A DNA stretch of 64,000 bases from Elusimicrobiota bacterium (GTDB lineage: Bacteria; Elusimicrobiota; JBDRON01), in assembly GCA_043810025.1 (NCBI GenBank), contig JBDRON010000019.1:1204-65203 (forward strand). Direction: 5' to 3'. The notes under the pieces were generated by a model that was not told where the DNA came from, searched no databases, and saw only the letters and a list, made by a program, of their open reading frames with translations. Numbering within the stretch: the stretch's first letter is position 1; each line of letters opens with the position of its first letter. Positions 1-64,000 of the stretch are shown here, piece by piece. The position numbers and the translations under genes were made by a program.

Positions 1-5
1 CCACC

Positions 6-2957
6 ATGCGCGGCCTTGGGAAGGTAACCGACAAAATTGACAAAATTGTTTACGGCGCCAACAATCTGCCGAAAGAAGTTAGGATAACCAGCGCCGATTT
101 GGTTGGCAATACCTACCGCCAAAATCTCAGTAATCTTGTTTACAGCCCCAGTGTTGACCAGCCGCGGCTGACGAATCTGCAGATGTTTTCCCGTTTCAAG
201 GCCGGGGAGTCCGGAACTTACGGTTTCGATAAACTGTTCGCGGAGTTAAAAGACTTGCCGGAACCGCCCCACTATCAGGTCCGCGCTTTCCAGCTAAATG
301 TGGAGGACTGTCAGGGAAAAGAAACCAAAGTGGAATTTTCCGAACTGAGCTGGCGCCAAAACCAGATTACCGGATTTAAAGCCGAATTACAAACATCCGC
401 TGACTCTCCTTCTCCGATCTTAATGCAGGTAACCAGTTCCAACCAAAATATCGAAATCAGCGCTTGGAAAAACAATCAGCTGGTTCTGGACCGGGCGATT
501 CTGGGCAAAGATCTCCGCGGCAACGAGTTGATCGCAAAACTGCAGTTGGGAGTAAACCCGCTGGAGATTTTAGGGTCCAGCAAGCTCCAGCTGGGCGAGG
601 CGCAGTTAGTGTTTTTAGCTAAGAGCTATGATGCCAATGATGGAACTTTTCCCGGGGGGAAGAAATACAGTTTGGATTATGGCATAACCGCTAAAAAAAG
701 TGTGGAGAACGAGATAAAAATCCGTCTGGCGCAATGGGAGCAAATCTCTCCCCGGGTTACCCGCGGGATCATTGGCGGTTTAAACTTAAAAACCGCGCCG
801 CGGAAAATATTGGCCATGGTGGAAGGATTTGTCAGCAAGAAGATTACGGAAATTGTGGAAAGAAGTAATCAGTTGCCCCAATATGTCAAAGTAGAAAACG
901 ATTGGCAGTTAGAATGGAAACCAGTAAACGGTTTAAAGTTAAAAGTGGAAAACGGCCGGCTGTTCAGCGACGGTAAATTTGCCACTAAGGAAGGAGTAGT
1001 CAGTGAGGTAAACTTTGTTTTTCAGGGCTGGGATTTAAAAGCGATCAGCGGCCGCTACACGAAAAATGACGGACAGACCGTAATGCTCACCACCCCGAAA
1101 GCGGAAAAGATCAATAATCTGATCCGGTCGATCACGATGAAGCGGGAAGGCTGGTTTGGCCAGCTGAAAACATTAGTTGTTTCCGTCTGGAATAAAGTAG
1201 TCAGTTTATGGAATAGTTTTACCGGCCAGGGAACTCTCGCGCAAAAGGAAATTAAGTCGGAAAACAAGAAAGCGGAAGTCTGGCCCAGTTTAAAGATGGT
1301 CGTCCCAGAGCCCAGATATGATTTGGTGATTGCCGGAGAGAATGTTGGCCATGTTAAGTCTGGCGACCTAAGTTTAGCGCCGGATGGTAACGACGGAGAA
1401 TATCAATTATTGTCACCGATAAAGGTGGGCGAAGAAACTATTTTGCAGGCCGTAGTGAGAAAAGAAGAGACTAAAATAGTTTTCCAGACGGCAATCAAAG
1501 AAGCGGCAAATGGGGACAAAATTTACCTCAGCAAAGATGGCCAATTATTTAAGATCCGCGAGACGATCCACGAGGGAGAAGATCAAAAACAGGAAATAAT
1601 TTTAATTCGAGAAAATTTGCAAACGGAATTTAACCAAGGAGCGATTTTACAAGCCGGGATACTGAGTAGTATTTACCAGGGCAAAGAAGATGTTGGCCAA
1701 GAGACGAGTTTAAGTTTAACCGAAGGCGCAAAGCAGTTATACACCTTAAGCGTAAAAAATGAGGCGCTAAAAGCAGACTTAAAGAAAAATTTCCAGGAAG
1801 AAGATTACGACAAAATTTCGATCGGCATGGGCAAATTAGTCGAGAACAAGAGCGCGATCGATAAATTATCAGTCCAAGAAAAGGAAATTTATTCCCAAGC
1901 CGAAATCATCATTGCCAAAACGAACACTGGCTATGCCAAAGCGCTCAACCAAGTCGGGACGATGATTAGTCTCGGCGCCCAACCAGAAGAATTTAGCGGC
2001 CAGGAAAAGATCAAGCCGTCCGCCGGCAAATATTATCGCGAGGAGAAATCGGCAGCGATGGAAGGCTTAACTGAGGCTGCCGCGGGAACATTCTTATTAG
2101 CCAAATTCGGTTTAATCAGCCCGGCAACAAAAGAAGAACTCAAGTCTACCCAAGGTTCGATAATCATTGGAATCAGCAATCTGCAACCCGAAGCGAAAAC
2201 CTCCCAAATAGCGAAAGGAGCCTTAAAAGGCGATTTTATCGAAAAGCCAACCCTCTGGAACATCGCCGGCCAAATAACTGCCGGTTTATCCCCCGCCGGT
2301 TTCCTCGGCGACATCCGGGATGTTGGAGCTAACAGCAAAACAGTCTGGCAAAGCAAAGGAAGCGACGGCAAATTAGGGTTATCATTGGCCTTTGTCGGTT
2401 TTGTCCCCCTTTTCGGTGACACAGTAAAAACCTTAGTGAACACAACAAAGGCAGCAAAAGCATTAAGGAATGCGGAAAGAATTGGGGGAGCCGCTAAAAC
2501 AATGCTGAAGGAAGTAAACGCAGAGGCAAGAATAGCCAGGGTGGAAACGAAAATAATAAACAATGGAAGTGTTGCTATTAGAAGTTTAGTACGAGAAAGT
2601 CTACCAGTATTAAAAGGAAAGATTAAAAATGCATTTGAAAGTGGAGAATATACTATCAAGACTTTTAAAAAAGGAGATGTGATTTATCGATCTCCTTGGA
2701 TACCGAATGAGCTAGTAGAAAATCCCGGCAGATGGTTTGGTACCAGAAGAACAGTGACAACAGTTGGTACGGAAAGTCAGTATAATGTTTCTAAATGGGG
2801 GAATCCTCTTAAAAAGGTGAGAGTATATGAATTCAGTCAGGATGTTACTGTTTATTATGGAAAAGTCGCAGGGGGGAAAGGATATCAAGTTCTTTTACCT
2901 GATGATATAATGCCTAATAAATTATTAAAATTTAAAAATGAGCTTCCATTAAAATGA
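6..2957 (+). CDS. Polymorphic toxin-like protein (probably 5'-truncated by window edge) with pre-toxin TG-like segment and C-terminal toxin domain
   Basis: 983 aa ORF, frame open at window start; pre-toxin-like motif GFLGDIRD...LAFVGFVPLFGD; AT-rich C-terminal tip; small overlapping downstream gene. Confidence 0.6.
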   Translation: MRGLGKVTDKIDKIVYGANNLPKEVRITSADLVGNTYRQNLSNLVYSPSVDQPRLTNLQMFSRFKAGESGTYGFDKLFAELKDLPEPPHYQVRAFQLNVEDCQGKETKVEFSELSWRQNQITGFKAELQTSADSPSPILMQVTSSNQNIEISAWKNNQLVLDRAILGKDLRGNELIAKLQLGVNPLEILGSSKLQLGEAQLVFLAKSYDANDGTFPGGKKYSLDYGITAKKSVENEIKIRLAQWEQISPRVTRGIIGGLNLKTAPRKILAMVEGFVSKKITEIVERSNQLPQYVKVENDWQLEWKPVNGLKLKVENGRLFSDGKFATKEGVVSEVNFVFQGWDLKAISGRYTKNDGQTVMLTTPKAEKINNLIRSITMKREGWFGQLKTLVVSVWNKVVSLWNSFTGQGTLAQKEIKSENKKAEVWPSLKMVVPEPRYDLVIAGENVGHVKSGDLSLAPDGNDGEYQLLSPIKVGEETILQAVVRKEETKIVFQTAIKEAANGDKIYLSKDGQLFKIRETIHEGEDQKQEIILIRENLQTEFNQGAILQAGILSSIYQGKEDVGQETSLSLTEGAKQLYTLSVKNEALKADLKKNFQEEDYDKISIGMGKLVENKSAIDKLSVQEKEIYSQAEIIIAKTNTGYAKALNQVGTMISLGAQPEEFSGQEKIKPSAGKYYREEKSAAMEGLTEAAAGTFLLAKFGLISPATKEELKSTQGSIIIGISNLQPEAKTSQIAKGALKGDFIEKPTLWNIAGQITAGLSPAGFLGDIRDVGANSKTVWQSKGSDGKLGLSLAFVGFVPLFGDTVKTLVNTTKAAKALRNAERIGGAAKTMLKEVNAEARIARVETKIINNGSVAIRSLVRESLPVLKGKIKNAFESGEYTIKTFKKGDVIYRSPWIPNELVENPGRWFGTRRTVTTVGTESQYNVSKWGNPLKKVRVYEFSQDVTVYYGKVAGGKGYQVLLPDDIMPNKLLKFKNELPLK

Positions 2958-3259
2958 AAAAAAAATTAATTCAAATTATTAAAGAAATAATTAATTTACT
3001 GGTGGATTGTAATTGGCAAGACAAAGCAAATTGGTTCAAAGAAAAACTTGAGCAGATTGAACAATGTGATGAAAAATCTGATCAATATATCTCAATATTA
3101 GATGAAGTTCAAAACATTATAGCTGGTATGGGATCATTTACTGATTTGCCAATGACACCGGATAAAAAATCACGATTATCTGAAGAACAAGTGCATAAAA
3201 AACAGTGGGAATTGGCTAATGCGCTAGATGAAATAATAATTAAAATTAAGGGGAAATAA
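2954..3259 (+). CDS. Putative cognate immunity protein
   Basis: 101 aa, AT-rich, start overlaps the toxin stop (ATGA); GMGSFTDL motif. Confidence 0.6.
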   Translation: MKKKLIQIIKEIINLLVDCNWQDKANWFKEKLEQIEQCDEKSDQYISILDEVQNIIAGMGSFTDLPMTPDKKSRLSEEQVHKKQWELANALDEIIIKIKGK

Positions 3260-3389
3260 TACGTTTAATTTATCAGGCATATATCCTTGAGATGAAAAGA
3301 AATTTACAAGGTTCAATCAAAGGGTTACAATGTAATAAAATATCTGAGTTTGCAATTACAGGGAGCAATAAAAAGTTTGGAGGAAAAGC

Positions 3390-4346
3390 ATGGTTAAAAG
3401 AAGAATGAAGTTAGGTAAGGTGAAAGGAAAGATGACGAGAAAATTGTTTTTAGTGGTGATAGTTTTTAGTTGTATGATACTTGTTAATTTGTCAGCATCG
3501 GGAGTTTTCCATCCGGAAGCTTTAGTGGAACGTTACTATCAGAAAATGCAGGAGGAAGATTTAGTTTCGTTTGTTGATTATATGCATAGCGATGCACTCA
3601 CTAAGTTCAAAGCAATGTTACTCCCTATTTTAGAGGTGGGTGGTGACAATTCAGATATTTTTCAGTCTTTCGCACAAGGTGACAGTCTTATAGATATTCA
3701 ATCAAGTTCATCCAAAGATTTTTTTATCAAATTTTATAAATGGGTCATGCTCCTTTACCCGGAGATATTAGATGGTCTGCGTCAATCAACAATAAAACCA
3801 ATTGGTCATATCAGTGAGAAAATAGGGAAAGACGATATTGTACATGTTGTCTTGAGAATAACAACCAATGTAGATGGAATTAAGATATCTAAACTTTCTG
3901 TTGTAAGTCTGAAGAAGGATGGAAGTGAGTGGAAATTTTTGTTGACCGGTGAACTTGAAGGCATGGTACAGGCTCTGCAGCAACAAACACAAGCTAATCA
4001 CGATCAAGGGTTCGCTGATTTTAAAGAGCAAGAAGAAAAGAGTAAAGGATATTTGGGAACAATGCGTTCCGCAATATTACTCTATTACGTTAAGAATGAA
4101 GTTTACCCTCAAAATTTAGATGTATTAGTTCCCGGAATCATTGATGAAATTCCCAGTTTAAAACTTGGCCGAAGTTGGGCGGGCGAAAACAAAAACACAT
4201 TTATAATAGATCCCACAGCAAACACAAAAATAACCGCAGACGATATTGATAATTCCACCGCCTGGATTTATAATAATAAAAATGGTTCGATTGCTGTTAA
4301 TAACAGTGGCAAGGATTCAAGAGGAATATCTTATTCTGAATGGTAG
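3390..4346 (+). CDS. Exported hypothetical protein with C-terminal pseudopilin-G-like segment (start may be 3432)
   Basis: Signal peptide-like N-terminus; LGTMRSAILLYY...YPQNLDVLVP resembles the GspG/pilin globular region. Confidence 0.5.
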   Translation: MVKRRMKLGKVKGKMTRKLFLVVIVFSCMILVNLSASGVFHPEALVERYYQKMQEEDLVSFVDYMHSDALTKFKAMLLPILEVGGDNSDIFQSFAQGDSLIDIQSSSSKDFFIKFYKWVMLLYPEILDGLRQSTIKPIGHISEKIGKDDIVHVVLRITTNVDGIKISKLSVVSLKKDGSEWKFLLTGELEGMVQALQQQTQANHDQGFADFKEQEEKSKGYLGTMRSAILLYYVKNEVYPQNLDVLVPGIIDEIPSLKLGRSWAGENKNTFIIDPTANTKITADDIDNSTAWIYNNKNGSIAVNNSGKDSRGISYSEW

Positions 4347-4347
4347 A

Positions 4348-4371
4348 AATCGGGGTCAGGCTTAACTTTGT
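4348..4371 (+). repeat. 24-bp direct repeat, copy 1 (AATCGGGGTCAGGCTTAACTTTGT)
   Basis: 23/24 identical to 5556-5579. Confidence 0.9.
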
Positions 4372-4462
4372 TAACTTATTTGCCATAAAACTATTACTCA
4401 GATTGTGAATATACTTTTGGATAGTTTTAGGAAAATATCATTTTGTTTAGAGGAGTTGTGGT

Positions 4463-5524
4463 GTGATTGAAGTTGTTCAATATGGAAACCTTTTGACTGA
4501 AATAAAGGACCGCATACGAAAGGCACAGGTAAAGGCTGTTATTTCTGTCAACTCGGAAATGATTCTAATGTATTGGGATATTGGCAAGATAATTTATAAC
4601 AGACAGCAATTAGAAGGTTGGGGCGCTGGTGTTATTTCTCGATTATCCAATGATATCCACAATGAATTGCCCGAAATAAAAGGTTTTTCAGAGAGAAATA
4701 TCAAGTTTATGGTCCAGCTATACAAAGAATATGAATTAGCTATGTCAATTGGGAAACAGCCTGTTTCCCAATTAGATTTTAAGAAACAACTTGTTTCCCA
4801 AATCCCCTGGGGGCACAATATTTTGCTGATGCAAAAAATCAAAGATGAGTCTATGCGTTTTTGGTACATGGAGCAAACTATTCAAAATGGCTGGAGCCGT
4901 GATGTTTTGTGGTCGATGATTAAAAATGATTCCTTTAAACGACAGGGGAAATCAGTCACAAATTTTACTCTTACTTTGCCTAATGAGCAATCCAATTTGG
5001 CCATGCAGACACTGAAAGATCCTTATATATTTGATTTTTTGACCCTTGCCGAACCATTTCAAGAACGAGAACTGGAAACAGAACTGGTTAAACACTTGGA
5101 AAAATTTCTAATTGAAATGGGCGCCGGTTTTGCTTTTATGGGTAGACAATACCATCTGACTGTTAGCGATAAAGATTTTTATCTTGATCTGTTGTTCTAC
5201 CATATTAAACTTCGTTGTTTTTTGATTATTGAGTTAAAGAAAGGTGAGTTTAAACCGGAATACGCTGGAAAAATGAACTTCTACTGTTCGGCGGTGGATG
5301 ATCTCCTTAAGCGTCAAACTGACCAGCCTACTATCGGCTTGATCCTCTGTCAGACAAAAGATAAAATCTTTGCCGAGTATGCCTTGCGTGATATTCACAA
5401 ACCAATCGGCATTTCAGAATACGAACTTACTCGCGCTCTACCTGACAATCTAAAATCCAGCCTGCCTTCTGTAGAAGAGATTGAGGCGGAGTTGAGTGGA
5501 GAAAAAGAAGATAATGAAAAATAA
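4463..5524 (+). CDS. YhcG/DUF1016 PD-(D/E)XK nuclease family protein
   Basis: YWDIGK, GWGAGVI, KDPYIFDFL, GAGFAFMGRQ, DLLFYH...IIELK, FKPEYAGKMNFY motifs. Confidence 0.92.
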   Translation: MIEVVQYGNLLTEIKDRIRKAQVKAVISVNSEMILMYWDIGKIIYNRQQLEGWGAGVISRLSNDIHNELPEIKGFSERNIKFMVQLYKEYELAMSIGKQPVSQLDFKKQLVSQIPWGHNILLMQKIKDESMRFWYMEQTIQNGWSRDVLWSMIKNDSFKRQGKSVTNFTLTLPNEQSNLAMQTLKDPYIFDFLTLAEPFQERELETELVKHLEKFLIEMGAGFAFMGRQYHLTVSDKDFYLDLLFYHIKLRCFLIIELKKGEFKPEYAGKMNFYCSAVDDLLKRQTDQPTIGLILCQTKDKIFAEYALRDIHKPIGISEYELTRALPDNLKSSLPSVEEIEAELSGEKEDNEK

Positions 5525-5555
5525 GAATGGAAATTTTATAAAAACAAATGGGATC

Positions 5556-5579
5556 AATCGGGGTCAGGCTTCACTTTGT
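5556..5579 (+). repeat. 24-bp direct repeat, copy 2 (AATCGGGGTCAGGCTTCACTTTGT)
   Basis: Matches 4348-4371. Confidence 0.9.
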
Positions 5580-5584
5580 CAAAT

Positions 5585-5805
5585 TAGGGGACGGAGTTAG
5601 GTAATTAGGTTAGCAGAAAAAAATAAGAAAGTTGTAAAATTATGATATAACAAAACATAAGAGTTTGGAAAGTATTTTGGAACAACTAAACATTCAGTTA
5701 ACGAAGCCATAAGGGCAGCGCTTGGGTGTACAGGGGAAGGTAAAAAAGGGGTAATGTGTCTATATGTGTATCGGTGTTAACCTAATTACCTAACTCCGTC
5801 CCCTA
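5585..5805. mobile_element. MITE-like element with perfect 28-bp terminal inverted repeats
   Basis: TAGGGGACGGAGTTAGGTAATTAGGTTA (5585-5612) is the exact reverse complement of 5778-5805; no ORF of 60 aa or more inside. Confidence 0.7.
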
Positions 5806-5831
5806 GTTACTAGTTATAAGGGAGGTAAAAA

Positions 5832-7562
5832 ATGGAACAAGTAATTGACAGAATGGATGAAGAGTTTGGCAACGACCGCCGGGTGGAACCGCGGTATGCT
5901 TCGAACATCGCCGCTGATCTTTCTTTTGTGGATGATTATACGAAGGAAGAAGCAAAGGCTTGGGCTAAGGTGTCAAGCATTTCCCGTACCGGTGTATCTT
6001 TGGTCAGTGAACGGGCTATTCCGGCTGGAACTGATGTAAAATTGAGTTTAGGCGCTTCTAAAGATTATCCGGAGATTTTGGCTCAGGGTAAAATTGTTTG
6101 GGCCAGATGGCTGGAGAAACGAAAAGAAAGTTGTTATGGAGTGGTATTGTTAAAATTATCTGAACAGGATCAGGAGGCCTTTAGACATTTTTTTAAGGAA
6201 TTTACCGAGCTAGCGATGGTTGTGGAACGGAGAGTGGAGGAGAGAAGGGAAGCATTGGGAGATAATTCTTTCTTACAAGGGGAGAAAGAATTACTAGATA
6301 ATGAGGATAAAAAAATTGGTGTGGATAAAAGCCAGCGTAAATCCGGCCGAAGGAAGCAATTGGCGATTTTTAAAAAAATATATGATTATAATAATAGGTG
6401 GTGGGATAAACAGAAATCTCAAGGTTTATATTTTCTGATGCGTACAATTGAATCTCCATCAGCAGGTCACTGTATAGTTGAAGGACAAGAAAGAATAATG
6501 TTTTCTTCGAATAATTATTTAGGGTTAAGTACTCATCCCAAAGTTGTTGAAGCAGCAATTAACGCGATAAAAGAGTTTGGAACTTCATCCGGTGGACCTC
6601 GCTTATTAGGGGGAACAACAAAGTTACATCGCTTACTTGAAGACAAATTAGCCGAATTTAAAGGTACTGAGTCGGCAGCTGTTTTTAGTGCTGGCTTTTT
6701 AGCTAATTTAGCTTTGATTTCTCCGCTTTTAAAAAAAGATGATGTAGTAATAATCGATGAAAAGGACCATGCCAGTATTATTGATGGGTGTAAACTATCT
6801 GAAGCAATGATACGAGTATATGCGCATAATGATATGAAAGATTTGAAGAACAAGCTTAAATCATATGATTACAGAAAAAATAAATTAATTATTACAGATG
6901 CAGTTTTTAGCATGGATGGAGATTTTGCCAAGTTACCGGAAATATGTCAATTAGCTAAACGGTATAAAGTGGCGATAGCTGTAGATGAAGCCCATTCCTT
7001 TGGCATAGTTGGCGAGAACGGTCGAGGTGTATCAGAGCATTTTCAAGTAGAAAATCAAATAGACATTTTTGTAGGGACATTTAGTAAGGCTTTGGCTGGT
7101 GTAGGAGGGTTTATTGCGGGAAAAGAAGAATTAATTTCTTTTATCAAACATGTTTCTAAGCCTTTTTTATTTGCAGCTAGTTTTCCGCCTTCAGTTTGTG
7201 CTACAGTTATTGCGGCTTTAGAGGTAATTAAAGATGAACCTGAACGCCGTAAACAACTTTGTGAAAACGCTAGTTTTTTGAGAAAGGGATTGCAAGATAT
7301 TGGGTTTAATACTGGTTTAAGCGAATCCTACATTATTCCAATCATAATCGGGGATGAAAGTATCGTTAATCAAATTAACGGTTTTCTTTTTCAAAACAAT
7401 ATTATTGCAAGCACAGTCCATTATCCGGCTGTAAGATTGAACGGTGCTCGAGTAAGACTCAGTGTTAACGCTACCCATACTCGCGAAGATTTGGAAAAAA
7501 CTTTAGATGTCTTTAAAAAAGTCTATCAAAAATTTGGTCCATTTGAAGTAAAAGAAAGCTAG
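5832..7562 (+). CDS. PilZ domain fused to PLP-dependent alpha-oxoamine synthase (BioF/Kbl/SPT/CqsA family)
   Basis: N-terminal RRVEPR (RxxxR) and SISRTG PilZ-like motifs; C-terminal SNNYLGL, DHASIIDG, VFSMDGD, DEAH, GTFSKA (PLP lysine). Confidence 0.85.
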   Translation: MEQVIDRMDEEFGNDRRVEPRYASNIAADLSFVDDYTKEEAKAWAKVSSISRTGVSLVSERAIPAGTDVKLSLGASKDYPEILAQGKIVWARWLEKRKESCYGVVLLKLSEQDQEAFRHFFKEFTELAMVVERRVEERREALGDNSFLQGEKELLDNEDKKIGVDKSQRKSGRRKQLAIFKKIYDYNNRWWDKQKSQGLYFLMRTIESPSAGHCIVEGQERIMFSSNNYLGLSTHPKVVEAAINAIKEFGTSSGGPRLLGGTTKLHRLLEDKLAEFKGTESAAVFSAGFLANLALISPLLKKDDVVIIDEKDHASIIDGCKLSEAMIRVYAHNDMKDLKNKLKSYDYRKNKLIITDAVFSMDGDFAKLPEICQLAKRYKVAIAVDEAHSFGIVGENGRGVSEHFQVENQIDIFVGTFSKALAGVGGFIAGKEELISFIKHVSKPFLFAASFPPSVCATVIAALEVIKDEPERRKQLCENASFLRKGLQDIGFNTGLSESYIIPIIIGDESIVNQINGFLFQNNIIASTVHYPAVRLNGARVRLSVNATHTREDLEKTLDVFKKVYQKFGPFEVKES

Positions 7563-7574
7563 GAAAAATAATTT

Positions 7575-10421
7575 ATGGTTAACCTAGAAAGTATTCTTCA
7601 TTTTTTAAGTTGTGTACTAGCGGCTTCCATTTTTTTTTCCTTAGGTTTTTTTGCTCTTTATAAAAACTTTAAAAATCCCGCAAACATTTATTTTGCTTTA
7701 TATAATTTCGCTGTATCTTTTTGGAATATCAGCGATCTTTTTGTTTACCTTGTTCCCAATCATTCCTTGGCTTTAAATTTATATAGATTAGGTTATATTG
7801 GATGTGCTTTCTCTATCCCTTGGTTCCTAAGAACAATGTGGGAACTAACGGGTAGAAAAGTTAAAGAAGAAAGAAAATTAAAATTCATATTGAATATTTT
7901 ATATGTATTTGCAGTTGTAACCACTATTTTTACCATAGTTACTCCTTTAATAATAAAAGATGTTATTAAGTTCCCATTTCGTGAAGTTAGGGGACCGCTT
8001 TATTTTTTGTTAACATTGCAGTTTATGGGAGGATTTTTACTATCAGTTTATTACCTTTTTGATGGATATAGAAAAACTCAAGGTTTTAAAAGACAGCAAT
8101 TAAAATACTTCTTATTTGCTACAGGAGCGGCTTTATCAGCAGCGGGGATTTACTTCGCTTTTGGTTCCATAATTAAATTCGATATAGCTCCAGTATATTA
8201 TTTGTTTGAGATAGGATATGGTTTAGTTGTAGCTTATGCAGTAATCCAATATAAATTTCTTGATGCCAGTTCTTTTTTAAAGGTCGCTTTAGTTTTTTTA
8301 CCTTGCGTTTCTATCCCCTTTTTGTTTCTTTTACCTTTAAATTTGAGGATAACTACAGCTCTTTGTTCCGCAATTTTTTCCTTTTCTTTAGGACTTTTTG
8401 CCCAGTTGAAAGGAAAAGGTAATCCCATTAACCGTTATTTTGCTTTCTTTAGTTTTTGTGCAGGACTATGGAATTTAAATGAATTGATTATTCTTTTACC
8501 AAAAAGCTCTCTATCTTTATTTCTATTTCGCCTAAGTTATGTGGGTGGTAGTTTTATTGTTGCTTCGTATTTGAGTTTTATGTTTTATCTTTTAGACTAT
8601 TGGGAAAGAGCTAAGAAAGTAATTAAATTAATCAATACCTTCGCCATTGTATTTGCTGTGTTATCGTTAACTCCTTTAATTATTCGTGATATTGATTATA
8701 GCTATCCTCAACTGATTCCGTTGAAGGAAATTCCCGGATTTTTATATTTACCTTTTGGAATTTTCTTTATCTTCGGTTTATTGTATAGCTTATATCCACT
8801 AATTCCTATTTTTCGGATTTCAACAGGAGTAAAACGAAACCAAATAAAGTATGCTATTTTCTCTACATGCTTTGGTGTAATAGCAGTTTGTTTCTTTTTT
8901 GGAAGTATGATAACTGAAAAAATTCCTCCCCTATATTATATTGTTCAGATGGGAATGACAATGTGTTTTGCTATCGGAATAATCCGTTACAAACTGCTCG
9001 ATTTTAATATTGCTTTAAGAAACGCGGTGGTCAATATCGGCACTGCTGTTGCTTTTAGCCTGCCTTTAATCTTATTGTTTTTGGTGATTAAAAATCGCGG
9101 GGCGTATATTTTTTTATTATTGCTGGCCTTATCGGTGTACCCGTTAGTTTTTAAAAAAGTTGCTCCATGGCTCATGGCTGTGTTAAATGCCAAGGTTTTC
9201 TCGCAGTTCTCTTATTTCAAGGAATTTCCCCAGATCGAAAAAGAGTTGGAGGAGACTTTTACTACCGGGCAGGTGGCTTGGAAGTTGGTTAAGCCGGTGG
9301 CGGAGGCGATGAAGTTGATTGGGGCTTGTTGTTTGGTTTATGATCGGGAGGAGGATGCTTTTTTGCCGAAGGCGGCGGTGGGATTAAACGAAATAATGAT
9401 TAGAGGCAGTATGGAGTTTGTGACGCTGGGGTTGGAAAATCCGTTGATTCGTCATTTAAGAACGACGAGATTGCCGATAATTTATGATATGATAGCCGAT
9501 GTTCCCGAGGAAGTGGTAATTCGGGAGGTGATGGATGATATTGAAGCGAAGGTTTGCTTGCCTTTATTTGTCGGTAAACGGATGATTGCCGTTTTGGGAT
9601 TGAACCGGAAAGAATCTTCCAATATGTTTAATCAGGAGGATCTTAGTTCTTTGCAAAGTCTTTGTCATGAGGCGGAAAAAAGGTTAAGTCAGGTGCTTTT
9701 CACCGAATACCGTCTGCGCTTTTTAGGCGGGTTAGCCCATGATCTACGTTCGCCTTTTGTCAAGCCCGGCAGATTAATGGATATTTTAGATTCGATCATG
9801 AGCGGGAAATACGGCCGGTTGGAGGAAAATCTGCAATCCGCCATTAACTCCGCTTATGAGGATTGCGTCGACCAGCGCCGCAAGGTAGAACTGCAAGCCG
9901 ATATCAGTAAACAGTTAAAACGGTTTTTGGATGCCGAACAGCCGGTAGCCGAGTTCAATTTAAAGCCGATGTTGGAGCAGATTATCCAAAGGAATCTAAC
10001 TGAAGCGAAAATAAAAAATATTTATTTACTATTGGAGTATGCCGACAACATCCCTTTGGTTTTAGCCAACGAGGAAGATGTGGAGCGGATTATCAACAAT
10101 CTGGTGGAAAATGCCGTCAAGTTTACTCTAGCCGGCGGGGTAACGATAAAAGTGAATAAAAATACAGACGAACTGCTGATTGCCGTCAAGGACACCGGTC
10201 CGGGAATTACCGAGGGAGACAAGAAGAAAGTAATGAAATACGGCGGCCAGGGGGAGACCGTCGATAAGAGCAAGGGTTTGGGTTTAGGCTTGGCCATCGT
10301 CAAAGAGCTGGCCGAATCCAACGGCGCCCGCTTCTGGTACGAAACAGTTTCCGGTCAAGGCTCCACTTTTTTTGTCGGCATCACCTTAATCGAGCGGCGG
10401 GTTATAAGGGACATAGCGTAG
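7575..10421 (+). CDS. Sensor histidine kinase: two tandem HisKA_7TM-like membrane domains, GAF-like, HisKA, HATPase
   Basis: Internal duplication (NPANIYFALY/NPINRYFAFF; GFKRQQLKY/GVKRNQIKY); AHDLRSP, NLVENAVKFT, DTGPGI, GLGLGL. Confidence 0.9.
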   Translation: MVNLESILHFLSCVLAASIFFSLGFFALYKNFKNPANIYFALYNFAVSFWNISDLFVYLVPNHSLALNLYRLGYIGCAFSIPWFLRTMWELTGRKVKEERKLKFILNILYVFAVVTTIFTIVTPLIIKDVIKFPFREVRGPLYFLLTLQFMGGFLLSVYYLFDGYRKTQGFKRQQLKYFLFATGAALSAAGIYFAFGSIIKFDIAPVYYLFEIGYGLVVAYAVIQYKFLDASSFLKVALVFLPCVSIPFLFLLPLNLRITTALCSAIFSFSLGLFAQLKGKGNPINRYFAFFSFCAGLWNLNELIILLPKSSLSLFLFRLSYVGGSFIVASYLSFMFYLLDYWERAKKVIKLINTFAIVFAVLSLTPLIIRDIDYSYPQLIPLKEIPGFLYLPFGIFFIFGLLYSLYPLIPIFRISTGVKRNQIKYAIFSTCFGVIAVCFFFGSMITEKIPPLYYIVQMGMTMCFAIGIIRYKLLDFNIALRNAVVNIGTAVAFSLPLILLFLVIKNRGAYIFLLLLALSVYPLVFKKVAPWLMAVLNAKVFSQFSYFKEFPQIEKELEETFTTGQVAWKLVKPVAEAMKLIGACCLVYDREEDAFLPKAAVGLNEIMIRGSMEFVTLGLENPLIRHLRTTRLPIIYDMIADVPEEVVIREVMDDIEAKVCLPLFVGKRMIAVLGLNRKESSNMFNQEDLSSLQSLCHEAEKRLSQVLFTEYRLRFLGGLAHDLRSPFVKPGRLMDILDSIMSGKYGRLEENLQSAINSAYEDCVDQRRKVELQADISKQLKRFLDAEQPVAEFNLKPMLEQIIQRNLTEAKIKNIYLLLEYADNIPLVLANEEDVERIINNLVENAVKFTLAGGVTIKVNKNTDELLIAVKDTGPGITEGDKKKVMKYGGQGETVDKSKGLGLGLAIVKELAESNGARFWYETVSGQGSTFFVGITLIERRVIRDIA

Positions 10422-10593
10422 TAAGTTGCCTAATTTTCAAGTATTGACTGCTTTATTAATACATGTAATAATAAACCGTAACTTTAAAATTTCTATAGGG
10501 GTTTTTGGAATAATTATGTTCTGGAAAATTCCTTCCGAAAAATGTAGAATATTGAAGTAATCGCGATTCTGGTGTCCAGGGTAATAGGGGAGA

Positions 10594-10932
10594 GTGGATA
10601 AGATGGATGAAAAAGATAAGGAATTGGTATTAGAATTTAAGAAAATAATTCCAGTTGAATTAGGAAAACATTTAAAGCGGCTTATTGTTTTTGGTTCTAG
10701 AGTAAGGGGTGAAGCAACAGAAAACTCCGATCTCGATGTTGTTGTCTTAGTGGATGAAAAAACTTCCGAAATTGAAAGGCAATTTGAAGATGCGGCATAT
10801 CAGGTTATGTGGGATCATAACTTCAAACCAATGATATCACTAAAGGTGTTTGCCCAATCCCAGTTTTACGATGCCCTAAATAAGGGATTTTCTTTTTATC
10901 TTCATGTGGCAGATGAAGGGGTTACATTGTGA
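10594..10932 (+). CDS. Minimal nucleotidyltransferase (MNT antitoxin)
   Basis: FGSRVRG...SDLDVVV motif; 112 aa. Confidence 0.88.
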   Translation: MDKMDEKDKELVLEFKKIIPVELGKHLKRLIVFGSRVRGEATENSDLDVVVLVDEKTSEIERQFEDAAYQVMWDHNFKPMISLKVFAQSQFYDALNKGFSFYLHVADEGVTL

Positions 10933-11327
10933 ATGAGGAAATAAAAAAACTTATTGAAAAGGCTGATCATGCTCTTGAAGTCGCCGAAGATTTATTGAAA
11001 GATGGTTATCCTTCAGATGCAGCCAGTAAAATTTATTACTCCATGTTTTATATAACGCAAGCCCTTTTAAAATCAGAAGGGATTGATGTAGTTAAACATT
11101 CAGCCGTTGAATCTGCTTTTGGTTATTATTTTGCTAAGACCGGACGGATTGATTCTAAATACCATCGCATGTTAATAAATGCAAGAAAAATTAGAGAAAT
11201 TGCTGATTACGATATTCAAGAAGAGATTGTAGAGCCAACCGCTTCTCTGAAGATAGAAGAAGGTAAGGAATTTTTAAGGGTGATTAAAGAATTATTGGGA
11301 AAAAGCGAGACAGGGTTGGATGATTAA
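10929..11327 (+). CDS. HEPN domain protein
   Basis: YYSMFY, KHSAV, REIADY motifs; overlaps the MNT stop. Confidence 0.88.
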   Translation: MNEEIKKLIEKADHALEVAEDLLKDGYPSDAASKIYYSMFYITQALLKSEGIDVVKHSAVESAFGYYFAKTGRIDSKYHRMLINARKIREIADYDIQEEIVEPTASLKIEEGKEFLRVIKELLGKSETGLDD

Positions 11328-11374
11328 TGATTGTTTGATGGTATTGCTACTGAATTCAATGGGGGTTTAGTTAG

Positions 11375-12532
11375 ATGAAGACTTTTCAGGAATTTACGGG
11401 CTTGTTTTCTCAATTTACTTCCTACGATTTGGGCAGGGTTTTGGCGGGGGAAAGCAAAAAATTGTTTAAACTGGAAAATAGCAGTTTTTTTCTTTGGAAA
11501 AGCAGTAATTCCGAGTTTGTGCCCCGTTACCAGGAAGGGATCGACGATTTGGGGGATTGGCTTTTTTCCTTTAATAATTTAGCGCCGGAAAATGAATTAA
11601 TTAAATTTTTAGAAAAAGGAAAAAAATATCTGGTGAGTAAAAGTTCTCCTCAAAACAGCGAAGCGCAAAAAGCGATGCAGGAAATCGGGGCGGCGGTCAG
11701 TTTCCCGCTTTTTGCCCATAACAAATTACGGGCCATCTTCAACCTTGGCCCAAAAATAAATAAAAAACCGTTTACGGCGCCGGAAATTGCCTGGGTGGAA
11801 AAACAGGTTAAATTAACCGAACAACGGCTGGCCTTCACTGTTTTGCTGGAGGAGAGAGCGGTGTTTTCGGCGGTGACGGCTCACGATTTGCATCAGCCTT
11901 TAAAATTTGTTATTCCTTCCAATTTGGAGGAACTAATCTCCGGCAAGGCCGGTCCCTTAAACGAACGGCAGAAGGAGCTGGTTGTCGAACTGCAAGCCGA
12001 ATTTGAGCAGTTGGAAAAAGGGTTTGCCCGCCTGTTTGATCTTTCGGTTTTTTACTTAAAAATGATCGGCAGTAAGCAACACTGGGAAAAATTTGATTTT
12101 ATCGCTTCTCTTGAGGAAGTAAATAAATTTTTTCGGGAGAAAATTCAAAGCAAAGGTTTAACCTACGAGCTGCAATTACCGGAGGATAAAATCCAAATTT
12201 TCGGGGACCGGGAAAATTTAACGGCGATGGTCAGCCAATTATTGGACAACGCCTCTAAGTTTACGACCCAAGGCCGGATCAGTCTGGCGGTTCGGAAAAT
12301 TGCTGAAGGGCTGGAGCTGGAAATAAAGGACACCGGCTGTGGAATCGAGGAAGATTATTTAACCGGCCTGCTGGAGCGTCCCTTTTTACAAATGGAAAAG
12401 CTCTCCGCAGGCCGCTGGCCAGGCACCGGTCTAGCCAAAGTCAAAGAAATTTTGGATTTTCACCAAGGCCGGATCACCATTGACAGCAAACCTCAGCAGG
12501 GAACTACCATCCGCATCACTCTCCCAAAATAA
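11375..12532 (+). CDS. Soluble GAF-like + histidine kinase
   Basis: AHDLHQP, QLLDNASKFT, DTGCGI; resembles the cytoplasmic half of 7575-10421. Confidence 0.85.
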   Translation: MKTFQEFTGLFSQFTSYDLGRVLAGESKKLFKLENSSFFLWKSSNSEFVPRYQEGIDDLGDWLFSFNNLAPENELIKFLEKGKKYLVSKSSPQNSEAQKAMQEIGAAVSFPLFAHNKLRAIFNLGPKINKKPFTAPEIAWVEKQVKLTEQRLAFTVLLEERAVFSAVTAHDLHQPLKFVIPSNLEELISGKAGPLNERQKELVVELQAEFEQLEKGFARLFDLSVFYLKMIGSKQHWEKFDFIASLEEVNKFFREKIQSKGLTYELQLPEDKIQIFGDRENLTAMVSQLLDNASKFTTQGRISLAVRKIAEGLELEIKDTGCGIEEDYLTGLLERPFLQMEKLSAGRWPGTGLAKVKEILDFHQGRITIDSKPQQGTTIRITLPK

Positions 12533-12607
12533 AGGGTAATGTTGAAAATTGCAAGTTACTTCTGCAACCAAAAGCGGTTGCAGGAACTTTTCCTCTATGT
12601 GATGTTT

Positions 12608-12705
12608 TTCCTCTCCCTTGAGGGGAGAGGATTAAGGTGAGGGTGTTAAAGCTTCGATTCCTTATATTACCCCTCACCCTACCCTCTCCCACAAGGGGAG
12701 AGGGA
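12608..12705 (-). repeat. Palindromic repeat family A (CCCTCTCCC arms) with central TCGA core
   Basis: Near-identical to 25056-25152 and reverse complement of 26127-26223 and 42581-42683. Confidence 0.9.
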
Positions 12706-12742
12706 ACTTAATTGTTAATAATTATTCAAATTCCTATACAAC

Positions 12743-12889
12743 AAGTTACTCCGAGCTTCGCTCAGAACTTTAATACCCCTCTTTTATTAAAGAGGGGCTA
12801 GGGGAGTTTAAAAAGACAGAACCTAACCCCCTTAATCCCCCTTTATCAAAGGGGGAAATTCGATTTTTGTCGAACTTCCAATTTCCTAT
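12743..12889 (-). repeat. Palindromic repeat family B (CCCCTTT/AAAGGGGG hairpins) with leader and tail motifs
   Basis: Reverse-complement similarity to 39928-40094, 50660-50826, 55260-55400. Confidence 0.85.
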
Positions 12890-12940
12890 ACGGCAAGTGG
12901 CTTTCCCAAAACAAGAGAATAGGAAAAAAACAAAAAAAAC

Positions 12941-12969
12941 TTTACATAAACACAGAAAAGTATTATAAT
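12941..12969 (+). promoter_or_regulatory. Sigma70-type promoter of the POR operon
   Basis: TTTACA-17 bp-TATAAT. Confidence 0.7.
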
Positions 12970-13014
12970 CTAGTCTTATTTTTTAGCAGCTAACTAGACG
13001 GAGGAAAATTTAAA

Positions 13015-13584
13015 ATGATTGAAGTGCGTTGGCATGGAAGAGGTGGTCAGGGGGCGAAGACAGCCGCATTGCTTTTGGCTGAAGCCGCTCTGGGCGGAGG
13101 AAAATATGTGCAGGCTTTCCCGGAATACGGGCCGGAACGGATGGGGGCGCCGGTGCAGTCTTTTGATCGCATCGATGATCAACCAATTCGTTTGCATTGC
13201 GGGGTCACTGCTCCCAGAATTGTCGTGGTTTTAGACCCGACCTTAATTGATATAGTGAATGTGACCCAGGGACTTCCTGATGACGGTGTTCTGTTGATTA
13301 ATACGGCCGAAACCCCGCAGGCCCTGCGGCAGAAATTGGGCATCCAGGGAAGAAAAATTTATACAATTGATGCCTCGCTGATTTCCAAAGAGGAAATTGG
13401 CAAGGATATACCGAATACCCCGATGTTGGGGGCTTTAATTAAGGTCACCGGCATTGTGGACAGCGAAAGTTTTATTACCGATACCAGGGCTAAACTGGAG
13501 AAAAAATTCAAAAACAAACTGGCGGTGGTGGATGGTAATATGAAAGCCATCCTTCGCGCTTTTAAGGAGACCAAAAGTGAGTAA
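13015..13584 (+). CDS. porC: Pyruvate/2-oxoacid:ferredoxin oxidoreductase gamma subunit
   Basis: EVRWHGRGGQGAKTAA, FPEYGPERMGAPV. Confidence 0.93.
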   Translation: MIEVRWHGRGGQGAKTAALLLAEAALGGGKYVQAFPEYGPERMGAPVQSFDRIDDQPIRLHCGVTAPRIVVVLDPTLIDIVNVTQGLPDDGVLLINTAETPQALRQKLGIQGRKIYTIDASLISKEEIGKDIPNTPMLGALIKVTGIVDSESFITDTRAKLEKKFKNKLAVVDGNMKAILRAFKETKSE

Positions 13585-13879
13585 TATTCGAAAAGATTCA
13601 ACTTGGAAAGAACTGCCGCTGGGGGCTTTGTTGCCGGAACCGGGCAGCGCGCAAAATTATAAAACGGGCGGCTGGCGCAGTATGCGGCCGAAATTGGATA
13701 AGACTAAATGTATCAACTGTTTGTTTTGTTGGATTTATTGTCCGGATTCGGCCATAATCCTGAAAGATGGCAAGGTTGTGGACATTGACTACGATCATTG
13801 TAAAGGCTGCGGGATTTGCGCTGTGGAATGTCCGGTTAAACCGGTGAAGGCGATAACGATGGAAAAGGAAGGCAAATAA
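13577..13879 (+). CDS. porD: Pyruvate:ferredoxin oxidoreductase delta subunit (2x4Fe-4S)
   Basis: TGGWR, CINCLFCWIYCP, CKGCGICAVECP. Confidence 0.93.
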   Translation: MSNIRKDSTWKELPLGALLPEPGSAQNYKTGGWRSMRPKLDKTKCINCLFCWIYCPDSAIILKDGKVVDIDYDHCKGCGICAVECPVKPVKAITMEKEGK

Positions 13880-13975
13880 TTCGATTTCGGATTTCGGATT
13901 TCAGATTGCGGAAAGTAAAGGATTCGAGTCTTTAAGTTTTTCATTCCGAAATCTGCAATCCGAAATCCGCAATCG
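13880..13975. repeat. Inverted repeat with heptamer (GATTKCG) arms and TCGA core
   Basis: gatttcg/gattgcg tandem units on the left, their complements on the right; core TAAAGGATTCGAGTCTTTAA at 13916-13935. Confidence 0.9.
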
Positions 13976-13992
13976 TAAAATGGGGAGAAAAA

Positions 13993-15207
13993 ATGGAAAC
14001 TAAAGCAAATGTTATAAAGGAAGGCGGGAAAGTCAAAAACATGGTGGCGAAAACAGGGAATGAGGCTTTTGCTGAGGCGATGCGCCAAATCAATCCGGAT
14101 GTGGTGGCGGCTTATCCGATTACGCCGGCGACCGAGGTGGTAATGATTTTTGCCGGTTATGTCGCTGATGGGTTGGTGAAAACGGAGTTTGTTCCGGTGG
14201 AAAGCGAACATAGCGCGATGAGCGCAACGATTGGCGCGGCCGCGGCCGGGGCGCGGGCGATGACCTGTACTTCATCGCAAGGGCTGGCGCTAATGTGGGA
14301 GATGCTTTACATCGCCGCCGGGCTGCGGTTGCCGATCGTGATGCCGGAAGTTAACCGGGCGCTTTCCGCCCCGATTAATATACATTGTGATCATTCCGAT
14401 ACAATGGGTGCCCGCGATGCCGGCTGGATCCAGATATTTTCGGAAAATGCGCAGGAAGCTTATGATAACCTTTTACAGGCGGTGAGGATTGCCGAGAAAG
14501 CTTTACTTCCGGTGATGGTCACCACCGATGGTTTTATTATCAGTCACGGAATGGAAGCGATGGAGATGATCGCCGATGAAGAAGTAAAAAAGTATGTGGG
14601 GGAATACAAGGGACCGTATAATTTATTGGATGTGGATAATCCGGTTACGGTTGGACCTTTGGATTTTACTGATTTTTATTTTGAGCATCGGCGTGCCCAG
14701 GCCGAAGCGATGCGGGTGGCGAAAAGTATTATTTCTGAGGTCAGCGCTGATTTTAAAAAGCAATTTGGACGAGGTGAGACATTTTTTGAGGAATACCGGT
14801 TGTCCGATGCTGAGACGGCGATTGTGGTTTTAGGTTCTACGGCGGGGACGGCGAAGGATGTTGTCGATGAACTGCGGGAGAAAGGGATAAAAGCCGGTCT
14901 GTTAAAAATTCGGGTTTTTCGCCCTTTCCCGGAGGAAGAGTTGGCCGTCGTTTTAGAAAAAATCAAAGCGGTGGCGGTATTGGATCGTTCGGACGGGCTT
15001 AATGCTGTGGGCGGTCCGGTTTATAATGATGTTCGGGCGGCGTTGTTTAACAGCAAAAACCGGCCGGTGATCGTCAATTATATTTATGGGTTAGGCGGAC
15101 GGGAAATAGATCTGGAGCAAATCAGAAAAGTCTATACCGATTTGAAAAATATTTTAGATGGCGGAAAATTTGAAACCAAAGCGCAGTATTTGGGAGTTAG
15201 AGAATAG
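13993..15207 (+). CDS. porA: Pyruvate:ferredoxin oxidoreductase alpha subunit
   Basis: AAYPITP, ESEHSAMS, TSSQGL, YGLGGR. Confidence 0.95.
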   Translation: METKANVIKEGGKVKNMVAKTGNEAFAEAMRQINPDVVAAYPITPATEVVMIFAGYVADGLVKTEFVPVESEHSAMSATIGAAAAGARAMTCTSSQGLALMWEMLYIAAGLRLPIVMPEVNRALSAPINIHCDHSDTMGARDAGWIQIFSENAQEAYDNLLQAVRIAEKALLPVMVTTDGFIISHGMEAMEMIADEEVKKYVGEYKGPYNLLDVDNPVTVGPLDFTDFYFEHRRAQAEAMRVAKSIISEVSADFKKQFGRGETFFEEYRLSDAETAIVVLGSTAGTAKDVVDELREKGIKAGLLKIRVFRPFPEEELAVVLEKIKAVAVLDRSDGLNAVGGPVYNDVRAALFNSKNRPVIVNYIYGLGGREIDLEQIRKVYTDLKNILDGGKFETKAQYLGVRE

Positions 15208-15208
15208 G

Positions 15209-15287
15209 ACGATTGCGGATTTCAGAATTAAAAGGATTCGAATCCTTTAGTTTTTCATTCCGCATTCCGAAATCCGCAATCCGAAAT
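15209..15287. repeat. Inverted repeat with GATTKCG arms and TCGA core
   Basis: Perfect palindromic core AAAGGATTCGAATCCTTT at 15231-15248. Confidence 0.9.
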
Positions 15288-15308
15288 TAAAATAGGGGAG
15301 TTGAAAAA

Positions 15309-16235
15309 ATGCCTTCATTAAAAGAATTAGCCAAACATGAGGAAAAATTGACCGGCGGACACCGGGCCTGTCCAGGCTGCGGGGGAACAATCGTTCTTCG
15401 GCAGATGCTCTTAGCCGCGGGGGATACGCCGGTGGTAGTGTCAGGAGCGACCGGTTGTATGGAAGTGGTGACAACGATTTTTCCCTTTACCAGTTGGAAG
15501 GTGCCGTTTGTTCATTCGGCGTTTGAAAATGCCGCGGCGACGATTAGCGGGGTGGAAGCGGCTTATAATTCTTTAAAAAGACAGGGGAAGATTGCTAAAG
15601 ATATAAAATTTATTGCTTTCGGCGGTGACGGCGGGACCTATGATATCGGTTTTCAGGCTTTATCCGGCGCGATGGAACGGGGACATAACATGCTTTATGT
15701 TTGTTATGACAACCAGGCTTATATGAACACCGGCATCCAGCGGTCGGGAGCCACGCCTTTTGGCGCTAATACCACTACCGCTCCGGCGGGCAAAGCCCAA
15801 CAGGGTAAACAACAGTATCGAAAAAATTTGACCGAGATCATGGTTGCGCACGGTATACCTTTCGCTGCGCAGTCGGTGGTTGGGCTCTGGAATGATTTTA
15901 CCACTAAGGTTCAGAAAGCTTTAAGTGTAGACGGCCCCTGTTTTATTAATGTGCTGGCCCCCTGCCGTTTGGGCTGGCCGCACGATCCCTCGATGACCGC
16001 GCAGGTTGGGAAAATGGCCGCCGACACCTGTTTCTGGCCGGTCTACGAGGTGGAGAACGGCAAGTATAAGATTACTTATCATCCCAAGGCAAAGAAACCT
16101 TTAGCCGACTGGTTAAAGATGCAGGCGCGGTTTAACCATCTCTTTAAACCGGAAAACGCCGCCCTTTTAGAACAGTTCCAAAAACATGTTGACGAAAATT
16201 GGCAGCATTTGCTAAAATTAGCTGGAGAAGTGTAG
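15309..16235 (+). CDS. porB: Pyruvate:ferredoxin oxidoreductase beta subunit (TPP-binding)
   Basis: GHRACPGCG, GGDGGTYDIG, YMNTGIQRS. Confidence 0.95.
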   Translation: MPSLKELAKHEEKLTGGHRACPGCGGTIVLRQMLLAAGDTPVVVSGATGCMEVVTTIFPFTSWKVPFVHSAFENAAATISGVEAAYNSLKRQGKIAKDIKFIAFGGDGGTYDIGFQALSGAMERGHNMLYVCYDNQAYMNTGIQRSGATPFGANTTTAPAGKAQQGKQQYRKNLTEIMVAHGIPFAAQSVVGLWNDFTTKVQKALSVDGPCFINVLAPCRLGWPHDPSMTAQVGKMAADTCFWPVYEVENGKYKITYHPKAKKPLADWLKMQARFNHLFKPENAALLEQFQKHVDENWQHLLKLAGEV

Positions 16236-16304
16236 ATTAAAACAAGTTCTAAAAAATAAGTTAGCATATAATTTCGTTCTTTGTAACAGGCAATTAATCA
16301 TTTG

Positions 16305-16378
16305 TTCCCCGGTAGCTTCAGCCGGAGGCTGATCCGCCTACTTGAATAGCTACCTTGTTGTGGCGGACGATGGTGGAG
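16305..16378 (+). repeat. Interrupted duplicate of the tRNA-Asn 5' end
   Basis: TTCCCCGGTAGCT (16305-16317) equals 16615-16627; then hairpins TCAGCC-GGA-GGCTGA and TCCGCC...GGCGGA; then CGATGGTGGAG matching tRNA CAATGGTGGAG. Confidence 0.8.
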
Positions 16379-16380
16379 TG

Positions 16381-16683
16381 ATGTATAGCGTATATGTGTT
16401 AGTTAGCTTGAAGAATACTAAAAGATATATCGGATGTACTGGCAAAAGTGTTGAGGAGAGATTGTCTGAACATAATGCTGGCGGTAATAGATGGACGAGA
16501 CAAAATAAACCTTTTAAAATATTCTATATTGAAAGGTATAATTTAAAAGAATCAGCTCTTAAAAGAGAGAAATTTTTAAAATCAGGCCAAGGAAGAAAAT
16601 ATTTAGACAGATTATTCCCCGGTAGCTCAATGGTGGAGCACGCGACTGTAAAAATTGCAGCTTTCCCAAGTAATTGGGATTGA
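16381..16683 (+). CDS. Small GIY-YIG nuclease; ORF runs through tRNA exon 1 and stops in the intron
   Basis: VYVLVS...YIGCT, ERLSEHN, ALKREKFLKSGQGR motifs. Confidence 0.85.
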   Translation: MYSVYVLVSLKNTKRYIGCTGKSVEERLSEHNAGGNRWTRQNKPFKIFYIERYNLKESALKREKFLKSGQGRKYLDRLFPGSSMVEHATVKIAAFPSNWD

Positions 16684-16956
16684 AAAAGTGGGTGAATTCA
16701 GGGAAGCCTGTGTTCTCGATCGTTTAAAGATTGGAGGATATGGTAATCCTGAGCCAAGCCTTGAACAGAAATAAACGCGGTTCAAGGAAGGTGCAGAGAC
16801 TAGATCGAAAGATCGTACTGTTCAGCGATGAATGGGAAGCGCCCGCTATCCTGCAGGCGGTTTGAGGCAGGATAATGAGATAGTCCAAGCCTTATGGAAA
16901 CATAAGGGAAACTTGTAATCGCTAGGTTGTAGGTTCAAGTCCTACCCGGGGAGCCA
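16616..16956 (+). tRNA. trnN: tRNA-Asn(GTT) split by a group I intron (exons 16616-16649 and 16916-16956)
   Basis: Spliced sequence folds as a cloverleaf: acceptor TCCCCGG/CCGGGGA, discriminator G, CCA; anticodon arm GCGA-CTGTTAA-TCGC; T arm GTAGG-TTCAAGT-CCTAC. Confidence 0.92.
16650..16915 (+). ncRNA. Group I self-splicing intron, 266 nt, no internal ORF
   Basis: P1 exon CTGT pairs with GCAG (U-G at splice site); P AATTCAGGGAA, Q AATCCTGAGC, R CAGAGACTA, S GATAGTCC; P9 CCTTATG-GAAA-CATAAGG; terminal G. Confidence 0.92.
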
Positions 16957-17087
16957 ATTTGGCAATTATCGTCTATTAAACATAGATATCTGTGAGGGGA
17001 AACCTGAACTTTTCTGATTTAGAGACGAGGGATTGGCCGGATCTGAAACAAAACATTGTCGAGAATTAAATAAATTTGTAAAATTTT

Positions 17088-17345
17088 ATGAAAATGAATA
17101 TATGGGGTTTGCTTTTGTTATCTTCCCTGGTTTTCACATCATTAGGTTTATCTATACAAACTGAATGTTCGTTTGATAATGCAGAATGTATAAATTATTC
17201 TGAAGTTGAGAATAATTCAGCCTTAACCGTTGTTTCAGGAGTAGTTGAAACTTTACTCAACCAAATGTGTTTTATTTTGTTTGACAAAATTCCCACATAT
17301 ACTCAATTTGTAAAAACAATAGAACCTCCCCCAAAAATCGTCTAA
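17088..17345 (+). CDS. Small hypothetical exported protein
   Basis: 85 aa with signal-like N-terminus and C-terminal IEPPPK. Confidence 0.4.
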   Translation: MKMNIWGLLLLSSLVFTSLGLSIQTECSFDNAECINYSEVENNSALTVVSGVVETLLNQMCFILFDKIPTYTQFVKTIEPPPKIV

Positions 17346-17537
17346 AACACTATCATCGGAAAAACCATTTGTATTTCGCTTTGGTTAAATGGTTCCGGCG
17401 TTAGTTTTCTGCATTCATCTTTTCCTAAGGGTTTTTATCTGACTATGTTTGTTCGCGTTAAGCAAAAAGGAGGTTTTTGATGAACATTTTTAAGACCGCC
17501 GCCCGAAAATCCTTTGATAAGATAGGAGGTCTGGGCA

Positions 17538-18110
17538 ATGGACAGAATATCAAGAAGTTTGGAAGATGAGTTTTTCTTTAAAAAAGATCTTGAACTTATG
17601 GAAAAACAACGGGTTTTAAAACAGATGAAAGAAACAAAGGAAGCGATAAAAGAAGTTTCCGGTATACAAGATGAAAATCTTTTGCAAAGACTTGTTGAGT
17701 TAAATATACGGCCTGAAACAGTGGCTTCGCTGGCGATAGTTCCTTTGATTGAAGTTGCCTGGGCAAACGGCAGTATAGACCAAAAAGGAAAAAAAGCGGT
17801 ACTCGCGACGGTTAATAAGTTTGGCTGGTCAAACAATAGCATTGATTATATCCTTTTGGAACGCTGGCTTGAACATAAACCCGATCCCGCTTTGCTGGAG
17901 GCCTGGGCGCATTACATCGGCTATGTTTGCGCGAAAATGAAACCCGATGAAGTAAGGAGATTTAAAACGGAAATAATGTCGCATGCTAAGGCGATTGCCG
18001 AGATCAGCGGCGGATTTTTAGGTATAGGGAGTATATCCCAGCAGGAAAAGGAAATGTTGGAAATAATTGAGAATGCTTTTCTACCTAACAGTGAGGAAAA
18101 ACATGATTGA
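17538..18110 (+). CDS. Hypothetical protein, TerB-like fold
   Basis: LEDEFFFK, PLIEVAWANG, AIAEISGGFLGIG; good RBS GGAGG. Confidence 0.65.
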   Translation: MDRISRSLEDEFFFKKDLELMEKQRVLKQMKETKEAIKEVSGIQDENLLQRLVELNIRPETVASLAIVPLIEVAWANGSIDQKGKKAVLATVNKFGWSNNSIDYILLERWLEHKPDPALLEAWAHYIGYVCAKMKPDEVRRFKTEIMSHAKAIAEISGGFLGIGSISQQEKEMLEIIENAFLPNSEEKHD

Positions 18111-18798
18111 GACAATTTTAGAAGTTGTTCTTCATTTTGACCGGCATTTGAATATGTTTGTCCAATATTTCGGTATTTGGACATATCTTATTCTTTTTCT
18201 GATTATCTTTGCTGAAACAGGGTTGGTGATTATGCCGTTTTTGCCGGGGGACTCTTTGCTTTTTGTTGTAGGAGCTCTTGCCGCAGCCGGATCTTTTGAT
18301 GTTTTCTGGCTTATTTTTTTGCTTTCCGTTGCCGGGATAATTGGAGATAGTGTTAATTATGCGATCGGCAAATATTTTAGCGACAGGGTGATTAATAAAA
18401 CACTCGGGAAGTTTATCAAAAAAGAACACCTTGACCGGACTCACAGTTTTTATGAAAAGTACGGAGGAAAAACAATTGTTATAGCCAGATTTGTGCCCAT
18501 TGTCAGAACCTTTGCCCCGTTTGTGGCAGGTATTGGTAAAATGAGTTACATGAAGTTTGCAATTTACAATGTTCTGGGCGGCATTCTGTGGGTAAGTTCG
18601 ATTGTTTTGGCCGGATATTATTTCGGCAATATCCGTATGATAAAAGAAAATTTTTCTTTAATAGCATTGGGTATTATTTTTGTTTCCATACTTCCGTTTA
18701 TAATTGAGTACCTGCGTTATCGTTTAGGGAAAAAGACAAATAAAACAACGTATCCCAAAGTCTGTAATGCTGAAGAAAAACAGGTGGTTACCGGCTAA
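18103..18798 (+). CDS. dedA: DedA family membrane protein
   Basis: FAETGLV.PFLPGDSLLF, ARFVPIVRTFAPFVAG. Confidence 0.93.
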   Translation: MIETILEVVLHFDRHLNMFVQYFGIWTYLILFLIIFAETGLVIMPFLPGDSLLFVVGALAAAGSFDVFWLIFLLSVAGIIGDSVNYAIGKYFSDRVINKTLGKFIKKEHLDRTHSFYEKYGGKTIVIARFVPIVRTFAPFVAGIGKMSYMKFAIYNVLGGILWVSSIVLAGYYFGNIRMIKENFSLIALGIIFVSILPFIIEYLRYRLGKKTNKTTYPKVCNAEEKQVVTG

Positions 18799-18881
18799 AA
18801 CCAGGTAAAAATTATCGCCATCTATTTTAACAATTACTCGCAGTCCAATAGCAATCCTAAATTCCGTCCCCCAATTATTCC

Positions 18882-18932
18882 TTGACAAAGCAAAATAAGC
18901 ATGTTACGATATATGCATATAAATGCAAATAT
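18882..18932 (+). promoter_or_regulatory. Promoter with adjacent ArsR-type operator
   Basis: TTGACA-17 bp-TACGAT with extended TG; imperfect inverted repeat ATATATGCAT-ATAA-ATGCAAATAT. Confidence 0.65.
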
Positions 18933-18955
18933 GCAACAATAATAAGGAGCCTGAG

Positions 18956-19321
18956 ATGGGATACACAGCAGCTTTTAAGGCGTTGTCGGATATGACCAGA
19001 TTAAGGGTCCTGTATGTGCTGCTCAAGGCAAAAAGGGAGGTCTGTATTTGTGAATTGATGGATTCACTTGAAATAAAACCATATCACGCATCAAGGTGTC
19101 TGAGAGAGTTGAAGATAGCAGGATTTGTCAGAGAGAAAAAAGAAGGAAGATTTGTTTTTTACAAAACAAACGATCTTAAAGACAATTTTCTCCATAAGTT
19201 GTTCCGTTTGATAGCGTCTCTCCCGGAAAAAGAATTCAAGGAAGACATATCAAGGATGAACAAAAGGCTTCATTTAAGAAAAAACGGGAAAGTAGTCGTC
19301 ACAATGAGGAGAAAGAAATGA
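18956..19321 (+). CDS. ArsR/SmtB family transcriptional repressor
   Basis: FKALSDMTRLRVL, EVCICEL, GRFVFY; RBS AGGAG. Confidence 0.9.
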   Translation: MGYTAAFKALSDMTRLRVLYVLLKAKREVCICELMDSLEIKPYHASRCLRELKIAGFVREKKEGRFVFYKTNDLKDNFLHKLFRLIASLPEKEFKEDISRMNKRLHLRKNGKVVVTMRRKK

Positions 19322-20487
19322 AGGAAAGAACAAAACTACTGCTAATAATACTTGGTTTTCTATTTGCCTATTTTATACCCTTTTCTCATCCAAGGGTGCA
19401 ATCGGGTATTTACGAGTCGTTTAATCTGCTTCAGGATTACGCGCGGGAGCATCTGCTTGCCTGTCTTATACCGGCGTTCTTTATTGCCGGCGCTATGTCT
19501 GTATTTATTTCACAGGCGGCGGTGATAAAATATTTTTGAGCAAAAGCAAATAAGATTTTATCTTATGGTATTGCCTCCATTTCGGGTACTATTCTTGCGG
19601 TATGTTCATGCACGGTGCTTCCTCTTTTTGCAGGAATTTACAAAAAAGGAGCAGGGATAGGACCGGCAACAGCGTTCCTTTATTCAGGTCCTGCAATAAA
19701 TGTTCTTGCAATAATACTGACAGCGCGAATATTAGGCCCAGAGATGGGTATGGCAAGAGCAGTTGGAGCGATTGTGTTTTCCATAATAATCGGCCTGTCA
19801 ATGGCGTTCATTTTCAGGAAGGAAGAACAACTGGATAACGGAGAAGATAGCTTCAGTCTTCAGGAAGAATCAAGGGAAAGACCGTTATGGAAACAATCAA
19901 TATATTTTCTTACTCTCGTGCTGATTCTGATATTTGCCGCTTGGGGTAAGCCAAAAGAATCAGTCGGTTTCTGGAATTTTATTCATGGTATTCACTGGCA
20001 CATTACGGGATTTCTCCTGATTACTCTTGCCGGTATTCTTTATAAATGGTTTAAAAAAGATGAACTGCGTATCTGGGCAGGGTCAACGTGGACTTTTGCC
20101 CGGCAAATACTGCCTCTCCTGTTTGCCGGTGTCCTTGTTGCAGGTTTCTTTATGGGAAGACCCGGGTTTGATAATGGTTTGATCCCGAACAGGTATGTTC
20201 AGGCGCTTGTCGGCGGTAACTCATTATGGGCAAATTTGTTTGCTTCAGTGAGCGCTGCTCTGATGTATTTTGCTACGTTGACCGAAGTGCCGATACTCCA
20301 GGGGCTAATGGGAAGTGGAATGGGCAAGGGGCCGGTTCTTGCGCTGCTCTTAGCCGGACCGGCCTTAAGTCTGCCGAGCATGTTGGTTCTTCGGAGTGTC
20401 ATGGGGACGAAAAAGACAATAGTTTATATCATACTTGTGGTGGTAATGGCAACGCTTACCGGAATGATTTATGGGAGATGGTTTTAG
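19318..20487 (+). pseudogene. ArsP/DUF318-type permease interrupted by in-frame TGA at 19537-19539
   Basis: Both ORF halves are in one frame: KYF*AKANKILSYGIASISGTILAVCSCTVLPLF. Confidence 0.8.
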
Positions 20488-20498
20488 AGGATTATTCG

Positions 20499-20735
20499 AT
20501 GAAAATTGAAATTTTCGGACCGGGCTGCGCAAAATGCAATAGTCTGGAAAAGCAGGTTAAGGATGCGGTAAAAGAACTGAACATCGATGCCGAAGTTGTA
20601 AAAGTATCCGATATTAACGCTATGGTAAGCAGGGGCGTAATGTTGACACCGGCGCTTTTCATCGGCGGCAAGAAAAAAAGCGAAGGCAGGGCGCCAAATT
20701 ATGAGGAAATTAAGAAATATTTAAAGGAGGCATAG
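20499..20735 (+). CDS. Small thioredoxin-like redox-active disulfide protein
   Basis: MKIEIFGPGCAKC...GVMLTPAL. Confidence 0.9.
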   Translation: MKIEIFGPGCAKCNSLEKQVKDAVKELNIDAEVVKVSDINAMVSRGVMLTPALFIGGKKKSEGRAPNYEEIKKYLKEA

Positions 20736-20764
20736 AATGAACGGAAAAGTTCCGAGAGAAAAGA

Positions 20765-20950
20765 TTGACTCTTATATTATTTTATGCAGTGGGTCATTGT
20801 TCGGTGATAATATTAGCGGGTACATTTACAGGAGCAGTGCAGGGATACTTGAACTGGAATGAAAAATCAAAAGGCGCCGTAATACTTAAAAAAGTATGTG
20901 GAATTTTGGTAATAATTGGGGCAATTTATCTTGTCTGGTCAACAATGTAA
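20765..20950 (+). pseudogene. C-terminal fragment of a CcdA/DsbD-like membrane protein
   Basis: YAVGHCSVIILAGTF...LKKVCGILVIIGAIYL; only 61 codons, no N-terminal part. Confidence 0.6.
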
Positions 20951-21011
20951 TAATGTTCAGGGGAATATTTGGTTCCTGCTCGAAAAGTCTGTTTGTCGAG
21001 GGGGGAAGAAA

Positions 21012-21521
21012 ATGGATTTTTATCAAGTGGTATCTTTAAGACGAAGTATCAGAAAGTATCAGCCTGCGCCGGTGGAAGGAGAAAAATTGAGTCGGATTTT
21101 AGAAGCGGCAAGAATCGCTCCTTCGGCGGCGAATCGTCAGCCCTGGCATTTTATTGTGATTAAGGATGAAGCAGTAAAAAAACGGTTTAAAGAAGCTTAT
21201 GGGCGGGAATGGTTTTATACCGCTCCCTTGATTATTTGCGCTTGCAGTGAACCGGCTAAAAGCTGGGTAAGAAGAGATGGAAAAAAATATTTCGATGTCG
21301 ATATCGCGATTGCTTTTGAACATTTGGTCCTGGCGGCTGCAGCGGAAGGGTTGGGGACTTGTTGGGTGGGGGCTTTTGATCCTGAGGCGGTGAAGAAAAT
21401 CCTTGGCTTGCCGGAGGGAATTGAACCGATTGCGCTTACCCCTTTGGGTTACCCGGATGAAATCCCGGCGCCCGGAGAACGAAAATCAATTAAAGAAATT
21501 GTTCGCTGGAACAGGTGGTAG
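21012..21521 (+). CDS. Nitroreductase family protein
   Basis: RRSIRKY, APSAANRQPW, GLGTCWVG. Confidence 0.93.
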   Translation: MDFYQVVSLRRSIRKYQPAPVEGEKLSRILEAARIAPSAANRQPWHFIVIKDEAVKKRFKEAYGREWFYTAPLIICACSEPAKSWVRRDGKKYFDVDIAIAFEHLVLAAAAEGLGTCWVGAFDPEAVKKILGLPEGIEPIALTPLGYPDEIPAPGERKSIKEIVRWNRW

Positions 21522-21522
21522 A

Positions 21523-21550
21523 GTAGGGGCAATTCATGAATTGCCCCTAC
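21523..21550. repeat. GTAG-type REP palindrome
   Basis: GTAGGGGCAATTCATGAATTGCCCCTAC, perfect palindrome. Confidence 0.9.
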
Positions 21551-21577
21551 AACCAGTTTCGTTTTTTTTAAATAAAT

Positions 21578-21606
21578 TTGACAGAAGCAAACGAATATGA
21601 TATATT
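21578..21606 (+). promoter_or_regulatory. Probable rpsO promoter
   Basis: TTGACA-17 bp-TATATT with extended TG. Confidence 0.6.
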
Positions 21607-21612
21607 CAAAAT

Positions 21613-21660
21613 ACAGAATTCAGAAGACAGAATTCAGAAGACAAAATTCAGAAGACAAAA
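21613..21660 (+). repeat. 14-bp tandem repeat (ACAGAATTCAGAAG) x3
   Basis: Seen directly in the rpsO leader. Confidence 0.85.
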
Positions 21661-21695
21661 GGCAAATAATCTTAAAGAAAGAGGTAAAAAAGCAA

Positions 21696-21965
21696 ATGGT
21701 TTTAGATGCTTGTCGGAAAAAGGAAGTAGTAGAGTCTTTTAAGGGGCATGAAAACGACACCGGTTCTCCAGCAGTGCAAATCGCTTTGATTACCGAGCGG
21801 ATAAAGTATCTTAGTGAGCATTTCAAGGAGCATCAGAAGGATTTTGGTTCCCGTCGGGGTTTGTTGAAGCTGGTTGCGCAGAGGCGTCGTTTGCTGGATT
21901 ATTTGAAAGCGCATCAACCGCAGAAGTACAAAGAAATACTTGAGCGGCTTGATTTGCGTAAGTAA
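21696..21965 (+). CDS. rpsO: 30S ribosomal protein S15
   Basis: [31 protein letters not shown]. Confidence 0.97.
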
Positions 21966-21996
21966 AATGAGGCGAAAGTTAATAGGGCACAGATGA

Positions 21997-22079
21997 GGGT
22001 GGGTAATCTGAGTGATTTAACCGTGGGACGGCCATTATCGGCGGTTCCAGGGTTTAAGGATCATTCACATTGTCCACCC
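21997..22079 (+). promoter_or_regulatory. Long stem-loop in the pnp leader (probable RNase III site)
   Basis: GGGTGGGTAATCTGAGTGAT pairs with ATCATTCACATTGTCCACCC; lies between rpsO and pnp. Confidence 0.6.
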
Positions 22080-22128
22080 GTTATTGATTTTGTGAATTTT
22101 ATTTAATAGAGAGGTGGAAAGGATTATT

Positions 22129-24243
22129 ATGGATCAGAATTTAAAAGAAGTTTCATTGAATTTGAGCGGCCGGGAACTAAGTTTCAAGACCGGCGATTTG
22201 GCCCGGCAGGCTAACGGAGCGGTGCGGGTAAGTTATGGGGAGACGGTCGTTTTGGTTGCGGTTGTGGGCGCTCCCCTTAAAGTGGAGAAGGATTTTTTTC
22301 CTCTGACGGTGGATTACCGGCAGAGAACTTATGCGGCGGGAAAAATCCCCCAGGGATTTTTTAAACGGGAAGGTAAACCGCGAAGCAAGGAAGTGCTGAC
22401 CAGCCGGATAACCGATCGGACCATGCGTCCCTTGTTTCCTGAAGGAATGAATTTAGAAGTGCAAATAGCGGTGACGGTGCTGTCTTTTGACATGGAAAAC
22501 GATGCAGATATTTTGGCGATCAACGGGGCTTCAGCCGCGCTTTGTATCTCGGATATACCTTTTAACGGCCCGATTGGGGCCGTGCGGGTGGTTTACTTTA
22601 AAGACCGGAAAGAATTTGTCGTTAATCCTACCTTAAAGGAAGTTTCAATTTGTGATTTGGAGATGGTCGTTGCCGGAAATAAAAATTCCGTCGTAATGAT
22701 TGAAGGCGGCGCGAAAGAAGTTGACGAACAGATAGCCTTGGAAGCGATCGCTGTCGCCCAGAAAGAAATTGCCAAAATTGTTCAGCTTCAGGAAGAGTTA
22801 GTAAAAAAAGCCGGCAAGGAAAAAATGGTTCTGGAAAAACCGGTAGTCAATGAAGAACTGGCTGGCCGGGTAAAAGAGCTGGGTTTAAGAAAAGTCAAAG
22901 ATGCTTTGCAGAAAAAAGAAAAGCAATTACGCGAGAAAGAATTAGCGTCAGCGCGCAATGAAGTTGTGAGCAGTTTAAAAGAAGCATTTCCGGAGCAGGA
23001 AAAACAGATTCTGAAACATATCGAAAAGCTGGTTGAGGAAGAATCCCGCCGCTTTGTTTTCGACGAGAAAAAACGGTTGGACGGCCGATCCTTAACCGAA
23101 GTGCGTCAGCTAACCTGTCAGGTGGGGGTTTTACCGCGAACTCACGGTTCGGCGGTCTTTACGCGCGGACAGACCCAGTCGTTAGGCACCACAACCCTGG
23201 GCAGCGCTCGCGATATGCAGATTATGGATGAACTGGAAGGGGAGTATAAAGAGCGCTTTCTCTTGCATTATAATTTTCCTTCTTACGCGACTGGAGAGGT
23301 AAAACCCGATCGCGGTCCCGGCCGCCGGGAGATCGGACATGGCGCTTTGGCGGAAAAAGCCTTAAGGCCGGTTTTACCCAGCGCTGAGTCATTCCCTTAT
23401 ACGATTCGGGTTGTATCCGATATTTTAGAATCCAACGGTTCTTCCTCAATGGCTTCCGTTTGCAGCGGTACGCTTTCCTTGATGGATGCCGGTGTGCCAA
23501 TTACCGCTCCGGTAGCCGGGATAGCGATGGGCTTGCTTACACTGGGTCAGGATAAATTGGTGCTCACCGATATCATGGGTTCGGAAGACCATTACGGTGA
23601 TATGGATTTTAAGGTTGCCGGAACAAAAAATGGGATTACCGCCATCCAGATGGATATAAAAATTTCGGAAATAGATTTGGAAACGATTAAAAAAATATTG
23701 GAGCAGGCTAAATCGGCCCGGTTGTTAATTTTGGAGAAAATGGCCGAGGCAATTAATGTGCCGCGGGAAAAACTTTCTGATTTTGCTCCAAAAATGCTTC
23801 AAGTCACTGTCCCGATCAGTAAAATCAGGGATGTGATCGGTTCGGGTGGAAAAACGATTCGCAAGATTCAGGAAGAAACCGGAGCGGAACTGCAAGTCGA
23901 AGATGACGGCCGGATCTTTGTTTCCGGACCAACCGGCGACTCGGTGGATAAGGCTCGGCAGATGATTGAGCTGCTTACCGCTGAGGCCGAAGTGGGTAAA
24001 ATATACAAAGGAAAAGTTGTCAGTATTGTTAAATTCGGAGCTTTTGTGGAAATTCTGCCGGGGAAAGACGGTTTGGTGCATATTAGCCAACTGGATGAAA
24101 AGCGAGTGGAGCGGGTCGAAGATGCGGTCAAAGAAGGACAGGAAATTTATGTCAAAGTTCTCGAAGTTGACAGCCAGGGAAGAGTTAGTCTTTCCAAAAA
24201 AGCCGCCGAACGAGAAATGAAAGCGGTGAAAGCAGGAGAATGA
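22129..24243 (+). CDS. pnp: Polyribonucleotide nucleotidyltransferase
   Basis: FFPLTVDY, RTHGSAVFTRGQTQ, RREIGHG, GDMDFKVAG; KH and S1 domains. Confidence 0.98.
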   Translation: MDQNLKEVSLNLSGRELSFKTGDLARQANGAVRVSYGETVVLVAVVGAPLKVEKDFFPLTVDYRQRTYAAGKIPQGFFKREGKPRSKEVLTSRITDRTMRPLFPEGMNLEVQIAVTVLSFDMENDADILAINGASAALCISDIPFNGPIGAVRVVYFKDRKEFVVNPTLKEVSICDLEMVVAGNKNSVVMIEGGAKEVDEQIALEAIAVAQKEIAKIVQLQEELVKKAGKEKMVLEKPVVNEELAGRVKELGLRKVKDALQKKEKQLREKELASARNEVVSSLKEAFPEQEKQILKHIEKLVEEESRRFVFDEKKRLDGRSLTEVRQLTCQVGVLPRTHGSAVFTRGQTQSLGTTTLGSARDMQIMDELEGEYKERFLLHYNFPSYATGEVKPDRGPGRREIGHGALAEKALRPVLPSAESFPYTIRVVSDILESNGSSSMASVCSGTLSLMDAGVPITAPVAGIAMGLLTLGQDKLVLTDIMGSEDHYGDMDFKVAGTKNGITAIQMDIKISEIDLETIKKILEQAKSARLLILEKMAEAINVPREKLSDFAPKMLQVTVPISKIRDVIGSGGKTIRKIQEETGAELQVEDDGRIFVSGPTGDSVDKARQMIELLTAEAEVGKIYKGKVVSIVKFGAFVEILPGKDGLVHISQLDEKRVERVEDAVKEGQEIYVKVLEVDSQGRVSLSKKAAEREMKAVKAGE

Positions 24244-24246
24244 GAG

Positions 24247-24747
24247 ATGCCTAACCAGCGTCGCAGTGAAGAAAAAGAAGAGAGTAATAAAGAGTTAACC
24301 GCGGCGGAAGAATCTTTAGTTGCCGAAATTGAAGAGATTTACGCTTTGATGGTTGAACAAGGGTTGACGCAGCTTACTGTAGAAAAAAAGGAAAATAAAC
24401 TTTTTTTGCGCCGCGGAATAAAAACAGAATCCGCAGTTCATCATCGTCGAATTGCGCCGCTAGCTGCTCCGGTCGAGGAGAAAAAAGAGCAGGATTTAAA
24501 TTGTCTGCCGGTTAAGTCCCCCTTAATTGGTGTGTTTTACAACGCGTCAAGTCCCGAGTCAAAACCTTTTGTCGAAGTAGGCAGCACCGTGGAAAAGGGG
24601 GCGGCGCTATGTATTGTCGAGGCGATGAAAGTAATGAACGAAATTCCTTCGCCGGTGCGGGGCAAAGTAATAAAAATACTAAGCAGTAACGGAAAATCGG
24701 TGCAAGCCGAACAGGATTTATTTTTGTTACAGCCTCTTGAAGAATAA
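24247..24747 (+). CDS. accB: Biotin carboxyl carrier protein
   Basis: SPLIGVFY, EAMKVMNEI. Confidence 0.9.
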   Translation: MPNQRRSEEKEESNKELTAAEESLVAEIEEIYALMVEQGLTQLTVEKKENKLFLRRGIKTESAVHHRRIAPLAAPVEEKKEQDLNCLPVKSPLIGVFYNASSPESKPFVEVGSTVEKGAALCIVEAMKVMNEIPSPVRGKVIKILSSNGKSVQAEQDLFLLQPLEE

Positions 24748-24752
24748 AGGTT

Positions 24753-24959
24753 ATGCAAGAACTTATTGGGATTACAGCCGGTCGTATTTGGCAATATTTA
24801 GGGGAACATGGGGAAGTTTCTCGCATTGAGTTGAAGTTCAATTTGGATATCTCCAACACTCTTTTACATTTAGCTTTAGGCTGGCTGGCGAGAGAAGAGA
24901 AAATTGTGATTAAAAATGAAGGCAAGGAGTGTTTGATCACCTTAAGGCCGGGGCAATAA
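24753..24959 (+). CDS. Small winged-helix protein (DUF2582-like)
   Basis: IGITAGRIWQYL...ALGWLAREEKI. Confidence 0.85.
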   Translation: MQELIGITAGRIWQYLGEHGEVSRIELKFNLDISNTLLHLALGWLAREEKIVIKNEGKECLITLRPGQ

Positions 24960-25012
24960 TTATCTCTGCATCTGTATACCTTTAAACCCAAGAATCGCCA
25001 ATGTTAATAAGA

Positions 25013-25152
25013 TAGTCCGAGCTTCGTTCGGAACTTTAGTTACATTGAAAGACATTTCCTCTCCCTTGATGGGAGAGGATTAAGGTGAGGGTGTTAAAGT
25101 TTCGATTCCCTTATTGCCCCTCACCCTTCCCTCTCCCACAGGGGGAGAGGGA
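25013..25152 (-). repeat. Family A repeat (25056-25152) with tail motif (25013-25037)
   Basis: Matches 12608-12705; core TTAAAGTTTCGATTCCCTTA at 25094-25113. Confidence 0.9.
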
Positions 25153-25164
25153 ACATCAAAAACC

Positions 25165-26082
25165 ATGTTAATTAAAAAAAAATTTGCCAAATTTCTATTA
25201 TGCCTGGAAGAACTGCGAGCGCCATTTTTTACGGCCAGTATCATCCCTATTCTGCTGGGCGCGTCAATGGCCCGGCTAGAGCAAAAGATTCACTGGCCTT
25301 ATTTTTGGTTAACTTTAATTGGCGGGGTTTTAATTCATGCCGGCACAAACGTAATCAATGATTATTTCGATTATAAAAGCGGCAACGATATAATGAATAG
25401 AGAATATATTCGGCCCTTCACCGGCGGCAGCCGGCTGATCCAGCGCGGGCTGCTTTCCCCGAACGAGGTCTTGTTTCAGGCGCTGCTTTATTTTTTCCTG
25501 GGCAGCTTGATTGGCTTATACCTCTGGCAGAAGCTGGGAATGGTCATCTTTTATTTGGGTTTGTTCGGGGTCATTTCGGGTTTTTTTTATACGGCGCCGC
25601 CTTTCTACTGGGTGAGCCGGGGGGTTGGAGAATTGCTGGTAGGAGTGAATTTTGGAGTATTGATGGCCTTAGGGTCCTATTATGTTCAGACTCACACCTT
25701 GAAATGGCCGGTGGTCATCGCCGCTTTGCCGGTAACATTGCTAATTACCGCTGTTTTGTATATAAATGAATTTCCTGATTATCTGGCCGATAAGGTCGTC
25801 GGCAAAAACAACCTGGTGGTTCGTCTGGGAAGAGAGAAGGCGGTCTGGGGATATATTTTATTGCTTTTTTTTGTCTATCTTTCAATTTTGTTCGGTGTAC
25901 TCTCGAAAAGTCTGCCTTATTTTGCCTTAATCTCTTTTATTACTTTGCCTATAGCGATAAGTTCGATACAGGTATTGTTGAAAAATTTTTCCCGGACGGA
26001 GAATTTGGCGCCGGCGAATTTAGCAGCCATAAAACTACATCTTTTTATCGGATTAATTTTGGTGGCCGGTTTTTTGGTTTAA
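25165..26082 (+). CDS. menA: 1,4-dihydroxy-2-naphthoate prenyltransferase (UbiA family)
   Basis: NVINDYFDYKSGND, NEFPDYLADKVVGK. Confidence 0.85.
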   Translation: MLIKKKFAKFLLCLEELRAPFFTASIIPILLGASMARLEQKIHWPYFWLTLIGGVLIHAGTNVINDYFDYKSGNDIMNREYIRPFTGGSRLIQRGLLSPNEVLFQALLYFFLGSLIGLYLWQKLGMVIFYLGLFGVISGFFYTAPPFYWVSRGVGELLVGVNFGVLMALGSYYVQTHTLKWPVVIAALPVTLLITAVLYINEFPDYLADKVVGKNNLVVRLGREKAVWGYILLLFFVYLSILFGVLSKSLPYFALISFITLPIAISSIQVLLKNFSRTENLAPANLAAIKLHLFIGLILVAGFLV

Positions 26083-26126
26083 GATATTATAAATATATAT
26101 AATTAAGTTAAAATTATGCCTTGATA

Positions 26127-26223
26127 TTCCCTCTCCCCTTGCGGGAGAGGGTAGGGTGAGGGGCAATAAAGGAATCGAATCTTTAACACCCTCACCTTAA
26201 TCCTCTCCCCTCAAGGGAGAGGA
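26127..26223 (+). repeat. Family A repeat with TCGA core
   Basis: Core TAAAGGAATCGAATCTTTAA at 26167-26186. Confidence 0.9.
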
Positions 26224-26260
26224 GAAAAACTTCAAATGATTGTACTTCTAAGGAGAAAAA

Positions 26261-27061
26261 ATGGATATAGCTACGATTAGCGGCTTGATTGCCGGTTTGG
26301 GTTTGGTGGCGATCGGAATAATTGTTTCCGAGGGGCTGGAAGGTTTTGGCGCCTTCTGGGATTTACCGGGTTTTTTAATTACTTTCGGTGGAACTTTTGC
26401 GGCCTTAATGGTAAATTATCCATTAAAAATGGTGCTCAATATCGTTAAAGTTCTCAAACAAGTGCTCAAGGAAAACACCGTCGATACCGCTGAAATTATC
26501 AGTGTTTTTGTCAACTATTCCAAGAAAGCGCGGACCGATGGTTTTTTAGCTTTGTCTAATGATGTCAAGCAATTAAAAAATGACTTTTTGAAACGGGGAA
26601 TTCAGTTGGTTATTGACGGAGCTGATCAAGAGTTTATCCGGAGTTTAATGGAAACAGAGTTAACTTTTATCCGTGAACGGCATAAGGTTGGCCAGGAGAT
26701 GTTTTATGCTTTAGGAACTTATTCTCCGGCATGGGGAATTATTGGTACCGTAATCGGGTTAATTTTGATGTTAAAGAAATTAGAAGATCCCTCAACAATT
26801 GCCAGCGCGATGGCGATTGCCCTGCTGACCGCTTTTTACGGGCTGACCGGCGGATATCTGTTGTTTAATCCGATAGGCGGAAAATTAGTTCGTAAATCTG
26901 AGGAGGAACTTTTTATCAAAGAGGTAATCGTCAAAGGCGTTCTCTTGCTGCAGTCTAACACTGCTCCCAGTATTATTGAATCAAACTTAAAAGCTTATTT
27001 GGAACCGAAGGCCCGCCAATTGGGAATAAGAGGCAAAAAAATGGCTGGTGAAGGCAAGTAA
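26261..27061 (+). CDS. motA: MotA/PomA-family stator subunit
   Basis: MDIATISG, PAWGIIGTVIGLI, ALLTAFYG. Confidence 0.88.
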   Translation: MDIATISGLIAGLGLVAIGIIVSEGLEGFGAFWDLPGFLITFGGTFAALMVNYPLKMVLNIVKVLKQVLKENTVDTAEIISVFVNYSKKARTDGFLALSNDVKQLKNDFLKRGIQLVIDGADQEFIRSLMETELTFIRERHKVGQEMFYALGTYSPAWGIIGTVIGLILMLKKLEDPSTIASAMAIALLTAFYGLTGGYLLFNPIGGKLVRKSEEELFIKEVIVKGVLLLQSNTAPSIIESNLKAYLEPKARQLGIRGKKMAGEGK

Positions 27062-27714
27062 TGCTGCCGAGAAGAGAAGTAAAAGAACATGTCGGTAAAG
27101 CGGCTGCCCCCTGGTTTGTCAATTATGCCGATTTGATGACCCAATTGGTTTGTTTTTTTGTCATGTTATTCTCACTTTCTTCTCTCAAAAAAGAACAGCA
27201 GCTCCAGGAAGTAAAGAAACAAGTAGAGGAGGTGGTAGCTGAACAAAAATTGGAAAAGGCGGTTAAAGCGGAAATTAAGCCGGAGGGTTTAGTTATTTCG
27301 TTACAGGAAAAGATTCTTTTTGAGTCGGGTAAAGCGGAGCTTTCTCCAAAAGCCAAACAGGTTATTTCTACTTTATATAAAGTTTTTATCAGTTTACCCA
27401 ATCAGGTTGTGGTGGAAGGACATACCGATAATGTCCCAATCCGTACCAGCCAATTTCCGTCGAATTGGGAGTTGTCGACGACACGAGCGACCAATGTTGT
27501 TCGCACACTAATTGAGGATAATCGATTTCCTTCTAATCGAATTTGCGCTTCCGGTTATGCTGAATACAAGCCGGTTACCGGCACGGTTTCCCAACAGACT
27601 TCGGAACAGCGAGCCAGTAACCGCCGGGTAGATTTTATTGTCCAACGGATGCCCGGCTTGGGAGTAAAGCAGCAAAAATCAATGAGCGGCGTTCCCCGAC
27701 ACAGGAATATATAA
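27061..27714 (+). CDS. motB: MotB/PomB-family stator subunit with OmpA-like domain
   Basis: WFVNYADLMT, VEGHTDNVPI, SNWELS, NRRVD. Confidence 0.9.
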   Translation: MLPRREVKEHVGKAAAPWFVNYADLMTQLVCFFVMLFSLSSLKKEQQLQEVKKQVEEVVAEQKLEKAVKAEIKPEGLVISLQEKILFESGKAELSPKAKQVISTLYKVFISLPNQVVVEGHTDNVPIRTSQFPSNWELSTTRATNVVRTLIEDNRFPSNRICASGYAEYKPVTGTVSQQTSEQRASNRRVDFIVQRMPGLGVKQQKSMSGVPRHRNI

Positions 27715-27729
27715 CGGAAGAATCGCAAT

Positions 27730-27820
27730 GTTATAGGTCATGAGTTGTGGGTTATGGGTCGTGAGTTTAAAGAAATCGATTATTTTAGACTCGAGACACA
27801 CGACTCGCTGCACAAGACTT
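27730..27820. repeat. Inverted repeat with heptamer (GRGTYRT) arms and TCGA core
   Basis: Core TAAAGAAATCGATTATTTTAG at 27768-27788; arms similar to 47334-47425. Confidence 0.75.
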
Positions 27821-27892
27821 ATGTTCAGTAAGCAATCTAAAACATACTACCCGGGAGCTGAGGTTCCCGGGATATTTAGGAGGAGAAAAAAA

Positions 27893-30607
27893 ATGGCAGT
27901 AGCAGTAAAAGAAAGAAAGATCGCGAAGCAGAAAACAGCCAGGCAAGCGAAGGCTGTTAAAAAAAATAAGTATCTGTATTTTTTTGGCGACGGAAAAGCT
28001 GATGGTAACGGTAAAATGAAAGACCTCTTGGGAGGCAAAGGAGCCGGGTTGGCCGAGATGACCAATGCCGGAGTACCGGTTCCTCCGGGATTTACGGTAA
28101 CGACCGATGTTTGCCGCTATTATTATGCCCATGATAAAAAATTACCGCAGGAGTTTGAAGAGCAGTTTAAACTGTCCCTGGCAAAACTGGAAAAAACGAT
28201 GGGAAAAAAATTTGGCGATCTGGACAGCCCGCTTTTAGTTTCTGTTCGTTCCGGGGCAAAATTTTCCATGCCGGGGATGATGGACACGATTCTTAATTTA
28301 GGCTTAAACGATCAAGCTGTGGAAGGGTTGGCGAAAAGCACGGGTAATCCCCGCTTTGCCTGGGATGCCTATCGCCGGTTTATCCAGATGTTCGGCAATG
28401 TGGTGATGGAAATTTCCAAAGAGGATTTTGAGCATCTGTTGAGCAAGAAAAAATCGGACCGCGGAGTAAAATTGGATACCGATTTAAACGCTGATGATTT
28501 GAAGGAATTAGTCACCGGCTATAAAAAAATTTATCAGGAAAAAACCGGCGAGAGTTTTCCTCAGGATCCCTATCAGCAGCTGGTGATGTCCAGGAATGCC
28601 GTCTTCAGATCCTGGAATAACACCAGAGCGAACACTTATCGCCGCTTAAACAAAATTGCCGACGATTTGGGTACAGCGGTGAATATCCAAACCATGGTTT
28701 TTGGCAATATGGGTGATGATTCGGGTACCGGTGTCGGTTTTACCCGTAACCCCTCAATCGGCAACAAAGAGTTTTATGGCGAGTATTTGCTTAATGCGCA
28801 AGGTGAGGATGTGGTAGCTGGAATTCGCACCCCGCATCCGATTATTGATTTGTCCAAAGATATGCCGGCGGTTTATAACCAACTGAAAACAATTACCAGC
28901 CGTTTAGAAAAACATTACCGGGATGTGCAGGATTTTGAGTTTACCATTGAACGGGGAAAACTTTTTATGCTGCAAACCCGAACCGGTAAACGGACGGCCG
29001 GAGCGGCGATTAAAATCGCTGTCGATATGGTGAAGGAAAAGTTGATCACCAGGGAAGAAGCTTTATTACGTTTAGAGCCGGAACAGCTGGACCAGCTTCT
29101 GCACCCGATCATCGATCCGAAAGCGGCGATAAAAGTTTTAACCAAAGGTTTACCGGCTTCGCCGGGAGCGGCCAGCGGCCGGGTGGTGTTTACGGCTGAT
29201 CACGCTGTGGAAAAAGCCGATGAATATCCGGTAATTTTGGTGCGGATTGAAACCAATCCCGATGATATTCATGGGATGGATGCCGCGCAGGGTATTTTGA
29301 CTGCCCGGGGCGGGATGACCAGCCATGCAGCCGTTGTAGCCCGCGGGATGGGCAAACCCTGTGTTGCCGGTTGTGAAACAATTAAAATAGATGAAAAAGC
29401 CAAAAAAATGACGATCGGTTCGGATGTGATCAGCGAAGGCGACTGGCTGACGATTGATGGCGGCACAGGCCGGGTTATTTTGGGTCAGGTGCCGACTGTT
29501 GAACCGGCGATCAGCGGGGAGTTCGCCGTCTTTATGTCCTGGGCGGACAAGATTCGCCAACTGGGCGTGCGGGCCAATGCGGATATTCCGCGCGATGCCA
29601 AGGTTGCCCGGCAGTTTGGCGGCGAAGGTATCGGTTTGTGCCGGACAGAACACATGTTTTTTGCCGAAGACCGGCTGCCCTTTATGCAGGAGATGATTGT
29701 GGCCGATGACGAAGCATCGCGGCGGAAAGCGCTGGATAAATTGCTACCTTTCCAGAAAGCGGATTTCCTCGGCTTATTTAAAGAGATGAAAGGGTTTCCG
29801 GTAACCATCCGGACTTTGGATCCACCCCTGCATGAATTTTTACCGAAGACGATCGAAGCGGCAGAAGAGCTTTCTAAAAAAATTGGTGTCTCCACAGAAA
29901 AAATTTGGGCTAAAGCGCAGGCGCTGCACGAGTTTAACCCGATGCTTGGACACCGCGGCTGCCGGCTGGGAATTACTTATCCGGAGATCACCGAGATGCA
30001 GGCCCGGGCGATTATGGAAGCGGCTTGCGAACTGGCTAAAGAAAAACAGACGGTGATTCCGGAAATCATGATTCCGCTGGTGGGGAATATTAACGAGTTT
30101 AAACATCAGAAAGAGCTGGTGGTCCGGGTCGCTGAAGAAACCATAAAGAAATATGGCGTGAAGGTGAAATATTTGGTCGGAACGATGATCGAAGTTCCGC
30201 GGGCGGCCGTAACGGCCGACCGGATTGCCGAAGAGGCCGGGTTTTTCTCTTTCGGCACCAACGATTTAACCCAGATGGGTTTAGGGTTTTCCCGGGACGA
30301 TTCCGGCAAGTTTATTCAGGTCTATTTAGAGACGAAGATTTTCAAAGAAGATCCTTTCCAAACGTTGGATCAGGAGGGTGTTGGCGAGCTGATCAAAATC
30401 GGGATCAATAAAGGCCGCAAAACTAACCCGAAGTTGAAAATCGGTATTTGCGGAGAACACGGCGGCGATCCGGCTTCAGTGAAATTCTGCCATCGGGTGG
30501 GGATGAATTATGTTTCCTGTTCCCCCTATCGTTTACCGATCGCCCGTTTAGCTGCCGCCCAAGCCGTCTTGGAAGCCAAAAGCAAGAACGACTACACGTC
30601 AAAGTAA
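27893..30607 (+). CDS. ppdK: Pyruvate, phosphate dikinase
   Basis: LLGGKGAGL, SVRSGA, GGMTSHAAVVARG, GIGLCRTEHMF, GICGEHGG; RBS AGGAGG before 27893. Confidence 0.98.
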   Translation: MAVAVKERKIAKQKTARQAKAVKKNKYLYFFGDGKADGNGKMKDLLGGKGAGLAEMTNAGVPVPPGFTVTTDVCRYYYAHDKKLPQEFEEQFKLSLAKLEKTMGKKFGDLDSPLLVSVRSGAKFSMPGMMDTILNLGLNDQAVEGLAKSTGNPRFAWDAYRRFIQMFGNVVMEISKEDFEHLLSKKKSDRGVKLDTDLNADDLKELVTGYKKIYQEKTGESFPQDPYQQLVMSRNAVFRSWNNTRANTYRRLNKIADDLGTAVNIQTMVFGNMGDDSGTGVGFTRNPSIGNKEFYGEYLLNAQGEDVVAGIRTPHPIIDLSKDMPAVYNQLKTITSRLEKHYRDVQDFEFTIERGKLFMLQTRTGKRTAGAAIKIAVDMVKEKLITREEALLRLEPEQLDQLLHPIIDPKAAIKVLTKGLPASPGAASGRVVFTADHAVEKADEYPVILVRIETNPDDIHGMDAAQGILTARGGMTSHAAVVARGMGKPCVAGCETIKIDEKAKKMTIGSDVISEGDWLTIDGGTGRVILGQVPTVEPAISGEFAVFMSWADKIRQLGVRANADIPRDAKVARQFGGEGIGLCRTEHMFFAEDRLPFMQEMIVADDEASRRKALDKLLPFQKADFLGLFKEMKGFPVTIRTLDPPLHEFLPKTIEAAEELSKKIGVSTEKIWAKAQALHEFNPMLGHRGCRLGITYPEITEMQARAIMEAACELAKEKQTVIPEIMIPLVGNINEFKHQKELVVRVAEETIKKYGVKVKYLVGTMIEVPRAAVTADRIAEEAGFFSFGTNDLTQMGLGFSRDDSGKFIQVYLETKIFKEDPFQTLDQEGVGELIKIGINKGRKTNPKLKIGICGEHGGDPASVKFCHRVGMNYVSCSPYRLPIARLAAAQAVLEAKSKNDYTSK

Positions 30608-30613
30608 TTAAAA

Positions 30614-30691
30614 CCAGCCTAAGAGTCATTAGCCTAGGAGTCGTTAGTAAAAGACTTCAAAAGCTTCTAGGCTCTTAAGCTTTTAGGCTGG
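30614..30691. repeat. Inverted repeat with AGCCTA(A/G)GAG arms and degenerate core
   Basis: CCAGCCTAAGAG...CTTTTAGGCTGG; centre TAAAAGACTTCAAAAGCTT. Confidence 0.7.
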
Positions 30692-30699
30692 TGTTACTT

Positions 30700-30776
30700 G
30701 TGCCTGTAGCTCAATTGGATAGAGTGTTGGCCTCCGAAGCCAAAGGTTGAGGGTTCGACTCCCTCCAGGCACACCA
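30700..30776 (+). tRNA. trnR: tRNA-Arg(CCG)
   Basis: GTGCCTG/CAGGCAC acceptor, TTGGC-CTCCGAA-GCCAA anticodon arm, GGTTCGACTCC, CCA end. Confidence 0.97.
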
Positions 30777-30778
30777 TT

Positions 30779-30862
30779 AATGCGGATTTTGGAATGCGGA
30801 TTGCGGATAGAAAAACTAAAAGACTCAAGTTCTTTTAATTCCGCAATCTGAAATCCGCATTC
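30779..30862. repeat. Inverted repeat with GAWTGCG arms and degenerate core
   Basis: Reverse-complement relative of 15209-15287; core CTAAAAGACTCAAGTTCTTTTAA. Confidence 0.85.
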
Positions 30863-30875
30863 ATTTTAACCCAAT

Positions 30876-31679
30876 ATGAGATTGTTAATAATCATTGCCA
30901 TAATCTTGATATTGTTCAGAATATATTTTCTTTTTCTGGAGCAAAAAAGTTTGTATTATCCGGAAAAAGAGATAACGGGAATCCCGGCGACCTTGGGCAT
31001 CCCTTTTGAACAAATTAATTTTAAAACAGCGGATAATAAAATTCTTCATGGCTGGTATGTGCCGGCAAAAGAGGCGAAAATAACCGTTTTGTTTTGTCAT
31101 GGCAACGCCGGCAATATCAGTGATCGGTTACATCGGGTTAAATTTTTTCATGAGTTGGGAGTAATTTTTTTTATTTTTGATTATCGCGGTTATGGGAAGA
31201 GTGGCGGAAGACCAAGCGAAAAAGGTTTGTATAAAGACGCGCTGGCCGCTTACGATTATTTGGTGTCCAGAAACGATTTGTATAAGGATAAAATTGTTGT
31301 TTATGGTGAATCTTTGGGCGGGGCAGTGGCCGCTGAATTGTGCTTAAGAAGAAAAGCGCGGGCTTTGATCCTCCAGAGTACTTTTTCTTCCGTAGCCAAA
31401 GTTGCCCAACCGATTTATCCGTTTTTGCCGGTCAAATTGTTAATCGCTCAAAAATACGATACTTTGGCCAAAATAAAAAATATTCATCTCCCCAAGTTGA
31501 TCGCGCACGGCCAGCAAGACGAGGTGATTAATTTTCAGCATGGTGAGATGATTTTTCAGGCCGCCGCCCACCCCAAACAATTCCTGCCTTTCCCCGGCGG
31601 ACATAACGACGATTTATATGTCACCTCCGAAGCCTACAAAAAAGAACTCATGGATTTCTTCACCAAAAATTCAATTTAA
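30876..31679 (+). CDS. Alpha/beta hydrolase
   Basis: HGNAGN, DYRGYG, GESLGG nucleophile elbow, GGHND. Confidence 0.92.
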   Translation: MRLLIIIAIILILFRIYFLFLEQKSLYYPEKEITGIPATLGIPFEQINFKTADNKILHGWYVPAKEAKITVLFCHGNAGNISDRLHRVKFFHELGVIFFIFDYRGYGKSGGRPSEKGLYKDALAAYDYLVSRNDLYKDKIVVYGESLGGAVAAELCLRRKARALILQSTFSSVAKVAQPIYPFLPVKLLIAQKYDTLAKIKNIHLPKLIAHGQQDEVINFQHGEMIFQAAAHPKQFLPFPGGHNDDLYVTSEAYKKELMDFFTKNSI

Positions 31680-31743
31680 CTTGTCAGACTAAATTGCAAA
31701 AAACTTATGCAATCTAGGAAACAACGTCCCCAATTGCCAACTT

Positions 31744-32826
31744 CTATTTGCTTTTTATCTTCCAGAGGAAAGCCAGGCCGATTAGGCCGAAGATGAGGTT
31801 GCCGAACCAAGCGGCTAGCAGAGGGGGGAGAATTCGGTTTTCGCCGAGGGCTTGGCCGACGGAGATCATCCCCCAGTAGATGAAACTGATCAGGATACTG
31901 ATGCCGAAACTTACGGCTTTGCTCCCCGAACGGCGCTGGAGGATGCCGAAGGGGAATCCCAGAAAAATCACAATTAGGTTGATAAACGGAAAGGAGAGTT
32001 TAAGATATAATTGAACCTCTTCTTTAGCGGAAGGCTGGCCGAGAACTTTTAATTTTTTTATATAATCTTTTAATTGAAAGAAGTCCATCTCCTCCGATTT
32101 TTTGGTAATCAGTAAAAAATCGCCGGGCGATTCGGTGATCTCCGTTTCTTGCCGGTCAAATTTCTTCTCTTTTATTCCCGATTCGTCAAATAATCTTTCT
32201 ACGCCGTTTAAAAGCACCCAGCGCTTATTTTCCCATCGGCTTTCCTGAGCATAGATCGTACGGATTAGCCGGTAATCCGGAGTATACCAGTTAATGACTA
32301 ATCCCCGGATTATTCCTTCCTGCGCATCGAGGAAATTGATCATTAATTGGGAATTATTTTTTCCGGGGACAACTAAATTCGCGGCTTGTAAATTACTGGC
32401 AACAAACTCTTTGTTAATTTTTGCCCGATAAACGTAGGTCGCCTTGGCGTTGCTCCAAGGGACCACCTTTTCGTTAACCAGGAGCGCCGAGAGACTAAGC
32501 AGAAAAGCAAAACCGATAAATGAGGAGAAAATTTTTCCCCAGCTTACGCCGCTGGCGCGCAGAGCGGTTATTTCCTGATTGCTGGAAAGTTTACCCAGAG
32601 AAAAAAGGCTGGCCAGAAGCACGCTTACCGGCATAATTTGAATTAACCACTGCGGTGTCCGCAAAGCTAAATAGTAAAGGACCAACGGTAGTTTTACTCC
32701 GGGTTTAGCGAAGGCGGAAAGTTTATCTAAGATTTGCGATAACCAGCCGATGCAGAGAAACAAGAAAATCGCTCCGCTAAACGATGAAAGATAAGCTTTT
32801 AATAAGTAGCGTCTGATAATAGTCAT
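31744..32826 (-). CDS. lptG: LPS export permease LptG
   Basis: EITALRASGVS, LAAWFGNLIF; paired with lptF. Confidence 0.85.
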   Translation of the reverse strand: MTIIRRYLLKAYLSSFSGAIFLFLCIGWLSQILDKLSAFAKPGVKLPLVLYYLALRTPQWLIQIMPVSVLLASLFSLGKLSSNQEITALRASGVSWGKIFSSFIGFAFLLSLSALLVNEKVVPWSNAKATYVYRAKINKEFVASNLQAANLVVPGKNNSQLMINFLDAQEGIIRGLVINWYTPDYRLIRTIYAQESRWENKRWVLLNGVERLFDESGIKEKKFDRQETEITESPGDFLLITKKSEEMDFFQLKDYIKKLKVLGQPSAKEEVQLYLKLSFPFINLIVIFLGFPFGILQRRSGSKAVSFGISILISFIYWGMISVGQALGENRILPPLLAAWFGNLIFGLIGLAFLWKIKSK

Positions 32827-32829
32827 TAT

Positions 32830-33924
32830 TTATTTTTTATTCAACTGAAAAATTAGCAATGTTCCGATAAATCCAAAGATTAAATTGGGAAGTTGGACGG
32901 CGATTACCGGCGGTAGAATGGATTTTTCCGCCAAGGTTGTTCCGACAATCAAAAACAAATAGTAAAGGAAAATTACGATTAAGCTTAAGCCAAAGCCGAT
33001 CGATTTTCCTCCCCGTTTGATTTTTATTCCCAGTCCGGCTCCAATCAAAGCAAAAACAAAACAGGCCAGGGCCAGCGCCGGCCGCAGTTGATATTCAGTG
33101 ATAAAGATCGTCGGAGGAATTTTTTCTTCTTTCATTTTCTTGATTTCGGCCAAGAGTTCCTCAGTGGTCATCTCCCGGGGCGCTTTAAAGTTTTTTTTCT
33201 GCTGCTCAAGGCCGGCGGAGAGATTCAGGGTAATTGTATAATTATTAAAAAAAATCTGATTGTAGTGCGACAGACTCTCGGGATTAAAATATTCGATGCT
33301 TCCCTTTTCTAAATTAAAAGTCAAGTTTTCCTTTGTGGCCGAAATTGTTCCTTGCTTGGCGCTGATCTGGTTTAAGGCTCCTTTATCGTCCCGGCGATAA
33401 ATAATGATCCCTTTCAATTTTGATTTTTTGTGGTCGATTTTTTCAATGTAAATCCAGTAATTCTGAATTTTGGTAAAGCTGTGATTGTCCAGTTTCAAGG
33501 TTGGACTTTTAACGAGTATTTCCCGGTATAAATCTTTGAATTTATTTTGCAAACAGGGAGCGATAAATTTATTGAAATGCATCAACCCCAGACTGCCAAG
33601 CAGGGAGAGAAAAAGTACCGGTTGAATTAAAAAAATAATTTTTATCCCTGATGAACGGCAGGCGGTTATTTCGTTGTCCTCAGAAAATCTGCCGAAGGTT
33701 AGCAGGGTGGCGATCAGAAAAGCCATGGGAATAGTCAAGGGAAAAAAAGTGGGAAAAACATAGCCGAACAATCTGACGATGGTTGTGAAGGCGATGCCTT
33801 TGCTGATAAAAATCCCCAGAAGGTCAAAAATTTTATCCATTAAAACAATAAAAGTAAATACCGCCCAGCCCAGAAAAAGCGGAGGAAAAAATTCCTTAAT
33901 GATATACCGGTGAATTGTTTTCAT
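32830..33924 (-). CDS. lptF: LPS export permease LptF
   Basis: RYIIKE, GRFSEDNEITACRSSGI. Confidence 0.87.
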   Translation of the reverse strand: MKTIHRYIIKEFFPPLFLGWAVFTFIVLMDKIFDLLGIFISKGIAFTTIVRLFGYVFPTFFPLTIPMAFLIATLLTFGRFSEDNEITACRSSGIKIIFLIQPVLFLSLLGSLGLMHFNKFIAPCLQNKFKDLYREILVKSPTLKLDNHSFTKIQNYWIYIEKIDHKKSKLKGIIIYRRDDKGALNQISAKQGTISATKENLTFNLEKGSIEYFNPESLSHYNQIFFNNYTITLNLSAGLEQQKKNFKAPREMTTEELLAEIKKMKEEKIPPTIFITEYQLRPALALACFVFALIGAGLGIKIKRGGKSIGFGLSLIVIFLYYLFLIVGTTLAEKSILPPVIAVQLPNLIFGFIGTLLIFQLNKK

Positions 33925-33960
33925 AAAGTTCTAACTGTAATGTTCATCGTTTGTTGAAGT

Positions 33961-34040
33961 GTTCCCCCTCTTTATAAAAGAGGGAAAAAAACTGCACAGC
34001 AGGCGCATAAAGTTCTGAGCAAAGCTTGAACTAACTTATT
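33961..34040 (+). repeat. Partial family B repeat
   Basis: CCCTCTTTATAAAAGAGGG hairpin and tail AAAGTTCTGAGCAAAGCTTGAACTAA. Confidence 0.8.
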
Positions 34041-34100
34041 CCTAAATTTGCCGTGTTATTTCATTATAGTTTTTTTAAAATTTTAAATCAATTTTTTTTA

Positions 34101-34128
34101 TTGCAATATTTTTAAATAGTGTTATAAT
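34101..34128 (+). promoter_or_regulatory. Promoter of the polyamine operon
   Basis: TTGCAA-16 bp-TATAAT with extended TG. Confidence 0.6.
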
Positions 34129-34194
34129 AGTAACCATTCTTGAAAATAGGTAATCGGAAACATAAATTGTTTTTTATATAAACGAGGGGATAAA

Positions 34195-34575
34195 GTGAAA
34201 TCTTTAGGCCGGCATCTTTTAGTTGAACTCTACGATTGTGATCAGCGGATTATTAGCGATGTCCAGCAGGTGGAAATCATTATGACCCTGGCGGCCAAAG
34301 CAACTAAGGCGCAGATCGTTGATGTCGTTTTCCATACTTTTAATCCGCAGGGTGTTTCCGGGGTGATTGTGATTGCCGAATCGCACTTGGCTATTCATAC
34401 CTGGCCGGAATTTAATTTTGCTTCGGTGGATATTTATACCTGCGGCAAAGTAATTAATCCCTGGAAAGCTTTAACCATTCTTAAAAATAAGTTTAAATCT
34501 AAAAATATGAGCGCGATGGAAATTAAAAGAGGGATTTTGAATATCCCAGCCCGCCGTTTAAAACATAAACCATAG
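34195..34575 (+). CDS. speD: S-adenosylmethionine decarboxylase proenzyme
   Basis: LGRHL, IAESHLAIHTWPE, DIYTCG. Confidence 0.95.
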   Translation: MKSLGRHLLVELYDCDQRIISDVQQVEIIMTLAAKATKAQIVDVVFHTFNPQGVSGVIVIAESHLAIHTWPEFNFASVDIYTCGKVINPWKALTILKNKFKSKNMSAMEIKRGILNIPARRLKHKP

Positions 34576-34587
34576 TTAAGGTGGATA

Positions 34588-35508
34588 ATGCCCAAAAAAA
34601 AATTCTGGTTGACAGAACGGTTCACCCGTAACGAAAAGCACAGTCATCGGATAGAGAAATATTTGGTGACGGCGAAAAGCAGGTTTCAAAAAATAATTTT
34701 AGCAAAAACCTGCTCTTTTGGCCGTTGTCTTATTTTAGATGGAGAGATGCAGTCGGCGGAGCTGGATGAATTTATCTATCACGAAGCGCTGATTCATCCT
34801 CCTCTAATCATGCATCGTAATCCGCAAACCGTTTTGATTATGGGCGGCGGTGAAGGGGCGGCGCTGCGGGAAATTTTAAAACACCGTTCAATAAAGAAAG
34901 TTGTGCTGGTGGATATAGACGGTGAGGTAATAAATTTTTGCGAAAAGTATTTGAAGAAATGGCATCAGGGCCGGTTCAGCGATCCGCGGCTGGAATTAAT
35001 CATTGACGATGCCAAGAAGTATATGGAGAACACATCGCAGAAATTCGATGTAATCATTTCGGATTTGCCGTCACCGGTGGAAGCGGGGCCGGCCTACAAT
35101 TTGTATACGGTTGAATTTTACAAAACTTTAAGGCAGCGGTTGTCTCCGGGGGGAATAATTAACCTGCAAGCCGGTTCAGGCAGTCTTTTGCAGATTGAAT
35201 TTCATTCCGCGCTGTTTCATACTTTGTCGACGCTTTTCCCTGTGGTCCAGGCCTATTATGTTTATGTGCCTTCGTTCGATGTGCCGTGGGCCTTTCTTTT
35301 TGTCAGCCAGGATGAAGCATTAAAACCTTTAACTGTTTCAGAGAAAGAGATCGATCAAAGAATGGAAAAAAGAATCGGTGAAAAATTAAATTTTTATGAC
35401 GGATATACCCATCACGGATTGTTTCGCATTCCAAGATATTTAAGAAAAATTTTACAGGAAGAAAAAAAAATGATTACTCAAAAAAAACCGCTATTCTTTT
35501 ACAAATGA
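34588..35508 (+). CDS. speE: Polyamine aminopropyltransferase (spermidine synthase)
   Basis: LDGEMQS, DEFIYHE, MGGGEG, FDVIISD. Confidence 0.93.
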   Translation: MPKKKFWLTERFTRNEKHSHRIEKYLVTAKSRFQKIILAKTCSFGRCLILDGEMQSAELDEFIYHEALIHPPLIMHRNPQTVLIMGGGEGAALREILKHRSIKKVVLVDIDGEVINFCEKYLKKWHQGRFSDPRLELIIDDAKKYMENTSQKFDVIISDLPSPVEAGPAYNLYTVEFYKTLRQRLSPGGIINLQAGSGSLLQIEFHSALFHTLSTLFPVVQAYYVYVPSFDVPWAFLFVSQDEALKPLTVSEKEIDQRMEKRIGEKLNFYDGYTHHGLFRIPRYLRKILQEEKKMITQKKPLFFYK

Positions 35509-36968
35509 AAAAAAATCAGGAATGTACGCCGCTGCTGGATACCTTAATTAACCATGCCAGAAAAAAAGTAACATCTTTTCATACGCCGGGGCATAAAAAT
35601 GGTCACGGGGTTGACAAGAAGCTGCGTAATTTTACTGGTCCGAATATCTACGCTTTAGATGTTACGGTTTTTCCGGAAGTGGATTCACTGCATGATCCGG
35701 TCTCCTGTATCCGGCAGGCTCAAAAGCTGATGGCTGAAGCTTACCGGGTTGAACATTCATTCTTTTTGGTTAACGGGTCGACAGTCGGTAATGAAGCGAT
35801 GTTTTTGTCGGCTTGTAATCCGGGGGATTCGGTAATACTTTCCCGCAACGCCCATAAATCGGCGCTTTCCAGTATCATTCTTTCCGGTGTTTGGCCGATT
35901 TGGCTGCAGCCTCAGGTCGATCAGAATTTGGATGTAATTTTAGAATCCAGTCCGGACCAGATTGCTCAGGCGTTAAAACAGTACCCGGAAGCTAAAGCGG
36001 TGTTTGTCACCAGTCCAACTTATAACGGTGTAACGACCGATTTATTGGAAATCGCCGAAATTGTGCATCGAAGCGGCAAGATACTTTTAGTCGATGAAGC
36101 CCACGGGCCGCATTTAAGGTTTCACCGGGATTTTCCCATTTCCGGTGTCGAAGCCGGGGCGGATTTGGTTGTTCAAAGCGTCCATAAGATTTTATCGGCG
36201 CTTTCCCAGGGTTCAGTATTGCATTTTAATTCCAAATTGGTGGATCTTAACCGGGTACGCCGGGTAGTCTCACTGCTGCAAACCACCAGCCCGAATTATT
36301 TTATCCTTGCTTCTCTGGATATGGCCCGCCGGCAGGCGGCTACTCAGGGAGAAGCTTTGTTTACTATGGTGATGTCGGCCGCTGAAGAAGCCAGAAAAAA
36401 AATTAACCGGTTAAAAAATATTTTCTGTTTTACCCGGGAGGATATTCGTTCTTTGGGTTATGATTTGGATGTGACAAAATTAACCATTAATGTGACGAAG
36501 ACCGGTTTTTCCGGCTTTGATCTTGAAGATTTGTTAACCAAAAAATATAATATCCAGGTGGATTGCGCCGATTTGTTTAATTTAATAGCGATAATGGGAA
36601 TCGGTTCAACGCATTCCGATGTGGGTAAATTGGTTTCCGCTTTGAAGGAAATTGATCGTAGTGACCGTGGGGAAGAAAAAAATGAAAGGTTGCAGATACC
36701 TTCGCTTTCCACAGAAATGGTAATGATGCCCAGGGATGTTTTCCTTTCCAATAAGACAAAACGGGTATCCTTGAGGAAGGCGATAGGCTATATCAGCGCG
36801 CAAACCTTAACCCCCTATCCACCCGGAATACCCGTCCTTATTCCCGGGGAGAGAATCACCAAAGAGATTTGCTCCTATTTGTTAGACCTTGTAGAGAAAG
36901 ATATTCGATTTAGCGGTCAGGAAAGCGATACTTTGAAAAGTATTCAAGTCGTCGATGTAAAACAATAA
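35505..36968 (+). CDS. PLP-dependent Arg/Lys/Orn decarboxylase
   Basis: SFHTPGHK, DEAHG, QSVHK, TTSPNY, PYPPGIP. Confidence 0.9.
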   Translation: MKKNQECTPLLDTLINHARKKVTSFHTPGHKNGHGVDKKLRNFTGPNIYALDVTVFPEVDSLHDPVSCIRQAQKLMAEAYRVEHSFFLVNGSTVGNEAMFLSACNPGDSVILSRNAHKSALSSIILSGVWPIWLQPQVDQNLDVILESSPDQIAQALKQYPEAKAVFVTSPTYNGVTTDLLEIAEIVHRSGKILLVDEAHGPHLRFHRDFPISGVEAGADLVVQSVHKILSALSQGSVLHFNSKLVDLNRVRRVVSLLQTTSPNYFILASLDMARRQAATQGEALFTMVMSAAEEARKKINRLKNIFCFTREDIRSLGYDLDVTKLTINVTKTGFSGFDLEDLLTKKYNIQVDCADLFNLIAIMGIGSTHSDVGKLVSALKEIDRSDRGEEKNERLQIPSLSTEMVMMPRDVFLSNKTKRVSLRKAIGYISAQTLTPYPPGIPVLIPGERITKEICSYLLDLVEKDIRFSGQESDTLKSIQVVDVKQ

Positions 36969-36982
36969 AATTGGAGGTAGCT

Positions 36983-37327
36983 ATGAACCAGAAAGAATTA
37001 AAAGAGTTAAAAAAGCTGCTTGTGGAAAAAAAGGATGATTTGCTGCATATGGTGACAAAAAACAGGAAGGAAGAGGGGGTAATTGATGTCGGTGATGAGG
37101 CTGATGCCGCTTCCGATTCCCTGGAAAAAGAGTTAAGTTTTGAACTTACCGATAATGAACGCCAGATGCTGGAGCGGATTGAAGCGGCATTGCGAAAAGT
37201 TGAAAAAAATATTTATGGAACCTGCGAAAAATGCGCAGAAAAAATCTCCTTCGAACGGCTGAAGGCGATGCCTTATGCCCGGTATTGCATCACCTGTCAA
37301 TCCAAACTGGAAATACCGAAAAGATAG
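36983..37327 (+). CDS. dksA: DksA/TraR C4 zinc-finger protein
   Basis: DEADAA, YGTCEKC...ERLKAMP..YCITC. Confidence 0.85.
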   Translation: MNQKELKELKKLLVEKKDDLLHMVTKNRKEEGVIDVGDEADAASDSLEKELSFELTDNERQMLERIEAALRKVEKNIYGTCEKCAEKISFERLKAMPYARYCITCQSKLEIPKR

Positions 37328-37359
37328 TTCCCGCGTAGTATAATCTTATGTTCGTTTTT

Positions 37360-37388
37360 GTAGGGGCGGGTTTTAAACCCGCCCCTAC
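37360..37388. repeat. GTAG-type REP palindrome
   Basis: GTAGGGGCGGGTTTTAAACCCGCCCCTAC. Confidence 0.9.
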
Positions 37389-37403
37389 AGTCTTAATTAA
37401 GAG

Positions 37404-37907
37404 GTGTGCTCTCCCTTGTCCAATATTTATAAAAAAATCGGTTACTGGATATTTTTCTTAATTCAGTTGATGGTTTATTCCTTCCCCTTGGTGATACCTT
37501 TAACCACCGAAGAGCTTACCTTAAGTTCCGAAAGAGTTGTGGTCGGAAAAGTCCGAAAAATTGAGTGCCGCTGGAATCAGGAAAAAAGTTTGATTTGCAC
37601 CTATATTACTTTGGAAAGCCGGCAGCTGTTAAAAGGAGAGAACATTACCGAGGTTGTCATACTGGAAGTCCCGGGCGGGGAAGTTGGGAATAAAGGTTTA
37701 AAAGTTTTTGCTATGCCGACATTTTTTCTCGATGAAGAGGTGTTGGTTTTTTTATCGGCCAAAAACGAAATAAATAATTTCCGGGTTGTCGGCTGTTATC
37801 AAGGGAAATATACAATAAAAGGATCGCAAATTAAAGAACTAGGTATCCGTTCGAATGTTTTTCTCGATCGGGTTAAACGAATAATCAAAGAGCAAAGGAA
37901 GCCATAA
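37404..37907 (+). CDS. Exported hypothetical protein (possible protease prodomain-like partner)
   Basis: SERVVVGKV, PGGEVG, EEVLVFL, QGKY motifs; directly upstream of a matrixin. Confidence 0.6.
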   Translation: MCSPLSNIYKKIGYWIFFLIQLMVYSFPLVIPLTTEELTLSSERVVVGKVRKIECRWNQEKSLICTYITLESRQLLKGENITEVVILEVPGGEVGNKGLKVFAMPTFFLDEEVLVFLSAKNEINNFRVVGCYQGKYTIKGSQIKELGIRSNVFLDRVKRIIKEQRKP

Positions 37908-37923
37908 CTTCGGTATTCCCACA

Positions 37924-38817
37924 ATGCATAAATATTTTCTAATTTTAAACGTAATTTTTTTCTTTTTTTCATCCAACGCTCTCGCTTATATTTATGACGG
38001 TGTGCGATGGGACAAAAAAAACATACCGGTAGCTTATTCCATTAACAACAATAGTCCGTCTGCGGTAAATAGCGCTGCGGTAGCGGCGATAAACTCGGCG
38101 TTTCAAACTTGGAACAATGTTCAGGGATCGTCGATGAGTTTTCAGTATATAAGAGAAACCAGCTTAAGCGGCAGTATAGACGGTTCCAATGTTTGCTATT
38201 GGGGAACAGCTTTTCAGTCGTATGGAAGTTTGGCGGTGACCGGGATATGGTATGATACAGGAACCAAGTTAGTGGAAGAAATCGATTTGGAATTTAACTC
38301 GACTGTTTCCTGGTCAATTGGCGGATCGGGATACGATTTGGAAACTGTTGCTCTGCATGAAGCGGGGCATTGGCTGGTATTGTCGGATATTTATGACGAT
38401 GCCTATCAAAGCAGTATAATGTACGGGTATTATATCGGGACGCGCCGCAGTCTTTTTTTCGATGATATCGAGGGAATAAAAGCTATTTATGCCGGTGTTC
38501 AAATCGATTTGCTGCAAAATGCCCCCAACCCGTTTAAGCCTAAATCGGCCAATGACTATACGATTATCGGTTTTCAAGTAGGCGCAAATTCCCAGGTGCT
38601 TTTAAGAATTTACAATCTGGCTGGAGAGCTGGTCAAGACTTTGATCGATACCGATTTAACTGCCGGTAATTATACGGGAGCCGCCGGTTTTAAATGGCAT
38701 GGCGATAACGGCGGGCCGGGCGAACGCGGTCAGTCGGTGGGAAGCGGGGTTTATTTTTATCAATTGAAGATTGGCAATTCATCCAGTCAAATCCGCAAAT
38801 TGATGTTAATCCGCTGA
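37924..38817 (+). CDS. Matrixin-like zinc metalloprotease with FlgD-Ig/T9SS-like C-terminal domain
   Basis: ALHEAGH, Met-turn SIMY; NAPNPF...IYNLAGELVK...SGVYFYQL..KLMLIR. Confidence 0.85.
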   Translation: MHKYFLILNVIFFFFSSNALAYIYDGVRWDKKNIPVAYSINNNSPSAVNSAAVAAINSAFQTWNNVQGSSMSFQYIRETSLSGSIDGSNVCYWGTAFQSYGSLAVTGIWYDTGTKLVEEIDLEFNSTVSWSIGGSGYDLETVALHEAGHWLVLSDIYDDAYQSSIMYGYYIGTRRSLFFDDIEGIKAIYAGVQIDLLQNAPNPFKPKSANDYTIIGFQVGANSQVLLRIYNLAGELVKTLIDTDLTAGNYTGAAGFKWHGDNGGPGERGQSVGSGVYFYQLKIGNSSSQIRKLMLIR

Positions 38818-38825
38818 GGCCAATT

Positions 38826-39878
38826 TTGAAAAAATATTATTTTGCGATTATTATTATACTTTTTTCTTCGGTTGCTCCGGTTTTTTCGGATAAGCGCGGG
38901 ACGGCCGGCGCGGCATTTCTTAAATTGCCGATTGGCGCCCAGCCTAACGCTTTAGGAGGCAGTTTTGCCGCCGGACAGGGGGGGATATCGATTTTTTGGA
39001 ATCCGGCCGGTCTGTTTTATTTGGAGCAAAATGAAATTAATTTAGACAGCGCTCTTTGGGTAGAAGATGTCAGAATCGGTTCGCTGGCGATGAGTTTCCC
39101 GATCCGGGACAGAAAATCGATCCCGCAAAAAAAATATCCGGCGAAGAGAAGAATGATTAATCCTGCCGCGCGGACCAGTAAGTTTTCCACTAAGAAATTG
39201 GGAGTATTTTCTGCAGGCTTAATCTATCTCGATGCCGGCACGCAGCCGGTAACCACGCTTACCGCCCAGGATGTGCTTGTTTCTACGAATAAAACAGTTT
39301 CGGCTAATGATCTGGCTTTGTATTTTTCCTTTTGTAAAAACTGGGCGGACTTTAGTTTGGGCTCAAATCTGAAATTTATTCAATCTACCCTGGCTGATTA
39401 TACCGCGCAAGCGGCGGCCCTGGATTTAGGCGGCTATTGGATTTTAAAAAAAGTTACTAATAAAAAATTGTTCACTGCGGGATTGGCGCTGCAAAACATC
39501 GGGACACCGTTAGATTTTCGTCAAGACACCTCCGCGCGCGATAGCCTTCCTTTTCAAATCAAAGGCGGGTTAAAATATATGCAGAACAATTTTAGTTATC
39601 TGGCCGATTTAAACAAAAGTCTGGATGGCGATATAAAGTTAAGTTTGGGGATGGAGTACCGGTTGCCCGATTTTGGTTTTTTTCGTTTAGGATATAAAGT
39701 TTTGGAGCCGAACATAAAATATTGGGGTAGATTAATTGATGCTTTTAGTTTGGGATTTGGTTTGCCGATATCTTTTATCGGCGGAGAGTTTAATTACGGT
39801 TATTCTTCTTATGGTGATTTTGGCCTGGTCCACAATTTTTCTTTAAAATTCAATTTTGACGCTAACTTGAGAAAATAA
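38826..39878 (+). CDS. PorV/PorQ (UPF0164)-like outer-membrane barrel
   Basis: GAAFLKLPIGA..ALG, FWNPAGL, DLG, LQNIG, HNFSL.FNF. Confidence 0.8.
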   Translation: MKKYYFAIIIILFSSVAPVFSDKRGTAGAAFLKLPIGAQPNALGGSFAAGQGGISIFWNPAGLFYLEQNEINLDSALWVEDVRIGSLAMSFPIRDRKSIPQKKYPAKRRMINPAARTSKFSTKKLGVFSAGLIYLDAGTQPVTTLTAQDVLVSTNKTVSANDLALYFSFCKNWADFSLGSNLKFIQSTLADYTAQAAALDLGGYWILKKVTNKKLFTAGLALQNIGTPLDFRQDTSARDSLPFQIKGGLKYMQNNFSYLADLNKSLDGDIKLSLGMEYRLPDFGFFRLGYKVLEPNIKYWGRLIDAFSLGFGLPISFIGGEFNYGYSSYGDFGLVHNFSLKFNFDANLRK

Positions 39879-39927
39879 AAACAGTTGCTCTAAGTTCTTA
39901 GGTATAGTAGAATTGAACGAACATATT

Positions 39928-40094
39928 GATAGGAAATTCAATGTTTGGTTTATCCGTGTTCCCCCTTTTATAAAGGGGGACTGAGGGGGATTTAGAAAAT
40001 AATTATTAAATCTCCCCTACCCCTCTTTATAAAAGAGGGAAAAAGACTGCAAAGCAGGCGTGTAAAATTCCGGGCGAAGTTCGAGGTAATTTAA
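39928..40094 (+). repeat. Family B repeat, full length
   Basis: GATAGGAAATT leader, two G/C-run hairpins, tail AAATTCCGGGCGAAGTTCGAGGTAA. Confidence 0.88.
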
Positions 40095-40118
40095 TCTTGA
40101 AAAAGGGGGTAAAGAATC

Positions 40119-40706
40119 ATGCGTAAGATTTTGGTCTTGGTTATGTTGTTTAATTGTTGTTGGTTGGTTGAAGCTCGTCCCGTTAAGAAGGAATTAAGAT
40201 CTGTCAAGCCGCTGGAAGCGCCGATTCAGCAGCCGACGGCGGTAAAAAAAACACTCGGTGTTTATGAGAATGAAAGGATTGGGATTGGTTTTAATTCCCA
40301 ACTCAGTAATTTAAATTTAAACAGTTTATCGGTGCGTTATTGGATGATGGATGGGCTGGGGGTTGAGGGCCTTTGCGGGTTTAATTTTGCCAGTACGACC
40401 ACTTTGTTCGATATGGGTGTGAAAATAATGCAGAAAATAAAGAAAGAAGAAAATATGTATTTGTATTTAGGCGGACTGACCGGTTTGGAATACGAAGATT
40501 CTGATTCAACAGACAGCAATATTAACTGGACTATTGGCGCTTTGGCCGGAGGCGAATTTTTCTTTAAGGAACTGCCCAATTTAGGGTTCGGGTTGGAGCT
40601 GGGGTTGAAATATAAGAATGTCGGCGATGATGGTTCGTTTGGAACCGGGGCCGATTTTTTCAATGTTGTCGGTGTCCATTATTATTTTGATTATCTTGGA
40701 TTGTAA
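40119..40706 (+). CDS. Small outer-membrane beta-barrel protein
   Basis: Signal peptide, alternating beta pattern, GVHYYF terminus. Confidence 0.7.
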   Translation: MRKILVLVMLFNCCWLVEARPVKKELRSVKPLEAPIQQPTAVKKTLGVYENERIGIGFNSQLSNLNLNSLSVRYWMMDGLGVEGLCGFNFASTTTLFDMGVKIMQKIKKEENMYLYLGGLTGLEYEDSDSTDSNINWTIGALAGGEFFFKELPNLGFGLELGLKYKNVGDDGSFGTGADFFNVVGVHYYFDYLGL

Positions 40707-40711
40707 ATTAA

Positions 40712-41986
40712 ATGGAAAAAGCGCTTTTAGTTGCTTTTCAGCCGGCAAGCGGCAAGAGAAGCGAGATGGAAAATTCATTGTCGGAGCTGGCCAGATTAGT
40801 TGATACGGCTGGCGGCAAGGTTGTGGAGAAAATATTTCAAAAGAGGGCGGCGGTTGATCCGGCAACTTACATCGGTCGCGGGAAAGCGGAGGAAATAGCC
40901 GGGATTTGCGCGGGAGAAGATATCAACGTGGTGGTTTTTGATGACGATCTAAGCCCGGGCCAACAGCGCAATTTAGAAAAGATTCTGAAAACAAAAGTAA
41001 TTGATCGGACGCGGTTAATTCTCGATATATTTGCCCGGCGGGCGCGGACACGGGAGGGCCGTCTGCAAGTGGAATTAGCCCAGTTAAAATATCTCCAGCC
41101 GCGCTTAGGGGGAAAAGGCCTGGCCCTATCGCAGCAGGCGGGAGGTATCGGCACAAGAAGAGGTCCGGGCGAAAAGAAATTGGAAGTTGATCAGCGTAAA
41201 ATCCGCGATCGAATATCCCTCTTAGAAAAAGAAACCGGCAAAGTTCAATCCCAGCGGCAAAGACAACGGCAAAAAAGAGAAGAAGTTCCTTTGCCGGTGG
41301 CCGCCTTAATTGGCTACACTAACTCCGGAAAATCCACATTTTTGAACGCTTTAGTGAAAACTTCCGCCGTCTACGCTGACGACAAACTCTTTGCCACCCT
41401 CGATCCGACGACCCGGCGGGTAACGCTCCCGGGAGGTCAAAAAGTCCTTTTTACGGATACCGTAGGTTTTATTCAAAAGCTTCCCCATCAACTGGTAGCC
41501 GCTTTCCGCGCCACATTAGAAGAGATAAAAGAGGCTGATTTATTGCTCCATCTTGTCGATGTTTCTAATGCCGCCTGGGAAGAGCAAGTGGACACCGTGA
41601 ATAAGGTTTTAAGAGAACTGGAGATAATTGATAAACCGGTAGTTGTTGTTTATAATAAAATTGATTTAGCTAACCGGCAGAAATTAATTGAGTTGCAAAA
41701 AGAGGGGTGTTTGTTGATTTCAGCAATTAACGGGCAGGGCCTTGATTTTCTTTTAAAAAAAATCAGCAAATTTTTTCAAAAAGATCTGCGCCTGTTAAAA
41801 TTTTGCCTCCCTTACGAAAAAATCGGTTTATTGGGATATATTCACGAACGAGGCAAAGTTGAAGAAGAAAAATACGGTAAAAAAGGACTTAGTTTAAAAG
41901 TCTGGCTCGATTCCAAAAATATTAGTATAATCGAAAGCAAGCTCAAAATGCAAAGCGCAAAACGCAAAACGAAAGTCAAAAGCTAA
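40712..41986 (+). CDS. hflX: GTPase HflX
   Basis: ILDIFARRA, GYTNSGKST, LFATLDPT, DTVGFI, NKID. Confidence 0.96.
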   Translation: MEKALLVAFQPASGKRSEMENSLSELARLVDTAGGKVVEKIFQKRAAVDPATYIGRGKAEEIAGICAGEDINVVVFDDDLSPGQQRNLEKILKTKVIDRTRLILDIFARRARTREGRLQVELAQLKYLQPRLGGKGLALSQQAGGIGTRRGPGEKKLEVDQRKIRDRISLLEKETGKVQSQRQRQRQKREEVPLPVAALIGYTNSGKSTFLNALVKTSAVYADDKLFATLDPTTRRVTLPGGQKVLFTDTVGFIQKLPHQLVAAFRATLEEIKEADLLLHLVDVSNAAWEEQVDTVNKVLRELEIIDKPVVVVYNKIDLANRQKLIELQKEGCLLISAINGQGLDFLLKKISKFFQKDLRLLKFCLPYEKIGLLGYIHERGKVEEEKYGKKGLSLKVWLDSKNISIIESKLKMQSAKRKTKVKS

Positions 41987-42030
41987 AAGAATCGAGTCTT
42001 TTAAACTTTGAGTTTTGCGCTTTGCGTTTT
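41938..42030. repeat. Inverted repeat with heptamer (CGCAAAA) arms and TCGA core
   Basis: Core TAAAAGAATCGAGTCTTTTAA at 41984-42004; reverse-complement relative at 49460-49563. Confidence 0.88.
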
Positions 42031-42042
42031 ACACTGACTTTT

Positions 42043-42570
42043 ATGACGTTAGCTAATAAAATAACTATACTGAGAATAATTTTTATCCCGATATACATTA
42101 TTGCTTTATTGGGGAACCAGCATTTTCTGGCTTTGGGGTTGTTTACCGCTTCCATGTTGACGGATTTTCTCGATGGTTTTGTCGCCCGGATCCGCAAGCA
42201 GAAAACCCCGCTGGGAACTTTGCTTGACCCTTTTGCCGACAAGTTTCTTTTAATTAGTTCATTTATTACCTTAACCTATTTGCAAAAAATACCAATTTGG
42301 GCGACCATCGTTGTCTTTAGTAAGGATTTAATTATTGTTTTGGGCTGGGTGGTAGTTTATATTCTTACTAACCGGAAGACTATTACCCCGCGCTGGTCAG
42401 GAAAAATTGCCACTTTTTTACAGATGATGGTCATTTTTGTTTCCTTACTCGGTCTTGGTCAGAAAGTTGTTAATTTGTCCCTTTATTTGATGATTTTATT
42501 TACAGTAATTTCCGGGATAGATTACATCATTGTGGGGAACAGAAATCTCAATCAGCTAGAAGTGCATTGA
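42043..42570 (+). CDS. pgsA: CDP-alcohol phosphatidyltransferase (PgsA-like)
   Basis: ANKITILR, TDFLDGFVAR...GTLLDPFADK. Confidence 0.85.
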   Translation: MTLANKITILRIIFIPIYIIALLGNQHFLALGLFTASMLTDFLDGFVARIRKQKTPLGTLLDPFADKFLLISSFITLTYLQKIPIWATIVVFSKDLIIVLGWVVVYILTNRKTITPRWSGKIATFLQMMVIFVSLLGLGQKVVNLSLYLMILFTVISGIDYIIVGNRNLNQLEVH

Positions 42571-42580
42571 ACTCTTGATG

Positions 42581-42683
42581 TTCCCTCTCCCCTTGTGGGA
42601 GAGGGCAGGGTGAGGGGACGATTAATAAAGAAATCGAGTCTTTAACACCCTCACCTTAATCCTCTCCCCTCAAGGGAGAGGAA
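42581..42683 (+). repeat. Family A repeat with TCGA core
   Basis: Core TAAAGAAATCGAGTCTTTAA at 42626-42645. Confidence 0.9.
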
Positions 42684-42723
42684 ATAGATGGCTAAGTTCT
42701 TTTTTTTCCGGAGTCTAATTCAG

Positions 42724-43965
42724 ATGAATAATGTCGTACTGCTTGGCCGTCCCAATGTGGGAAAATCCAGCTTATTTAACCGTCTGTCCGGACGGCGGAA
42801 AGCTTTGGTGTCGCCGATGCCCGGAATGACCCGGGATCGTCAGTATGCGGAGTGCCGCTGGGACAGGAGAAGTTTCCGTTTGATTGATACCGGCGGCTGG
42901 CTTTTAAAGGCTAAGGAATGCACCCAGCAATTTATCCAAAAACAGCTGGCGCTGGCCATTAAGGAAGCCGATTTGCTATTGTTTATGGTTGACGGCAAGG
43001 AAGGTCTGCATCCGCTTGATCGCGAGATTGTTCACCAGCTGCGACGAGTGGAAAAGCCGGTTATTCTGGTGGTAAACAAAATTGATAATGCCCGGCAAGA
43101 AAATATAGTCTATGATTTTTATAATTTAGGGCTTGAGCCGGTGATCGGTGTTTCCGCCAGTCAAGGCCGGAATATCGACGAGCTGCTAAATGTAATAATT
43201 CACAAATTAAAGTTTGATGACGAAGAAAAAAAAATCCCCGAACAAAATGTTATCCGCTGCCTGCTTTTAGGCAAACCCAATGTCGGGAAGTCTTCATTGC
43301 TGAACGCCATTTTGGGTGAAGAGCGGCTGGTGGTCAGTCCCGTTCCGGGCACTACGCGGGATTCGATCGCGATTGAGGTTAATCACCAGGGGAGGTTGTA
43401 TTCCTTTATTGATACCGCCGGTATCAAAAGAAAAAATAAACTTAATTCTTTAGACGGTTTACTGCGCTTGACGACCGATAAAGCTCTGGAAACAACGGAT
43501 ATCGCTTTGGCGCTGCTCGATGGCAGTACCAGGATCACGGCCGGCGATGTGAAAATAGCCGGCCTGGTTTGGAATGCGGGAAAAGGTTTAATTTTTTTGG
43601 TGAATAAATGGGATCTGGTGAAAAATCCCCAGGAACGGCAGAAAGAAATTTTCACCGCGCTGGAACAGAATATGGGTTTTTTACCTAACTGCCCGATGCT
43701 CTTAATCTCGGCGAAAACCGGCCGCAATCTCGAGAAAATTTTTCCCGCCATCGAAAAAGTTTATCAGCAATACACGAAAACGATTGAAGCAAAAGTTTTG
43801 CGGAATACTTTCTCGATGGATGTAACCCAAAAAAGAACCGCCCCGCCAACCTTTGCCATCCCGCTGAGCAAAGACATCCATTTTTCTAAAAAACGCCACT
43901 TCGAAAACCTATTCCGCGAACATTTCGGCTTCGAAGGCACCCCCATTAGGTTAAGATTTAGATGA
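42724..43965 (+). CDS. der: Ribosome biogenesis GTPase Der
   Basis: Two G domains (GRPNVGKSS, GKPNVGKSS), FGFEGTPI terminus. Confidence 0.95.
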   Translation: MNNVVLLGRPNVGKSSLFNRLSGRRKALVSPMPGMTRDRQYAECRWDRRSFRLIDTGGWLLKAKECTQQFIQKQLALAIKEADLLLFMVDGKEGLHPLDREIVHQLRRVEKPVILVVNKIDNARQENIVYDFYNLGLEPVIGVSASQGRNIDELLNVIIHKLKFDDEEKKIPEQNVIRCLLLGKPNVGKSSLLNAILGEERLVVSPVPGTTRDSIAIEVNHQGRLYSFIDTAGIKRKNKLNSLDGLLRLTTDKALETTDIALALLDGSTRITAGDVKIAGLVWNAGKGLIFLVNKWDLVKNPQERQKEIFTALEQNMGFLPNCPMLLISAKTGRNLEKIFPAIEKVYQQYTKTIEAKVLRNTFSMDVTQKRTAPPTFAIPLSKDIHFSKKRHFENLFREHFGFEGTPIRLRFR

Positions 43966-44042
43966 TTCTGTTTTTACTTGTTATACAATTAAATGTCTGA
44001 TATAATTTCTCTAGAATATAATTATGTGGAGGTGAAGATGTT

Positions 44043-44273
44043 ATGTCGATTAATTTAAAAGCCTTTGAAATGAAAGCGATTAAACTTCCTTTGAAAGAGC
44101 GGGCAAAGCTAGCAGAATATTTAATTAGAAGCCTCGACAAAATTGATGATTCTGAAAATGAACGGTTATGGGTTAAAGAAGCAGAAAGAAGGTATAATGA
44201 TTATAAGAAAGGAAAAATGTCCAGCAGACCCGCAGAAGAAGTTTTAAGATACGCTCATAAAATATTAAAATGA
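44043..44273 (+). CDS. Addiction module antitoxin
   Basis: LPLKERAKLA..LIRSLD...WVKEAERR. Confidence 0.85.
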   Translation: MSINLKAFEMKAIKLPLKERAKLAEYLIRSLDKIDDSENERLWVKEAERRYNDYKKGKMSSRPAEEVLRYAHKILK

Positions 44274-44563
44274 AGAATATTTCTTTTCTTAAAGCCGCCG
44301 AAGATGAAATGCTTGATGCCGCGTTGTTTTACGAGTCCCAGGCAAAGCATCTGGGGAAAGATTTTCTCTATAAAATTGAGACTGCTCTAACTGACATCTC
44401 TTTAAATCCAATGCAATGGCCCATCATTGATCGCGATATCCATCGCCGATTACTACACCGGTTTCCTTACGCAATTCTTTACAAAATTGATAAAATGAAA
44501 ATTATTATAGTTGCCATAATGCATTTGCACCGTCACCCTGATTATTGGATGGAAAGAATCTAA
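44270..44563 (+). CDS. RelE/ParE family toxin
   Basis: AALFYE, RRLLHRFPYAILY, HLHRHPDYW. Confidence 0.9.
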   Translation: MKNISFLKAAEDEMLDAALFYESQAKHLGKDFLYKIETALTDISLNPMQWPIIDRDIHRRLLHRFPYAILYKIDKMKIIIVAIMHLHRHPDYWMERI

Positions 44564-44587
44564 TAATTTTCTAAAAATTAACGATAA

Positions 44588-44788
44588 AGTCCTGAAAGGA
44601 CGCCGGAATATAGGCGGGGGTTTTTACCCCCGAAAAAGAAATATTCCGCGAGCCATAAGCCCTGAAAGGGCGCAGGACAAAATATGCTAAGCGTCGAGAA
44701 ACGCCTTTGCCCCTTCGGGGCTTGCATTATATTGGACAATCTTAGCGGGGATTACATCCCCGCCTATATTCCAAAATCCCTTCGGGAT
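44588..44788. mobile_element. Non-autonomous palindromic element resembling the flanks of IS200/RAYT-like HUH transposase genes
   Basis: GTCCTGAAAGGAC and GCCCTGAAAGGGC hairpins on the left, GCCCCTTCGGGGC and ATCCCTTCGGGAT on the right; GGAATATAGGCGGGG / CCCCGCCTATATTCC inverted pair. Confidence 0.65.
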
Positions 44789-44921
44789 AAAATATAAAAG
44801 CAGCAATCACCGCCCGCAATCAAGGCGAGCGAGAAGTGATAATAGCAGGCGACAACGAAATTAAAAACATGTATGTTGGAAAAATGGATTAAATTTGTTA
44901 TAATTATTATGGAGATAAACA

Positions 44922-45182
44922 ATGCCGGAAATTAGCAGGTTTCTCGGAATTATCATATCAATGTATTTCAAAGAACATGCGCCGCCTCATTTTCACGCTA
45001 AATATGCTGGAAGGCGAGCGGCATTTTCCATAAGCGATTTGAAGATTATTGAGGGAAGTTTGCCCAAAAGAGTTGTTTCTATCGTGTTAGAATGGGCTTT
45101 TGAACATCGGAATGAATTACTGGAAGATTGGAATAGAGCGCAAAAACATGAAAATATTAAAAAAATTAAACCATTAGTTTAG
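44922..45182 (+). CDS. DUF4160 family protein
   Basis: MPEISRFLGI, EHAPPHFHA, ELLEDW. Confidence 0.9.
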   Translation: MPEISRFLGIIISMYFKEHAPPHFHAKYAGRRAAFSISDLKIIEGSLPKRVVSIVLEWAFEHRNELLEDWNRAQKHENIKKIKPLV

Positions 45183-45193
45183 GAGGTGTAAAG

Positions 45194-45427
45194 ATGCATT
45201 GGATAAAAGATTTTACTTATATCGAGAATTATAAAATAAAAATAGTGTTCGAAAATCGAAAATGTAAAATAGTGGATTTAAAAAATCATCTTACCGGTAA
45301 GGTTTTTGAACCACTAAAAGATATTTCATATTTTAGAAAAGTCAAATTGAACAAAGATATTGACACCATTGTTTGGCCCAATAATGCGGATTTTTCTCCA
45401 GATTTTTTATATGAGGTTGGAAAATAA
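45194..45427 (+). CDS. DUF2442 family protein
   Basis: VFEPLKD..YF, TIVWPNNADFSPDFLY. Confidence 0.9.
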   Translation: MHWIKDFTYIENYKIKIVFENRKCKIVDLKNHLTGKVFEPLKDISYFRKVKLNKDIDTIVWPNNADFSPDFLYEVGK

Positions 45428-45465
45428 TAACCGTTTCCTACCATAGAAAAAGGAAGCATTAATTT

Positions 45466-46065
45466 ATGTTCCCTAATTTACTCTTAATTATTTCGGCTTA
45501 TTTAATCGGTTCTATCCCGGCGGGATATTGGCTGGTGTGGTTTTGGCGGGGGGTTGATGTGCGCCAGTCGGGCAGCGGCAATATCGGGGCGACTAATGTT
45601 GCCCGCGCAGCCGGGAAAACCGCCGGCATAATTACTCTGGTTTTGGATATTTTTAAAGGATGGCTGCCGGTTTATCTGGCGGTTCATTTTTTTCAGTTTA
45701 ATTATTATTGGGCTTTCGGGGCCGGGGTGGCGGCAATTCTTGGACATAACTATACGATATTTTTAAATTTTAAAGGCGGAAAAGGGGTGGCTACCAGCGC
45801 CGGAGTTTTTCTTGCGCTTACCCCCCTGGCTCTTCTATTCAGCCTGCTGATTTTTCTGTTGATTGTGGCGGCGAGTAAATATGTTTCCCTCGGTTCAATC
45901 ATTGCGGCGATCAGTTTGCCGGTTTTTGGTTTCTTTTTCCGCTATCCAACAGAGTTAATTGTTTTTATTTGTCTGGCGGCGGCGCTGATTATTTTTAAAC
46001 ACCGGCCGAACATTAAAAGGCTTATTCAGGGAAAGGAGAACCGTCTAAATTGGGGAAAAAAATAG
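45466..46065 (+). CDS. plsY: Glycerol-3-phosphate acyltransferase
   Basis: YLIGSIP, GSGNIGATN, FKGGKGVAT, KHRPNI.RL. Confidence 0.96.
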   Translation: MFPNLLLIISAYLIGSIPAGYWLVWFWRGVDVRQSGSGNIGATNVARAAGKTAGIITLVLDIFKGWLPVYLAVHFFQFNYYWAFGAGVAAILGHNYTIFLNFKGGKGVATSAGVFLALTPLALLFSLLIFLLIVAASKYVSLGSIIAAISLPVFGFFFRYPTELIVFICLAAALIIFKHRPNIKRLIQGKENRLNWGKK

Positions 46066-47072
46066 AAAAAATCGCTGTGCTCGGCGCTGGTTCATGGGGA
46101 GCTGCTATCGCCGCTCATCTCTCTCGTAACGGGCATGATCTTAGTCTTTGGGAGTTCGATTCTCAGCAGGCCGAACTGCTTAAAGAGAACAGGGTGTTGT
46201 CGCTGCTGCCAACGTTTACGATACCGGCACAAATTAAAATTACCTCGCAGTTGGAGGAGGCTGTAGATGGGCGGGAGATAATTATTTTCGCCGTGCCGTC
46301 ACATTTTATCCGTTCTACCGCTCAAGCGGCGATTAAAGCCAATTTTAATCCGCAGATCGTAATTAGCGCGGCCAAAGGGATAGAAAACGAAACGATGTTC
46401 CGGATGTCGGAAGTTTTGGAAGAGGAGTTGGGAATAAATTTTAAAGACAAAATTGTGGTCCTCTCCGGGCCCAGCCATGCGGAAGAAGTTTTCCGGCAGA
46501 TTCCTACGGCGGTGGTCTCGGCCAGCAGCAATCCGAAAGCGGCTTTAAAGGCGCAGGAAATATTTACCAACGATTTTTTTCGGGTCTATACCAACCCCGA
46601 TGTCGTGGGGGTGGAAACAGGCGCGGCTTTGAAAAATGTGATTGCCATTGGCTGTGGTATTTGCGACGGGTTGGGTTTGGGCGACAACAGCAAGGCGGCC
46701 TTAGTTACCAGGGGATTGCAGGAATTGGTGCGGCTGGGTCTAAAAATGGGGGCGCAGGAAAAAACTTTTTTTGGTCTGGCCGGTGTCGGCGACTTGATTG
46801 TCACTTGTTTTTCCCGGCACAGCCGTAACCGCCTACTGGGAGAAAAAATTGGCCAGGGTAAAACTTTGGCTGAAGCTTTAGGGGAAATGACGATGGTTGC
46901 CGAGGGGGTAAAAACCGCCAAGGCTATACACAGTTTGAGCAAAAAATACCAGTTGGATTTGCCGATCTCCGATGAGGTATATAAAATTCTTTACGAAGGG
47001 AAAAAACCGGAGACGGCGGTGCGCGATCTGCTTACCCGGCAGGCGACAACGGAGATAAAAAACTATGAATAA
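46050..47072 (+). CDS. gpsA: NAD(P)H-dependent glycerol-3-phosphate dehydrogenase
   Basis: GAGSWG, SGPSHAEEV, LKNVIAI, GDLIVTC.SRHSRNR. Confidence 0.96.
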   Translation: MGKKIEKIAVLGAGSWGAAIAAHLSRNGHDLSLWEFDSQQAELLKENRVLSLLPTFTIPAQIKITSQLEEAVDGREIIIFAVPSHFIRSTAQAAIKANFNPQIVISAAKGIENETMFRMSEVLEEELGINFKDKIVVLSGPSHAEEVFRQIPTAVVSASSNPKAALKAQEIFTNDFFRVYTNPDVVGVETGAALKNVIAIGCGICDGLGLGDNSKAALVTRGLQELVRLGLKMGAQEKTFFGLAGVGDLIVTCFSRHSRNRLLGEKIGQGKTLAEALGEMTMVAEGVKTAKAIHSLSKKYQLDLPISDEVYKILYEGKKPETAVRDLLTRQATTEIKNYE

Positions 47073-47325
47073 ACAGGATTTAATCAAAAAAATTCGCCAA
47101 ATAACCCATACCCAAAAAGATGCCGGCGACATTATGGATCTGCTGCTGGAAAGCATGAAATCCGCTTTACGGCAAGGCGACCGGGTAGTACTTTCCGGTT
47201 TTGGCAGTTTCTATCCGAAAATGCGCCGGGCCAAAAAAGCCCGGCACCCCAAAAGCGGCGAAATGATTATTATCTCTGCTAAAAAAATCGTCAAATTCAT
47301 CCCCTCCCCAAATTTGTTTGAATAG
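47065..47325 (+). CDS. HU/IHF family DNA-binding protein
   Basis: MNKQDLI, GFGSF, ARHPKSGE. Confidence 0.92.
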   Translation: MNKQDLIKKIRQITHTQKDAGDIMDLLLESMKSALRQGDRVVLSGFGSFYPKMRRAKKARHPKSGEMIIISAKKIVKFIPSPNLFE

Positions 47326-47333
47326 CTTACCTC

Positions 47334-47425
47334 GGTTATGAGTTATGAGACTTGAGTCTTGGGTTTAAAAGAATCGATTCCTTTAACCCTACAACACACG
47401 ACCCACAGCTCATGACACATAACTT
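47334..47425. repeat. Inverted repeat with heptamer (GAGTTAT) arms and TCGA core
   Basis: Core TTAAAAGAATCGATTCCTTTAA at 47365-47386. Confidence 0.8.
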
Positions 47426-47498
47426 GTGACCCTTTCTCTTTCTGTTTGCAGTAATTTCCATTGCGAGGGGCGGATTTTTTTTGTATATTCTAATGCTA

Positions 47499-48767
47499 AT
47501 GGGTAAATTTAGTCAGTATACCGAGCGGGAAAATAAAGAAAGTGTCATTCTTTTTTTGGGAATTATCCTGGCCAACATCGTAAATTATCTTTTTTACATG
47601 TTCATCAGCCGGATGCTCGGGCCGGCCAATTACGGGGCCTTTAATTCTTTGCAGGCGCTTTTTCTCATCTTCTTCCTGCCGGCGGAAACCATCAGGCTGG
47701 TGATCACCAAATATGTCAGTAATTTAAAAGTGTCGGAGAATTTGGGGGAGATCAATCATCTGATTCGCCAGTCTTTCTTCCGTCTTTTTGCCGTTGGTTT
47801 GCTGGGAGCGATGGTGATCGTCATTCTTTCCCCCGGAATTGCCCGCTTCCTTAAATTGGATGATTTTAAGCCGGTCTGGGTGGTCGCTTTACTTATTCCT
47901 TTGATCTTGACGGCTCCTGTAGGGTTCGGCTTACTGCAAGGATTACAACGATTTGTCGTTTTGGGGATGAGCACCTTTGTGGCGACAATATTTCGCTTAA
48001 TTTCCGGGGTGTTGTTCGTTTGGGCGGGCTGGGGGATCAGTGGCGCCTTAGGCGGGTTGTTGACGCAAAATATTTTCACTTTGTTGATTATTTTCTGGGT
48101 TACCCGGTCATTATTTAAAGAAGAACGGTTAATCAAACAGACTTCGAGACAGGACATTTATACCTATTTTATCCCTGTGGCCATCGCTCTTTCCTCTTTA
48201 GCGGTGTTAACCAACATTGATATGCTCTTGGTTAAACATTATTTTACCGCCGAAGAGGCCGGATTTTATTCGGCGGCTTCGCTTCTGGGAAAAGCCGTCG
48301 TTTTCCTGGCCGGCGGGGTGATTTTGATCATGTTTCCAAAAGTTTCGGAGTTGGATGCGCAAAAAAAACAAACATTTTTGCTTTTGAAAAAATCCCTGGT
48401 TTATAGTATAATAATTGCTTTGACATCGGCCTTGATTTTTACGGCTGCTCCGAACTTGTTAATCAAAATTCTCTTTGGAAAAAAGTATATTTCGGCTGCT
48501 CCGGCGCTGTTAATTGATTTTGGTTACGCGATGATTCCCCTGATTCTGTTAAATGTAATTGTAAATTATAATTTGGCGATTCATCGCTGGAAATTTTTAT
48601 ATTTTCTGGTTGGGGGAACAATTGTCCATTGTTTGCTGTTAACGGTCTTTCATCGCAGTCTCCAACAGGTAATTCTGGTGATCGGAGTAAGCGGGCTGGT
48701 GAATTTTTTACTTCTTGGTTTGCTCACTTACGGAGAGAAAAATGCTCATTCTGCTGCCGGCGTATAA
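47499..48767 (+). CDS. Oligosaccharide flippase (Wzx-like)
   Basis: About 12 TM segments; RMLGPANYG, DMLLVKHYF..EEAGFYSAA. Confidence 0.85.
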   Translation: MGKFSQYTERENKESVILFLGIILANIVNYLFYMFISRMLGPANYGAFNSLQALFLIFFLPAETIRLVITKYVSNLKVSENLGEINHLIRQSFFRLFAVGLLGAMVIVILSPGIARFLKLDDFKPVWVVALLIPLILTAPVGFGLLQGLQRFVVLGMSTFVATIFRLISGVLFVWAGWGISGALGGLLTQNIFTLLIIFWVTRSLFKEERLIKQTSRQDIYTYFIPVAIALSSLAVLTNIDMLLVKHYFTAEEAGFYSAASLLGKAVVFLAGGVILIMFPKVSELDAQKKQTFLLLKKSLVYSIIIALTSALIFTAAPNLLIKILFGKKYISAAPALLIDFGYAMIPLILLNVIVNYNLAIHRWKFLYFLVGGTIVHCLLLTVFHRSLQQVILVIGVSGLVNFLLLGLLTYGEKNAHSAAGV

Positions 48768-49455
48768 CGAAGCCTTTTCCCTCCCTGATCTGGCGGCCAA
48801 CATTGCTCAAGCTTTGCCCGCAGATAGTTATCGAATCATTTTAATTGACGACGGCTCTACGGACGGCACTGCAGCGGTAATAGAAAATCTGACAAAAAAA
48901 TATCCTTTAAGCTGTATTTCCCATTCGGTGAACAGGGGATTAGGCGCGGCGATAAAAACCGGGTTTAAGTTTGCCATCAGGGAAAAAGACGATTATATCA
49001 TCACGATGGATGCCGATAATACCCATCCGCCCTCAGCGATAATTCCGATGCTGGAGAAACTTGATTCCGGAATCGATGTGGTCATCGCCTCCCGTTATGC
49101 GCCGGAGGGAAAAACGCAGGGGGTAAGTGTTTTTCGGCAGGTTTTGAGCAATGGGGCAAGTTTATTGTTAAGGTTGGTTTTTCCGATTCCCGGGGTGCGG
49201 GATTACACCTCCGGTTTTCGCGCCTATCGGCGGGAAACGTTGGCTAAAGCTTTTCAGGTCTATGGGGATAATTTTATCACGGCCGGCGATTTCAGCTGTA
49301 TGGCCGAGGTCCTGGTTAAATTAGCCAAGTTAGGAATAAAAGCCGCAGAAGTTCCCCTGCATTTAAGATATGACCGGAAAAAAGGGAAAAGTAAAATAAA
49401 GATAATCAGAACAATTATTAGTTACGCAAAATTAATTTGGAAGGAGAGAATTTAA
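48742..49455 (+). CDS. Glycosyltransferase family 2 (DPM1-like)
   Basis: LPAYNEA, DDGSTDGT, MDADNTH, DYTSGFRAY. Confidence 0.92.
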   Translation: MLILLPAYNEAFSLPDLAANIAQALPADSYRIILIDDGSTDGTAAVIENLTKKYPLSCISHSVNRGLGAAIKTGFKFAIREKDDYIITMDADNTHPPSAIIPMLEKLDSGIDVVIASRYAPEGKTQGVSVFRQVLSNGASLLLRLVFPIPGVRDYTSGFRAYRRETLAKAFQVYGDNFITAGDFSCMAEVLVKLAKLGIKAAEVPLHLRYDRKKGKSKIKIIRTIISYAKLIWKERI

Positions 49456-49459
49456 ATAG

Positions 49460-49563
49460 TGTAAAACGCAAAGCGCAGAACGCAAAGTGTAAAAACATTA
49501 AAAGACTCGAAGCTTTTAGTTTTTGACTTTCGTTTTATGTTTTGCGCTTTGAGTTTTACGCTC
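49460..49563. repeat. Inverted repeat with CGCAAAA-type arms and TCGA core
   Basis: Core TTAAAAGACTCGAAGCTTTTAG at 49498-49519. Confidence 0.88.
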
Positions 49564-49572
49564 TAAAAAACT

Positions 49573-50679
49573 ATGAAAGTGGCTTTAGTGCATGATTGGT
49601 TGACTGGGATGCGGGGCGGAGAAAAAGTGCTGGAAGCGCTTGGCGAATTATTTCCGCAGGCCGATATTTTTACTCTTCTGTGGATTAAGGGTAAGGTCAG
49701 TGAAAAAATTGAGCAGCACCCGATTTATACTTCTTTTTTGCAAAAAATTCCCGGAGCAGGGAAAAATTATCGCAATTTCCTGCCGATCATGCCGTTGGCC
49801 ATTGAACGATTCAATCTGCAGGAGTATGATTTGGTAATTTCTTCCAGCCATTGCGTGGCCAAAGGAGTAAAAAAACTTGGACGTAAAAGCATCCATATTT
49901 GTTACTGTCATACGCCGATGCGTTATATTTGGAATCAGTATGAGGAATATTTTAATCCGGAGAGGACAAATTTTATTGTGCGATCTTTGATGGGGTTAAT
50001 CAGAGTATATCTGCAAAGGTGGGATGTAAAAAGTTCAGAGAGAGTAAATTATTTTATTGCTAATTCCCATAACGTAAAAAAAAGGATTAAAGATTATTAT
50101 CGAAGAGAGGCCGAGGTGATTTATCCTCCGGTTGACATCGACGGTTATCCTGCCGCGCGTCTGGAGAGTTATTATTTAATGGTCACGGCTTTGGTACCCT
50201 ATAAAAGAGTGGACATCGCCATCAAAACTTTCAATGAACTGGGCTGCAATTTAAAAATCATTGGGAGCGGCCCGGATGAAAAGAGATTAAAAAATCTGGC
50301 TGCGGAAAACATTGAATTTCTTGGATGGAAAACCAATGCTGAAATTAAATCTTATTATGCCGGCTGCCGGGCTTTGATCTTTCCTCAGGAAGAAGATTTT
50401 GGAATTACGGCGGTGGAAGTGCAAGCGGCCGGAAAACCGGTTGTCGCTTATGGCTATGGCGGAGCCTTAGAAACAGTCAATGAGGGAAGGACCGGCGTCT
50501 TTTTTTTCGAGCCTGCTGCGGCCAGTTTAAAAGAGGCGGTGAGAAAAATCGAGACTGTTAAATTCAGCCCGGAAGATTTAAAGAAAAACGCCGAAAAATT
50601 TTCATATCCGCGGTTTTATGAAGAGATAAGGAAATTTGTAGATAAGGTCGCATCTAAGGATAGAGGAATTTCAATGTAG
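49573..50679 (+). CDS. Glycosyltransferase family 4
   Basis: HDWLTGMRGGEKVL, YCHTPMRY, EEDFGITAVE. Confidence 0.93.
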   Translation: MKVALVHDWLTGMRGGEKVLEALGELFPQADIFTLLWIKGKVSEKIEQHPIYTSFLQKIPGAGKNYRNFLPIMPLAIERFNLQEYDLVISSSHCVAKGVKKLGRKSIHICYCHTPMRYIWNQYEEYFNPERTNFIVRSLMGLIRVYLQRWDVKSSERVNYFIANSHNVKKRIKDYYRREAEVIYPPVDIDGYPAARLESYYLMVTALVPYKRVDIAIKTFNELGCNLKIIGSGPDEKRLKNLAAENIEFLGWKTNAEIKSYYAGCRALIFPQEEDFGITAVEVQAAGKPVVAYGYGGALETVNEGRTGVFFFEPAAASLKEAVRKIETVKFSPEDLKKNAEKFSYPRFYEEIRKFVDKVASKDRGISM

Positions 50680-50826
50680 CTGAAGTGTCCCCCCTTTTTA
50701 AAAAGGGGGATTAAGGGGGATTTAGAAAATTAGAAATATTGTCAAAATCTCCCCTACCCCTCTTTTTAAAGAGGGAAAAAACGTCACAGATAGGCAAAGT
50801 TCCGAGCAAAGTTCGGCCTAATTTAA
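50660..50826 (+). repeat. Family B repeat, full length
   Basis: Near-identical body to 55260-55400 and 60588-60730. Confidence 0.9.
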
Positions 50827-50841
50827 TGGGAGAATCTCTCA

Positions 50842-52083
50842 ATGCTCAATTCAAAAATAACCAAAATTTTGGACAATAGTTTGTTTGTTGGTTTCCTGAT
50901 TCTGGCGGCGGGCAGCGCTTTTTCCATCGCCCTGGCGACAGGCGCAATTTTTTTATTATTATTAATTTGGCTGAGTAAAATATTTTATTCCGGCAAAAAT
51001 TACTGCTGGCAGAAAACTTTTTTGAATTGGCCTCTTTATATTTTCCTCCTAACCGGCTTGGTCAGTTGTTTCGCCGGGATTGACCCTAAACATAGTCTTT
51101 ATGAGTTTCGTTCTCAATATTTGGTTCTGATATTTTTTCTGACTGTCAACAATTTAAGTGAAGAAAAACAGCTTAAAAACATTGTGAAATATTTTTTAAT
51201 TTTTTCGGCGCTGGTCAGTTTATTCGGGATGATGCAGTATTTTATCGGCATCAATAAATTAGGGGAAACATTTTTTAATATTCCGGATGGCTTAAAGCAT
51301 CTACCGCCAAAAATATTAAAATATTTAACTTTGCATGATGGCCGGGTGGTTGCCACGCGCAGCCACCCGATCACTTTTGGGGAAGGGCTGATTTTTCCCC
51401 TGGCGATCATTATCAGTTATTTTTTTGCGCTGGGAAAAGAGAAAAAAATTATCTTGGCTTTGGGCGGGGTAATCATCTTAATTGCTTTAATTTTAAGTCA
51501 GAGCCGGGGGGCCTGGCTGGGGATGTTGGGAGTAATACTGGTGATGGAAACCGTTAAACTAAGGAAATTTCCATATTGGGGAGCGGGTTTGATTTTACTG
51601 ATCGGTTTGCTGATATTTTCTTTTCGGGCCTCAGAAATTACGGAAAGGGCGCGCAGTATTTTTAATTTAAAAACCGATGTTTCCAATACCAGCCGGCTGA
51701 CGATGTGGCGGACTGGTTTAAATATTTTCAAAGATTACCCGGTTTTGGGGATTGGTCCGGGGAATGTTGAAAAATTGTATAGTCAGTATTGCCCGCCAAA
51801 TCCCAACAGTCCGAAGACATGGTCGGAACTGCATAATAATTTTTTGCAAATTGCGGTGGAAAGAGGTATAATCGGCCTAATTGCTTTTTTGACTTTGCTG
51901 GCAAGTTATATCATAGTTTTGAGGAAGAGCTGGGATCATCCTTTCATCTGCGCCTCCTTATCGTCGCTGGCCGGTTTGTTGATTGCCGGGTTAACCGAAA
52001 GTAATTTTCATGACGCGGAGATAGTAATAATTTTTTATCTGATCATGGGTTTAAGCGCAGTTTGGGCGGCTAAAAAAACATGA
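50842..52083 (+). CDS. O-antigen ligase family protein
   Basis: SQSRGAWLG, RLTMW, LGIGPGN, HNNFLQIAVERG. Confidence 0.88.
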   Translation: MLNSKITKILDNSLFVGFLILAAGSAFSIALATGAIFLLLLIWLSKIFYSGKNYCWQKTFLNWPLYIFLLTGLVSCFAGIDPKHSLYEFRSQYLVLIFFLTVNNLSEEKQLKNIVKYFLIFSALVSLFGMMQYFIGINKLGETFFNIPDGLKHLPPKILKYLTLHDGRVVATRSHPITFGEGLIFPLAIIISYFFALGKEKKIILALGGVIILIALILSQSRGAWLGMLGVILVMETVKLRKFPYWGAGLILLIGLLIFSFRASEITERARSIFNLKTDVSNTSRLTMWRTGLNIFKDYPVLGIGPGNVEKLYSQYCPPNPNSPKTWSELHNNFLQIAVERGIIGLIAFLTLLASYIIVLRKSWDHPFICASLSSLAGLLIAGLTESNFHDAEIVIIFYLIMGLSAVWAAKKT

Positions 52084-53453
52084 AAAAATTTTCAGCTTAT
52101 CTATTTATCTGTTTGTCGGTAGTTAGCGATGCTTTTTTTATTGGAGCAGCTTTTGTCTGCGCTTACTGGATTCGGTTTCATTGGCCGTTTTTCATCAATA
52201 TAATGCCGATCACTAAAGGAATCCCTCCTTTCGCTCTTTATGAAAAAATTCTGCCGGCTTATGTTTTTTTATGGCTGGTGGTCCTAACTTATGCCGGGTT
52301 TTATCGTTTAAAATTCCTGGCGGTTTTCGATCAATTCCTCCTAACGATTAAAGGGGTGAGCCTGTCTGCATTTTTTGTCCTGGCTTTGACTTTTTTTTAC
52401 CGGGATTTTACTTATTCCCGTTTGGTGATTGTGATCAGTTGGGTATTATCTTTGCTCTTTATCTATTTGTCGCGGGAGCTGTTAAAAATTATTTATCAAT
52501 TTTACCTTGACCGCTGGTGCGAACCTAATCGGATCTTGATCATCGGAGAGGGTAAGGTTGCCCGGAATTTGCAGAATAAATTGGACCGGCAAAATCATTG
52601 CCTGGGACGGACGATAGAAACAGTCGGGGAAAACGTTTTAAAAGAAATTTTACTGGAGGAAAAAATTGATCAGGTGATTTGCGCGTCTTCCGTGGAACGG
52701 GAGAAAATTTTAAAGTATTCGTTGGTTTGCGATGAATGCGCTGTCGCTTTTAAATTTGCGCCGGATTTATTGGAGTTCTATTTAGGGGAAATCAAAATCG
52801 ATGAACATTTTAATCTTCCCCTGGTGAGTTTGAGATCGGTTTCTTTGCAGGGGGCCAACTTTTATTTTAAACGGGTTTTGGATGTGATTGTAGCGACGAT
52901 CGTAATCTCATTTTTTGTCCCGTTTTTAATGCTTACGGCCATTTTAATTAAATTGGAAACGGAAGGTCCAATATTTTATTTTCAACCACGGGTCGGTTAC
53001 CGGGGCAAGAAGTTCATGTTTTATAAGTTTCGAACGATGGTGATTAACGCCGATGTGATTTTAAAGACGATCAGACATCTAAGCGACCGGGACGGCCCCG
53101 TTTTTAAAATGAAAAAAGATCCCCGGATAACCCGAACCGGAAAATTTTTGCGGCGCTACAGTTTGGATGAACTCCCGCAATTAATTAATGTTTTGCGGGG
53201 GGAAATGAGCCTCGTCGGTCCGCGGCCGCAGGTGATCTGGGAAACAACTTTTTACGACGATGTAGCCAGGCGTCGTTTACGGGTTATTCCCGGGATAACC
53301 GGCTTGTGGCAGGTTAGCGGACGAAGCGATTTAAGTTTTGAGGAAATGATTCAGTTGGACATCTATTACATAGAAAATTGGAGTGTAGCCCTGGACATGA
53401 AAATATTATACGATACGATAGCCGTTGTGTTTTTAGCGAAAGGCGCATATTGA
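52080..53453 (+). CDS. Undecaprenyl-phosphate sugar phosphotransferase
   Basis: KRVLD, KFRTM, DPRIT, SLDELPQL.NVL.GEMSLVGPRP, PGITGLWQV. Confidence 0.93.
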   Translation: MKKFSAYLFICLSVVSDAFFIGAAFVCAYWIRFHWPFFINIMPITKGIPPFALYEKILPAYVFLWLVVLTYAGFYRLKFLAVFDQFLLTIKGVSLSAFFVLALTFFYRDFTYSRLVIVISWVLSLLFIYLSRELLKIIYQFYLDRWCEPNRILIIGEGKVARNLQNKLDRQNHCLGRTIETVGENVLKEILLEEKIDQVICASSVEREKILKYSLVCDECAVAFKFAPDLLEFYLGEIKIDEHFNLPLVSLRSVSLQGANFYFKRVLDVIVATIVISFFVPFLMLTAILIKLETEGPIFYFQPRVGYRGKKFMFYKFRTMVINADVILKTIRHLSDRDGPVFKMKKDPRITRTGKFLRRYSLDELPQLINVLRGEMSLVGPRPQVIWETTFYDDVARRRLRVIPGITGLWQVSGRSDLSFEEMIQLDIYYIENWSVALDMKILYDTIAVVFLAKGAY

Positions 53454-53610
53454 AGGGTTGCGAATTTTTAATAAATATTGTAGAATTATCTGCCAGTCAT
53501 CAGTTTAGGCTACACATTATCCCCCTCTTTTGTAAAGAGGGAAAAAATTGCCCGGCAGGTACGGTAAATTCCTCAATAAACGCTTTTAATAATTTTTAGG
53601 GAGAAAAATA

Positions 53611-54105
53611 ATGATTTTAAAAGGCAAAGTACATCGATTTGGCGATAATGTCAATACGGATGAAATTATTCCGGCCAGATATTTGAATACTACCGATGAT
53701 AAGGAGCTGGCAAAACATTGTCTGGAAGATGTTGATGATAATTTTGTTAAGAAGGCCGCGGTTGGAGATATAATCGTAGCGGATAATAATTTTGGCTGTG
53801 GTTCCAGCCGGGAGCATGCGCCTCGTTCGATTAAGGCGGCCGGCATTTCCTGTGTGATTGCCGTCAGCTTTGCCCGTATTTTTTTCCGCAACGCCATAAA
53901 TATCGGATTGCCGATTCTGGAATTGAAGGATACAAAATCTTTTCAGGCCGGCGATGATCTGGAAATTGATTTAGCATCCGGAGTAGTAACAAATCTGACC
54001 CAAAAAAAGACTTTTCAGAGTCAGTCTTTCCCGCCTTTCATGCAGGAAATAATTCAACGCGGGGGATTAATCAACAAACTTTCTTCGTCCTTGAAGCAGA
54101 AATAA
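53611..54105 (+). CDS. leuD: 3-isopropylmalate dehydratase / homoaconitase small subunit
   Basis: [32 protein letters not shown]. Confidence 0.88.
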
Positions 54106-54106
54106 A

Positions 54107-54487
54107 ATGGAAAAATCAAAAATAAAAATTTTAGTGGTAGATGATGAACCTCAAATCAGGGATATTATCGCGCGTTTTTTAAAAAAGGGCGGATATCAGG
54201 TTTGTTTGGCGGCAGATGGAGAGGAGGCTGTGCAAGCATTGAAGAATGAACGGCCGCATCTTGTTCTTTTAGATATTCGCATGCCCAAGATGGATGGAAT
54301 CACAGCCTTAAAAGAGATAAAGAAAATTGATCCGACGGTTGGAGTAATTATGACCACGGCCTTCCAGGATGAAGAGATTGCCAAAACGACGATAGCTTTG
54401 GGGGCCTGTGATTACATCTGCAAACCGTTAGATTTATTTTCTCTGGAGAACAGTATTTTAGCAAAAGTCATCATGATGCTGGATTAA
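54107..54487 (+). CDS. Single-domain response regulator
   Basis: ILVVDDE, LLDIRMPKMDG, YICKP. Confidence 0.93.
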   Translation: MEKSKIKILVVDDEPQIRDIIARFLKKGGYQVCLAADGEEAVQALKNERPHLVLLDIRMPKMDGITALKEIKKIDPTVGVIMTTAFQDEEIAKTTIALGACDYICKPLDLFSLENSILAKVIMMLD

Positions 54488-54509
54488 TTCAAGGTTGCAT
54501 CTCGATGGT

Positions 54510-54598
54510 CCCTCTCCCCTTGTGGGAGAAAGAGTAGAGACGCAAAATTTTGCGTCTCTACAATTACCTTTATCTATCCTCTTCCGTCAAGGGAGAGG
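54510..54598 (+). repeat. Chimeric repeat: family A arms with a GTAG REP (54534-54561) in the centre
   Basis: CCCTCTCCCCTTGTGGGAGA...GTAGAGACGCAAAATTTTGCGTCTCTAC...ATCCTCTTCCGTCAAGGGAGAGG. Confidence 0.8.
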
Positions 54599-54618
54599 AA
54601 ATAACAAAGGAAGATATA

Positions 54619-55239
54619 TTGTCTAAATTAGATTTAATTCAGGGGAGGTTGTTAATTGTGGTTTCTGCTCCTTCCGGAGCCGGGAAGACGACCCTTTGCC
54701 GCCGGCTTTGTGAACTGGATGAAGGCTTGTGTTATTCGGTTTCGGCAACCACCCGTCTGCCCCGGGAAGGCGAGGTAGAGGGTAAAGATTATTTTTTTTT
54801 AACTGAAGATGAATTTAAAGAAAAAATAAAGAAAAATGAATTTTTGGAATGGGCGAAAGTCCACAATCATTATTATGGCACTTTGTACAGCTTTGTGAAT
54901 AATTGTTTTGGCGAAAAGAAGGATATGATTTTAGATATCGATGTTCAGGGCGGGTTGAAAACCAGCGCTAAATTCAGGGAAACGGCGCTGATTTTTGTTT
55001 TGCCGCCGACCTGGGAGGTTTTAGAATCGAGGCTGCGTCTGCGCGGCAAGGATGGTGAAGAAGAAATTAAGAAAAGGTTAAATGCTGCCCGCAAGGAAAT
55101 CAGCTATTTGGAAAACTACGATTATCTGGTGATTAATGACCGATTAGAGAAGGCAGTGAGAGAAATTCAAGCGATTATTGCTGCCGAGCGAAGTAAAACG
55201 AGAATGTTTAAGGATCAGATATTGGAGTGGAACAAGTAA
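54619..55239 (+). CDS. gmk: Guanylate kinase (start uncertain)
   Basis: SAPSGAGKTT, TTRLPREGE, YYGT, DIDVQG. Confidence 0.95.
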   Translation: MSKLDLIQGRLLIVVSAPSGAGKTTLCRRLCELDEGLCYSVSATTRLPREGEVEGKDYFFLTEDEFKEKIKKNEFLEWAKVHNHYYGTLYSFVNNCFGEKKDMILDIDVQGGLKTSAKFRETALIFVLPPTWEVLESRLRLRGKDGEEEIKKRLNAARKEISYLENYDYLVINDRLEKAVREIQAIIAAERSKTRMFKDQILEWNK

Positions 55240-55259
55240 GTAAATATCTAAATTTGTTT

Positions 55260-55400
55260 TGTGTGTGTTCCCCCTTTAAAAAGGGGGATTAAGGGGGATT
55301 TTGAAAATTAGAAATATTGTCTAAATCTCCCCTACCCCTCTTTTTAAAGAGGGAAAAAATGTTGCAGATATGAAAATTTACGAGCAAAGCTCAGACTAAT
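55260..55400 (+). repeat. Family B repeat
   Basis: Near-identical to the 60600-60720 copy. Confidence 0.9.
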
Positions 55401-55418
55401 TCGCGAGGAGGAAGCCGG

Positions 55419-55748
55419 GTGGATAAGAAGATTGAATTTCTGAAGAGTAAGAGTTTATTAGAGGAGTTGACCTTAGATTCTCCGTTAAATAAGTATGAAT
55501 TAATTAATTCGGTAATGCGCTGGGCGCAGGAGTTAAAACAAAAAGGGTTGGTGGTCGGTGATCCCAGACAGGTTTTGGAACAGGCTTTAAAAGATATTAT
55601 CACCGGCCAAATCAGCGTTGAGCAGATTCGAAAACTGCCGGCTTTAATGAAGTTGGATGAGGATAAGGAGAAGCCGGAAAAACACTCCAAAAGCGAAAAG
55701 GAAGAGCCGGCTAAAAAAGAAGTTAAAGGAAAAAAATCCAGAAAATAA
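55419..55748 (+). CDS. rpoZ: RNA polymerase omega subunit (divergent, charged tail)
   Basis: NKYELI...WAQEL...ALKDI..G; gmk-rpoZ-coaBC synteny. Confidence 0.75.
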   Translation: MDKKIEFLKSKSLLEELTLDSPLNKYELINSVMRWAQELKQKGLVVGDPRQVLEQALKDIITGQISVEQIRKLPALMKLDEDKEKPEKHSKSEKEEPAKKEVKGKKSRK

Positions 55749-55751
55749 CCG

Positions 55752-56930
55752 ATGGGACAAAATAAAAATGTTGTTTTGGGAATAACCGGAAGTATTGCCG
55801 TCTACAAGGCGGGAGATTTATGCCGCCGCTTGGTAGAAAAGCAATTCGCCGTTAATTGTATTTTAACGGCCTGCGCCCAAAAATTTGTTACCGCGCTGAC
55901 TTTTCAAACCTTATCCCAAAATCAGGTGTATACGGATCTTTTCGCTGCGGCCCGCTGGGAGATCGAGCATATTTCTTTAGCGGAAAAAGCCGGGTTGATT
56001 TTAATTGCCCCGGCCACAGCGGAAATTATCAGCCGCCTGGCGGCCGGCAGGGCTAACGATTTGTTGACGGCGACAGTGCTTTCTTCCTCCTGCCCGGTTT
56101 TAATTGCCCCGGCAATGAACGAAAAAATGTTTCTTCATCCGCTCACCCAAAAAAATATCCAGTTGTTAAAGAACATCGGTTATCGGTTTGTTGAACCGGA
56201 ATCAGGCGGTTTGGCTTGCGGCAGGCAAGGGGTGGGACGGCTGGCCTCGATAGAAAATATTTTATCGGCGGTGGACAAAATTTTATCCGTCTCCAAAGAT
56301 TTGCTTGGGAAAAAAATATTGATCACGGCCGGACCGACCCGGGAGTATCTGGATCCGGTTAGGTTTATTTCCAATGGTTCTTCCGGGGAAATGGGCTATA
56401 CCCTCGCCGAGGAAGCGGCGCTCCGCGGCGCGGAGGTGGTTTTAGTCAGCGGTCCGACTAATCGTTTTTGCGCCGTTACGACAGTAAAAGTAATCAAGGT
56501 GGATTCAGCAAGAGAAATGAAAGCAATAGTGGAGAAACATTTTTCTTCCGCCGATATTGTGATCGCCTGCGCGGCGGTAGCGGATTATCGGCCAGGAAAA
56601 ATCAGTCCTTCCAAAATAAAAAAACGAAATGATAAAATGTTTTTAGAACTGGTGAAAAACCCGGACATTCTCGCCGGGCTGGGCGCCAAAAAAGGCAAGA
56701 AGAAATTGGTTGGTTTTGCCCTGGAAACGGAAAACTTAGAGAGGAACGCGCGAAAAAAACTGCGGGAAAAAAATCTGGATTTAATTATCGCCAACAAACC
56801 GGAAGCGATCGGAGCAAAGGCGGTAAAACAGGTAATAATTCTTTCGAAAACCAATAAAACGATTCTACCTTCAGTAACCAAGCAGGAATTAGCGAAAAAA
56901 ATCCTCAATCTCATTGGTTCTCTGGGTTAG
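55752..56930 (+). CDS. coaBC: Bifunctional phosphopantothenoylcysteine decarboxylase/ligase
   Basis: GITGSIAVYK, APAMN, TAGPTRE.LDPVRFISN.SSG.MG, VGFALET. Confidence 0.96.
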   Translation: MGQNKNVVLGITGSIAVYKAGDLCRRLVEKQFAVNCILTACAQKFVTALTFQTLSQNQVYTDLFAAARWEIEHISLAEKAGLILIAPATAEIISRLAAGRANDLLTATVLSSSCPVLIAPAMNEKMFLHPLTQKNIQLLKNIGYRFVEPESGGLACGRQGVGRLASIENILSAVDKILSVSKDLLGKKILITAGPTREYLDPVRFISNGSSGEMGYTLAEEAALRGAEVVLVSGPTNRFCAVTTVKVIKVDSAREMKAIVEKHFSSADIVIACAAVADYRPGKISPSKIKKRNDKMFLELVKNPDILAGLGAKKGKKKLVGFALETENLERNARKKLREKNLDLIIANKPEAIGAKAVKQVIILSKTNKTILPSVTKQELAKKILNLIGSLG

Positions 56931-56993
56931 TTAAAACTGTGTAGAAACGCTAATAATTTGGACAGAGATGATTTTTGGAGAAACTGAATTTAA

Positions 56994-58820
56994 ATGATTA
57001 GAAAAAATATTTTTTTTTCAGTATTAGTCGCAGTCTGTTTGTTTTTATGTTGTGGTCGTCTTGTTTTTTCGCAGATTAATAGTAAAATAAATAAACAAAT
57101 GAGATCACACGCTGCGTCTCCAGGTGACCTTAGTTTGTTCAATGAATACATCGAAGTGGTATTGTCTGATACGGGAGAATTTAGTATCGGCACCAAATCC
57201 GGCGACCCGGAACGCGCTTCCGATGATAATAAGGTTCTTCTTTTTGGTCATCCCAGTCCCGAAACCAGCGATACTATGGTTAGAATCGACGGGAGCGATT
57301 ATGGTTTTGGTTCTTCCGGTACAAATATTACAGCGTCGCAGTTATCAAACGGTGTTTTGATTTGTGCCTGGCGGGTTGCCAATAATGTCGATGTAACCCA
57401 GTCGTTAAGTATTGTAAAGAGCAAAGGTACGCTTTACAAGGACACGATCGAAATAAAATATAATGTAAAAAATAACGATACTGTGAATCATAATGTTGCT
57501 CTCAGAATTCAACTTGATACGATGCTTGGCGATAATGATGGGGCGCCGTTTCGGGTTGTATCAGTGGGTAAAGTTACCACCGATACAGAATTTACCAATG
57601 TGATACCTCAATTTATTCATGTGTTTGATGATCTTGCTAACCCCAGTGTATTTGCCATGCTTACACTGGCCGATATTTCTTATCGAACGCCGGATAAGGT
57701 GGTCTTGGGTTACTGGCCGGAATCAGTTGGCAGTTGGGATTATCCAATTGTTGCGGGGAGGTCATTCCTTGACAATGACAACGATGGCACAATATCCGGT
57801 CGTTCACCGGATAGCGATAGTTCAATAATTACCTGGTGGGGATACCCGGATAGTAAAATAATAGTTCTTTCACCAGGTCAAAGTGTAGATTTAGTTGAGC
57901 TATATGGTTTGGGCGGAATGACTTTCATCCCCTGGTATCCATTTAATATTGGGATCGCTTCACCTTCAGAGTTAGAACTATTGTCTTCGGGAAGCGGGTA
58001 TAAATATTCTCCTGATCCTTTTATTGTTACTGTTTATCTGGAGAATAGTTCCGCTTCTCCTGTAACAAATGCTACAGTTACTCTTAACTTGCCGCCGGAA
58101 ATGTTTCTTGCCCCGGGTGAAACATTAACAAAAAATGTTCCCAATGTTAATGTTGGCGATGGCGCTCAACTTTCTTGGAATGTGAAAACTTATGGAAAAT
58201 ATAATTTCAAAAGATGGTTCTCAGCTACGGTAAATGCTAATGGCAGTTCCAAAACAGGTTCAAGGGCTATTTATGTGCCGGGACGGGCCGGATCAGTTTT
58301 TGGTCAGTTAACGAACGCCGCTAATATCCCGATAGCTAACGCTACTGTGGAATTATGGACAAATTCTTTAGTTAGAACATTAACCACAGGCGCTGATGGC
58401 ACGTATCTATTTGCTAATCTTGCCTCTGGGAATTATCAAATCCGGGCTGTTGCCAGCGGGTATCCTTCGGTTACAATACCGGCGACAGCAAATTCCGATA
58501 ATTATTCATCGTTTAGCGCTAACCCGATACTTTCCGCAGTTTTGCAGACCAAATTGGAGACTTACCCTTATCCCAATCCTGTTCGGGAGGGCGATGTTCA
58601 TATTAGATTTTATCTCGAAGAAGTTAAAGATGTAAAAATTAAATTTTTTAGCCCTGATGGAGAATTAATTGAAACCAAAAGCGTATCAGGGAACAAAACC
58701 GGATGGAATGAAACAAATTGGAATGTTGAAGGGCTGGCGAACGGACTTTATTTATATTTGCTTGAGTCGGACAGTGAGACGGCCAGAAATAAAATTGCGG
58801 TGATTAAATGGCAAAGATAG
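56994..58820 (+). CDS. Secreted multi-domain protein with carboxypeptidase-regulatory-like domain and T9SS-like C-terminal domain
   Basis: Signal peptide; DTMLGDNDGAPF; GTYLFANL.SGNY; YPYPNPV...ANGLYLY..KIAVIK. Confidence 0.75.
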   Translation: MIRKNIFFSVLVAVCLFLCCGRLVFSQINSKINKQMRSHAASPGDLSLFNEYIEVVLSDTGEFSIGTKSGDPERASDDNKVLLFGHPSPETSDTMVRIDGSDYGFGSSGTNITASQLSNGVLICAWRVANNVDVTQSLSIVKSKGTLYKDTIEIKYNVKNNDTVNHNVALRIQLDTMLGDNDGAPFRVVSVGKVTTDTEFTNVIPQFIHVFDDLANPSVFAMLTLADISYRTPDKVVLGYWPESVGSWDYPIVAGRSFLDNDNDGTISGRSPDSDSSIITWWGYPDSKIIVLSPGQSVDLVELYGLGGMTFIPWYPFNIGIASPSELELLSSGSGYKYSPDPFIVTVYLENSSASPVTNATVTLNLPPEMFLAPGETLTKNVPNVNVGDGAQLSWNVKTYGKYNFKRWFSATVNANGSSKTGSRAIYVPGRAGSVFGQLTNAANIPIANATVELWTNSLVRTLTTGADGTYLFANLASGNYQIRAVASGYPSVTIPATANSDNYSSFSANPILSAVLQTKLETYPYPNPVREGDVHIRFYLEEVKDVKIKFFSPDGELIETKSVSGNKTGWNETNWNVEGLANGLYLYLLESDSETARNKIAVIKWQR

Positions 58821-59899
58821 CGCTGATTATACTTCCGTTATTCGGGATTGTTCTTAATGTTTATTCGGCGGATGGGATTAAAACTGATGCTAATTATCAG
58901 CTTTTTTCCGGTGGAGCGAAGGTGCTCGGAATGGGTTTAGCCGGTACGTCATTGGCCAATGATGTTTCAGGATTATTTTTTAATCCGGCTGGAATATCCC
59001 TGACGAACCAACATAATCTGGGAACCTCATCTGCCGAATTGGGGGTAGATAGAAAATTTTATAATTTAAATTATATTTTGCCGGTGGGTTGGGAAAAAAA
59101 CAAGGCTGAAGAGAAAGAAGATTTTTTTCCATCTAAACGTAAAAAACGAAAAAATTTGTTTGTCCCTCTGGACAAATTTTACAGCGCCGGTTTTGGCTTG
59201 GGTTTTATAAATTTCAATGTTTCCAATATCGAAGCCCGTGATGATTGGGGAAACAGAACCGGGGATTTTAAAGATAACGAAAATACATATTTGTTAAGTT
59301 ATGGCCAAAGTGTATACAAAGATTTGGATCTTGGACTAGCGGTAAAATATCATTCACAGAAGCTGGAAACGGCCAGCGCCAGCGGGGTAAGTTTTGATCT
59401 GGGCGCAATTTTTAGGCCGTTAGATTGGAAAACAAGTTTTGGTCTGGCGTTCCAAAACATCGGTGGCCGTCTTGCCTGGAAAGTAGAAGATCCGATATTA
59501 AAAGAAACTTCAAAATATAATGAACCGCTGGCTTTAAAAATAAATTTTGGCGGCGCCTACCAAGCGAAAAGGTTTACTATAGCCGCTGACATTTCCTATA
59601 TTGAAAAAAGGGATTTACGTTATTATCTGGGTGCGGAATATTTACTGGAAAAAACGGTTGCTTTAAGAGCGGGGTTGGCTAATTTCAAGCCTGCGTTTGG
59701 CTTAGGATTTAATTTTCATAATATGAATTTGGATTATGCCTTTGTTTATGATCTTTCAAAATTAGCTAATCAGCATTATTCTTCTTTGGGGATGAAATTT
59801 GGGCAAAGGTTCATTAAAAAATCGAAAAATACTAAAAATAAGAAGTCCACAAAAAAATCGAAAAAAAAGAAACGCACTGCGAACGAGTATGATTTATGA
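58808..59899 (+). CDS. PorV/PorQ (UPF0164)-like outer-membrane barrel
   Basis: GAKVLGMG, FFNPAG, FDLG, FQNIG, LRAG, DYAF; Lys-rich tail. Confidence 0.78.
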   Translation: MAKIALIILPLFGIVLNVYSADGIKTDANYQLFSGGAKVLGMGLAGTSLANDVSGLFFNPAGISLTNQHNLGTSSAELGVDRKFYNLNYILPVGWEKNKAEEKEDFFPSKRKKRKNLFVPLDKFYSAGFGLGFINFNVSNIEARDDWGNRTGDFKDNENTYLLSYGQSVYKDLDLGLAVKYHSQKLETASASGVSFDLGAIFRPLDWKTSFGLAFQNIGGRLAWKVEDPILKETSKYNEPLALKINFGGAYQAKRFTIAADISYIEKRDLRYYLGAEYLLEKTVALRAGLANFKPAFGLGFNFHNMNLDYAFVYDLSKLANQHYSSLGMKFGQRFIKKSKNTKNKKSTKKSKKKKRTANEYDL

Positions 59900-60591
59900 T
59901 GAGTAGACAGGAGTTTAGCGAACTAATAAATTTAACTAAACTTTATTTGAATCAGGAAGCGGAAGCTGGTTTAAAAGAAGTTTTAATCGAGGGTAATTTG
60001 AAAAAAAAAGTTGATTCCTCTTTGGAAGGTTTGCGCGCGGAGATGGAAGGCTGCCAAATTTGTCCGCTGGGGAAAGCCCGGCTAAAAGTGGTTTTTGGTG
60101 TTGGTGACCCTCAGGCCCAATTGATGTTCGTCGGAGAAGGACCGGGCTACGATGAAGATCACCGGGGTGAACCTTTTATCGGCAGAGCCGGTCAATTATT
60201 AACCAAAATTATTGAGGCGATAGGGTTTAAACGCAGTGATGTTTATATCGCCAACATCGTTAAATGTCATCCGATGATCGATCCCACCCAGCCGGAATCG
60301 CGGGGCAATGATCGCAAACCAAGTCTGGATGAAATCAACAGCTGTCGGCCTTTTTTGGAGAGACAAATTAAAATCATTAAACCCAAAATTATCGTGGCCT
60401 TAGGCAATGTGGCCGCTCAAACCCTGCTTGGTTTGACAGAAGGGATCGGCGCTTTGCGCGGGCGTTTTTACGATTACCAGGGAATTAAATTGATGCCCAC
60501 TTATCATCCGGCGGCGTTACTGCGTAACCCCAATTTTAAGAAAGATGTCTGGGAAGACATGAAAATGGTCAGGGATGAACTGGCAAAATAG
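59896..60591 (+). CDS. Uracil-DNA glycosylase family 4
   Basis: CQICPL, VGEGPG, PFIGRAGQLL, NIVKC, TYHPAALLR. Confidence 0.93.
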   Translation: MMSRQEFSELINLTKLYLNQEAEAGLKEVLIEGNLKKKVDSSLEGLRAEMEGCQICPLGKARLKVVFGVGDPQAQLMFVGEGPGYDEDHRGEPFIGRAGQLLTKIIEAIGFKRSDVYIANIVKCHPMIDPTQPESRGNDRKPSLDEINSCRPFLERQIKIIKPKIIVALGNVAAQTLLGLTEGIGALRGRFYDYQGIKLMPTYHPAALLRNPNFKKDVWEDMKMVRDELAK

Positions 60592-60758
60592 AAAATTGAA
60601 TGTTTGGTTTGTGTGTGTTCCCCCCTTTAAAAAGGGGGATTAAGGGGGATTTTAAAAATTATAAATATTGTCTAAATCTCCCCTACCCCTCTTTTTAAAG
60701 AGGGAAAAAAACGTTACAGATATGTAAGTTGTAGGGAACGCATATATGCGTTCCCTAC
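60588..60758 (+). repeat. Family B repeat ending in a GTAG REP (60731-60758)
   Basis: GTAGGGAACGCATATATGCGTTCCCTAC stands where other copies have the tail hairpin. Confidence 0.88.
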
Positions 60759-60779
60759 TGATAAGGAGTAATAAGATAA

Positions 60780-62174
60780 ATGATCACCTTTAAGGAACCT
60801 TTATCAAAATTGATTAATCATCCGCAGAAGTTTACCAGGGGATTAAAATTTCCTAAACCGGAACAAATAAAAATTTACGATGATACTTTGCGGGACGGCG
60901 AACAGATGCCCGGGGTAGCGTTTACTCCGGAACAAAAATTATTACTGGCTAAATTTTTGAGCAGTTTAGGTGTCGATGTAATGGATGTCGCTTTCCCGAT
61001 CAATGGTTTGTCTGATCAGAAAGCCTTACAGTTAATTGTTCAGGCGCAAAAACGGGGTGAAATCCGGCCGGAGATTGAAATTCTTGCTTTATGCCGGAGC
61101 AATTCCAAGGATATCGATATCGTTGTGGACACCTTGGCCGAAATCGGGGCAAAGCCCAACGATGTCAGTGTTTTGATTCTCTCCACTTTTTCCGACCTGC
61201 ATATCAAGTATAAATTAGGGAAAACTTTGCTGAAAAGGGAAGGCCGTGATCTCAGCCAGTGGATCGAAACACCTTTAGCGGTTTATCAAAAAGCCAATAC
61301 GGAGTTGATTACTGAGGCGATCAAATACGCGAAGAGCCGGGGAATTGACCGGATCGAGTTTGCTTCCGAGGATTCTTCCCGGGGGAATTTAGATTATGGC
61401 CTCCGTTGGGCGAAGGCCTGCGTAAAGGCGGGCGGTACGCGGATGTGTTTTTCCGATACCTGCGGGGTTTTTACGCCGGAGTCGGTAGATTATTATATTC
61501 CACCGATGATTGAAGCTCTTGACGGAGTACCGATGACCGCCCATTTCCATAACGATTTTGGTTTAGGCGCGATCAATACTGTGCGGGCCTTAAGTTGGGG
61601 AGCAACTTATGCCGGAGTCACCGCTAACGGGATCGGGGAACGAGCCGGCAACACCTCTATCCATCAGATGGTGATGGTGCTTAAGGAGTTATACGGCATA
61701 ACATTGCCGAATTTTAAATATGACAAGCTGGTGGAGCTGCGCAAGCTTATCGAAAGATATTCCGGGATACCAATCCAAGTCCATGAACCGATTATCGGCG
61801 AGGGTGTATTTGCCCACGAATCGGGGATACATACGGCGGCGATTGTGATTCACCCGGCGATCTATCAGTTTATTGCCGAGGAAGTTGTCGGCGGGAAACG
61901 GCAATTTATTTTCGGTAAACACAGCGGCAGCGCGGCGGTGGAAGCTGTTTTACAGGGGAATGAGAAATTGTTAAAAAGTAAAGGCATAAAAATTATCCCG
62001 GAGCTGGCGCAGAAGCTGTTAGAAAAAGTTAAAACTATTCGGGAAGCAAAAAATAACGATTTTCAGGAACAAATTGATCTATACTACAAGAATTATAAAA
62101 ATTTAGGTATTCCCGAAGAAGAATTAATCAAAATGGCGCTGGAAGAATATGAAATCCAACCAAACCTATCATAA
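60780..62174 (+). CDS. DRE-TIM metallolyase (homocitrate/isopropylmalate/citramalate synthase family)
   Basis: DDTLRDGEQ, HFHNDFG, GIGERAGN, HESGIH; no LeuA regulatory domain. Confidence 0.85.
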   Translation: MITFKEPLSKLINHPQKFTRGLKFPKPEQIKIYDDTLRDGEQMPGVAFTPEQKLLLAKFLSSLGVDVMDVAFPINGLSDQKALQLIVQAQKRGEIRPEIEILALCRSNSKDIDIVVDTLAEIGAKPNDVSVLILSTFSDLHIKYKLGKTLLKREGRDLSQWIETPLAVYQKANTELITEAIKYAKSRGIDRIEFASEDSSRGNLDYGLRWAKACVKAGGTRMCFSDTCGVFTPESVDYYIPPMIEALDGVPMTAHFHNDFGLGAINTVRALSWGATYAGVTANGIGERAGNTSIHQMVMVLKELYGITLPNFKYDKLVELRKLIERYSGIPIQVHEPIIGEGVFAHESGIHTAAIVIHPAIYQFIAEEVVGGKRQFIFGKHSGSAAVEAVLQGNEKLLKSKGIKIIPELAQKLLEKVKTIREAKNNDFQEQIDLYYKNYKNLGIPEEELIKMALEEYEIQPNLS

Positions 62175-63552
62175 AGTCACGCCCAAAATTATTGATCAAC
62201 TGGTAAAAATCGTTGGTGGGGAGAATCTTTTTGTTGGCCAGGATTGGCAGGGCTATGATCATGATGAAACCCCGGAAATAATCTGCCCGCCGGAAGTAGT
62301 AATCAAACCCAAAAACGCGGAAGAAATCAGCCGGATTTTAAAATTGGCCAATCAGGAAAAAATTCCGGTTACCCCCCGGGGGGCAGGAACCGGCCTTAGC
62401 GGCGGGGCGCTGTCCGTTTTGGGAGGGATCTTAATTTCCTTTGAGCGGATGAATAATATTTTGGAAATAGATGTAGATAACCTGATGGCCACGGTTCAAC
62501 CGGGGGTAATTGTCGGAAATTTGCGCCGGGAAGCGGAAACATATGGTTTGTTGTATCCGGTGGATCCGGCTAGTCTGGACAGCTGCAGCATCGGAGGCAA
62601 TGTTGCCGAGTGCGCCGGCGGGGCCAGCGCGGTAAAATATGGGGTAACTAAAAACTATGTTTGCGGTATGGAGGTGGCGCTGCCGACCGGGGAAATTTTG
62701 TCGTTGGGCGGTAAACTGGTAAAAAATGTTACCGGTTACGATTTAATCGGTTTAATTGTTGGTTCCGAGGGAACTTTAGCGCTGGTAACAAAAATTATTT
62801 TAAAGCTGATTCCTTTGCCTAAGGTTAAATTGGATTTGCTTGTTCCTTTTGACAGTTTGGAGGAAGCGGCAAAAACTGTTTCCGCTATCATTCGGCACAA
62901 GACTATACCCACATCCATTGAGTTTATGGATAAGGAAATTATTCAGATTTGCGAAAAATTCTTGCAGCGCAAACTCCCCTTTAGCGATGCCGAGGCTCAT
63001 TTGTTAATCGAAATTGACGGTCAACGAAAAGAAGATGTGGATTGGCTGGCCGAGGAAATCGGCAAAATTTGCATGGAACATCAGGCTAAGGATATACTCG
63101 TCGCCTCAAATAAGCCGGAACAAGACAAGCTTTGGGAAGCCCGCCGTTCAATTCGAGAAGCAATAAAGTCCGCCGGGATAACTATTGATGAGGACATTGT
63201 AGTTCCCCGCAGTCAAGTTCCCGTCTTTGTCCAGAAATCGCGGCAGCTTTGCCAAAAATATTCCTTAAAAGTGATTAACTGCGGTCATGCCGGTGACGGC
63301 AACATTCATGTCAATATCATGAAGAAAGACTCGCCGGAACAACCCTGGGAGGTAATCAAGCCGAAAGTCATCAAAGAACTTTTTCAACTGGCCTTAAGCC
63401 TGGGCGGAATGATTTCCGGAGAACACGGCATCGGGATAACTAAAAAAGATTATTTAGAGCTGGCCCTGGGTAAAGAGCAGATCGAACTTTTAAAAAGAAT
63501 AAAACTGGCCTTTGACCCGAATCACATTCTCAACCCGGGAAAAATATTCTAG
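62149..63552 (+). CDS. FAD-linked oxidase, GlcD/D-2-hydroxyacid dehydrogenase family
   Basis: RGAGTGLSGG, GSEGTL, GHAGDGNIH, SGEHGIG, DPNHILNPGK. Confidence 0.92.
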   Translation: MKSNQTYHKVTPKIIDQLVKIVGGENLFVGQDWQGYDHDETPEIICPPEVVIKPKNAEEISRILKLANQEKIPVTPRGAGTGLSGGALSVLGGILISFERMNNILEIDVDNLMATVQPGVIVGNLRREAETYGLLYPVDPASLDSCSIGGNVAECAGGASAVKYGVTKNYVCGMEVALPTGEILSLGGKLVKNVTGYDLIGLIVGSEGTLALVTKIILKLIPLPKVKLDLLVPFDSLEEAAKTVSAIIRHKTIPTSIEFMDKEIIQICEKFLQRKLPFSDAEAHLLIEIDGQRKEDVDWLAEEIGKICMEHQAKDILVASNKPEQDKLWEARRSIREAIKSAGITIDEDIVVPRSQVPVFVQKSRQLCQKYSLKVINCGHAGDGNIHVNIMKKDSPEQPWEVIKPKVIKELFQLALSLGGMISGEHGIGITKKDYLELALGKEQIELLKRIKLAFDPNHILNPGKIF

Positions 63553-63559
63553 TTTGGTG

Positions 63560-63673
63560 GATAGGAAATTGAAAGTTGTTGAAGTTTCCCCTCTTTATCA
63601 AAGAGGGGAATTAAAAAAGTCCGTACCGAAGGCGCGCTAACTTATGTAGGGAACGGTCGCGACCGTTCCTTAC
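63560..63673 (+). repeat. Partial family B repeat followed by a GTAG REP (63646-63673)
   Basis: GATAGGAAATTGAA leader, CCCCTCTTT..AAAGAGGGG hairpin, GTAGGGAACGGTCGCGACCGTTCCTTAC. Confidence 0.8.
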
Positions 63674-63808
63674 AATTAAAATATAAATTGTTTAATTTGG
63701 TTTCTAAAAAAATAGTTTTGGTATAATTGCCCACACTTGGCGCAGGCAAAAAATAGCTTTTAATATAGCTGGAAATGTGTTATAACTTTAACATACGGAG
63801 GTTAAATC

Positions 63809-64000
63809 ATGAGAATATCCGATGTTCCTAAAATCTCTCATTTAAGTGTAGCTGAGAAAATTTTGTTTGTGGAGGAGCTATGGGATTCTATCGCAAATCA
63901 CAAGCAAATACCTGTCCCTGAATCTCATAAAGCTGAACTGGATAGACGGTTGTTTAAATATCAAAACCGTTTAGGTCGCCTGCTCTCTTTAAAAGAATTA
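63809..64000 (+). CDS. Addiction module antitoxin-like protein (truncated by window end; not in ORF track)
   Basis: RBS GGAGG; MRISDVPKISHLSVAEKILFVEELWDSI...HKAELDRR. Confidence 0.85.
   Translation, partial: MRISDVPKISHLSVAEKILFVEELWDSIANHKQIPVPESHKAELDRRLFKYQNRLGRLLSLKEL

Follow-up and report, generated by a model that had tools for sequence, protein, structure and literature searches.

A gene pair encoding an alpha-oxoamine synthase (AOS) headed by a PilZ domain and a membrane sensor histidine kinase with two HisKA_7TM modules was identified in an Elusimicrobiota bacterium (GCA_043810025.1), within the 64,000-nucleotide stretch of contig JBDRON010000019.1 analysed here (the window). The recurrence of this pair across the phylum points to an undescribed mode of control over the production of lipids or lipid signals. 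The interpretation that we favour, with about as much confidence as doubt, is that both genes form a module in which a membrane sensor is coupled to the c-di-GMP-gated synthesis of a lipid-type alpha-aminoketone. The locus comprises the following features:

5832..7562, + strand: PilZ-AOS fusion gene (576 aa)
5874..6194, + strand: PilZ domain, aa 15-121 (Pfam, AlphaFold model, Foldseek, motifs)
6213..6416, + strand: Arg-rich linker, about aa 128-195 (motifs, pLDDT)
6417..7559, + strand: AOS domain, aa 196-576 (Pfam, NCBIfam, PDB match, model)
7575..10421, + strand: membrane sensor histidine kinase gene (948 aa)
7614..8264, + strand: first HisKA_7TM module, an extra N-terminal duplicate
8361..9005, + strand: second HisKA_7TM module
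9328..9674, + strand: GAF-like region (GAF_2), aa 585-700
9738..10376, + strand: kinase core (H-box, N box, G1, G2, HATPase_c)
10594..11327, + strand: MNT nucleotidyltransferase and HEPN toxin-antitoxin-like pair (Pfam)
11375..12532, + strand: soluble GAF-like histidine kinase gene (385 aa)
12560..12585, + strand: terminator-like hairpin directly 3' of the second kinase gene, the best of the region, in a scan whose overall yield did not exceed that of shuffled controls

A GGGAGG Shine-Dalgarno sequence precedes the ATG of the fusion gene by 7 nt, and a 12-nt spacer (7563-7574) separates its stop codon from the co-oriented kinase gene. Both this spacing and the lack of bio or sphingolipid genes nearby had been pointed out in the initial annotation of the locus, and no bio, tdh or recognised sphingolipid genes were found among the ORFs annotated in the window.

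The fused enzyme: PilZ domain, linker and catalytic domain

The fusion of a PilZ domain to a complete AOS, on which the initial annotation had built its proposal of a c-di-GMP-gated autoinducer system, was confirmed by Pfam, by fold search and by the presence of the reported motifs. The PilZ profile (PF07238) matched aa 15-121 with 34.1 bits, above its cut-off of 22.5 (37.9 bits in a whole-genome scan), and an AlphaFold model of aa 1-194 presented a six-stranded beta-barrel at aa 22-109 and, C-terminal to it, a helix at aa 111-127; pLDDT values were 86-97 over aa 21-110. Foldseek searches with this model returned c-di-GMP-binding PilZ proteins (MotI, VCA0042, BcsA, Alg44, YcgR and MrkH) as top matches, with E-values between 1e-5 and 1e-3. 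The first PilZ motif, RRVEPR, is located ahead of the barrel (aa 16-21) and conforms to the RxxxR pattern. Conservation of its residues R16, R17 and R21 reaches at least 90% in a set of 13 N-termini; in a set of 17, R17 and R21 do not vary, and RRxxxR is nearly invariant regardless of the fused enzyme. The second motif, SISRTG (aa 49-54), was correctly described from the outset as non-canonical, with Ser replacing the canonical Asp or Asn and the h, S and G positions kept. Versions of this motif among relatives extend from the canonical NISEQG and DVSKDG to degenerate forms such as EIAEDS, which is seen in the G123b clade. [quoted passage not shown] This segment is predicted to be disordered, with pLDDT below 50 over aa 130-180 in a full-length model with pTM 0.63, and the model hence says little about the placement of the PilZ domain relative to the AOS domain. 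A word-index search of 5.8 billion sequences with aa 1-195 alone returned the query itself as the single match, since matches to so divergent an N-terminus do not reach significance when E-values refer to a database of that size.

The catalytic domain matched Aminotran_1_2 over aa 222-559 (193.8 bits). Residues H313, D385, H388, S418 and K419, which we take to fill the roles of the His, Asp-x-x-His and Ser-Lys(PLP) residues in AONS and SPT structures, are invariant in 15 fused homologues. SPT provided the best PDB match (3a2b, 315 bits), followed by a Thermus BioF/Kbl structure. The fused AOS fell under every curated NCBIfam cut-off checked, with the window protein scoring 419.8 bits against a cut-off of 640 for the SPT-CFB family (NF047600), 409.8 against 460 for the Kbl equivalog (NF005394), 394.5 against 426.45 for the BioF equivalog (TIGR00858) and 239 against 428 for the CqsA/LqsA-type family (NF005526), to which Vibrio campbellii CqsA matches with 697 bits. 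Among NCBIfam families, SPT-CFB ranked first or second in nine of 12 scanned fused proteins, and it ranked first in their unfused sister clade. Scores for this family were 408-479 in the fused relatives ranking it first or second and 487-589 in the sister clade.

A search of genome contigs with the alignment of fused proteins drew on generic AOS motifs and yielded at least 80 unfused AOS loci, which served to label BioF and Kbl contexts in the AOS phylogeny. A split with 99% SH-aLRT support was observed between the fused AOS of the window and the sequences in bio or tdh context, together with the Escherichia coli, Bacillus, Ralstonia and Vibrio references, and V. campbellii CqsA formed a long outgroup. 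One fused sequence (G061), which forms a long branch, was placed on the side of BioF and Kbl, and another (G123a) outside the main fused group. An AU test against a clade comprising the window AOS and the BioF sequences yielded a borderline p of 0.045; the group was named after the tree had been seen, and the BioF sequences did not form a clade in the free tree. The tree contained no bona fide SPT, and the affinity to SPT rests on the HMM scores and PDB matches. Two candidates were discarded during this analysis. The one long match of the contig search (L024) proved to be an artefact of reading through from an upstream frame, the actual gene encoding 404 aa, and a GalE-like gene beside an unfused sister AOS, with a weak HpnA-like score, was rejected as an SDR-type Tdh (21% identity, E 0.002).

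The genome of the window encodes its own bioF in a bioB-SDR-bioF-bioD-bioA operon on a separate contig (C113). No match to E. coli Tdh was detected in this genome at an E-value of 1e-5, and SDR-type Tdh returned a single match with 23% identity, encoded on contig C34. No ceramide synthase, reductase or other sphingolipid genes were identified. As judged from sequence comparisons, the enzyme appears nearest to an SPT-like AOS, outside the BioF and Kbl clades and far from CqsA. The clustering with BioF or Kbl that, according to the initial annotation, would have counted against its proposal was not seen, with the 99% SH-aLRT split, the bio operon elsewhere and the lack of a tdh partner all running the other way, and its likening of the enzyme to CqsA/LqsA/JqsA-type synthases did not hold up.

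The partner sensor and its conservation across genomes

The HisKA_7TM profile (PF16927) matched the membrane kinase in two stretches (88.7 bits), bearing out the description of two tandem 7TM-like domains in a kinase 12 bp downstream of the enzyme gene. An identity of 36% between the two 7TM halves (E 2e-39) indicates an internal duplication, and the second half yielded a lower E-value than the first against six of the nine partner sensors matched by both. Whereas the window kinase contains two HisKA_7TM modules, partner sensors in other loci contain one. GAF_2 reached 27.8 bits in the window kinase, just below its cut-off of 28.6, while partner proteins elsewhere scored above it. In the kinase core, HATPase_c (75.5 bits) spans aa 832-934, with the N box at aa 842 and the G1 and G2 boxes at aa 873 and 901; the H-box (HDLRSP, aa 722-727) was assigned by eye, and the Pfam HisKA profile gave no match in this protein. 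A sensor input differing from that of CqsS had been anticipated, and the HisKA_7TM-GAF arrangement indeed represents another sensor family.

Nine PilZ-AOS genes were identified in eight of the 401 genomes of the phylum, distributed over six families, and the arrangement was also present on one metagenome contig. All nine present a 7TM/GAF sensor within three genes, which is the immediate next gene in six cases, and the AOS and sensor trees group the same loci. Of 16 PilZ-enzyme fusions inspected, 15 had a sensor of the 7TM/GAF type at most three genes downstream. The 2.38-Mb genome of the window encodes four HisKA_7TM proteins, which makes a chance adjacency very unlikely. The conservation of the gene pair, suggested initially as a check, is therefore supported by a HisKA_7TM sensor linkage kept in the six families and the metagenome contig.

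The comparison also revealed ties to c-di-GMP turnover that strengthen the link to this messenger beyond what the initial annotation could draw on. The sensor output is an HD-GYP phosphodiesterase, rather than a kinase, in one genome (G134) and in the metagenome locus (L165), the partner being a multi-TM-GAF-HD-GYP protein in both. Pfam HisKA_7TM was detected in the G134 partner, to which the L165 partner is 43% identical over 647 aa. Two REC-HD-GYP genes are located directly upstream of the pair in two other genomes (G022 and G034). The genome of the window encodes a HisKA_7TM-GAF-HD-GYP protein on another contig (C61), and seven GGDEF and four HD-GYP matches were found in it. In one locus (G168) a methyltransferase and an SDR gene lie between AOS and sensor, and a FadL channel gene adjoins several of the loci. 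Neither a response regulator nor a FadL gene is adjacent to the pair in the window, where the nearest REC gene is at 54107-54484, and the sole FadL gene of the genome is located on contig C59.

The same N-terminal module was found on enzymes other than AOS. In a census that took the best 150 of 28,358 profile hits in a library of 1.84 billion proteins, and in which 26 of these were scanned, the PilZ-plus-linker region headed AOS, KAS I/II, FabH, 4HBT, LuxD-like acyltransferase and methyltransferase domains; in all, the module was observed on HMG-CoA reductase, ketoacyl synthases, FabH, thioesterases and a LuxD-like acyltransferase. Given that the PilZ module and the sensor, often accompanied by a FadL channel gene, are shared with other lipid enzymes, the family can be read as c-di-GMP valves on lipid metabolism, and this range of enzymes suits a control of lipid metabolism no less than it suits quorum sensing.

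Proposed function of the module and its alternatives

Under the favoured interpretation, the SPT-like AOS would condense an amino acid with a fatty acyl-CoA or acyl-ACP, yielding a putative long-chain-base-like compound or aminolipid precursor. The N-terminal PilZ domain would bind c-di-GMP and might, by way of the flexible Arg-rich linker, turn the AOS domain on or off, in a manner akin to that of PilZ in BcsA. The HisKA_7TM-GAF sensor would read the product of the AOS, or a membrane state altered by this product. Sensing of the enzyme product inside the membrane is plausible by analogy with CqsA/CqsS and LqsA/LqsS-type systems. Domain content suggests that the sensor output consists of phosphotransfer in the window and of direct c-di-GMP hydrolysis by HD-GYP in orthologous loci, and REC-HD-GYP regulators could relay the signal of the kinase, thereby closing a feedback loop onto the AOS. 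The product of the AOS version of the family would be a membrane lipid or, alternatively, a hydrophobic signal.

A possible autoinducer reading of the locus, in line with the initial proposal, would have the AOS produce a diffusible alpha-aminoketone or alpha-hydroxyketone that passes the outer membrane through FadL and is received by HisKA_7TM, with c-di-GMP gating the output of signal. The conserved, CqsA/CqsS-like placement of an AOS gene beside a polytopic sensor, the agreement between the enzyme and sensor trees, the FadL genes adjacent in several loci and the methyltransferase and SDR genes of the G168 locus, which suggest a tailored small molecule, all speak for this explanation. We nonetheless consider quorum sensing unlikely, given that the AOS falls well short of the CqsA-type family, with CqsA as a long outgroup, and that the enzyme slot is also filled by HMG-CoA reductase, KAS, FabH and thioesterase, which are enzymes of lipid flux and not dedicated signal synthases. 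What stands of the signalling circuit envisaged initially is the fusion, the sensor linkage and the ties to c-di-GMP; no sign was found of the product being a diffusible autoinducer.

It is more doubtful still that the PilZ domain does not bind c-di-GMP and serves instead as a protein-protein adaptor, which could for instance dock the enzyme on the sensor or on the membrane, with the linker binding anionic lipid or acyl carrier protein. The Ser in the second motif and the degenerate versions of some relatives are consistent with such a role, as are the Arg-rich, predicted disordered linker and the loss of c-di-GMP motifs within PilZ lineages described in the accessible part of the survey preprint (10.1101/814665). 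The near-invariance of RRxxxR in 17 N-termini argues against it, as do the HD-GYP outputs and REC-HD-GYP neighbours, which tie these loci to c-di-GMP turnover, and the c-di-GMP binding reported for a Ser-variant PilZ in the same source. Lastly, an ordinary BioF/Kbl paralogue with an incidental fusion and a chance kinase neighbour could account for scores near the Kbl (410 versus 460) and BioF (394 versus 426) cut-offs, the Thermus structure and the borderline AU test, but is scarcely credible in view of the genuine bioF in its own operon, the lack of a clear tdh and the recurrence of both fusion and adjacency in six families and a metagenome contig.

The favoured coupling of a membrane sensor to c-di-GMP-gated synthesis can be extended, as an improbable but specific conjecture, to a self-regulating lipid-signal circuit. 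In this circuit, a hydrophobic alpha-aminoketone would be the first ligand class for HisKA_7TM, the HD-GYP or kinase output of the sensor would reset c-di-GMP, c-di-GMP would act directly on the synthase through PilZ, FadL would carry the compound across the outer membrane, and the PilZ-plus-Arg-linker would be the hallmark of an entire family of lipid enzymes gated by c-di-GMP.

Relation to known systems and flanking genes

The CqsA/CqsS system of Vibrio and the LqsA/LqsS-type systems likewise present an AOS-family gene adjoining a polytopic membrane sensor kinase. In contrast with CqsA/CqsS, the AOS described here carries an N-terminal PilZ domain and is not of the CqsA type, and its sensor is a HisKA_7TM-GAF protein with HD-GYP output in orthologous loci, whereas CqsS is a hybrid kinase with six TM helices. 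PilZ domains acting in cis with biosynthetic machines are also found in BcsA (cellulose) and Alg44 (alginate), both among the top fold matches noted above, but the PilZ domain described here heads a soluble, lipid-type enzyme that is PLP-dependent and forms C-C bonds, the two being joined by a disordered linker with additional RxxxR-like motifs.

SPTs are not known to carry a fused PilZ domain. The Bacteroidota-type SPT (NF047600; PDB 3a2b, 8guh) provides the best PDB match, and its NCBIfam family ranks first or second in most fused proteins, although the fused AOS remain below the 640-bit cut-off and ceramide synthase and reductase genes were not identified. BioF and Kbl share fold and catalytic residues with the fused AOS of the window, which scores slightly under their cut-offs, but this protein lies across the well-supported split from sequences in bio or tdh context. 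HisKA_7TM is named, without a ligand, in the available portions of archaeal kinase censuses; in comparison, the domain is found here systematically beside genes for PilZ-headed lipid enzymes and in some cases occurs in fusion with HD-GYP.

Polysaccharide synthases, motility, adhesion and transcription are gated by c-di-GMP. No report of c-di-GMP acting directly on lipid-building enzymes was found in the accessible parts of the literature on PilZ or c-di-GMP with HMG-CoA reductase, AONS, SPT or ketoacyl enzymes, and titles and abstracts combining Elusimicrobia and c-di-GMP yielded nothing on this subject. The terms 'enzym', 'acyl' and 'aminotransferase' have no occurrences in the available text of the PilZ survey preprint (10.1101/814665). 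If correct, the proposed module would define an easily testable family of PilZ-headed lipid enzymes, point to where the ligand of the orphan HisKA_7TM sensor domain may come from and offer a first view, in an uncultured phylum, of how a second messenger controls the chemistry of membranes or lipid signals.

Scans of the region for transcription signals returned 22 promoter candidates versus 18.1±4.5 in shuffled controls and six terminator candidates versus 7.6±3.2, so that neither scan was above chance. The MNT/HEPN pair, on which the initial annotation was silent, sits between the two kinase genes and is probably an insertion lying outside the module. The soluble kinase, likewise absent from that annotation, shares 25% identity over 393 aa (E 3e-26) with the cytoplasmic half of the membrane kinase, of which it is a paralogue, and possibly belongs to the module.

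Domain content of the PilZ-AOS gene and its neighbors

The initial annotation had described a PilZ domain fused to an alpha-oxoamine synthase (AOS) and, 12 nt downstream, a kinase carrying two 7TM-like input domains. Pfam matches confirmed both elements. The interval comprises the following features, the last two of which were absent from that description:

5832-7562, + strand: PilZ-AOS, 576 aa (ORF calling); PilZ at aa 15-121 (Pfam, 34.1 bits; cut-off 22.5) and Aminotran_1_2 at aa 222-559 (Pfam, 193.8 bits)
7575-10421, + strand: membrane sensor kinase, 948 aa; Pfam HisKA_7TM in two stretches (88.7 bits), GAF_2 (27.8 bits, slightly below the 28.6 threshold) and HATPase_c (75.5 bits); H-box HDLRSP at aa 722-727
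10594-11327: MNT/HEPN pair (Pfam)
11375-12532: soluble kinase, 385 aa

The two 7TM halves of the membrane kinase are 36% identical (E 2e-39) and hence represent a tandem internal duplication, and the soluble kinase is a paralogue of its cytoplasmic half (25% identity over 393 aa, E 3e-26). Between the two kinases, the genes for the MNT nucleotidyltransferase and the HEPN protein overlap and have a promoter-like site nearby (10444-10472); this pair resembles a toxin-antitoxin system inserted into the module. No response regulator or FadL gene was detected next to the PilZ-AOS/sensor pair in the window.

The AlphaFold model of the whole fused protein (mean pLDDT 77.9) presents a beta-barrel (aa 22-109), a helix (aa 111-127) and a confident AOS fold, with low confidence across aa 130-180. 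Modelled separately, the N-terminal 194 aa yielded a barrel with pLDDT 86-97, and the best Foldseek matches of this model in the PDB were c-di-GMP-binding PilZ proteins (MotI, VCA0042, BcsA, Alg44, YcgR and MrkH; E 1e-5 to 1e-3). The four motifs quoted in the initial annotation were located at aa 16-21, 49-54, 132-139 and 169-174. Catalytic residues and the RxxxR motif are conserved in PilZ-AOS; in alignments of fusion N-termini, R16, R17 and R21 each show 90% conservation or more, with R17 and R21 invariant. The second PilZ motif ranges from canonical (NISEQG, DVSKDG) to degenerate (EIAEDS) across fusions, and the main text of a PilZ survey preprint reports c-di-GMP binding by PA2989, in which Ser replaces D/N (bioRxiv 10.1101/814665). 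A conserved DRR motif follows the PilZ helix, most fusions present a second xRR motif further on, and none of R134, R173 and R174 varies among 15 fused AOS.

PilZ-AOS fusions constitute a family. Of the best 120 full-length matches, 12 have an N-terminal extension of 160-228 aa before the AOS core, and Pfam assigns PilZ to four of these. A profile of the N-terminus searched against 401 genomes of the phylum, which is probably Elusimicrobiota, identified (E up to 1e-6) nine PilZ-AOS genes in eight genomes from six families, the related genomes not being independent samples: the window genome (G000), G022, G034, G061, G123 (two genes, G123a and G123b), G134, G147 and G168. Searches of the full-text literature returned no account of a fusion between PilZ and AOS or any other lipid enzyme.

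Affiliation of the synthase

The window AOS reaches no NCBIfam equivalog cut-off, scoring 429.6 bits against TIGR01825 (cut-off 535.4), 419.8 against the SPT-CFB family of serine palmitoyltransferases (SPT; 640), 409.8 against Kbl (460) and 394.5 against BioF (426.45). The CqsA type invoked in the initial annotation is contradicted by a score of 239 bits (cut-off 428). The best PDB match is a Sphingobacterium-type SPT (315 bits), followed by Thermus BioF/Kbl (312 bits); CqsA reaches only 127 bits.

A quick IQ-TREE phylogeny (PMSF) was inferred from 82 rows labelled by gene context, with no characterised SPT among them. References were E. coli BioF and Kbl, B. amyloliquefaciens BioF, Ralstonia and Vibrio Kbl, R. 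etli HemA and V. campbellii CqsA, and context rows were drawn from at least 80 unfused loci (14 of 28 with tdh context, 5 of 5 with bio context and 12 of 47 unlabelled). A split with 99% SH-aLRT separates a 42-row side, containing every bio- or tdh-context row, HemA and the long-branch fused protein of G061, from a 40-row side that includes the window enzyme. Together with the scores below both cut-offs, this split upholds the distinction from BioF and Kbl. Forcing the window AOS into a clade with the BioF rows cost 35 log-likelihood units, with a borderline AU p of 0.045 for a grouping that was chosen after the tree was seen and whose BioF rows are not monophyletic in the free tree.

Within the 40-row side, a 20-row group (SH-aLRT 93) unites 18 of the 20 fused AOS with two unfused proteins; fused G123a lies on this side but away from the group. 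A further group of 15 rows (98% SH-aLRT), whose sister position to the fused group was not resolved, comprises unfused enzymes from Elusimicrobiota, Thermodesulfovibrio/Nitrospirota and one Bacteroidota plasmid. This 15-row group has SPT-CFB as its highest-scoring NCBIfam family (487-589 bits), as do 7 of the 12 scanned fused proteins. In three Elusimicrobiota loci (L156, L157 and L158; G018, G033 and G036), an unfused SPT-like AOS lies in a conserved trio, between an HpnA-like epimerase/NAD_binding_4 gene and a gene for a 370-386-aa protein without family; this trio may be a lipid pathway.

The window genome assembly (2.38 Mb, 116 contigs; the window spans C19:1204-65203) encodes a second AOS, 45% identical, within a bioB-SDR-bioF-bioD-bioA cluster. 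This cluster is on another contig (C113), in agreement with the initial reading that the fused gene stands apart from bio genes. Zinc-type Tdh had no match in the window genome, and the sole match of SDR-type Tdh was at 23% identity.

Linkage to 7TM-GAF sensors and to other lipid enzymes

The linkage between AOS and sensor put forward initially is conserved. ORF calling, phmmer and Pfam analysis of the PilZ-AOS neighborhoods identified a HisKA_7TM-GAF protein as the next downstream gene in six of the nine loci (G000, G022, G034, G123a, G123b and G134) and a sensor-type gene nearby in the other three. In G061, a HisKA_7TM kinase lies ~0.9 kb after PilZ-AOS; in G168, genes for a methyltransferase and an SDR come before that of a GAF-HATPase protein, which has seven hydrophobic segments at its N-terminus and no match to the Pfam 7TM profile; and in G147, a GAF-HATPase gene lies ~1.1 kb downstream, with a HisKA_7TM kinase two genes upstream. 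The output domain of the G134 partner is HD-GYP rather than a kinase, and metagenome contig L165 (fused protein P0081) has the same arrangement, its 655-aa protein sharing 43% identity with the G134 partner across 647 aa. Furthermore, two REC-HD-GYP genes lie immediately upstream of the fusion in both G022 and G034.

Several additional observations concern these loci. A few genes upstream of the G034 cluster, L017:3213-5366 encodes a type II/IV secretion ATPase that has both an MshEN and a C-terminal REC domain. In G123 (L128, G123:C1:1823000-1842000), a FadL gene is flanked by two divergent pairs of PilZ-AOS and 7TM-GAF kinase genes, whose AOS domains fall in separate parts of the AOS tree. 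One of the four HisKA_7TM proteins of the window genome (677 aa; G000:C61:7716-9746, L162:2716-4746) has the HisKA_7TM-GAF-HD-GYP architecture of the G134 and L165 partners, with a stand-alone REC gene two genes downstream.

The same PilZ module carries a variable set of lipid enzymes. The phylum scan identified PilZ-HMG-CoA reductases (G281:C2, G063 and G064), a PilZ-methyltransferase-hydrolase (G336), two proteins whose C-terminal part is of no known type (G281:C24 and G281:C5) and a PilZ-4HBT thioesterase on contig C91 of the window genome. A 7TM/GAF sensor lies at most three genes downstream in 15 of the 16 PilZ-enzyme fusions inspected, the exception being the C91 thioesterase, and a FadL/TodX gene lies directly upstream in five and within three genes in eight. 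The HMG-CoA reductase fusions (529-552 aa; L131, L136 and L137, at G281:C2, G063:C2 and G064:C16) are followed by HisKA_7TM sensors and, in two of the three loci, preceded by a FadL gene. The C91 fusion (G000:C91:7440-11063, L142) shares the DRR linker motifs; two genes downstream, beyond an opposite-strand DUF3108-like ORF, one protein combines a cyclic-nucleotide-binding domain and a patatin phospholipase, so that two lipid enzymes here carry second-messenger domains.

A module profile search against 1.84 billion representative proteins returned 28,358 matches (E up to 0.001), most of them ordinary PilZ proteins. From the best 150, the scan covered 26 selected for their length or for a lone N-terminal match.

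Architectures among the 26 proteins scanned from the best 150 of 28,358 matches; the AOS count adds P0007, also in the best 150, whose fusion is known from precomputed Pfam domains
AOS: 7
Ketoacyl synthase I/II: 3
FabH: 1
4HBT thioesterase: 2
LuxD-like acyltransferase plus methyltransferase: 2
Methyltransferase-hydrolase: 1
Methyltransferase: 1
PilZ as sole Pfam match: 6
Tandem PilZ (2 or 4 stretches), non-fusions: 2
PilZ-DUF4388: 1
PilZ-Hsp70: 1

In a 23-row tree of the 7TM-GAF parts, the AOS partners form two groups, one with the window, G123a, G123b and G061, and the other with G134, L165, G022, G034 and G168, which parallel the two main AOS subclades. This signal of co-inheritance is suggestive only, because both trees are quick and have long branches. 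The HMG-CoA reductase partners are intermixed in the second group, which suggests, at the same strength, an exchange of enzymes within a conserved frame.

Proposed circuit and genomic surroundings

These features are consistent with c-di-GMP-gated synthesis in a feedback loop with a membrane sensor. c-di-GMP would bind the PilZ domain and thereby gate the catalytic AOS domain via the linker, the substrates would be fatty acyl thioesters, and the sensor, reading the product or the state of the membrane, could feed back on c-di-GMP. The initial annotation favored a released signal as the product; we prefer a membrane lipid, because HMG-CoA reductase, ketoacyl synthases, FabH and thioesterases share the same frame. 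The window genome presents seven GGDEF, four HD-GYP and four PilZ matches by Pfam, a custom PilZ profile adding a stand-alone protein of 139 aa on contig C59. Titles and abstracts in the literature yielded nothing on c-di-GMP signalling in Elusimicrobia; the terms "enzym", "acyl" and "aminotransferase" are absent from the main text of the PilZ survey preprint (bioRxiv 10.1101/814665). HisKA_7TM occurs in two papers, one of which, in the part consulted, lists it only as one of the sensor domains of an archaeal census.

The stand-alone C59 PilZ is intact and 47% identical to aa 11-143 of PilZ-AOS. Within C59:415-6672, this PilZ gene, a regulator gene with two REC domains and the sole FadL gene of the genome precede the gene of a 1025-aa protein. 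The first ORF of the window (3-2957; gene start at C19:684, upstream of the window) encodes a 1158-aa protein without Pfam match that is 44% identical to this 1025-aa protein over 532 aa. What remains at C19:471-647 is a fragment from the C-terminal half of a PilZ gene, 72% identical to aa 70-123 of PilZ-AOS and with stop codons upstream. The window PilZ shares 44-72% identity with its C19/C59 paralogues, versus ~20% with the PilZ of other PilZ-AOS proteins.

Immediately 5' of the PilZ-AOS gene is a YhcG/DUF1016 PDDEXK nuclease gene (4463-5524), preceded by a DUF6966 ORF (2954-3259) and a 318-aa ORF without family (3390-4346). Immediately 3' of the module, three ORFs (13015-16235) carry 2-oxoacid:ferredoxin oxidoreductase domains (POR; POR_N/PFOR_II; TPP_enzyme_C), with a 100-aa ORF among them (13577-13879) and a GIY-YIG ORF after them (16342-16683).

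Follow-up and report, generated by a model that had tools for sequence, protein, structure and literature searches.

A common 20-bp core at the centres of inverted repeats with unrelated arms in an Elusimicrobiota genome

A 20-bp quasi-palindrome, TAAARGA-N-TCGA-N-TCYTTTA, was found in about 124 copies in a 2.38-Mb Elusimicrobiota genome, against 1–3 copies in shuffled genomes, lying mostly between complementary arms of several unrelated types. Twelve such sites in the window (the whole stretch of 64,000 nucleotides analysed) are among about 100 non-coding elements of fold-back type spread over the genome, and the core appears to be an exchangeable part of mobile hairpin elements, whose class is poorly understood. 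The reading considered most probable here, held tentatively, is that these are modular heptamer-armed cassettes with a captured, homologous core that was kept through recognition by a putative protein.

The core and the elements of the window

For the genome-wide scan, a position weight matrix (PWM) built from 64 seed cores was applied at two cut-offs. At a score of at least 12, 124 core sites were obtained, compared with 1, 3 and 1 in three shuffled genomes, and at a score of at least 20, 86 sites were obtained, compared with 0, 1 and 0. Flank complementarity was scored locally against a baseline of 2000 random positions (99th percentile, 11.5), and 97 of the 124 cores had complementary flanks scoring at least 12. 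The first-pass annotation had described a shared core at the centres of inverted repeats in the window, and had proposed a genome-wide PWM scan and a search for cores outside such centres; the pattern holds across the genome, and strong armless cores were rare (C42:19459 and C66:17389, identified by eye among the 20 core rows unclassified by arm family). Remaining armless matches either had a low PWM score (12–15) or were interrupted, either by a contig feature or by an IS-like repeat, such a repeat being present in or beside five elements of the genome.

Within the window, 23 strand-matches with up to 3 mismatches to the core were found, with 3.52 expected, and none of 100 dinucleotide shuffles reached that count (maximum, 10). 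One of the 23, at position 4004, had no arms and is chance-like. All twelve sites first annotated were present, four of them after small corrections of their coordinates (30648 to 30658, 30816 to 30817, 47365 to 47366, and 49498 to 49499), and their arm types were as originally listed, with CCCTCTCCC hairpins at four sites (12646, 25094, 26167, 42626), GATTKCG at three (13916, 15230, 30817), GRGTYRT at two (27768, 47366), CGCAAAA at two (41984, 49499), and AGCCTAA at one (30658). The elements fold as a single long hairpin with the core at its tip (z = -2.7 to -6.9, eight folded). The twelve elements, given without strand, are:

12608..12706, F8 element (CCCTCTCCC-hairpin family), core 12646-12665
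13880..13975, F3 element (GATTKCG heptamer), between the delta and alpha subunit genes of a 2-oxoacid:ferredoxin oxidoreductase, core 13916-13935, z -5.3
15208..15288, F3 element, between the oxidoreductase alpha and beta subunit genes, core 15230-15249, z -4.3
25056..25153, F8 element, upstream of a UbiA-family gene, core 25094-25113
26127..26224, F8 element, between the UbiA-family and motA-like genes, core 26167-26186, z -6.9
27736..27820, F1 element (GRGTYRT heptamer), between the motB-like and pyruvate phosphate dikinase genes, core 27768-27787, z -3.8
30615..30695, F7 element (AGCCTAA unit), just before tRNA-Arg, degenerate core 30658-30677 with 3 mismatches
30779..30862, F3 element, just after tRNA-Arg, degenerate core 30817-30836 with a TCAA centre
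41942..42035, F2 element (CGCAAAA heptamer), between the hflX and CDP-alcohol phosphatidyltransferase genes, core 41984-42003, z -2.7
42581..42683, F8 element, before a der/engA-like GTPase gene, core 42626-42645, z -4.5
47334..47423, F1 element in reverse orientation, after an HU-family gene, core 47366-47385, z -3.8
49459..49563, F2 element, between two glycosyltransferase genes, oriented opposite to the F2 element at 41942-42035, core 49499-49518, z -5.8

Arm families and modular centres

Repeats of every arm family measure about 100 bp and resemble MITEs or BIMEs. Core-bearing arms fell into at least eight families that could not be aligned with one another, bearing out genome-wide the earlier claim that unrelated arms carry one common core. 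Cores were assigned to F1 (62), F2 (17), F8 (13), F4 (4), F3 (4), F5 (2) and F7 (2), and the arms are mostly tandem heptamers, those of F8 and F7 being non-heptameric; at a strict threshold, 196 period-7 arrays were counted in the genome, and a shuffled genome had none. The F1 repeat, about 105 bp long, is conserved and asymmetric and occurs in both orientations; its mean pairwise identity was 0.82 in the core against 0.61 in the arms (47 oriented copies), although hitch-hiking in a few successful founder elements would also make the core appear conserved within families. Within housekeeping operons, the elements lie at stop codons and may point either way, with the distance from stop codon to element falling within -15 to +12 nt in 45 of 83 cases, and 97 of 107 intergenic cores lay between co-directional genes.

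Inverted heptamer-array pairs with a gap of up to 60 nt (n = 53) enclosed the core in 37 cases, a weak core in 4 and other centres in 12. Arms of F1, F2, F3 and F6 were each found both with and without the core, and the core-less centres were unrelated sequences of 8–59 nt, not empty joints. F1 (GRGTYRT) arms also flank a PF05635 four-helix-bundle gene (G000:C16:12491-12811, E = 7e-29), the only gene of this type (23S-IVS-type) in the genome, which fills the exact core position, and a DUF559 gene (C94:15518-15844) lies between CCCCTC-type hairpins; the association of such arms with four-helix-bundle and DUF559 genes given in the first-pass annotation is thereby matched within this genome. Since F1 arms enclose the four-helix-bundle gene or other unique centres, the centre is modular. 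At C63:23260, an F1-like left arm was joined to an F4 right arm at the core, forming a chimera.

The elements may be assigned to a "heptamer-armed cassette" class, including ORF-bearing 23S rRNA intervening sequences (IVS) and gene-less derivatives, in which an element would consist of an arm, a centre and an inverted arm. Arms would be interchangeable, requiring only a pair of GC-rich hairpins or two runs, complementary to each other, of about four 7-base units each. The centre would be a separate module: the 20-bp quasi-palindrome in most copies here, and in others a unique short filler or a small gene of the four-helix-bundle or DUF559 type. The cores would all be homologous, going back to one DNA sequence that, through insertion into the apex or recombination there, came to occupy the centres of several arm families already in existence, and that multiplied afterwards along with the arms of each family. 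It would have been kept because a trans-acting DNA-binding or DNA-cutting protein reads its sequence during propagation or maintenance of the element.

Constraint, origin and distribution of the core

Analysis of 100 cores revealed no covariation at symmetric positions. Positions 5/16 were A-T in 36, A-C in 34, G-T in 28 and G-C in 2, giving 38 Watson-Crick pairs against 55.6 expected under independence, and positions 8/13 gave 25 against 36.3. Mismatches in the arms of 74 elements showed no excess of G·U on the sense strand (G·U 129, A·C 118). Since neither core covariation nor a sense-strand G·U excess was found, the constraint acts on the DNA sequence rather than on RNA pairing. The same asymmetric form, with G at position 5 on one side only, was seen by eye in most families, which points to a single origin; of the two routes first suggested, convergence or capture, this common form argues for the second, probably from a single source.

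The same core was found in differently armed hairpins on one related Elusimicrobiota contig and on one Patescibacteria contig (L193, GGAGTAG arms), where it was missing from the corresponding site in the nearest genomes (93% and 74% ThrRS identity); the other genomes searched did not yield it. The cross-phylum evidence is thin, since L193 is a single contig. The likeness in L116/G245 may be due to chance: arm units make up the outer parts of the core there, and only an 8-nt centre is extra. No multi-core genome was found among 40 relatives, 285 Rhodothermales and 401 Patescibacteria, an absence that a general host factor would not predict. About 466 kb of four other Elusimicrobiota genomes contained no core, and the gene-less heptamer hairpins in these genomes had other, unrelated centres. 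Four-helix-bundle (PF05635) genes were present in 54 of 151 Elusimicrobiota genomes, and the arms were private in the 29 inspected.

One insertion polymorphism was demonstrated. Contig L207 is about 90% identical to G000:C72 and, at a site that is empty in G000, carries a 110-nt element in which CTAGGGT-type arms flank the same core; this arm type occurs in G000 as solo arrays only. This is a single clean filled/empty pair, flanked by 5-bp AGTCA/TATCA, a possible but imperfect target duplication. In groundwater reads from a related strain, 52 other letters replace 47330-47447, the region of the F1 element at 47334..47423, and groundwater contigs from three runs match both arms of the element at 42581..42683 but diverge at 42617/42646.

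Candidate trans-acting proteins were sought near the elements. No core lay within 3 kb of six Y1 (HUH) transposase-like genes, one RT or the four-helix-bundle gene, beyond one weak match near one Y1 gene (PWM 13.7, chance-level), and a heptamer array lay within 3 kb of only one of the six Y1_Tnp genes; no single-copy, flanked RAYT gene was seen. The elements do not fit a classical MITE whose terminal repeats are shared with an autonomous IS, since arms differ between families and the sole coding partner found, in a non-exhaustive search for IS elements, was the four-helix-bundle gene, not a transposase.

Alternative readings and known repeat systems

The strongest competitor, although improbable, is that the core is a tiny mobile palindrome inserting into the single-stranded apex of existing heptamer hairpins, the arms being no more than its preferred landing site. 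It would explain why arms of one family may either have or lack the core, why the same core occurs in unrelated arms, including those of the close relative L207 and the Patescibacteria contig, and why most families have the asymmetric form in common. Elsewhere, mobile 21–27-nt repeats inside other repeats (Nostoc SDR) were reportedly demonstrated from filled and empty sites by Elhai et al. in 2008. However, no pair of otherwise identical hairpins differing only by presence of the core was found, core-less centres are unrelated sequences, strong cores almost never occur outside hairpins, and an independent element of 20 bp would be very small, with no enzyme in view. A broader version, rated a little less probable, is that the asymmetric core, not the arms, is the primary unit of inheritance, moving between, or seeding, heptamer hairpins across Elusimicrobiota and Patescibacteria; if true, it would be among the smallest mobile or recombinogenic modules known, and would give a first handle on the putative enzyme behind the formation and spread of heptamer hairpins, rRNA intervening sequences and STRR-type repeats.

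It is less likely that the core is the remnant of a lost cargo gene, in which a purine-rich RBS leader, lying directly inward of the left arm, was joined to a complementary T-rich trailer directly inward of the right arm. Loaded cassettes have A-rich leaders by the left arm and GTTTTT-type runs by the right (29 junctions, by eye), an unpaired GTTTTT beside the GAGTCTTT half is kept in several core-bearing families, and the core takes the exact position of cargo. Eight or more families with independent deletions would not, however, end up with the same asymmetric 20 bases, empty hairpins of other genomes have different centres, and no core halves were recognisable at the gene borders of the C16 copy or of 29 loaded cassettes of relatives, which speaks against the excision scar proposed in the first-pass annotation.

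Slightly more doubtful again is a function of the elements as RNA, in which intercistronic mRNA hairpins would be RNase III sites or REP-like 3'-end stabilisers with the core as a loop signal. Elements inside operons must be transcribed, they fold as long hairpins close to stop codons, and rRNA IVS stems and CREE are described as RNase III substrates in excerpts of PMC4990558 and PMC2649163. Against this, orientation showed no preference relative to transcription (23 sense, 14 antisense, p = 0.19), the G·U counts and the lack of pairing covariation in the core are as given above, and an Rfam gathering search of the window matched only a group I intron and a tRNA, no element family. The idea of an RNA loop signal on interchangeable stems thus fared poorly, and an Rfam-type structured RNA was rejected for want of a curated model match, core covariation or G·U bias. 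The stems may have an RNA role, but this would not account for the conserved apex sequence.

Around 100 copies of a 20-bp quasi-palindrome would fit the pattern of nucleoid- or chromosome-organising protein regulons, and the IHF consensus is WATCAANNNNTTR. That the core is a host site of this kind (IHF/HU-like or Noc/SlmA/ParB-like), carried by selfish repeats in the manner of BIME-1, nevertheless appears very improbable: copy number, two HU/IHF-family genes in the genome, and the BIME-1 and CREE precedents favour it, but strong cores outside hairpins are nearly absent, the relatives searched lack the core, the same core occurs in a different phylum, and the IHF consensus was matched at only 11 of 13 positions by eye. 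One HU/IHF-family gene (47065-47325) abuts the F1 element with its core at 47366, an adjacency read as chance.

For the preferred reading of modular cassettes with a captured core, the reference system is the heptamer-armed four-helix-bundle cassette, or ORF-bearing 23S rRNA IVS (PF05635, S23p of Coxiella and Leptospira). Both have two inverted runs of about four tandem heptamers, loaded and gene-less forms, and placement at stop codons or operon gaps; unlike IVS cassettes, the elements here are nearly all gene-less and have one 20-bp core common to eight or more arm families.

The first-pass statement that no named element has this design was too strong, as BIME-1 and CREE share the layout, to judge from excerpts of PMC3333891 and PMC2649163. 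In the excerpted account of E. coli BIME-1 (RIP/RIB), two inverted REPs, which also serve as IS targets, surround a conserved, protein-binding L linker with an IHF site, and the likeness extends to intergenic location, high copy number and inverted units around a well-conserved linker (PMC3333891). In BIMEs, the arms are REPs that carry a GTAG tag, belong to related types (y, z1) and are mobilised or cut by a RAYT, whereas the arms here are unrelated heptamer arrays with no adjacent Y1 gene and a core of 20 bp; GTAG- or CGTC-tagged REP arms with a flanked RAYT gene were not found. Neisseria CREE are described in the PMC2649163 excerpt as MITE-like, of about 70–157 bp, with inverted repeats around a conserved core, and resemble the present elements in lying next to genes, being co-transcribed and being present or absent between strains, but have one terminal-repeat family instead of several unrelated arm families with a common core. 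REPINs, of the REPIN-RAYT system, are doublets of about 100 bp that form hairpins and increase in number within a genome (PMC3116915, in part), and have conserved arms (REPs) with a variable spacer, the reverse of the elements here. Paired heptanucleotide arrays of Geobacter metallireducens (classes 1-4), termed "putative global regulator binding sites", comprise four to five tandem heptamers or octamers, mostly in opposite-strand pairs, and, unlike the elements here, have no common central core described in the excerpt of PMC2700814. The class 3 consensus in that excerpt, MTYCTGA, is the reverse complement of the F4 heptamer found here.

Core occurrences and arm families

The elements are gene-less members of a class of heptamer-armed cassettes, and what distinguishes them is one homologous 20-bp core that is shared by eight or more unalignable arm families, tied to the hairpin apex, better conserved than the arms and constrained in sequence. 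In the window, TAAARGNNTCGANNCTTTTA gave 23 strand-matches at ≤3 mismatches versus 3.52 expected (largest 10), a count reached by 0/100 dinucleotide-preserving shuffles. The first-pass annotation had named twelve cores, each centred in an inverted repeat and drawn together from five unrelated arm families; matches were present at all twelve positions, four of them after shifts of one to ten bases, and reading of 110 nt on either side revealed an inverted repeat of 80–105 bp at every core and the same five arm types. An extra match at 4004 was unarmed and chance-like. Single-strand folding of eight elements produced one long hairpin each (z = −2.7 to −6.9), its apex formed by the core. The elements occupy short gaps of housekeeping operons, examples in the window being:

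between subunit genes of 2-oxoacid:ferredoxin oxidoreductase
within hflX-pgsA-der
after an HU gene
between two glycosyltransferase genes

Downstream of the oxidoreductase operon, a full-length group I catalytic intron was located at 16640–16907, + strand (Rfam RF00028, 94.9 bits), and ARAGORN called no tRNA at this site. The stretch 44270–45182 holds one gene for a ParE-toxin-like protein and one for a DUF4160 protein; at 44624–44907, contig depth was raised in the groundwater runs, with several joints, pointing to a further repeat or a variable islet.

For the genome scan (2.38 Mb, 116 contigs, 43% G+C; the window is C19:1204–65203), a position weight matrix (PWM) was trained on 64 seed cores and applied with cut-offs of ≥12 and ≥20, yielding 124 sites at the lower cut-off (three shuffled genomes gave 1, 3 and 1) and 86 at the higher (0, 1 and 0), with the consensus TAAARGA-N-TCGA-N-TCYTTTA. 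Complementary flanks were present at 97 of the 124 cores at a score of ≥12 and at 84 at ≥14, the 99th percentile of 2000 random positions being 11.5.

Arm families at the 124 cores
F1, GTCATGA-type arms: 62
F2, CGCAAAA arms: 17
F8, CCCTCTCCC hairpin arms: 13
F4, CAGAATT/CAGGAGT arms: 4
F3, GATTGCG arms: 4
F5, GTAAGGT arms: 2
F7, AGCCTAA arms: 2
Unclassified arms: 20

Weaker cores were also found within CCACAGT (F6) and GGTCAGTG arms. Inspected by eye, the 20 unclassified cores comprised about nine one-armed or degenerate family members, nine low-scoring sites in ordinary sequence, and two strong cores without an arm:

C42:19459 (C, contig of this genome), strong unarmed core
C66:17389, strong unarmed core

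Because of this breakdown, the proposed tie between core and inverted-repeat centre stands: elsewhere the core almost never occurs, with two strong unarmed cores among the 124 PWM sites. F1 is a conserved asymmetric sequence of ~105 bp present in both orientations, not a loose collection of hairpins, and its two apparent subfamilies are reverse complements of one another. Intergenic cores lay between co-directional genes in 97/107 cases, without enrichment over all gaps of the genome (1707/1990, p = 0.20). The nearest stop codon was −15 to +12 nt from the arm edge in 45/83 cases, and many reading frames therefore terminate at or within the arm.

Two other abundant repeat ends were encountered. 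For an IS-like repeat that terminates in TGTAACTACTCAGGT, ~33 ends were counted in the genome, many at contig ends; in 5 cases the repeat lies within or right beside a heptamer element, once within the core, reminiscent of REP-targeting IS elements:

C14:8083, C32:9901, C26:138, C35:129 and C31:9810, examples of the IS-like repeat

The second, TCAATCGCGGTTCTTGG and its variants, was found at about 40 sites (e.g. C13:1102, C25:123, C36:2170), and several F1 elements adjoin GCAATCGCGGTTCTAGG, a sequence related to it.

Arms and centres as separable modules

Using a looser period-7 detector (gap ≤60 nt), 53 inverted heptamer-array pairs were recovered from the genome, of which 37 enclosed a core (PWM ≥12), 4 a weak core and 12 other centres, the last mutually unrelated and 8–59 nt long. 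F1, F2, F3 and F6 arms were each found both with and without the core, and at C63:23260 an F1-like left arm and an F4 right arm are joined at the core. In contigs of a related groundwater population (three DNA runs, containing a minor fraction of the sampled words), the F8 arms at window 42581–42617 and 42646–42683 match and the interior diverges, and in groundwater reads of a related strain the F1 element at 47330–47447 is replaced by 52 different letters; the use made of these runs was confined to such joints. Arm and centre are thus shown to be separable modules. We tentatively prefer a reading, possible on the sequences though short of an even chance, in which a putative trans-acting protein that binds or cuts DNA recognises the core as a module of the apex; recombination or insertion there would have carried the core from one arm family to another, and amplification along with each family would have followed.

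Alternatively, the core may itself be a miniature mobile palindrome with hairpin tips as its target, which is unlikely.

Among the metagenome matches listed, contigs L164 and L181 have the same 20-mer enclosed in long palindromes not built of heptamers; at least three armed heptamer copies (contigs L207, L193 and L116) were found among at least 120 stretches listed. L207 encodes proteins 78–98% identical to those of C72, and DNA alignment of the two showed a 110-nt insertion in L207, absent from C72, near the 3′ end of a ribonucleotide-reductase gene, in which the core is accompanied by CTAGGGT-type arms and T-runs; its arm heptamer is present in our genome solely as solo arrays. L193 is a Patescibacteria contig (its ThrRS shares 93% identity with the ThrRS of a Patescibacteria MAG); the core, enclosed by GGAGTAG arms, lies in the gap from a stop codon to thrS, a position taken in the nearest genomes by a small terminator-like hairpin instead. 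L116, twin of the Rhodothermales genome G245, holds a core in GGYAAAA arms, whose units already give TAAAAG and CTTTTA, the sole extra being an 8-nt centre; elsewhere in G245 these arms enclose unique centres of 24–45 nt, and the L116 match may be due to chance.

A remnant of cargo deletion, proposed in the first pass as an excision scar, is an improbable origin of the core. The sole PF05635 (23S rRNA IVS/Avd-like four-helix-bundle) gene of the genome, at C16:12491–12811, sits between F1-type arms in the exact core position, its reading frame extending into the right arm, and the sole DUF559 gene, at C94:15518–15844 adjoining a CRISPR array, is flanked by CCCCTC-type hairpins similar to F8 arms. 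Half-core pairs 30–6000 bp apart (1 mismatch) were chance-level noise, none of them arm-associated. Four-helix-bundle genes were present in 54 of 151 Elusimicrobiota genomes sampled; in the 29 loci of relatives that were inspected, each with its own heptamer arms, no recognisable core halves bordered the genes. Gene-less hairpins of four relatives (G074, G006, G118 and G031; ~370 kb) had other centres.

In 466 kb of relatives' DNA, no core was found, the best match being a degenerate one-armed copy in G006 (PWM 14.9), and no multi-core genome was found among 40 relatives, 285 Rhodothermales and 401 Patescibacteria. The 40 phylum relatives gave 5 single 1-mismatch matches, all in ordinary sequence (control pattern, 1), 3/285 Rhodothermales genomes had a match versus 2 for the control, G245 being one of the three, and 4/401 Patescibacteria genomes had a match versus 8 for the control, none armed. 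A GTDB contig scan returned 54 single matches, none armed (best arm score 11), and viral contigs 4, none armed.

Further heptamer arrays were noted. Heptamer hairpins in Rhodothermales (L239:2535–2610, a Rhodothermales MAG, and L231:2972–3040) share the GTCATGR unit of F1, with the centre AAAAAC, and also occupy the post-stop-codon site of L116, there with related GNNAAAA units and the centre TCA. In our genome, ATCAAAA-type and AATTATG-type families form inverted pairs around core-less centres of 59–78 nt or ~183 nt:

C54:20350–20503, C89:9370–9533 and C8:7477–7752, examples of these pairs

Solo arrays of (C/T)NAGGG(A/G)T, the heptamer of the L207 arms, lacking an inverted partner were seen at C24:355, C33:25423, C65:136 and six more sites, some of them, by eye, directly upstream of start codons.

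Constraint on the core sequence

On the sense strand of 74 elements with an arm score of ≥14 between co-directional genes, Watson-Crick pairs accounted for 1982 of the aligned arm positions, G·U for 129, A·C for 118 and other mismatches for 219. The idea, raised in the first pass, of an RNA loop signal displayed on stems gained no support here: selection on an RNA hairpin would favour G·U over A·C, and the two were alike (129 versus 118, p = 0.52). Nor did orientation track transcription, with 23 sense and 14 antisense among 54 F1 elements (binomial p = 0.19), seven being ambiguous and ten in other contexts. An RNA processing signal is quite improbable. Arm complementarity was rejected as a sign of selection, the 81% Watson-Crick share (1982/2448) being roughly the value expected if GTYRTGR-type units were drawn independently (rough estimate). 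Mimicry of a tRNA T-arm and UUCG-type loops were discarded by eye, as the commonest core variants, AATCGATT and AATCGAGT, do not fit. A restriction-site reading was dropped, TCGA not being avoided (observed/expected 1.01).

At core positions 5/16 (n = 100), the combinations were A-T 36, A-C 34, G-T 28 and G-C 2, that is 38 Watson-Crick pairs versus 55.6 expected under independence; positions 8/13 gave 25 versus 36.3, and no covariation was found between these symmetric positions in the 100 cores. The counts at 5/16 thus show that most cores combine a TAAAGGA half with a TAAAAGA half. This asymmetric form, TAAAGGA-N-TCGAGTCTTTTA, was seen by eye again in F1, F2, F3, F4 and two contigs of other organisms, which argues that all cores probably derive from one sequence. 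In 47 oriented F1 copies, mean pairwise identity was 0.82 in the core versus 0.61 in the arms (ungapped, core-anchored alignment, in which arm indels are penalised). The data argue for a core constrained, as far as sequence comparison can tell, in its letters and not in pairing.

Known systems and candidate partner proteins

Inverted heptamer arrays, such as cyanobacterial STRR repeats, Geobacter 'regulator sites' and the arms of rRNA intervening sequences, have to our knowledge been reported for decades without an explanation. This genome is an unusually clean natural experiment: many arm families have one centre in common, the same arms can hold alternative centres, one copy is loaded, and comparison with a close relative provides a filled and an empty site. 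As arm and centre are separable and the centre is constrained as DNA sequence, the spread of these repeats becomes testable by asking what binds or cuts the 20-mer; if nothing binds it, the elements are merely another family of selfish intergenic palindromes. The elements behave like MITE/BIME-type selfish repeats. Known relatives of the arm-centre-inverted-arm design are E. coli BIME-1, whose conserved L linker, carrying an IHF site, is enclosed by a REP and an inverted REP (PMC3333891), and Correia elements, with an inverted repeat plus a conserved core and binding of IHF and RNase III (PMC2649163). Paired heptanucleotide arrays of Geobacter metallireducens are a further relative, and their class 3 consensus MTYCTGA, as given in PMC2700814, is the reverse complement of the F4 unit. 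No description of the 20-bp core was found in the literature searched on heptamer and inverted repeats, four-helix bundles, intervening sequences, STRR and small dispersed repeats.

No partner protein for the core was found among the Y1, reverse transcriptase, four-helix-bundle and HU/IHF genes checked for adjacency, and none of the six Y1 transposase-like genes, the reverse transcriptase gene or the four-helix-bundle gene is adjacent to an element. One of the two HU/IHF genes, at window 47065–47325, abuts the element at 47366, which is read as chance. A hitch-hiking host-protein site is very improbable. In 151 Elusimicrobiota genomes, a ~335-aa Y1 protein and PF05635 occurred together in 29, Y1 only in 14, the four-helix bundle only in 25 and neither in 83, a lead only, as these are raw counts uncorrected for phylogeny or genome size. 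The genome has five paralogues of ~335 aa with an N-terminal Y1 (HUH) transposase domain:

C56:3566–4573, Y1 paralogue
C100:18905–19909, Y1 paralogue
C112:1184–2158, Y1 paralogue
C41:1020–1997, Y1 paralogue
C24:9184–9753, Y1 paralogue

By eye, the C-terminus of the ~335-aa proteins has the look of a DnaA-type helix-turn-helix.
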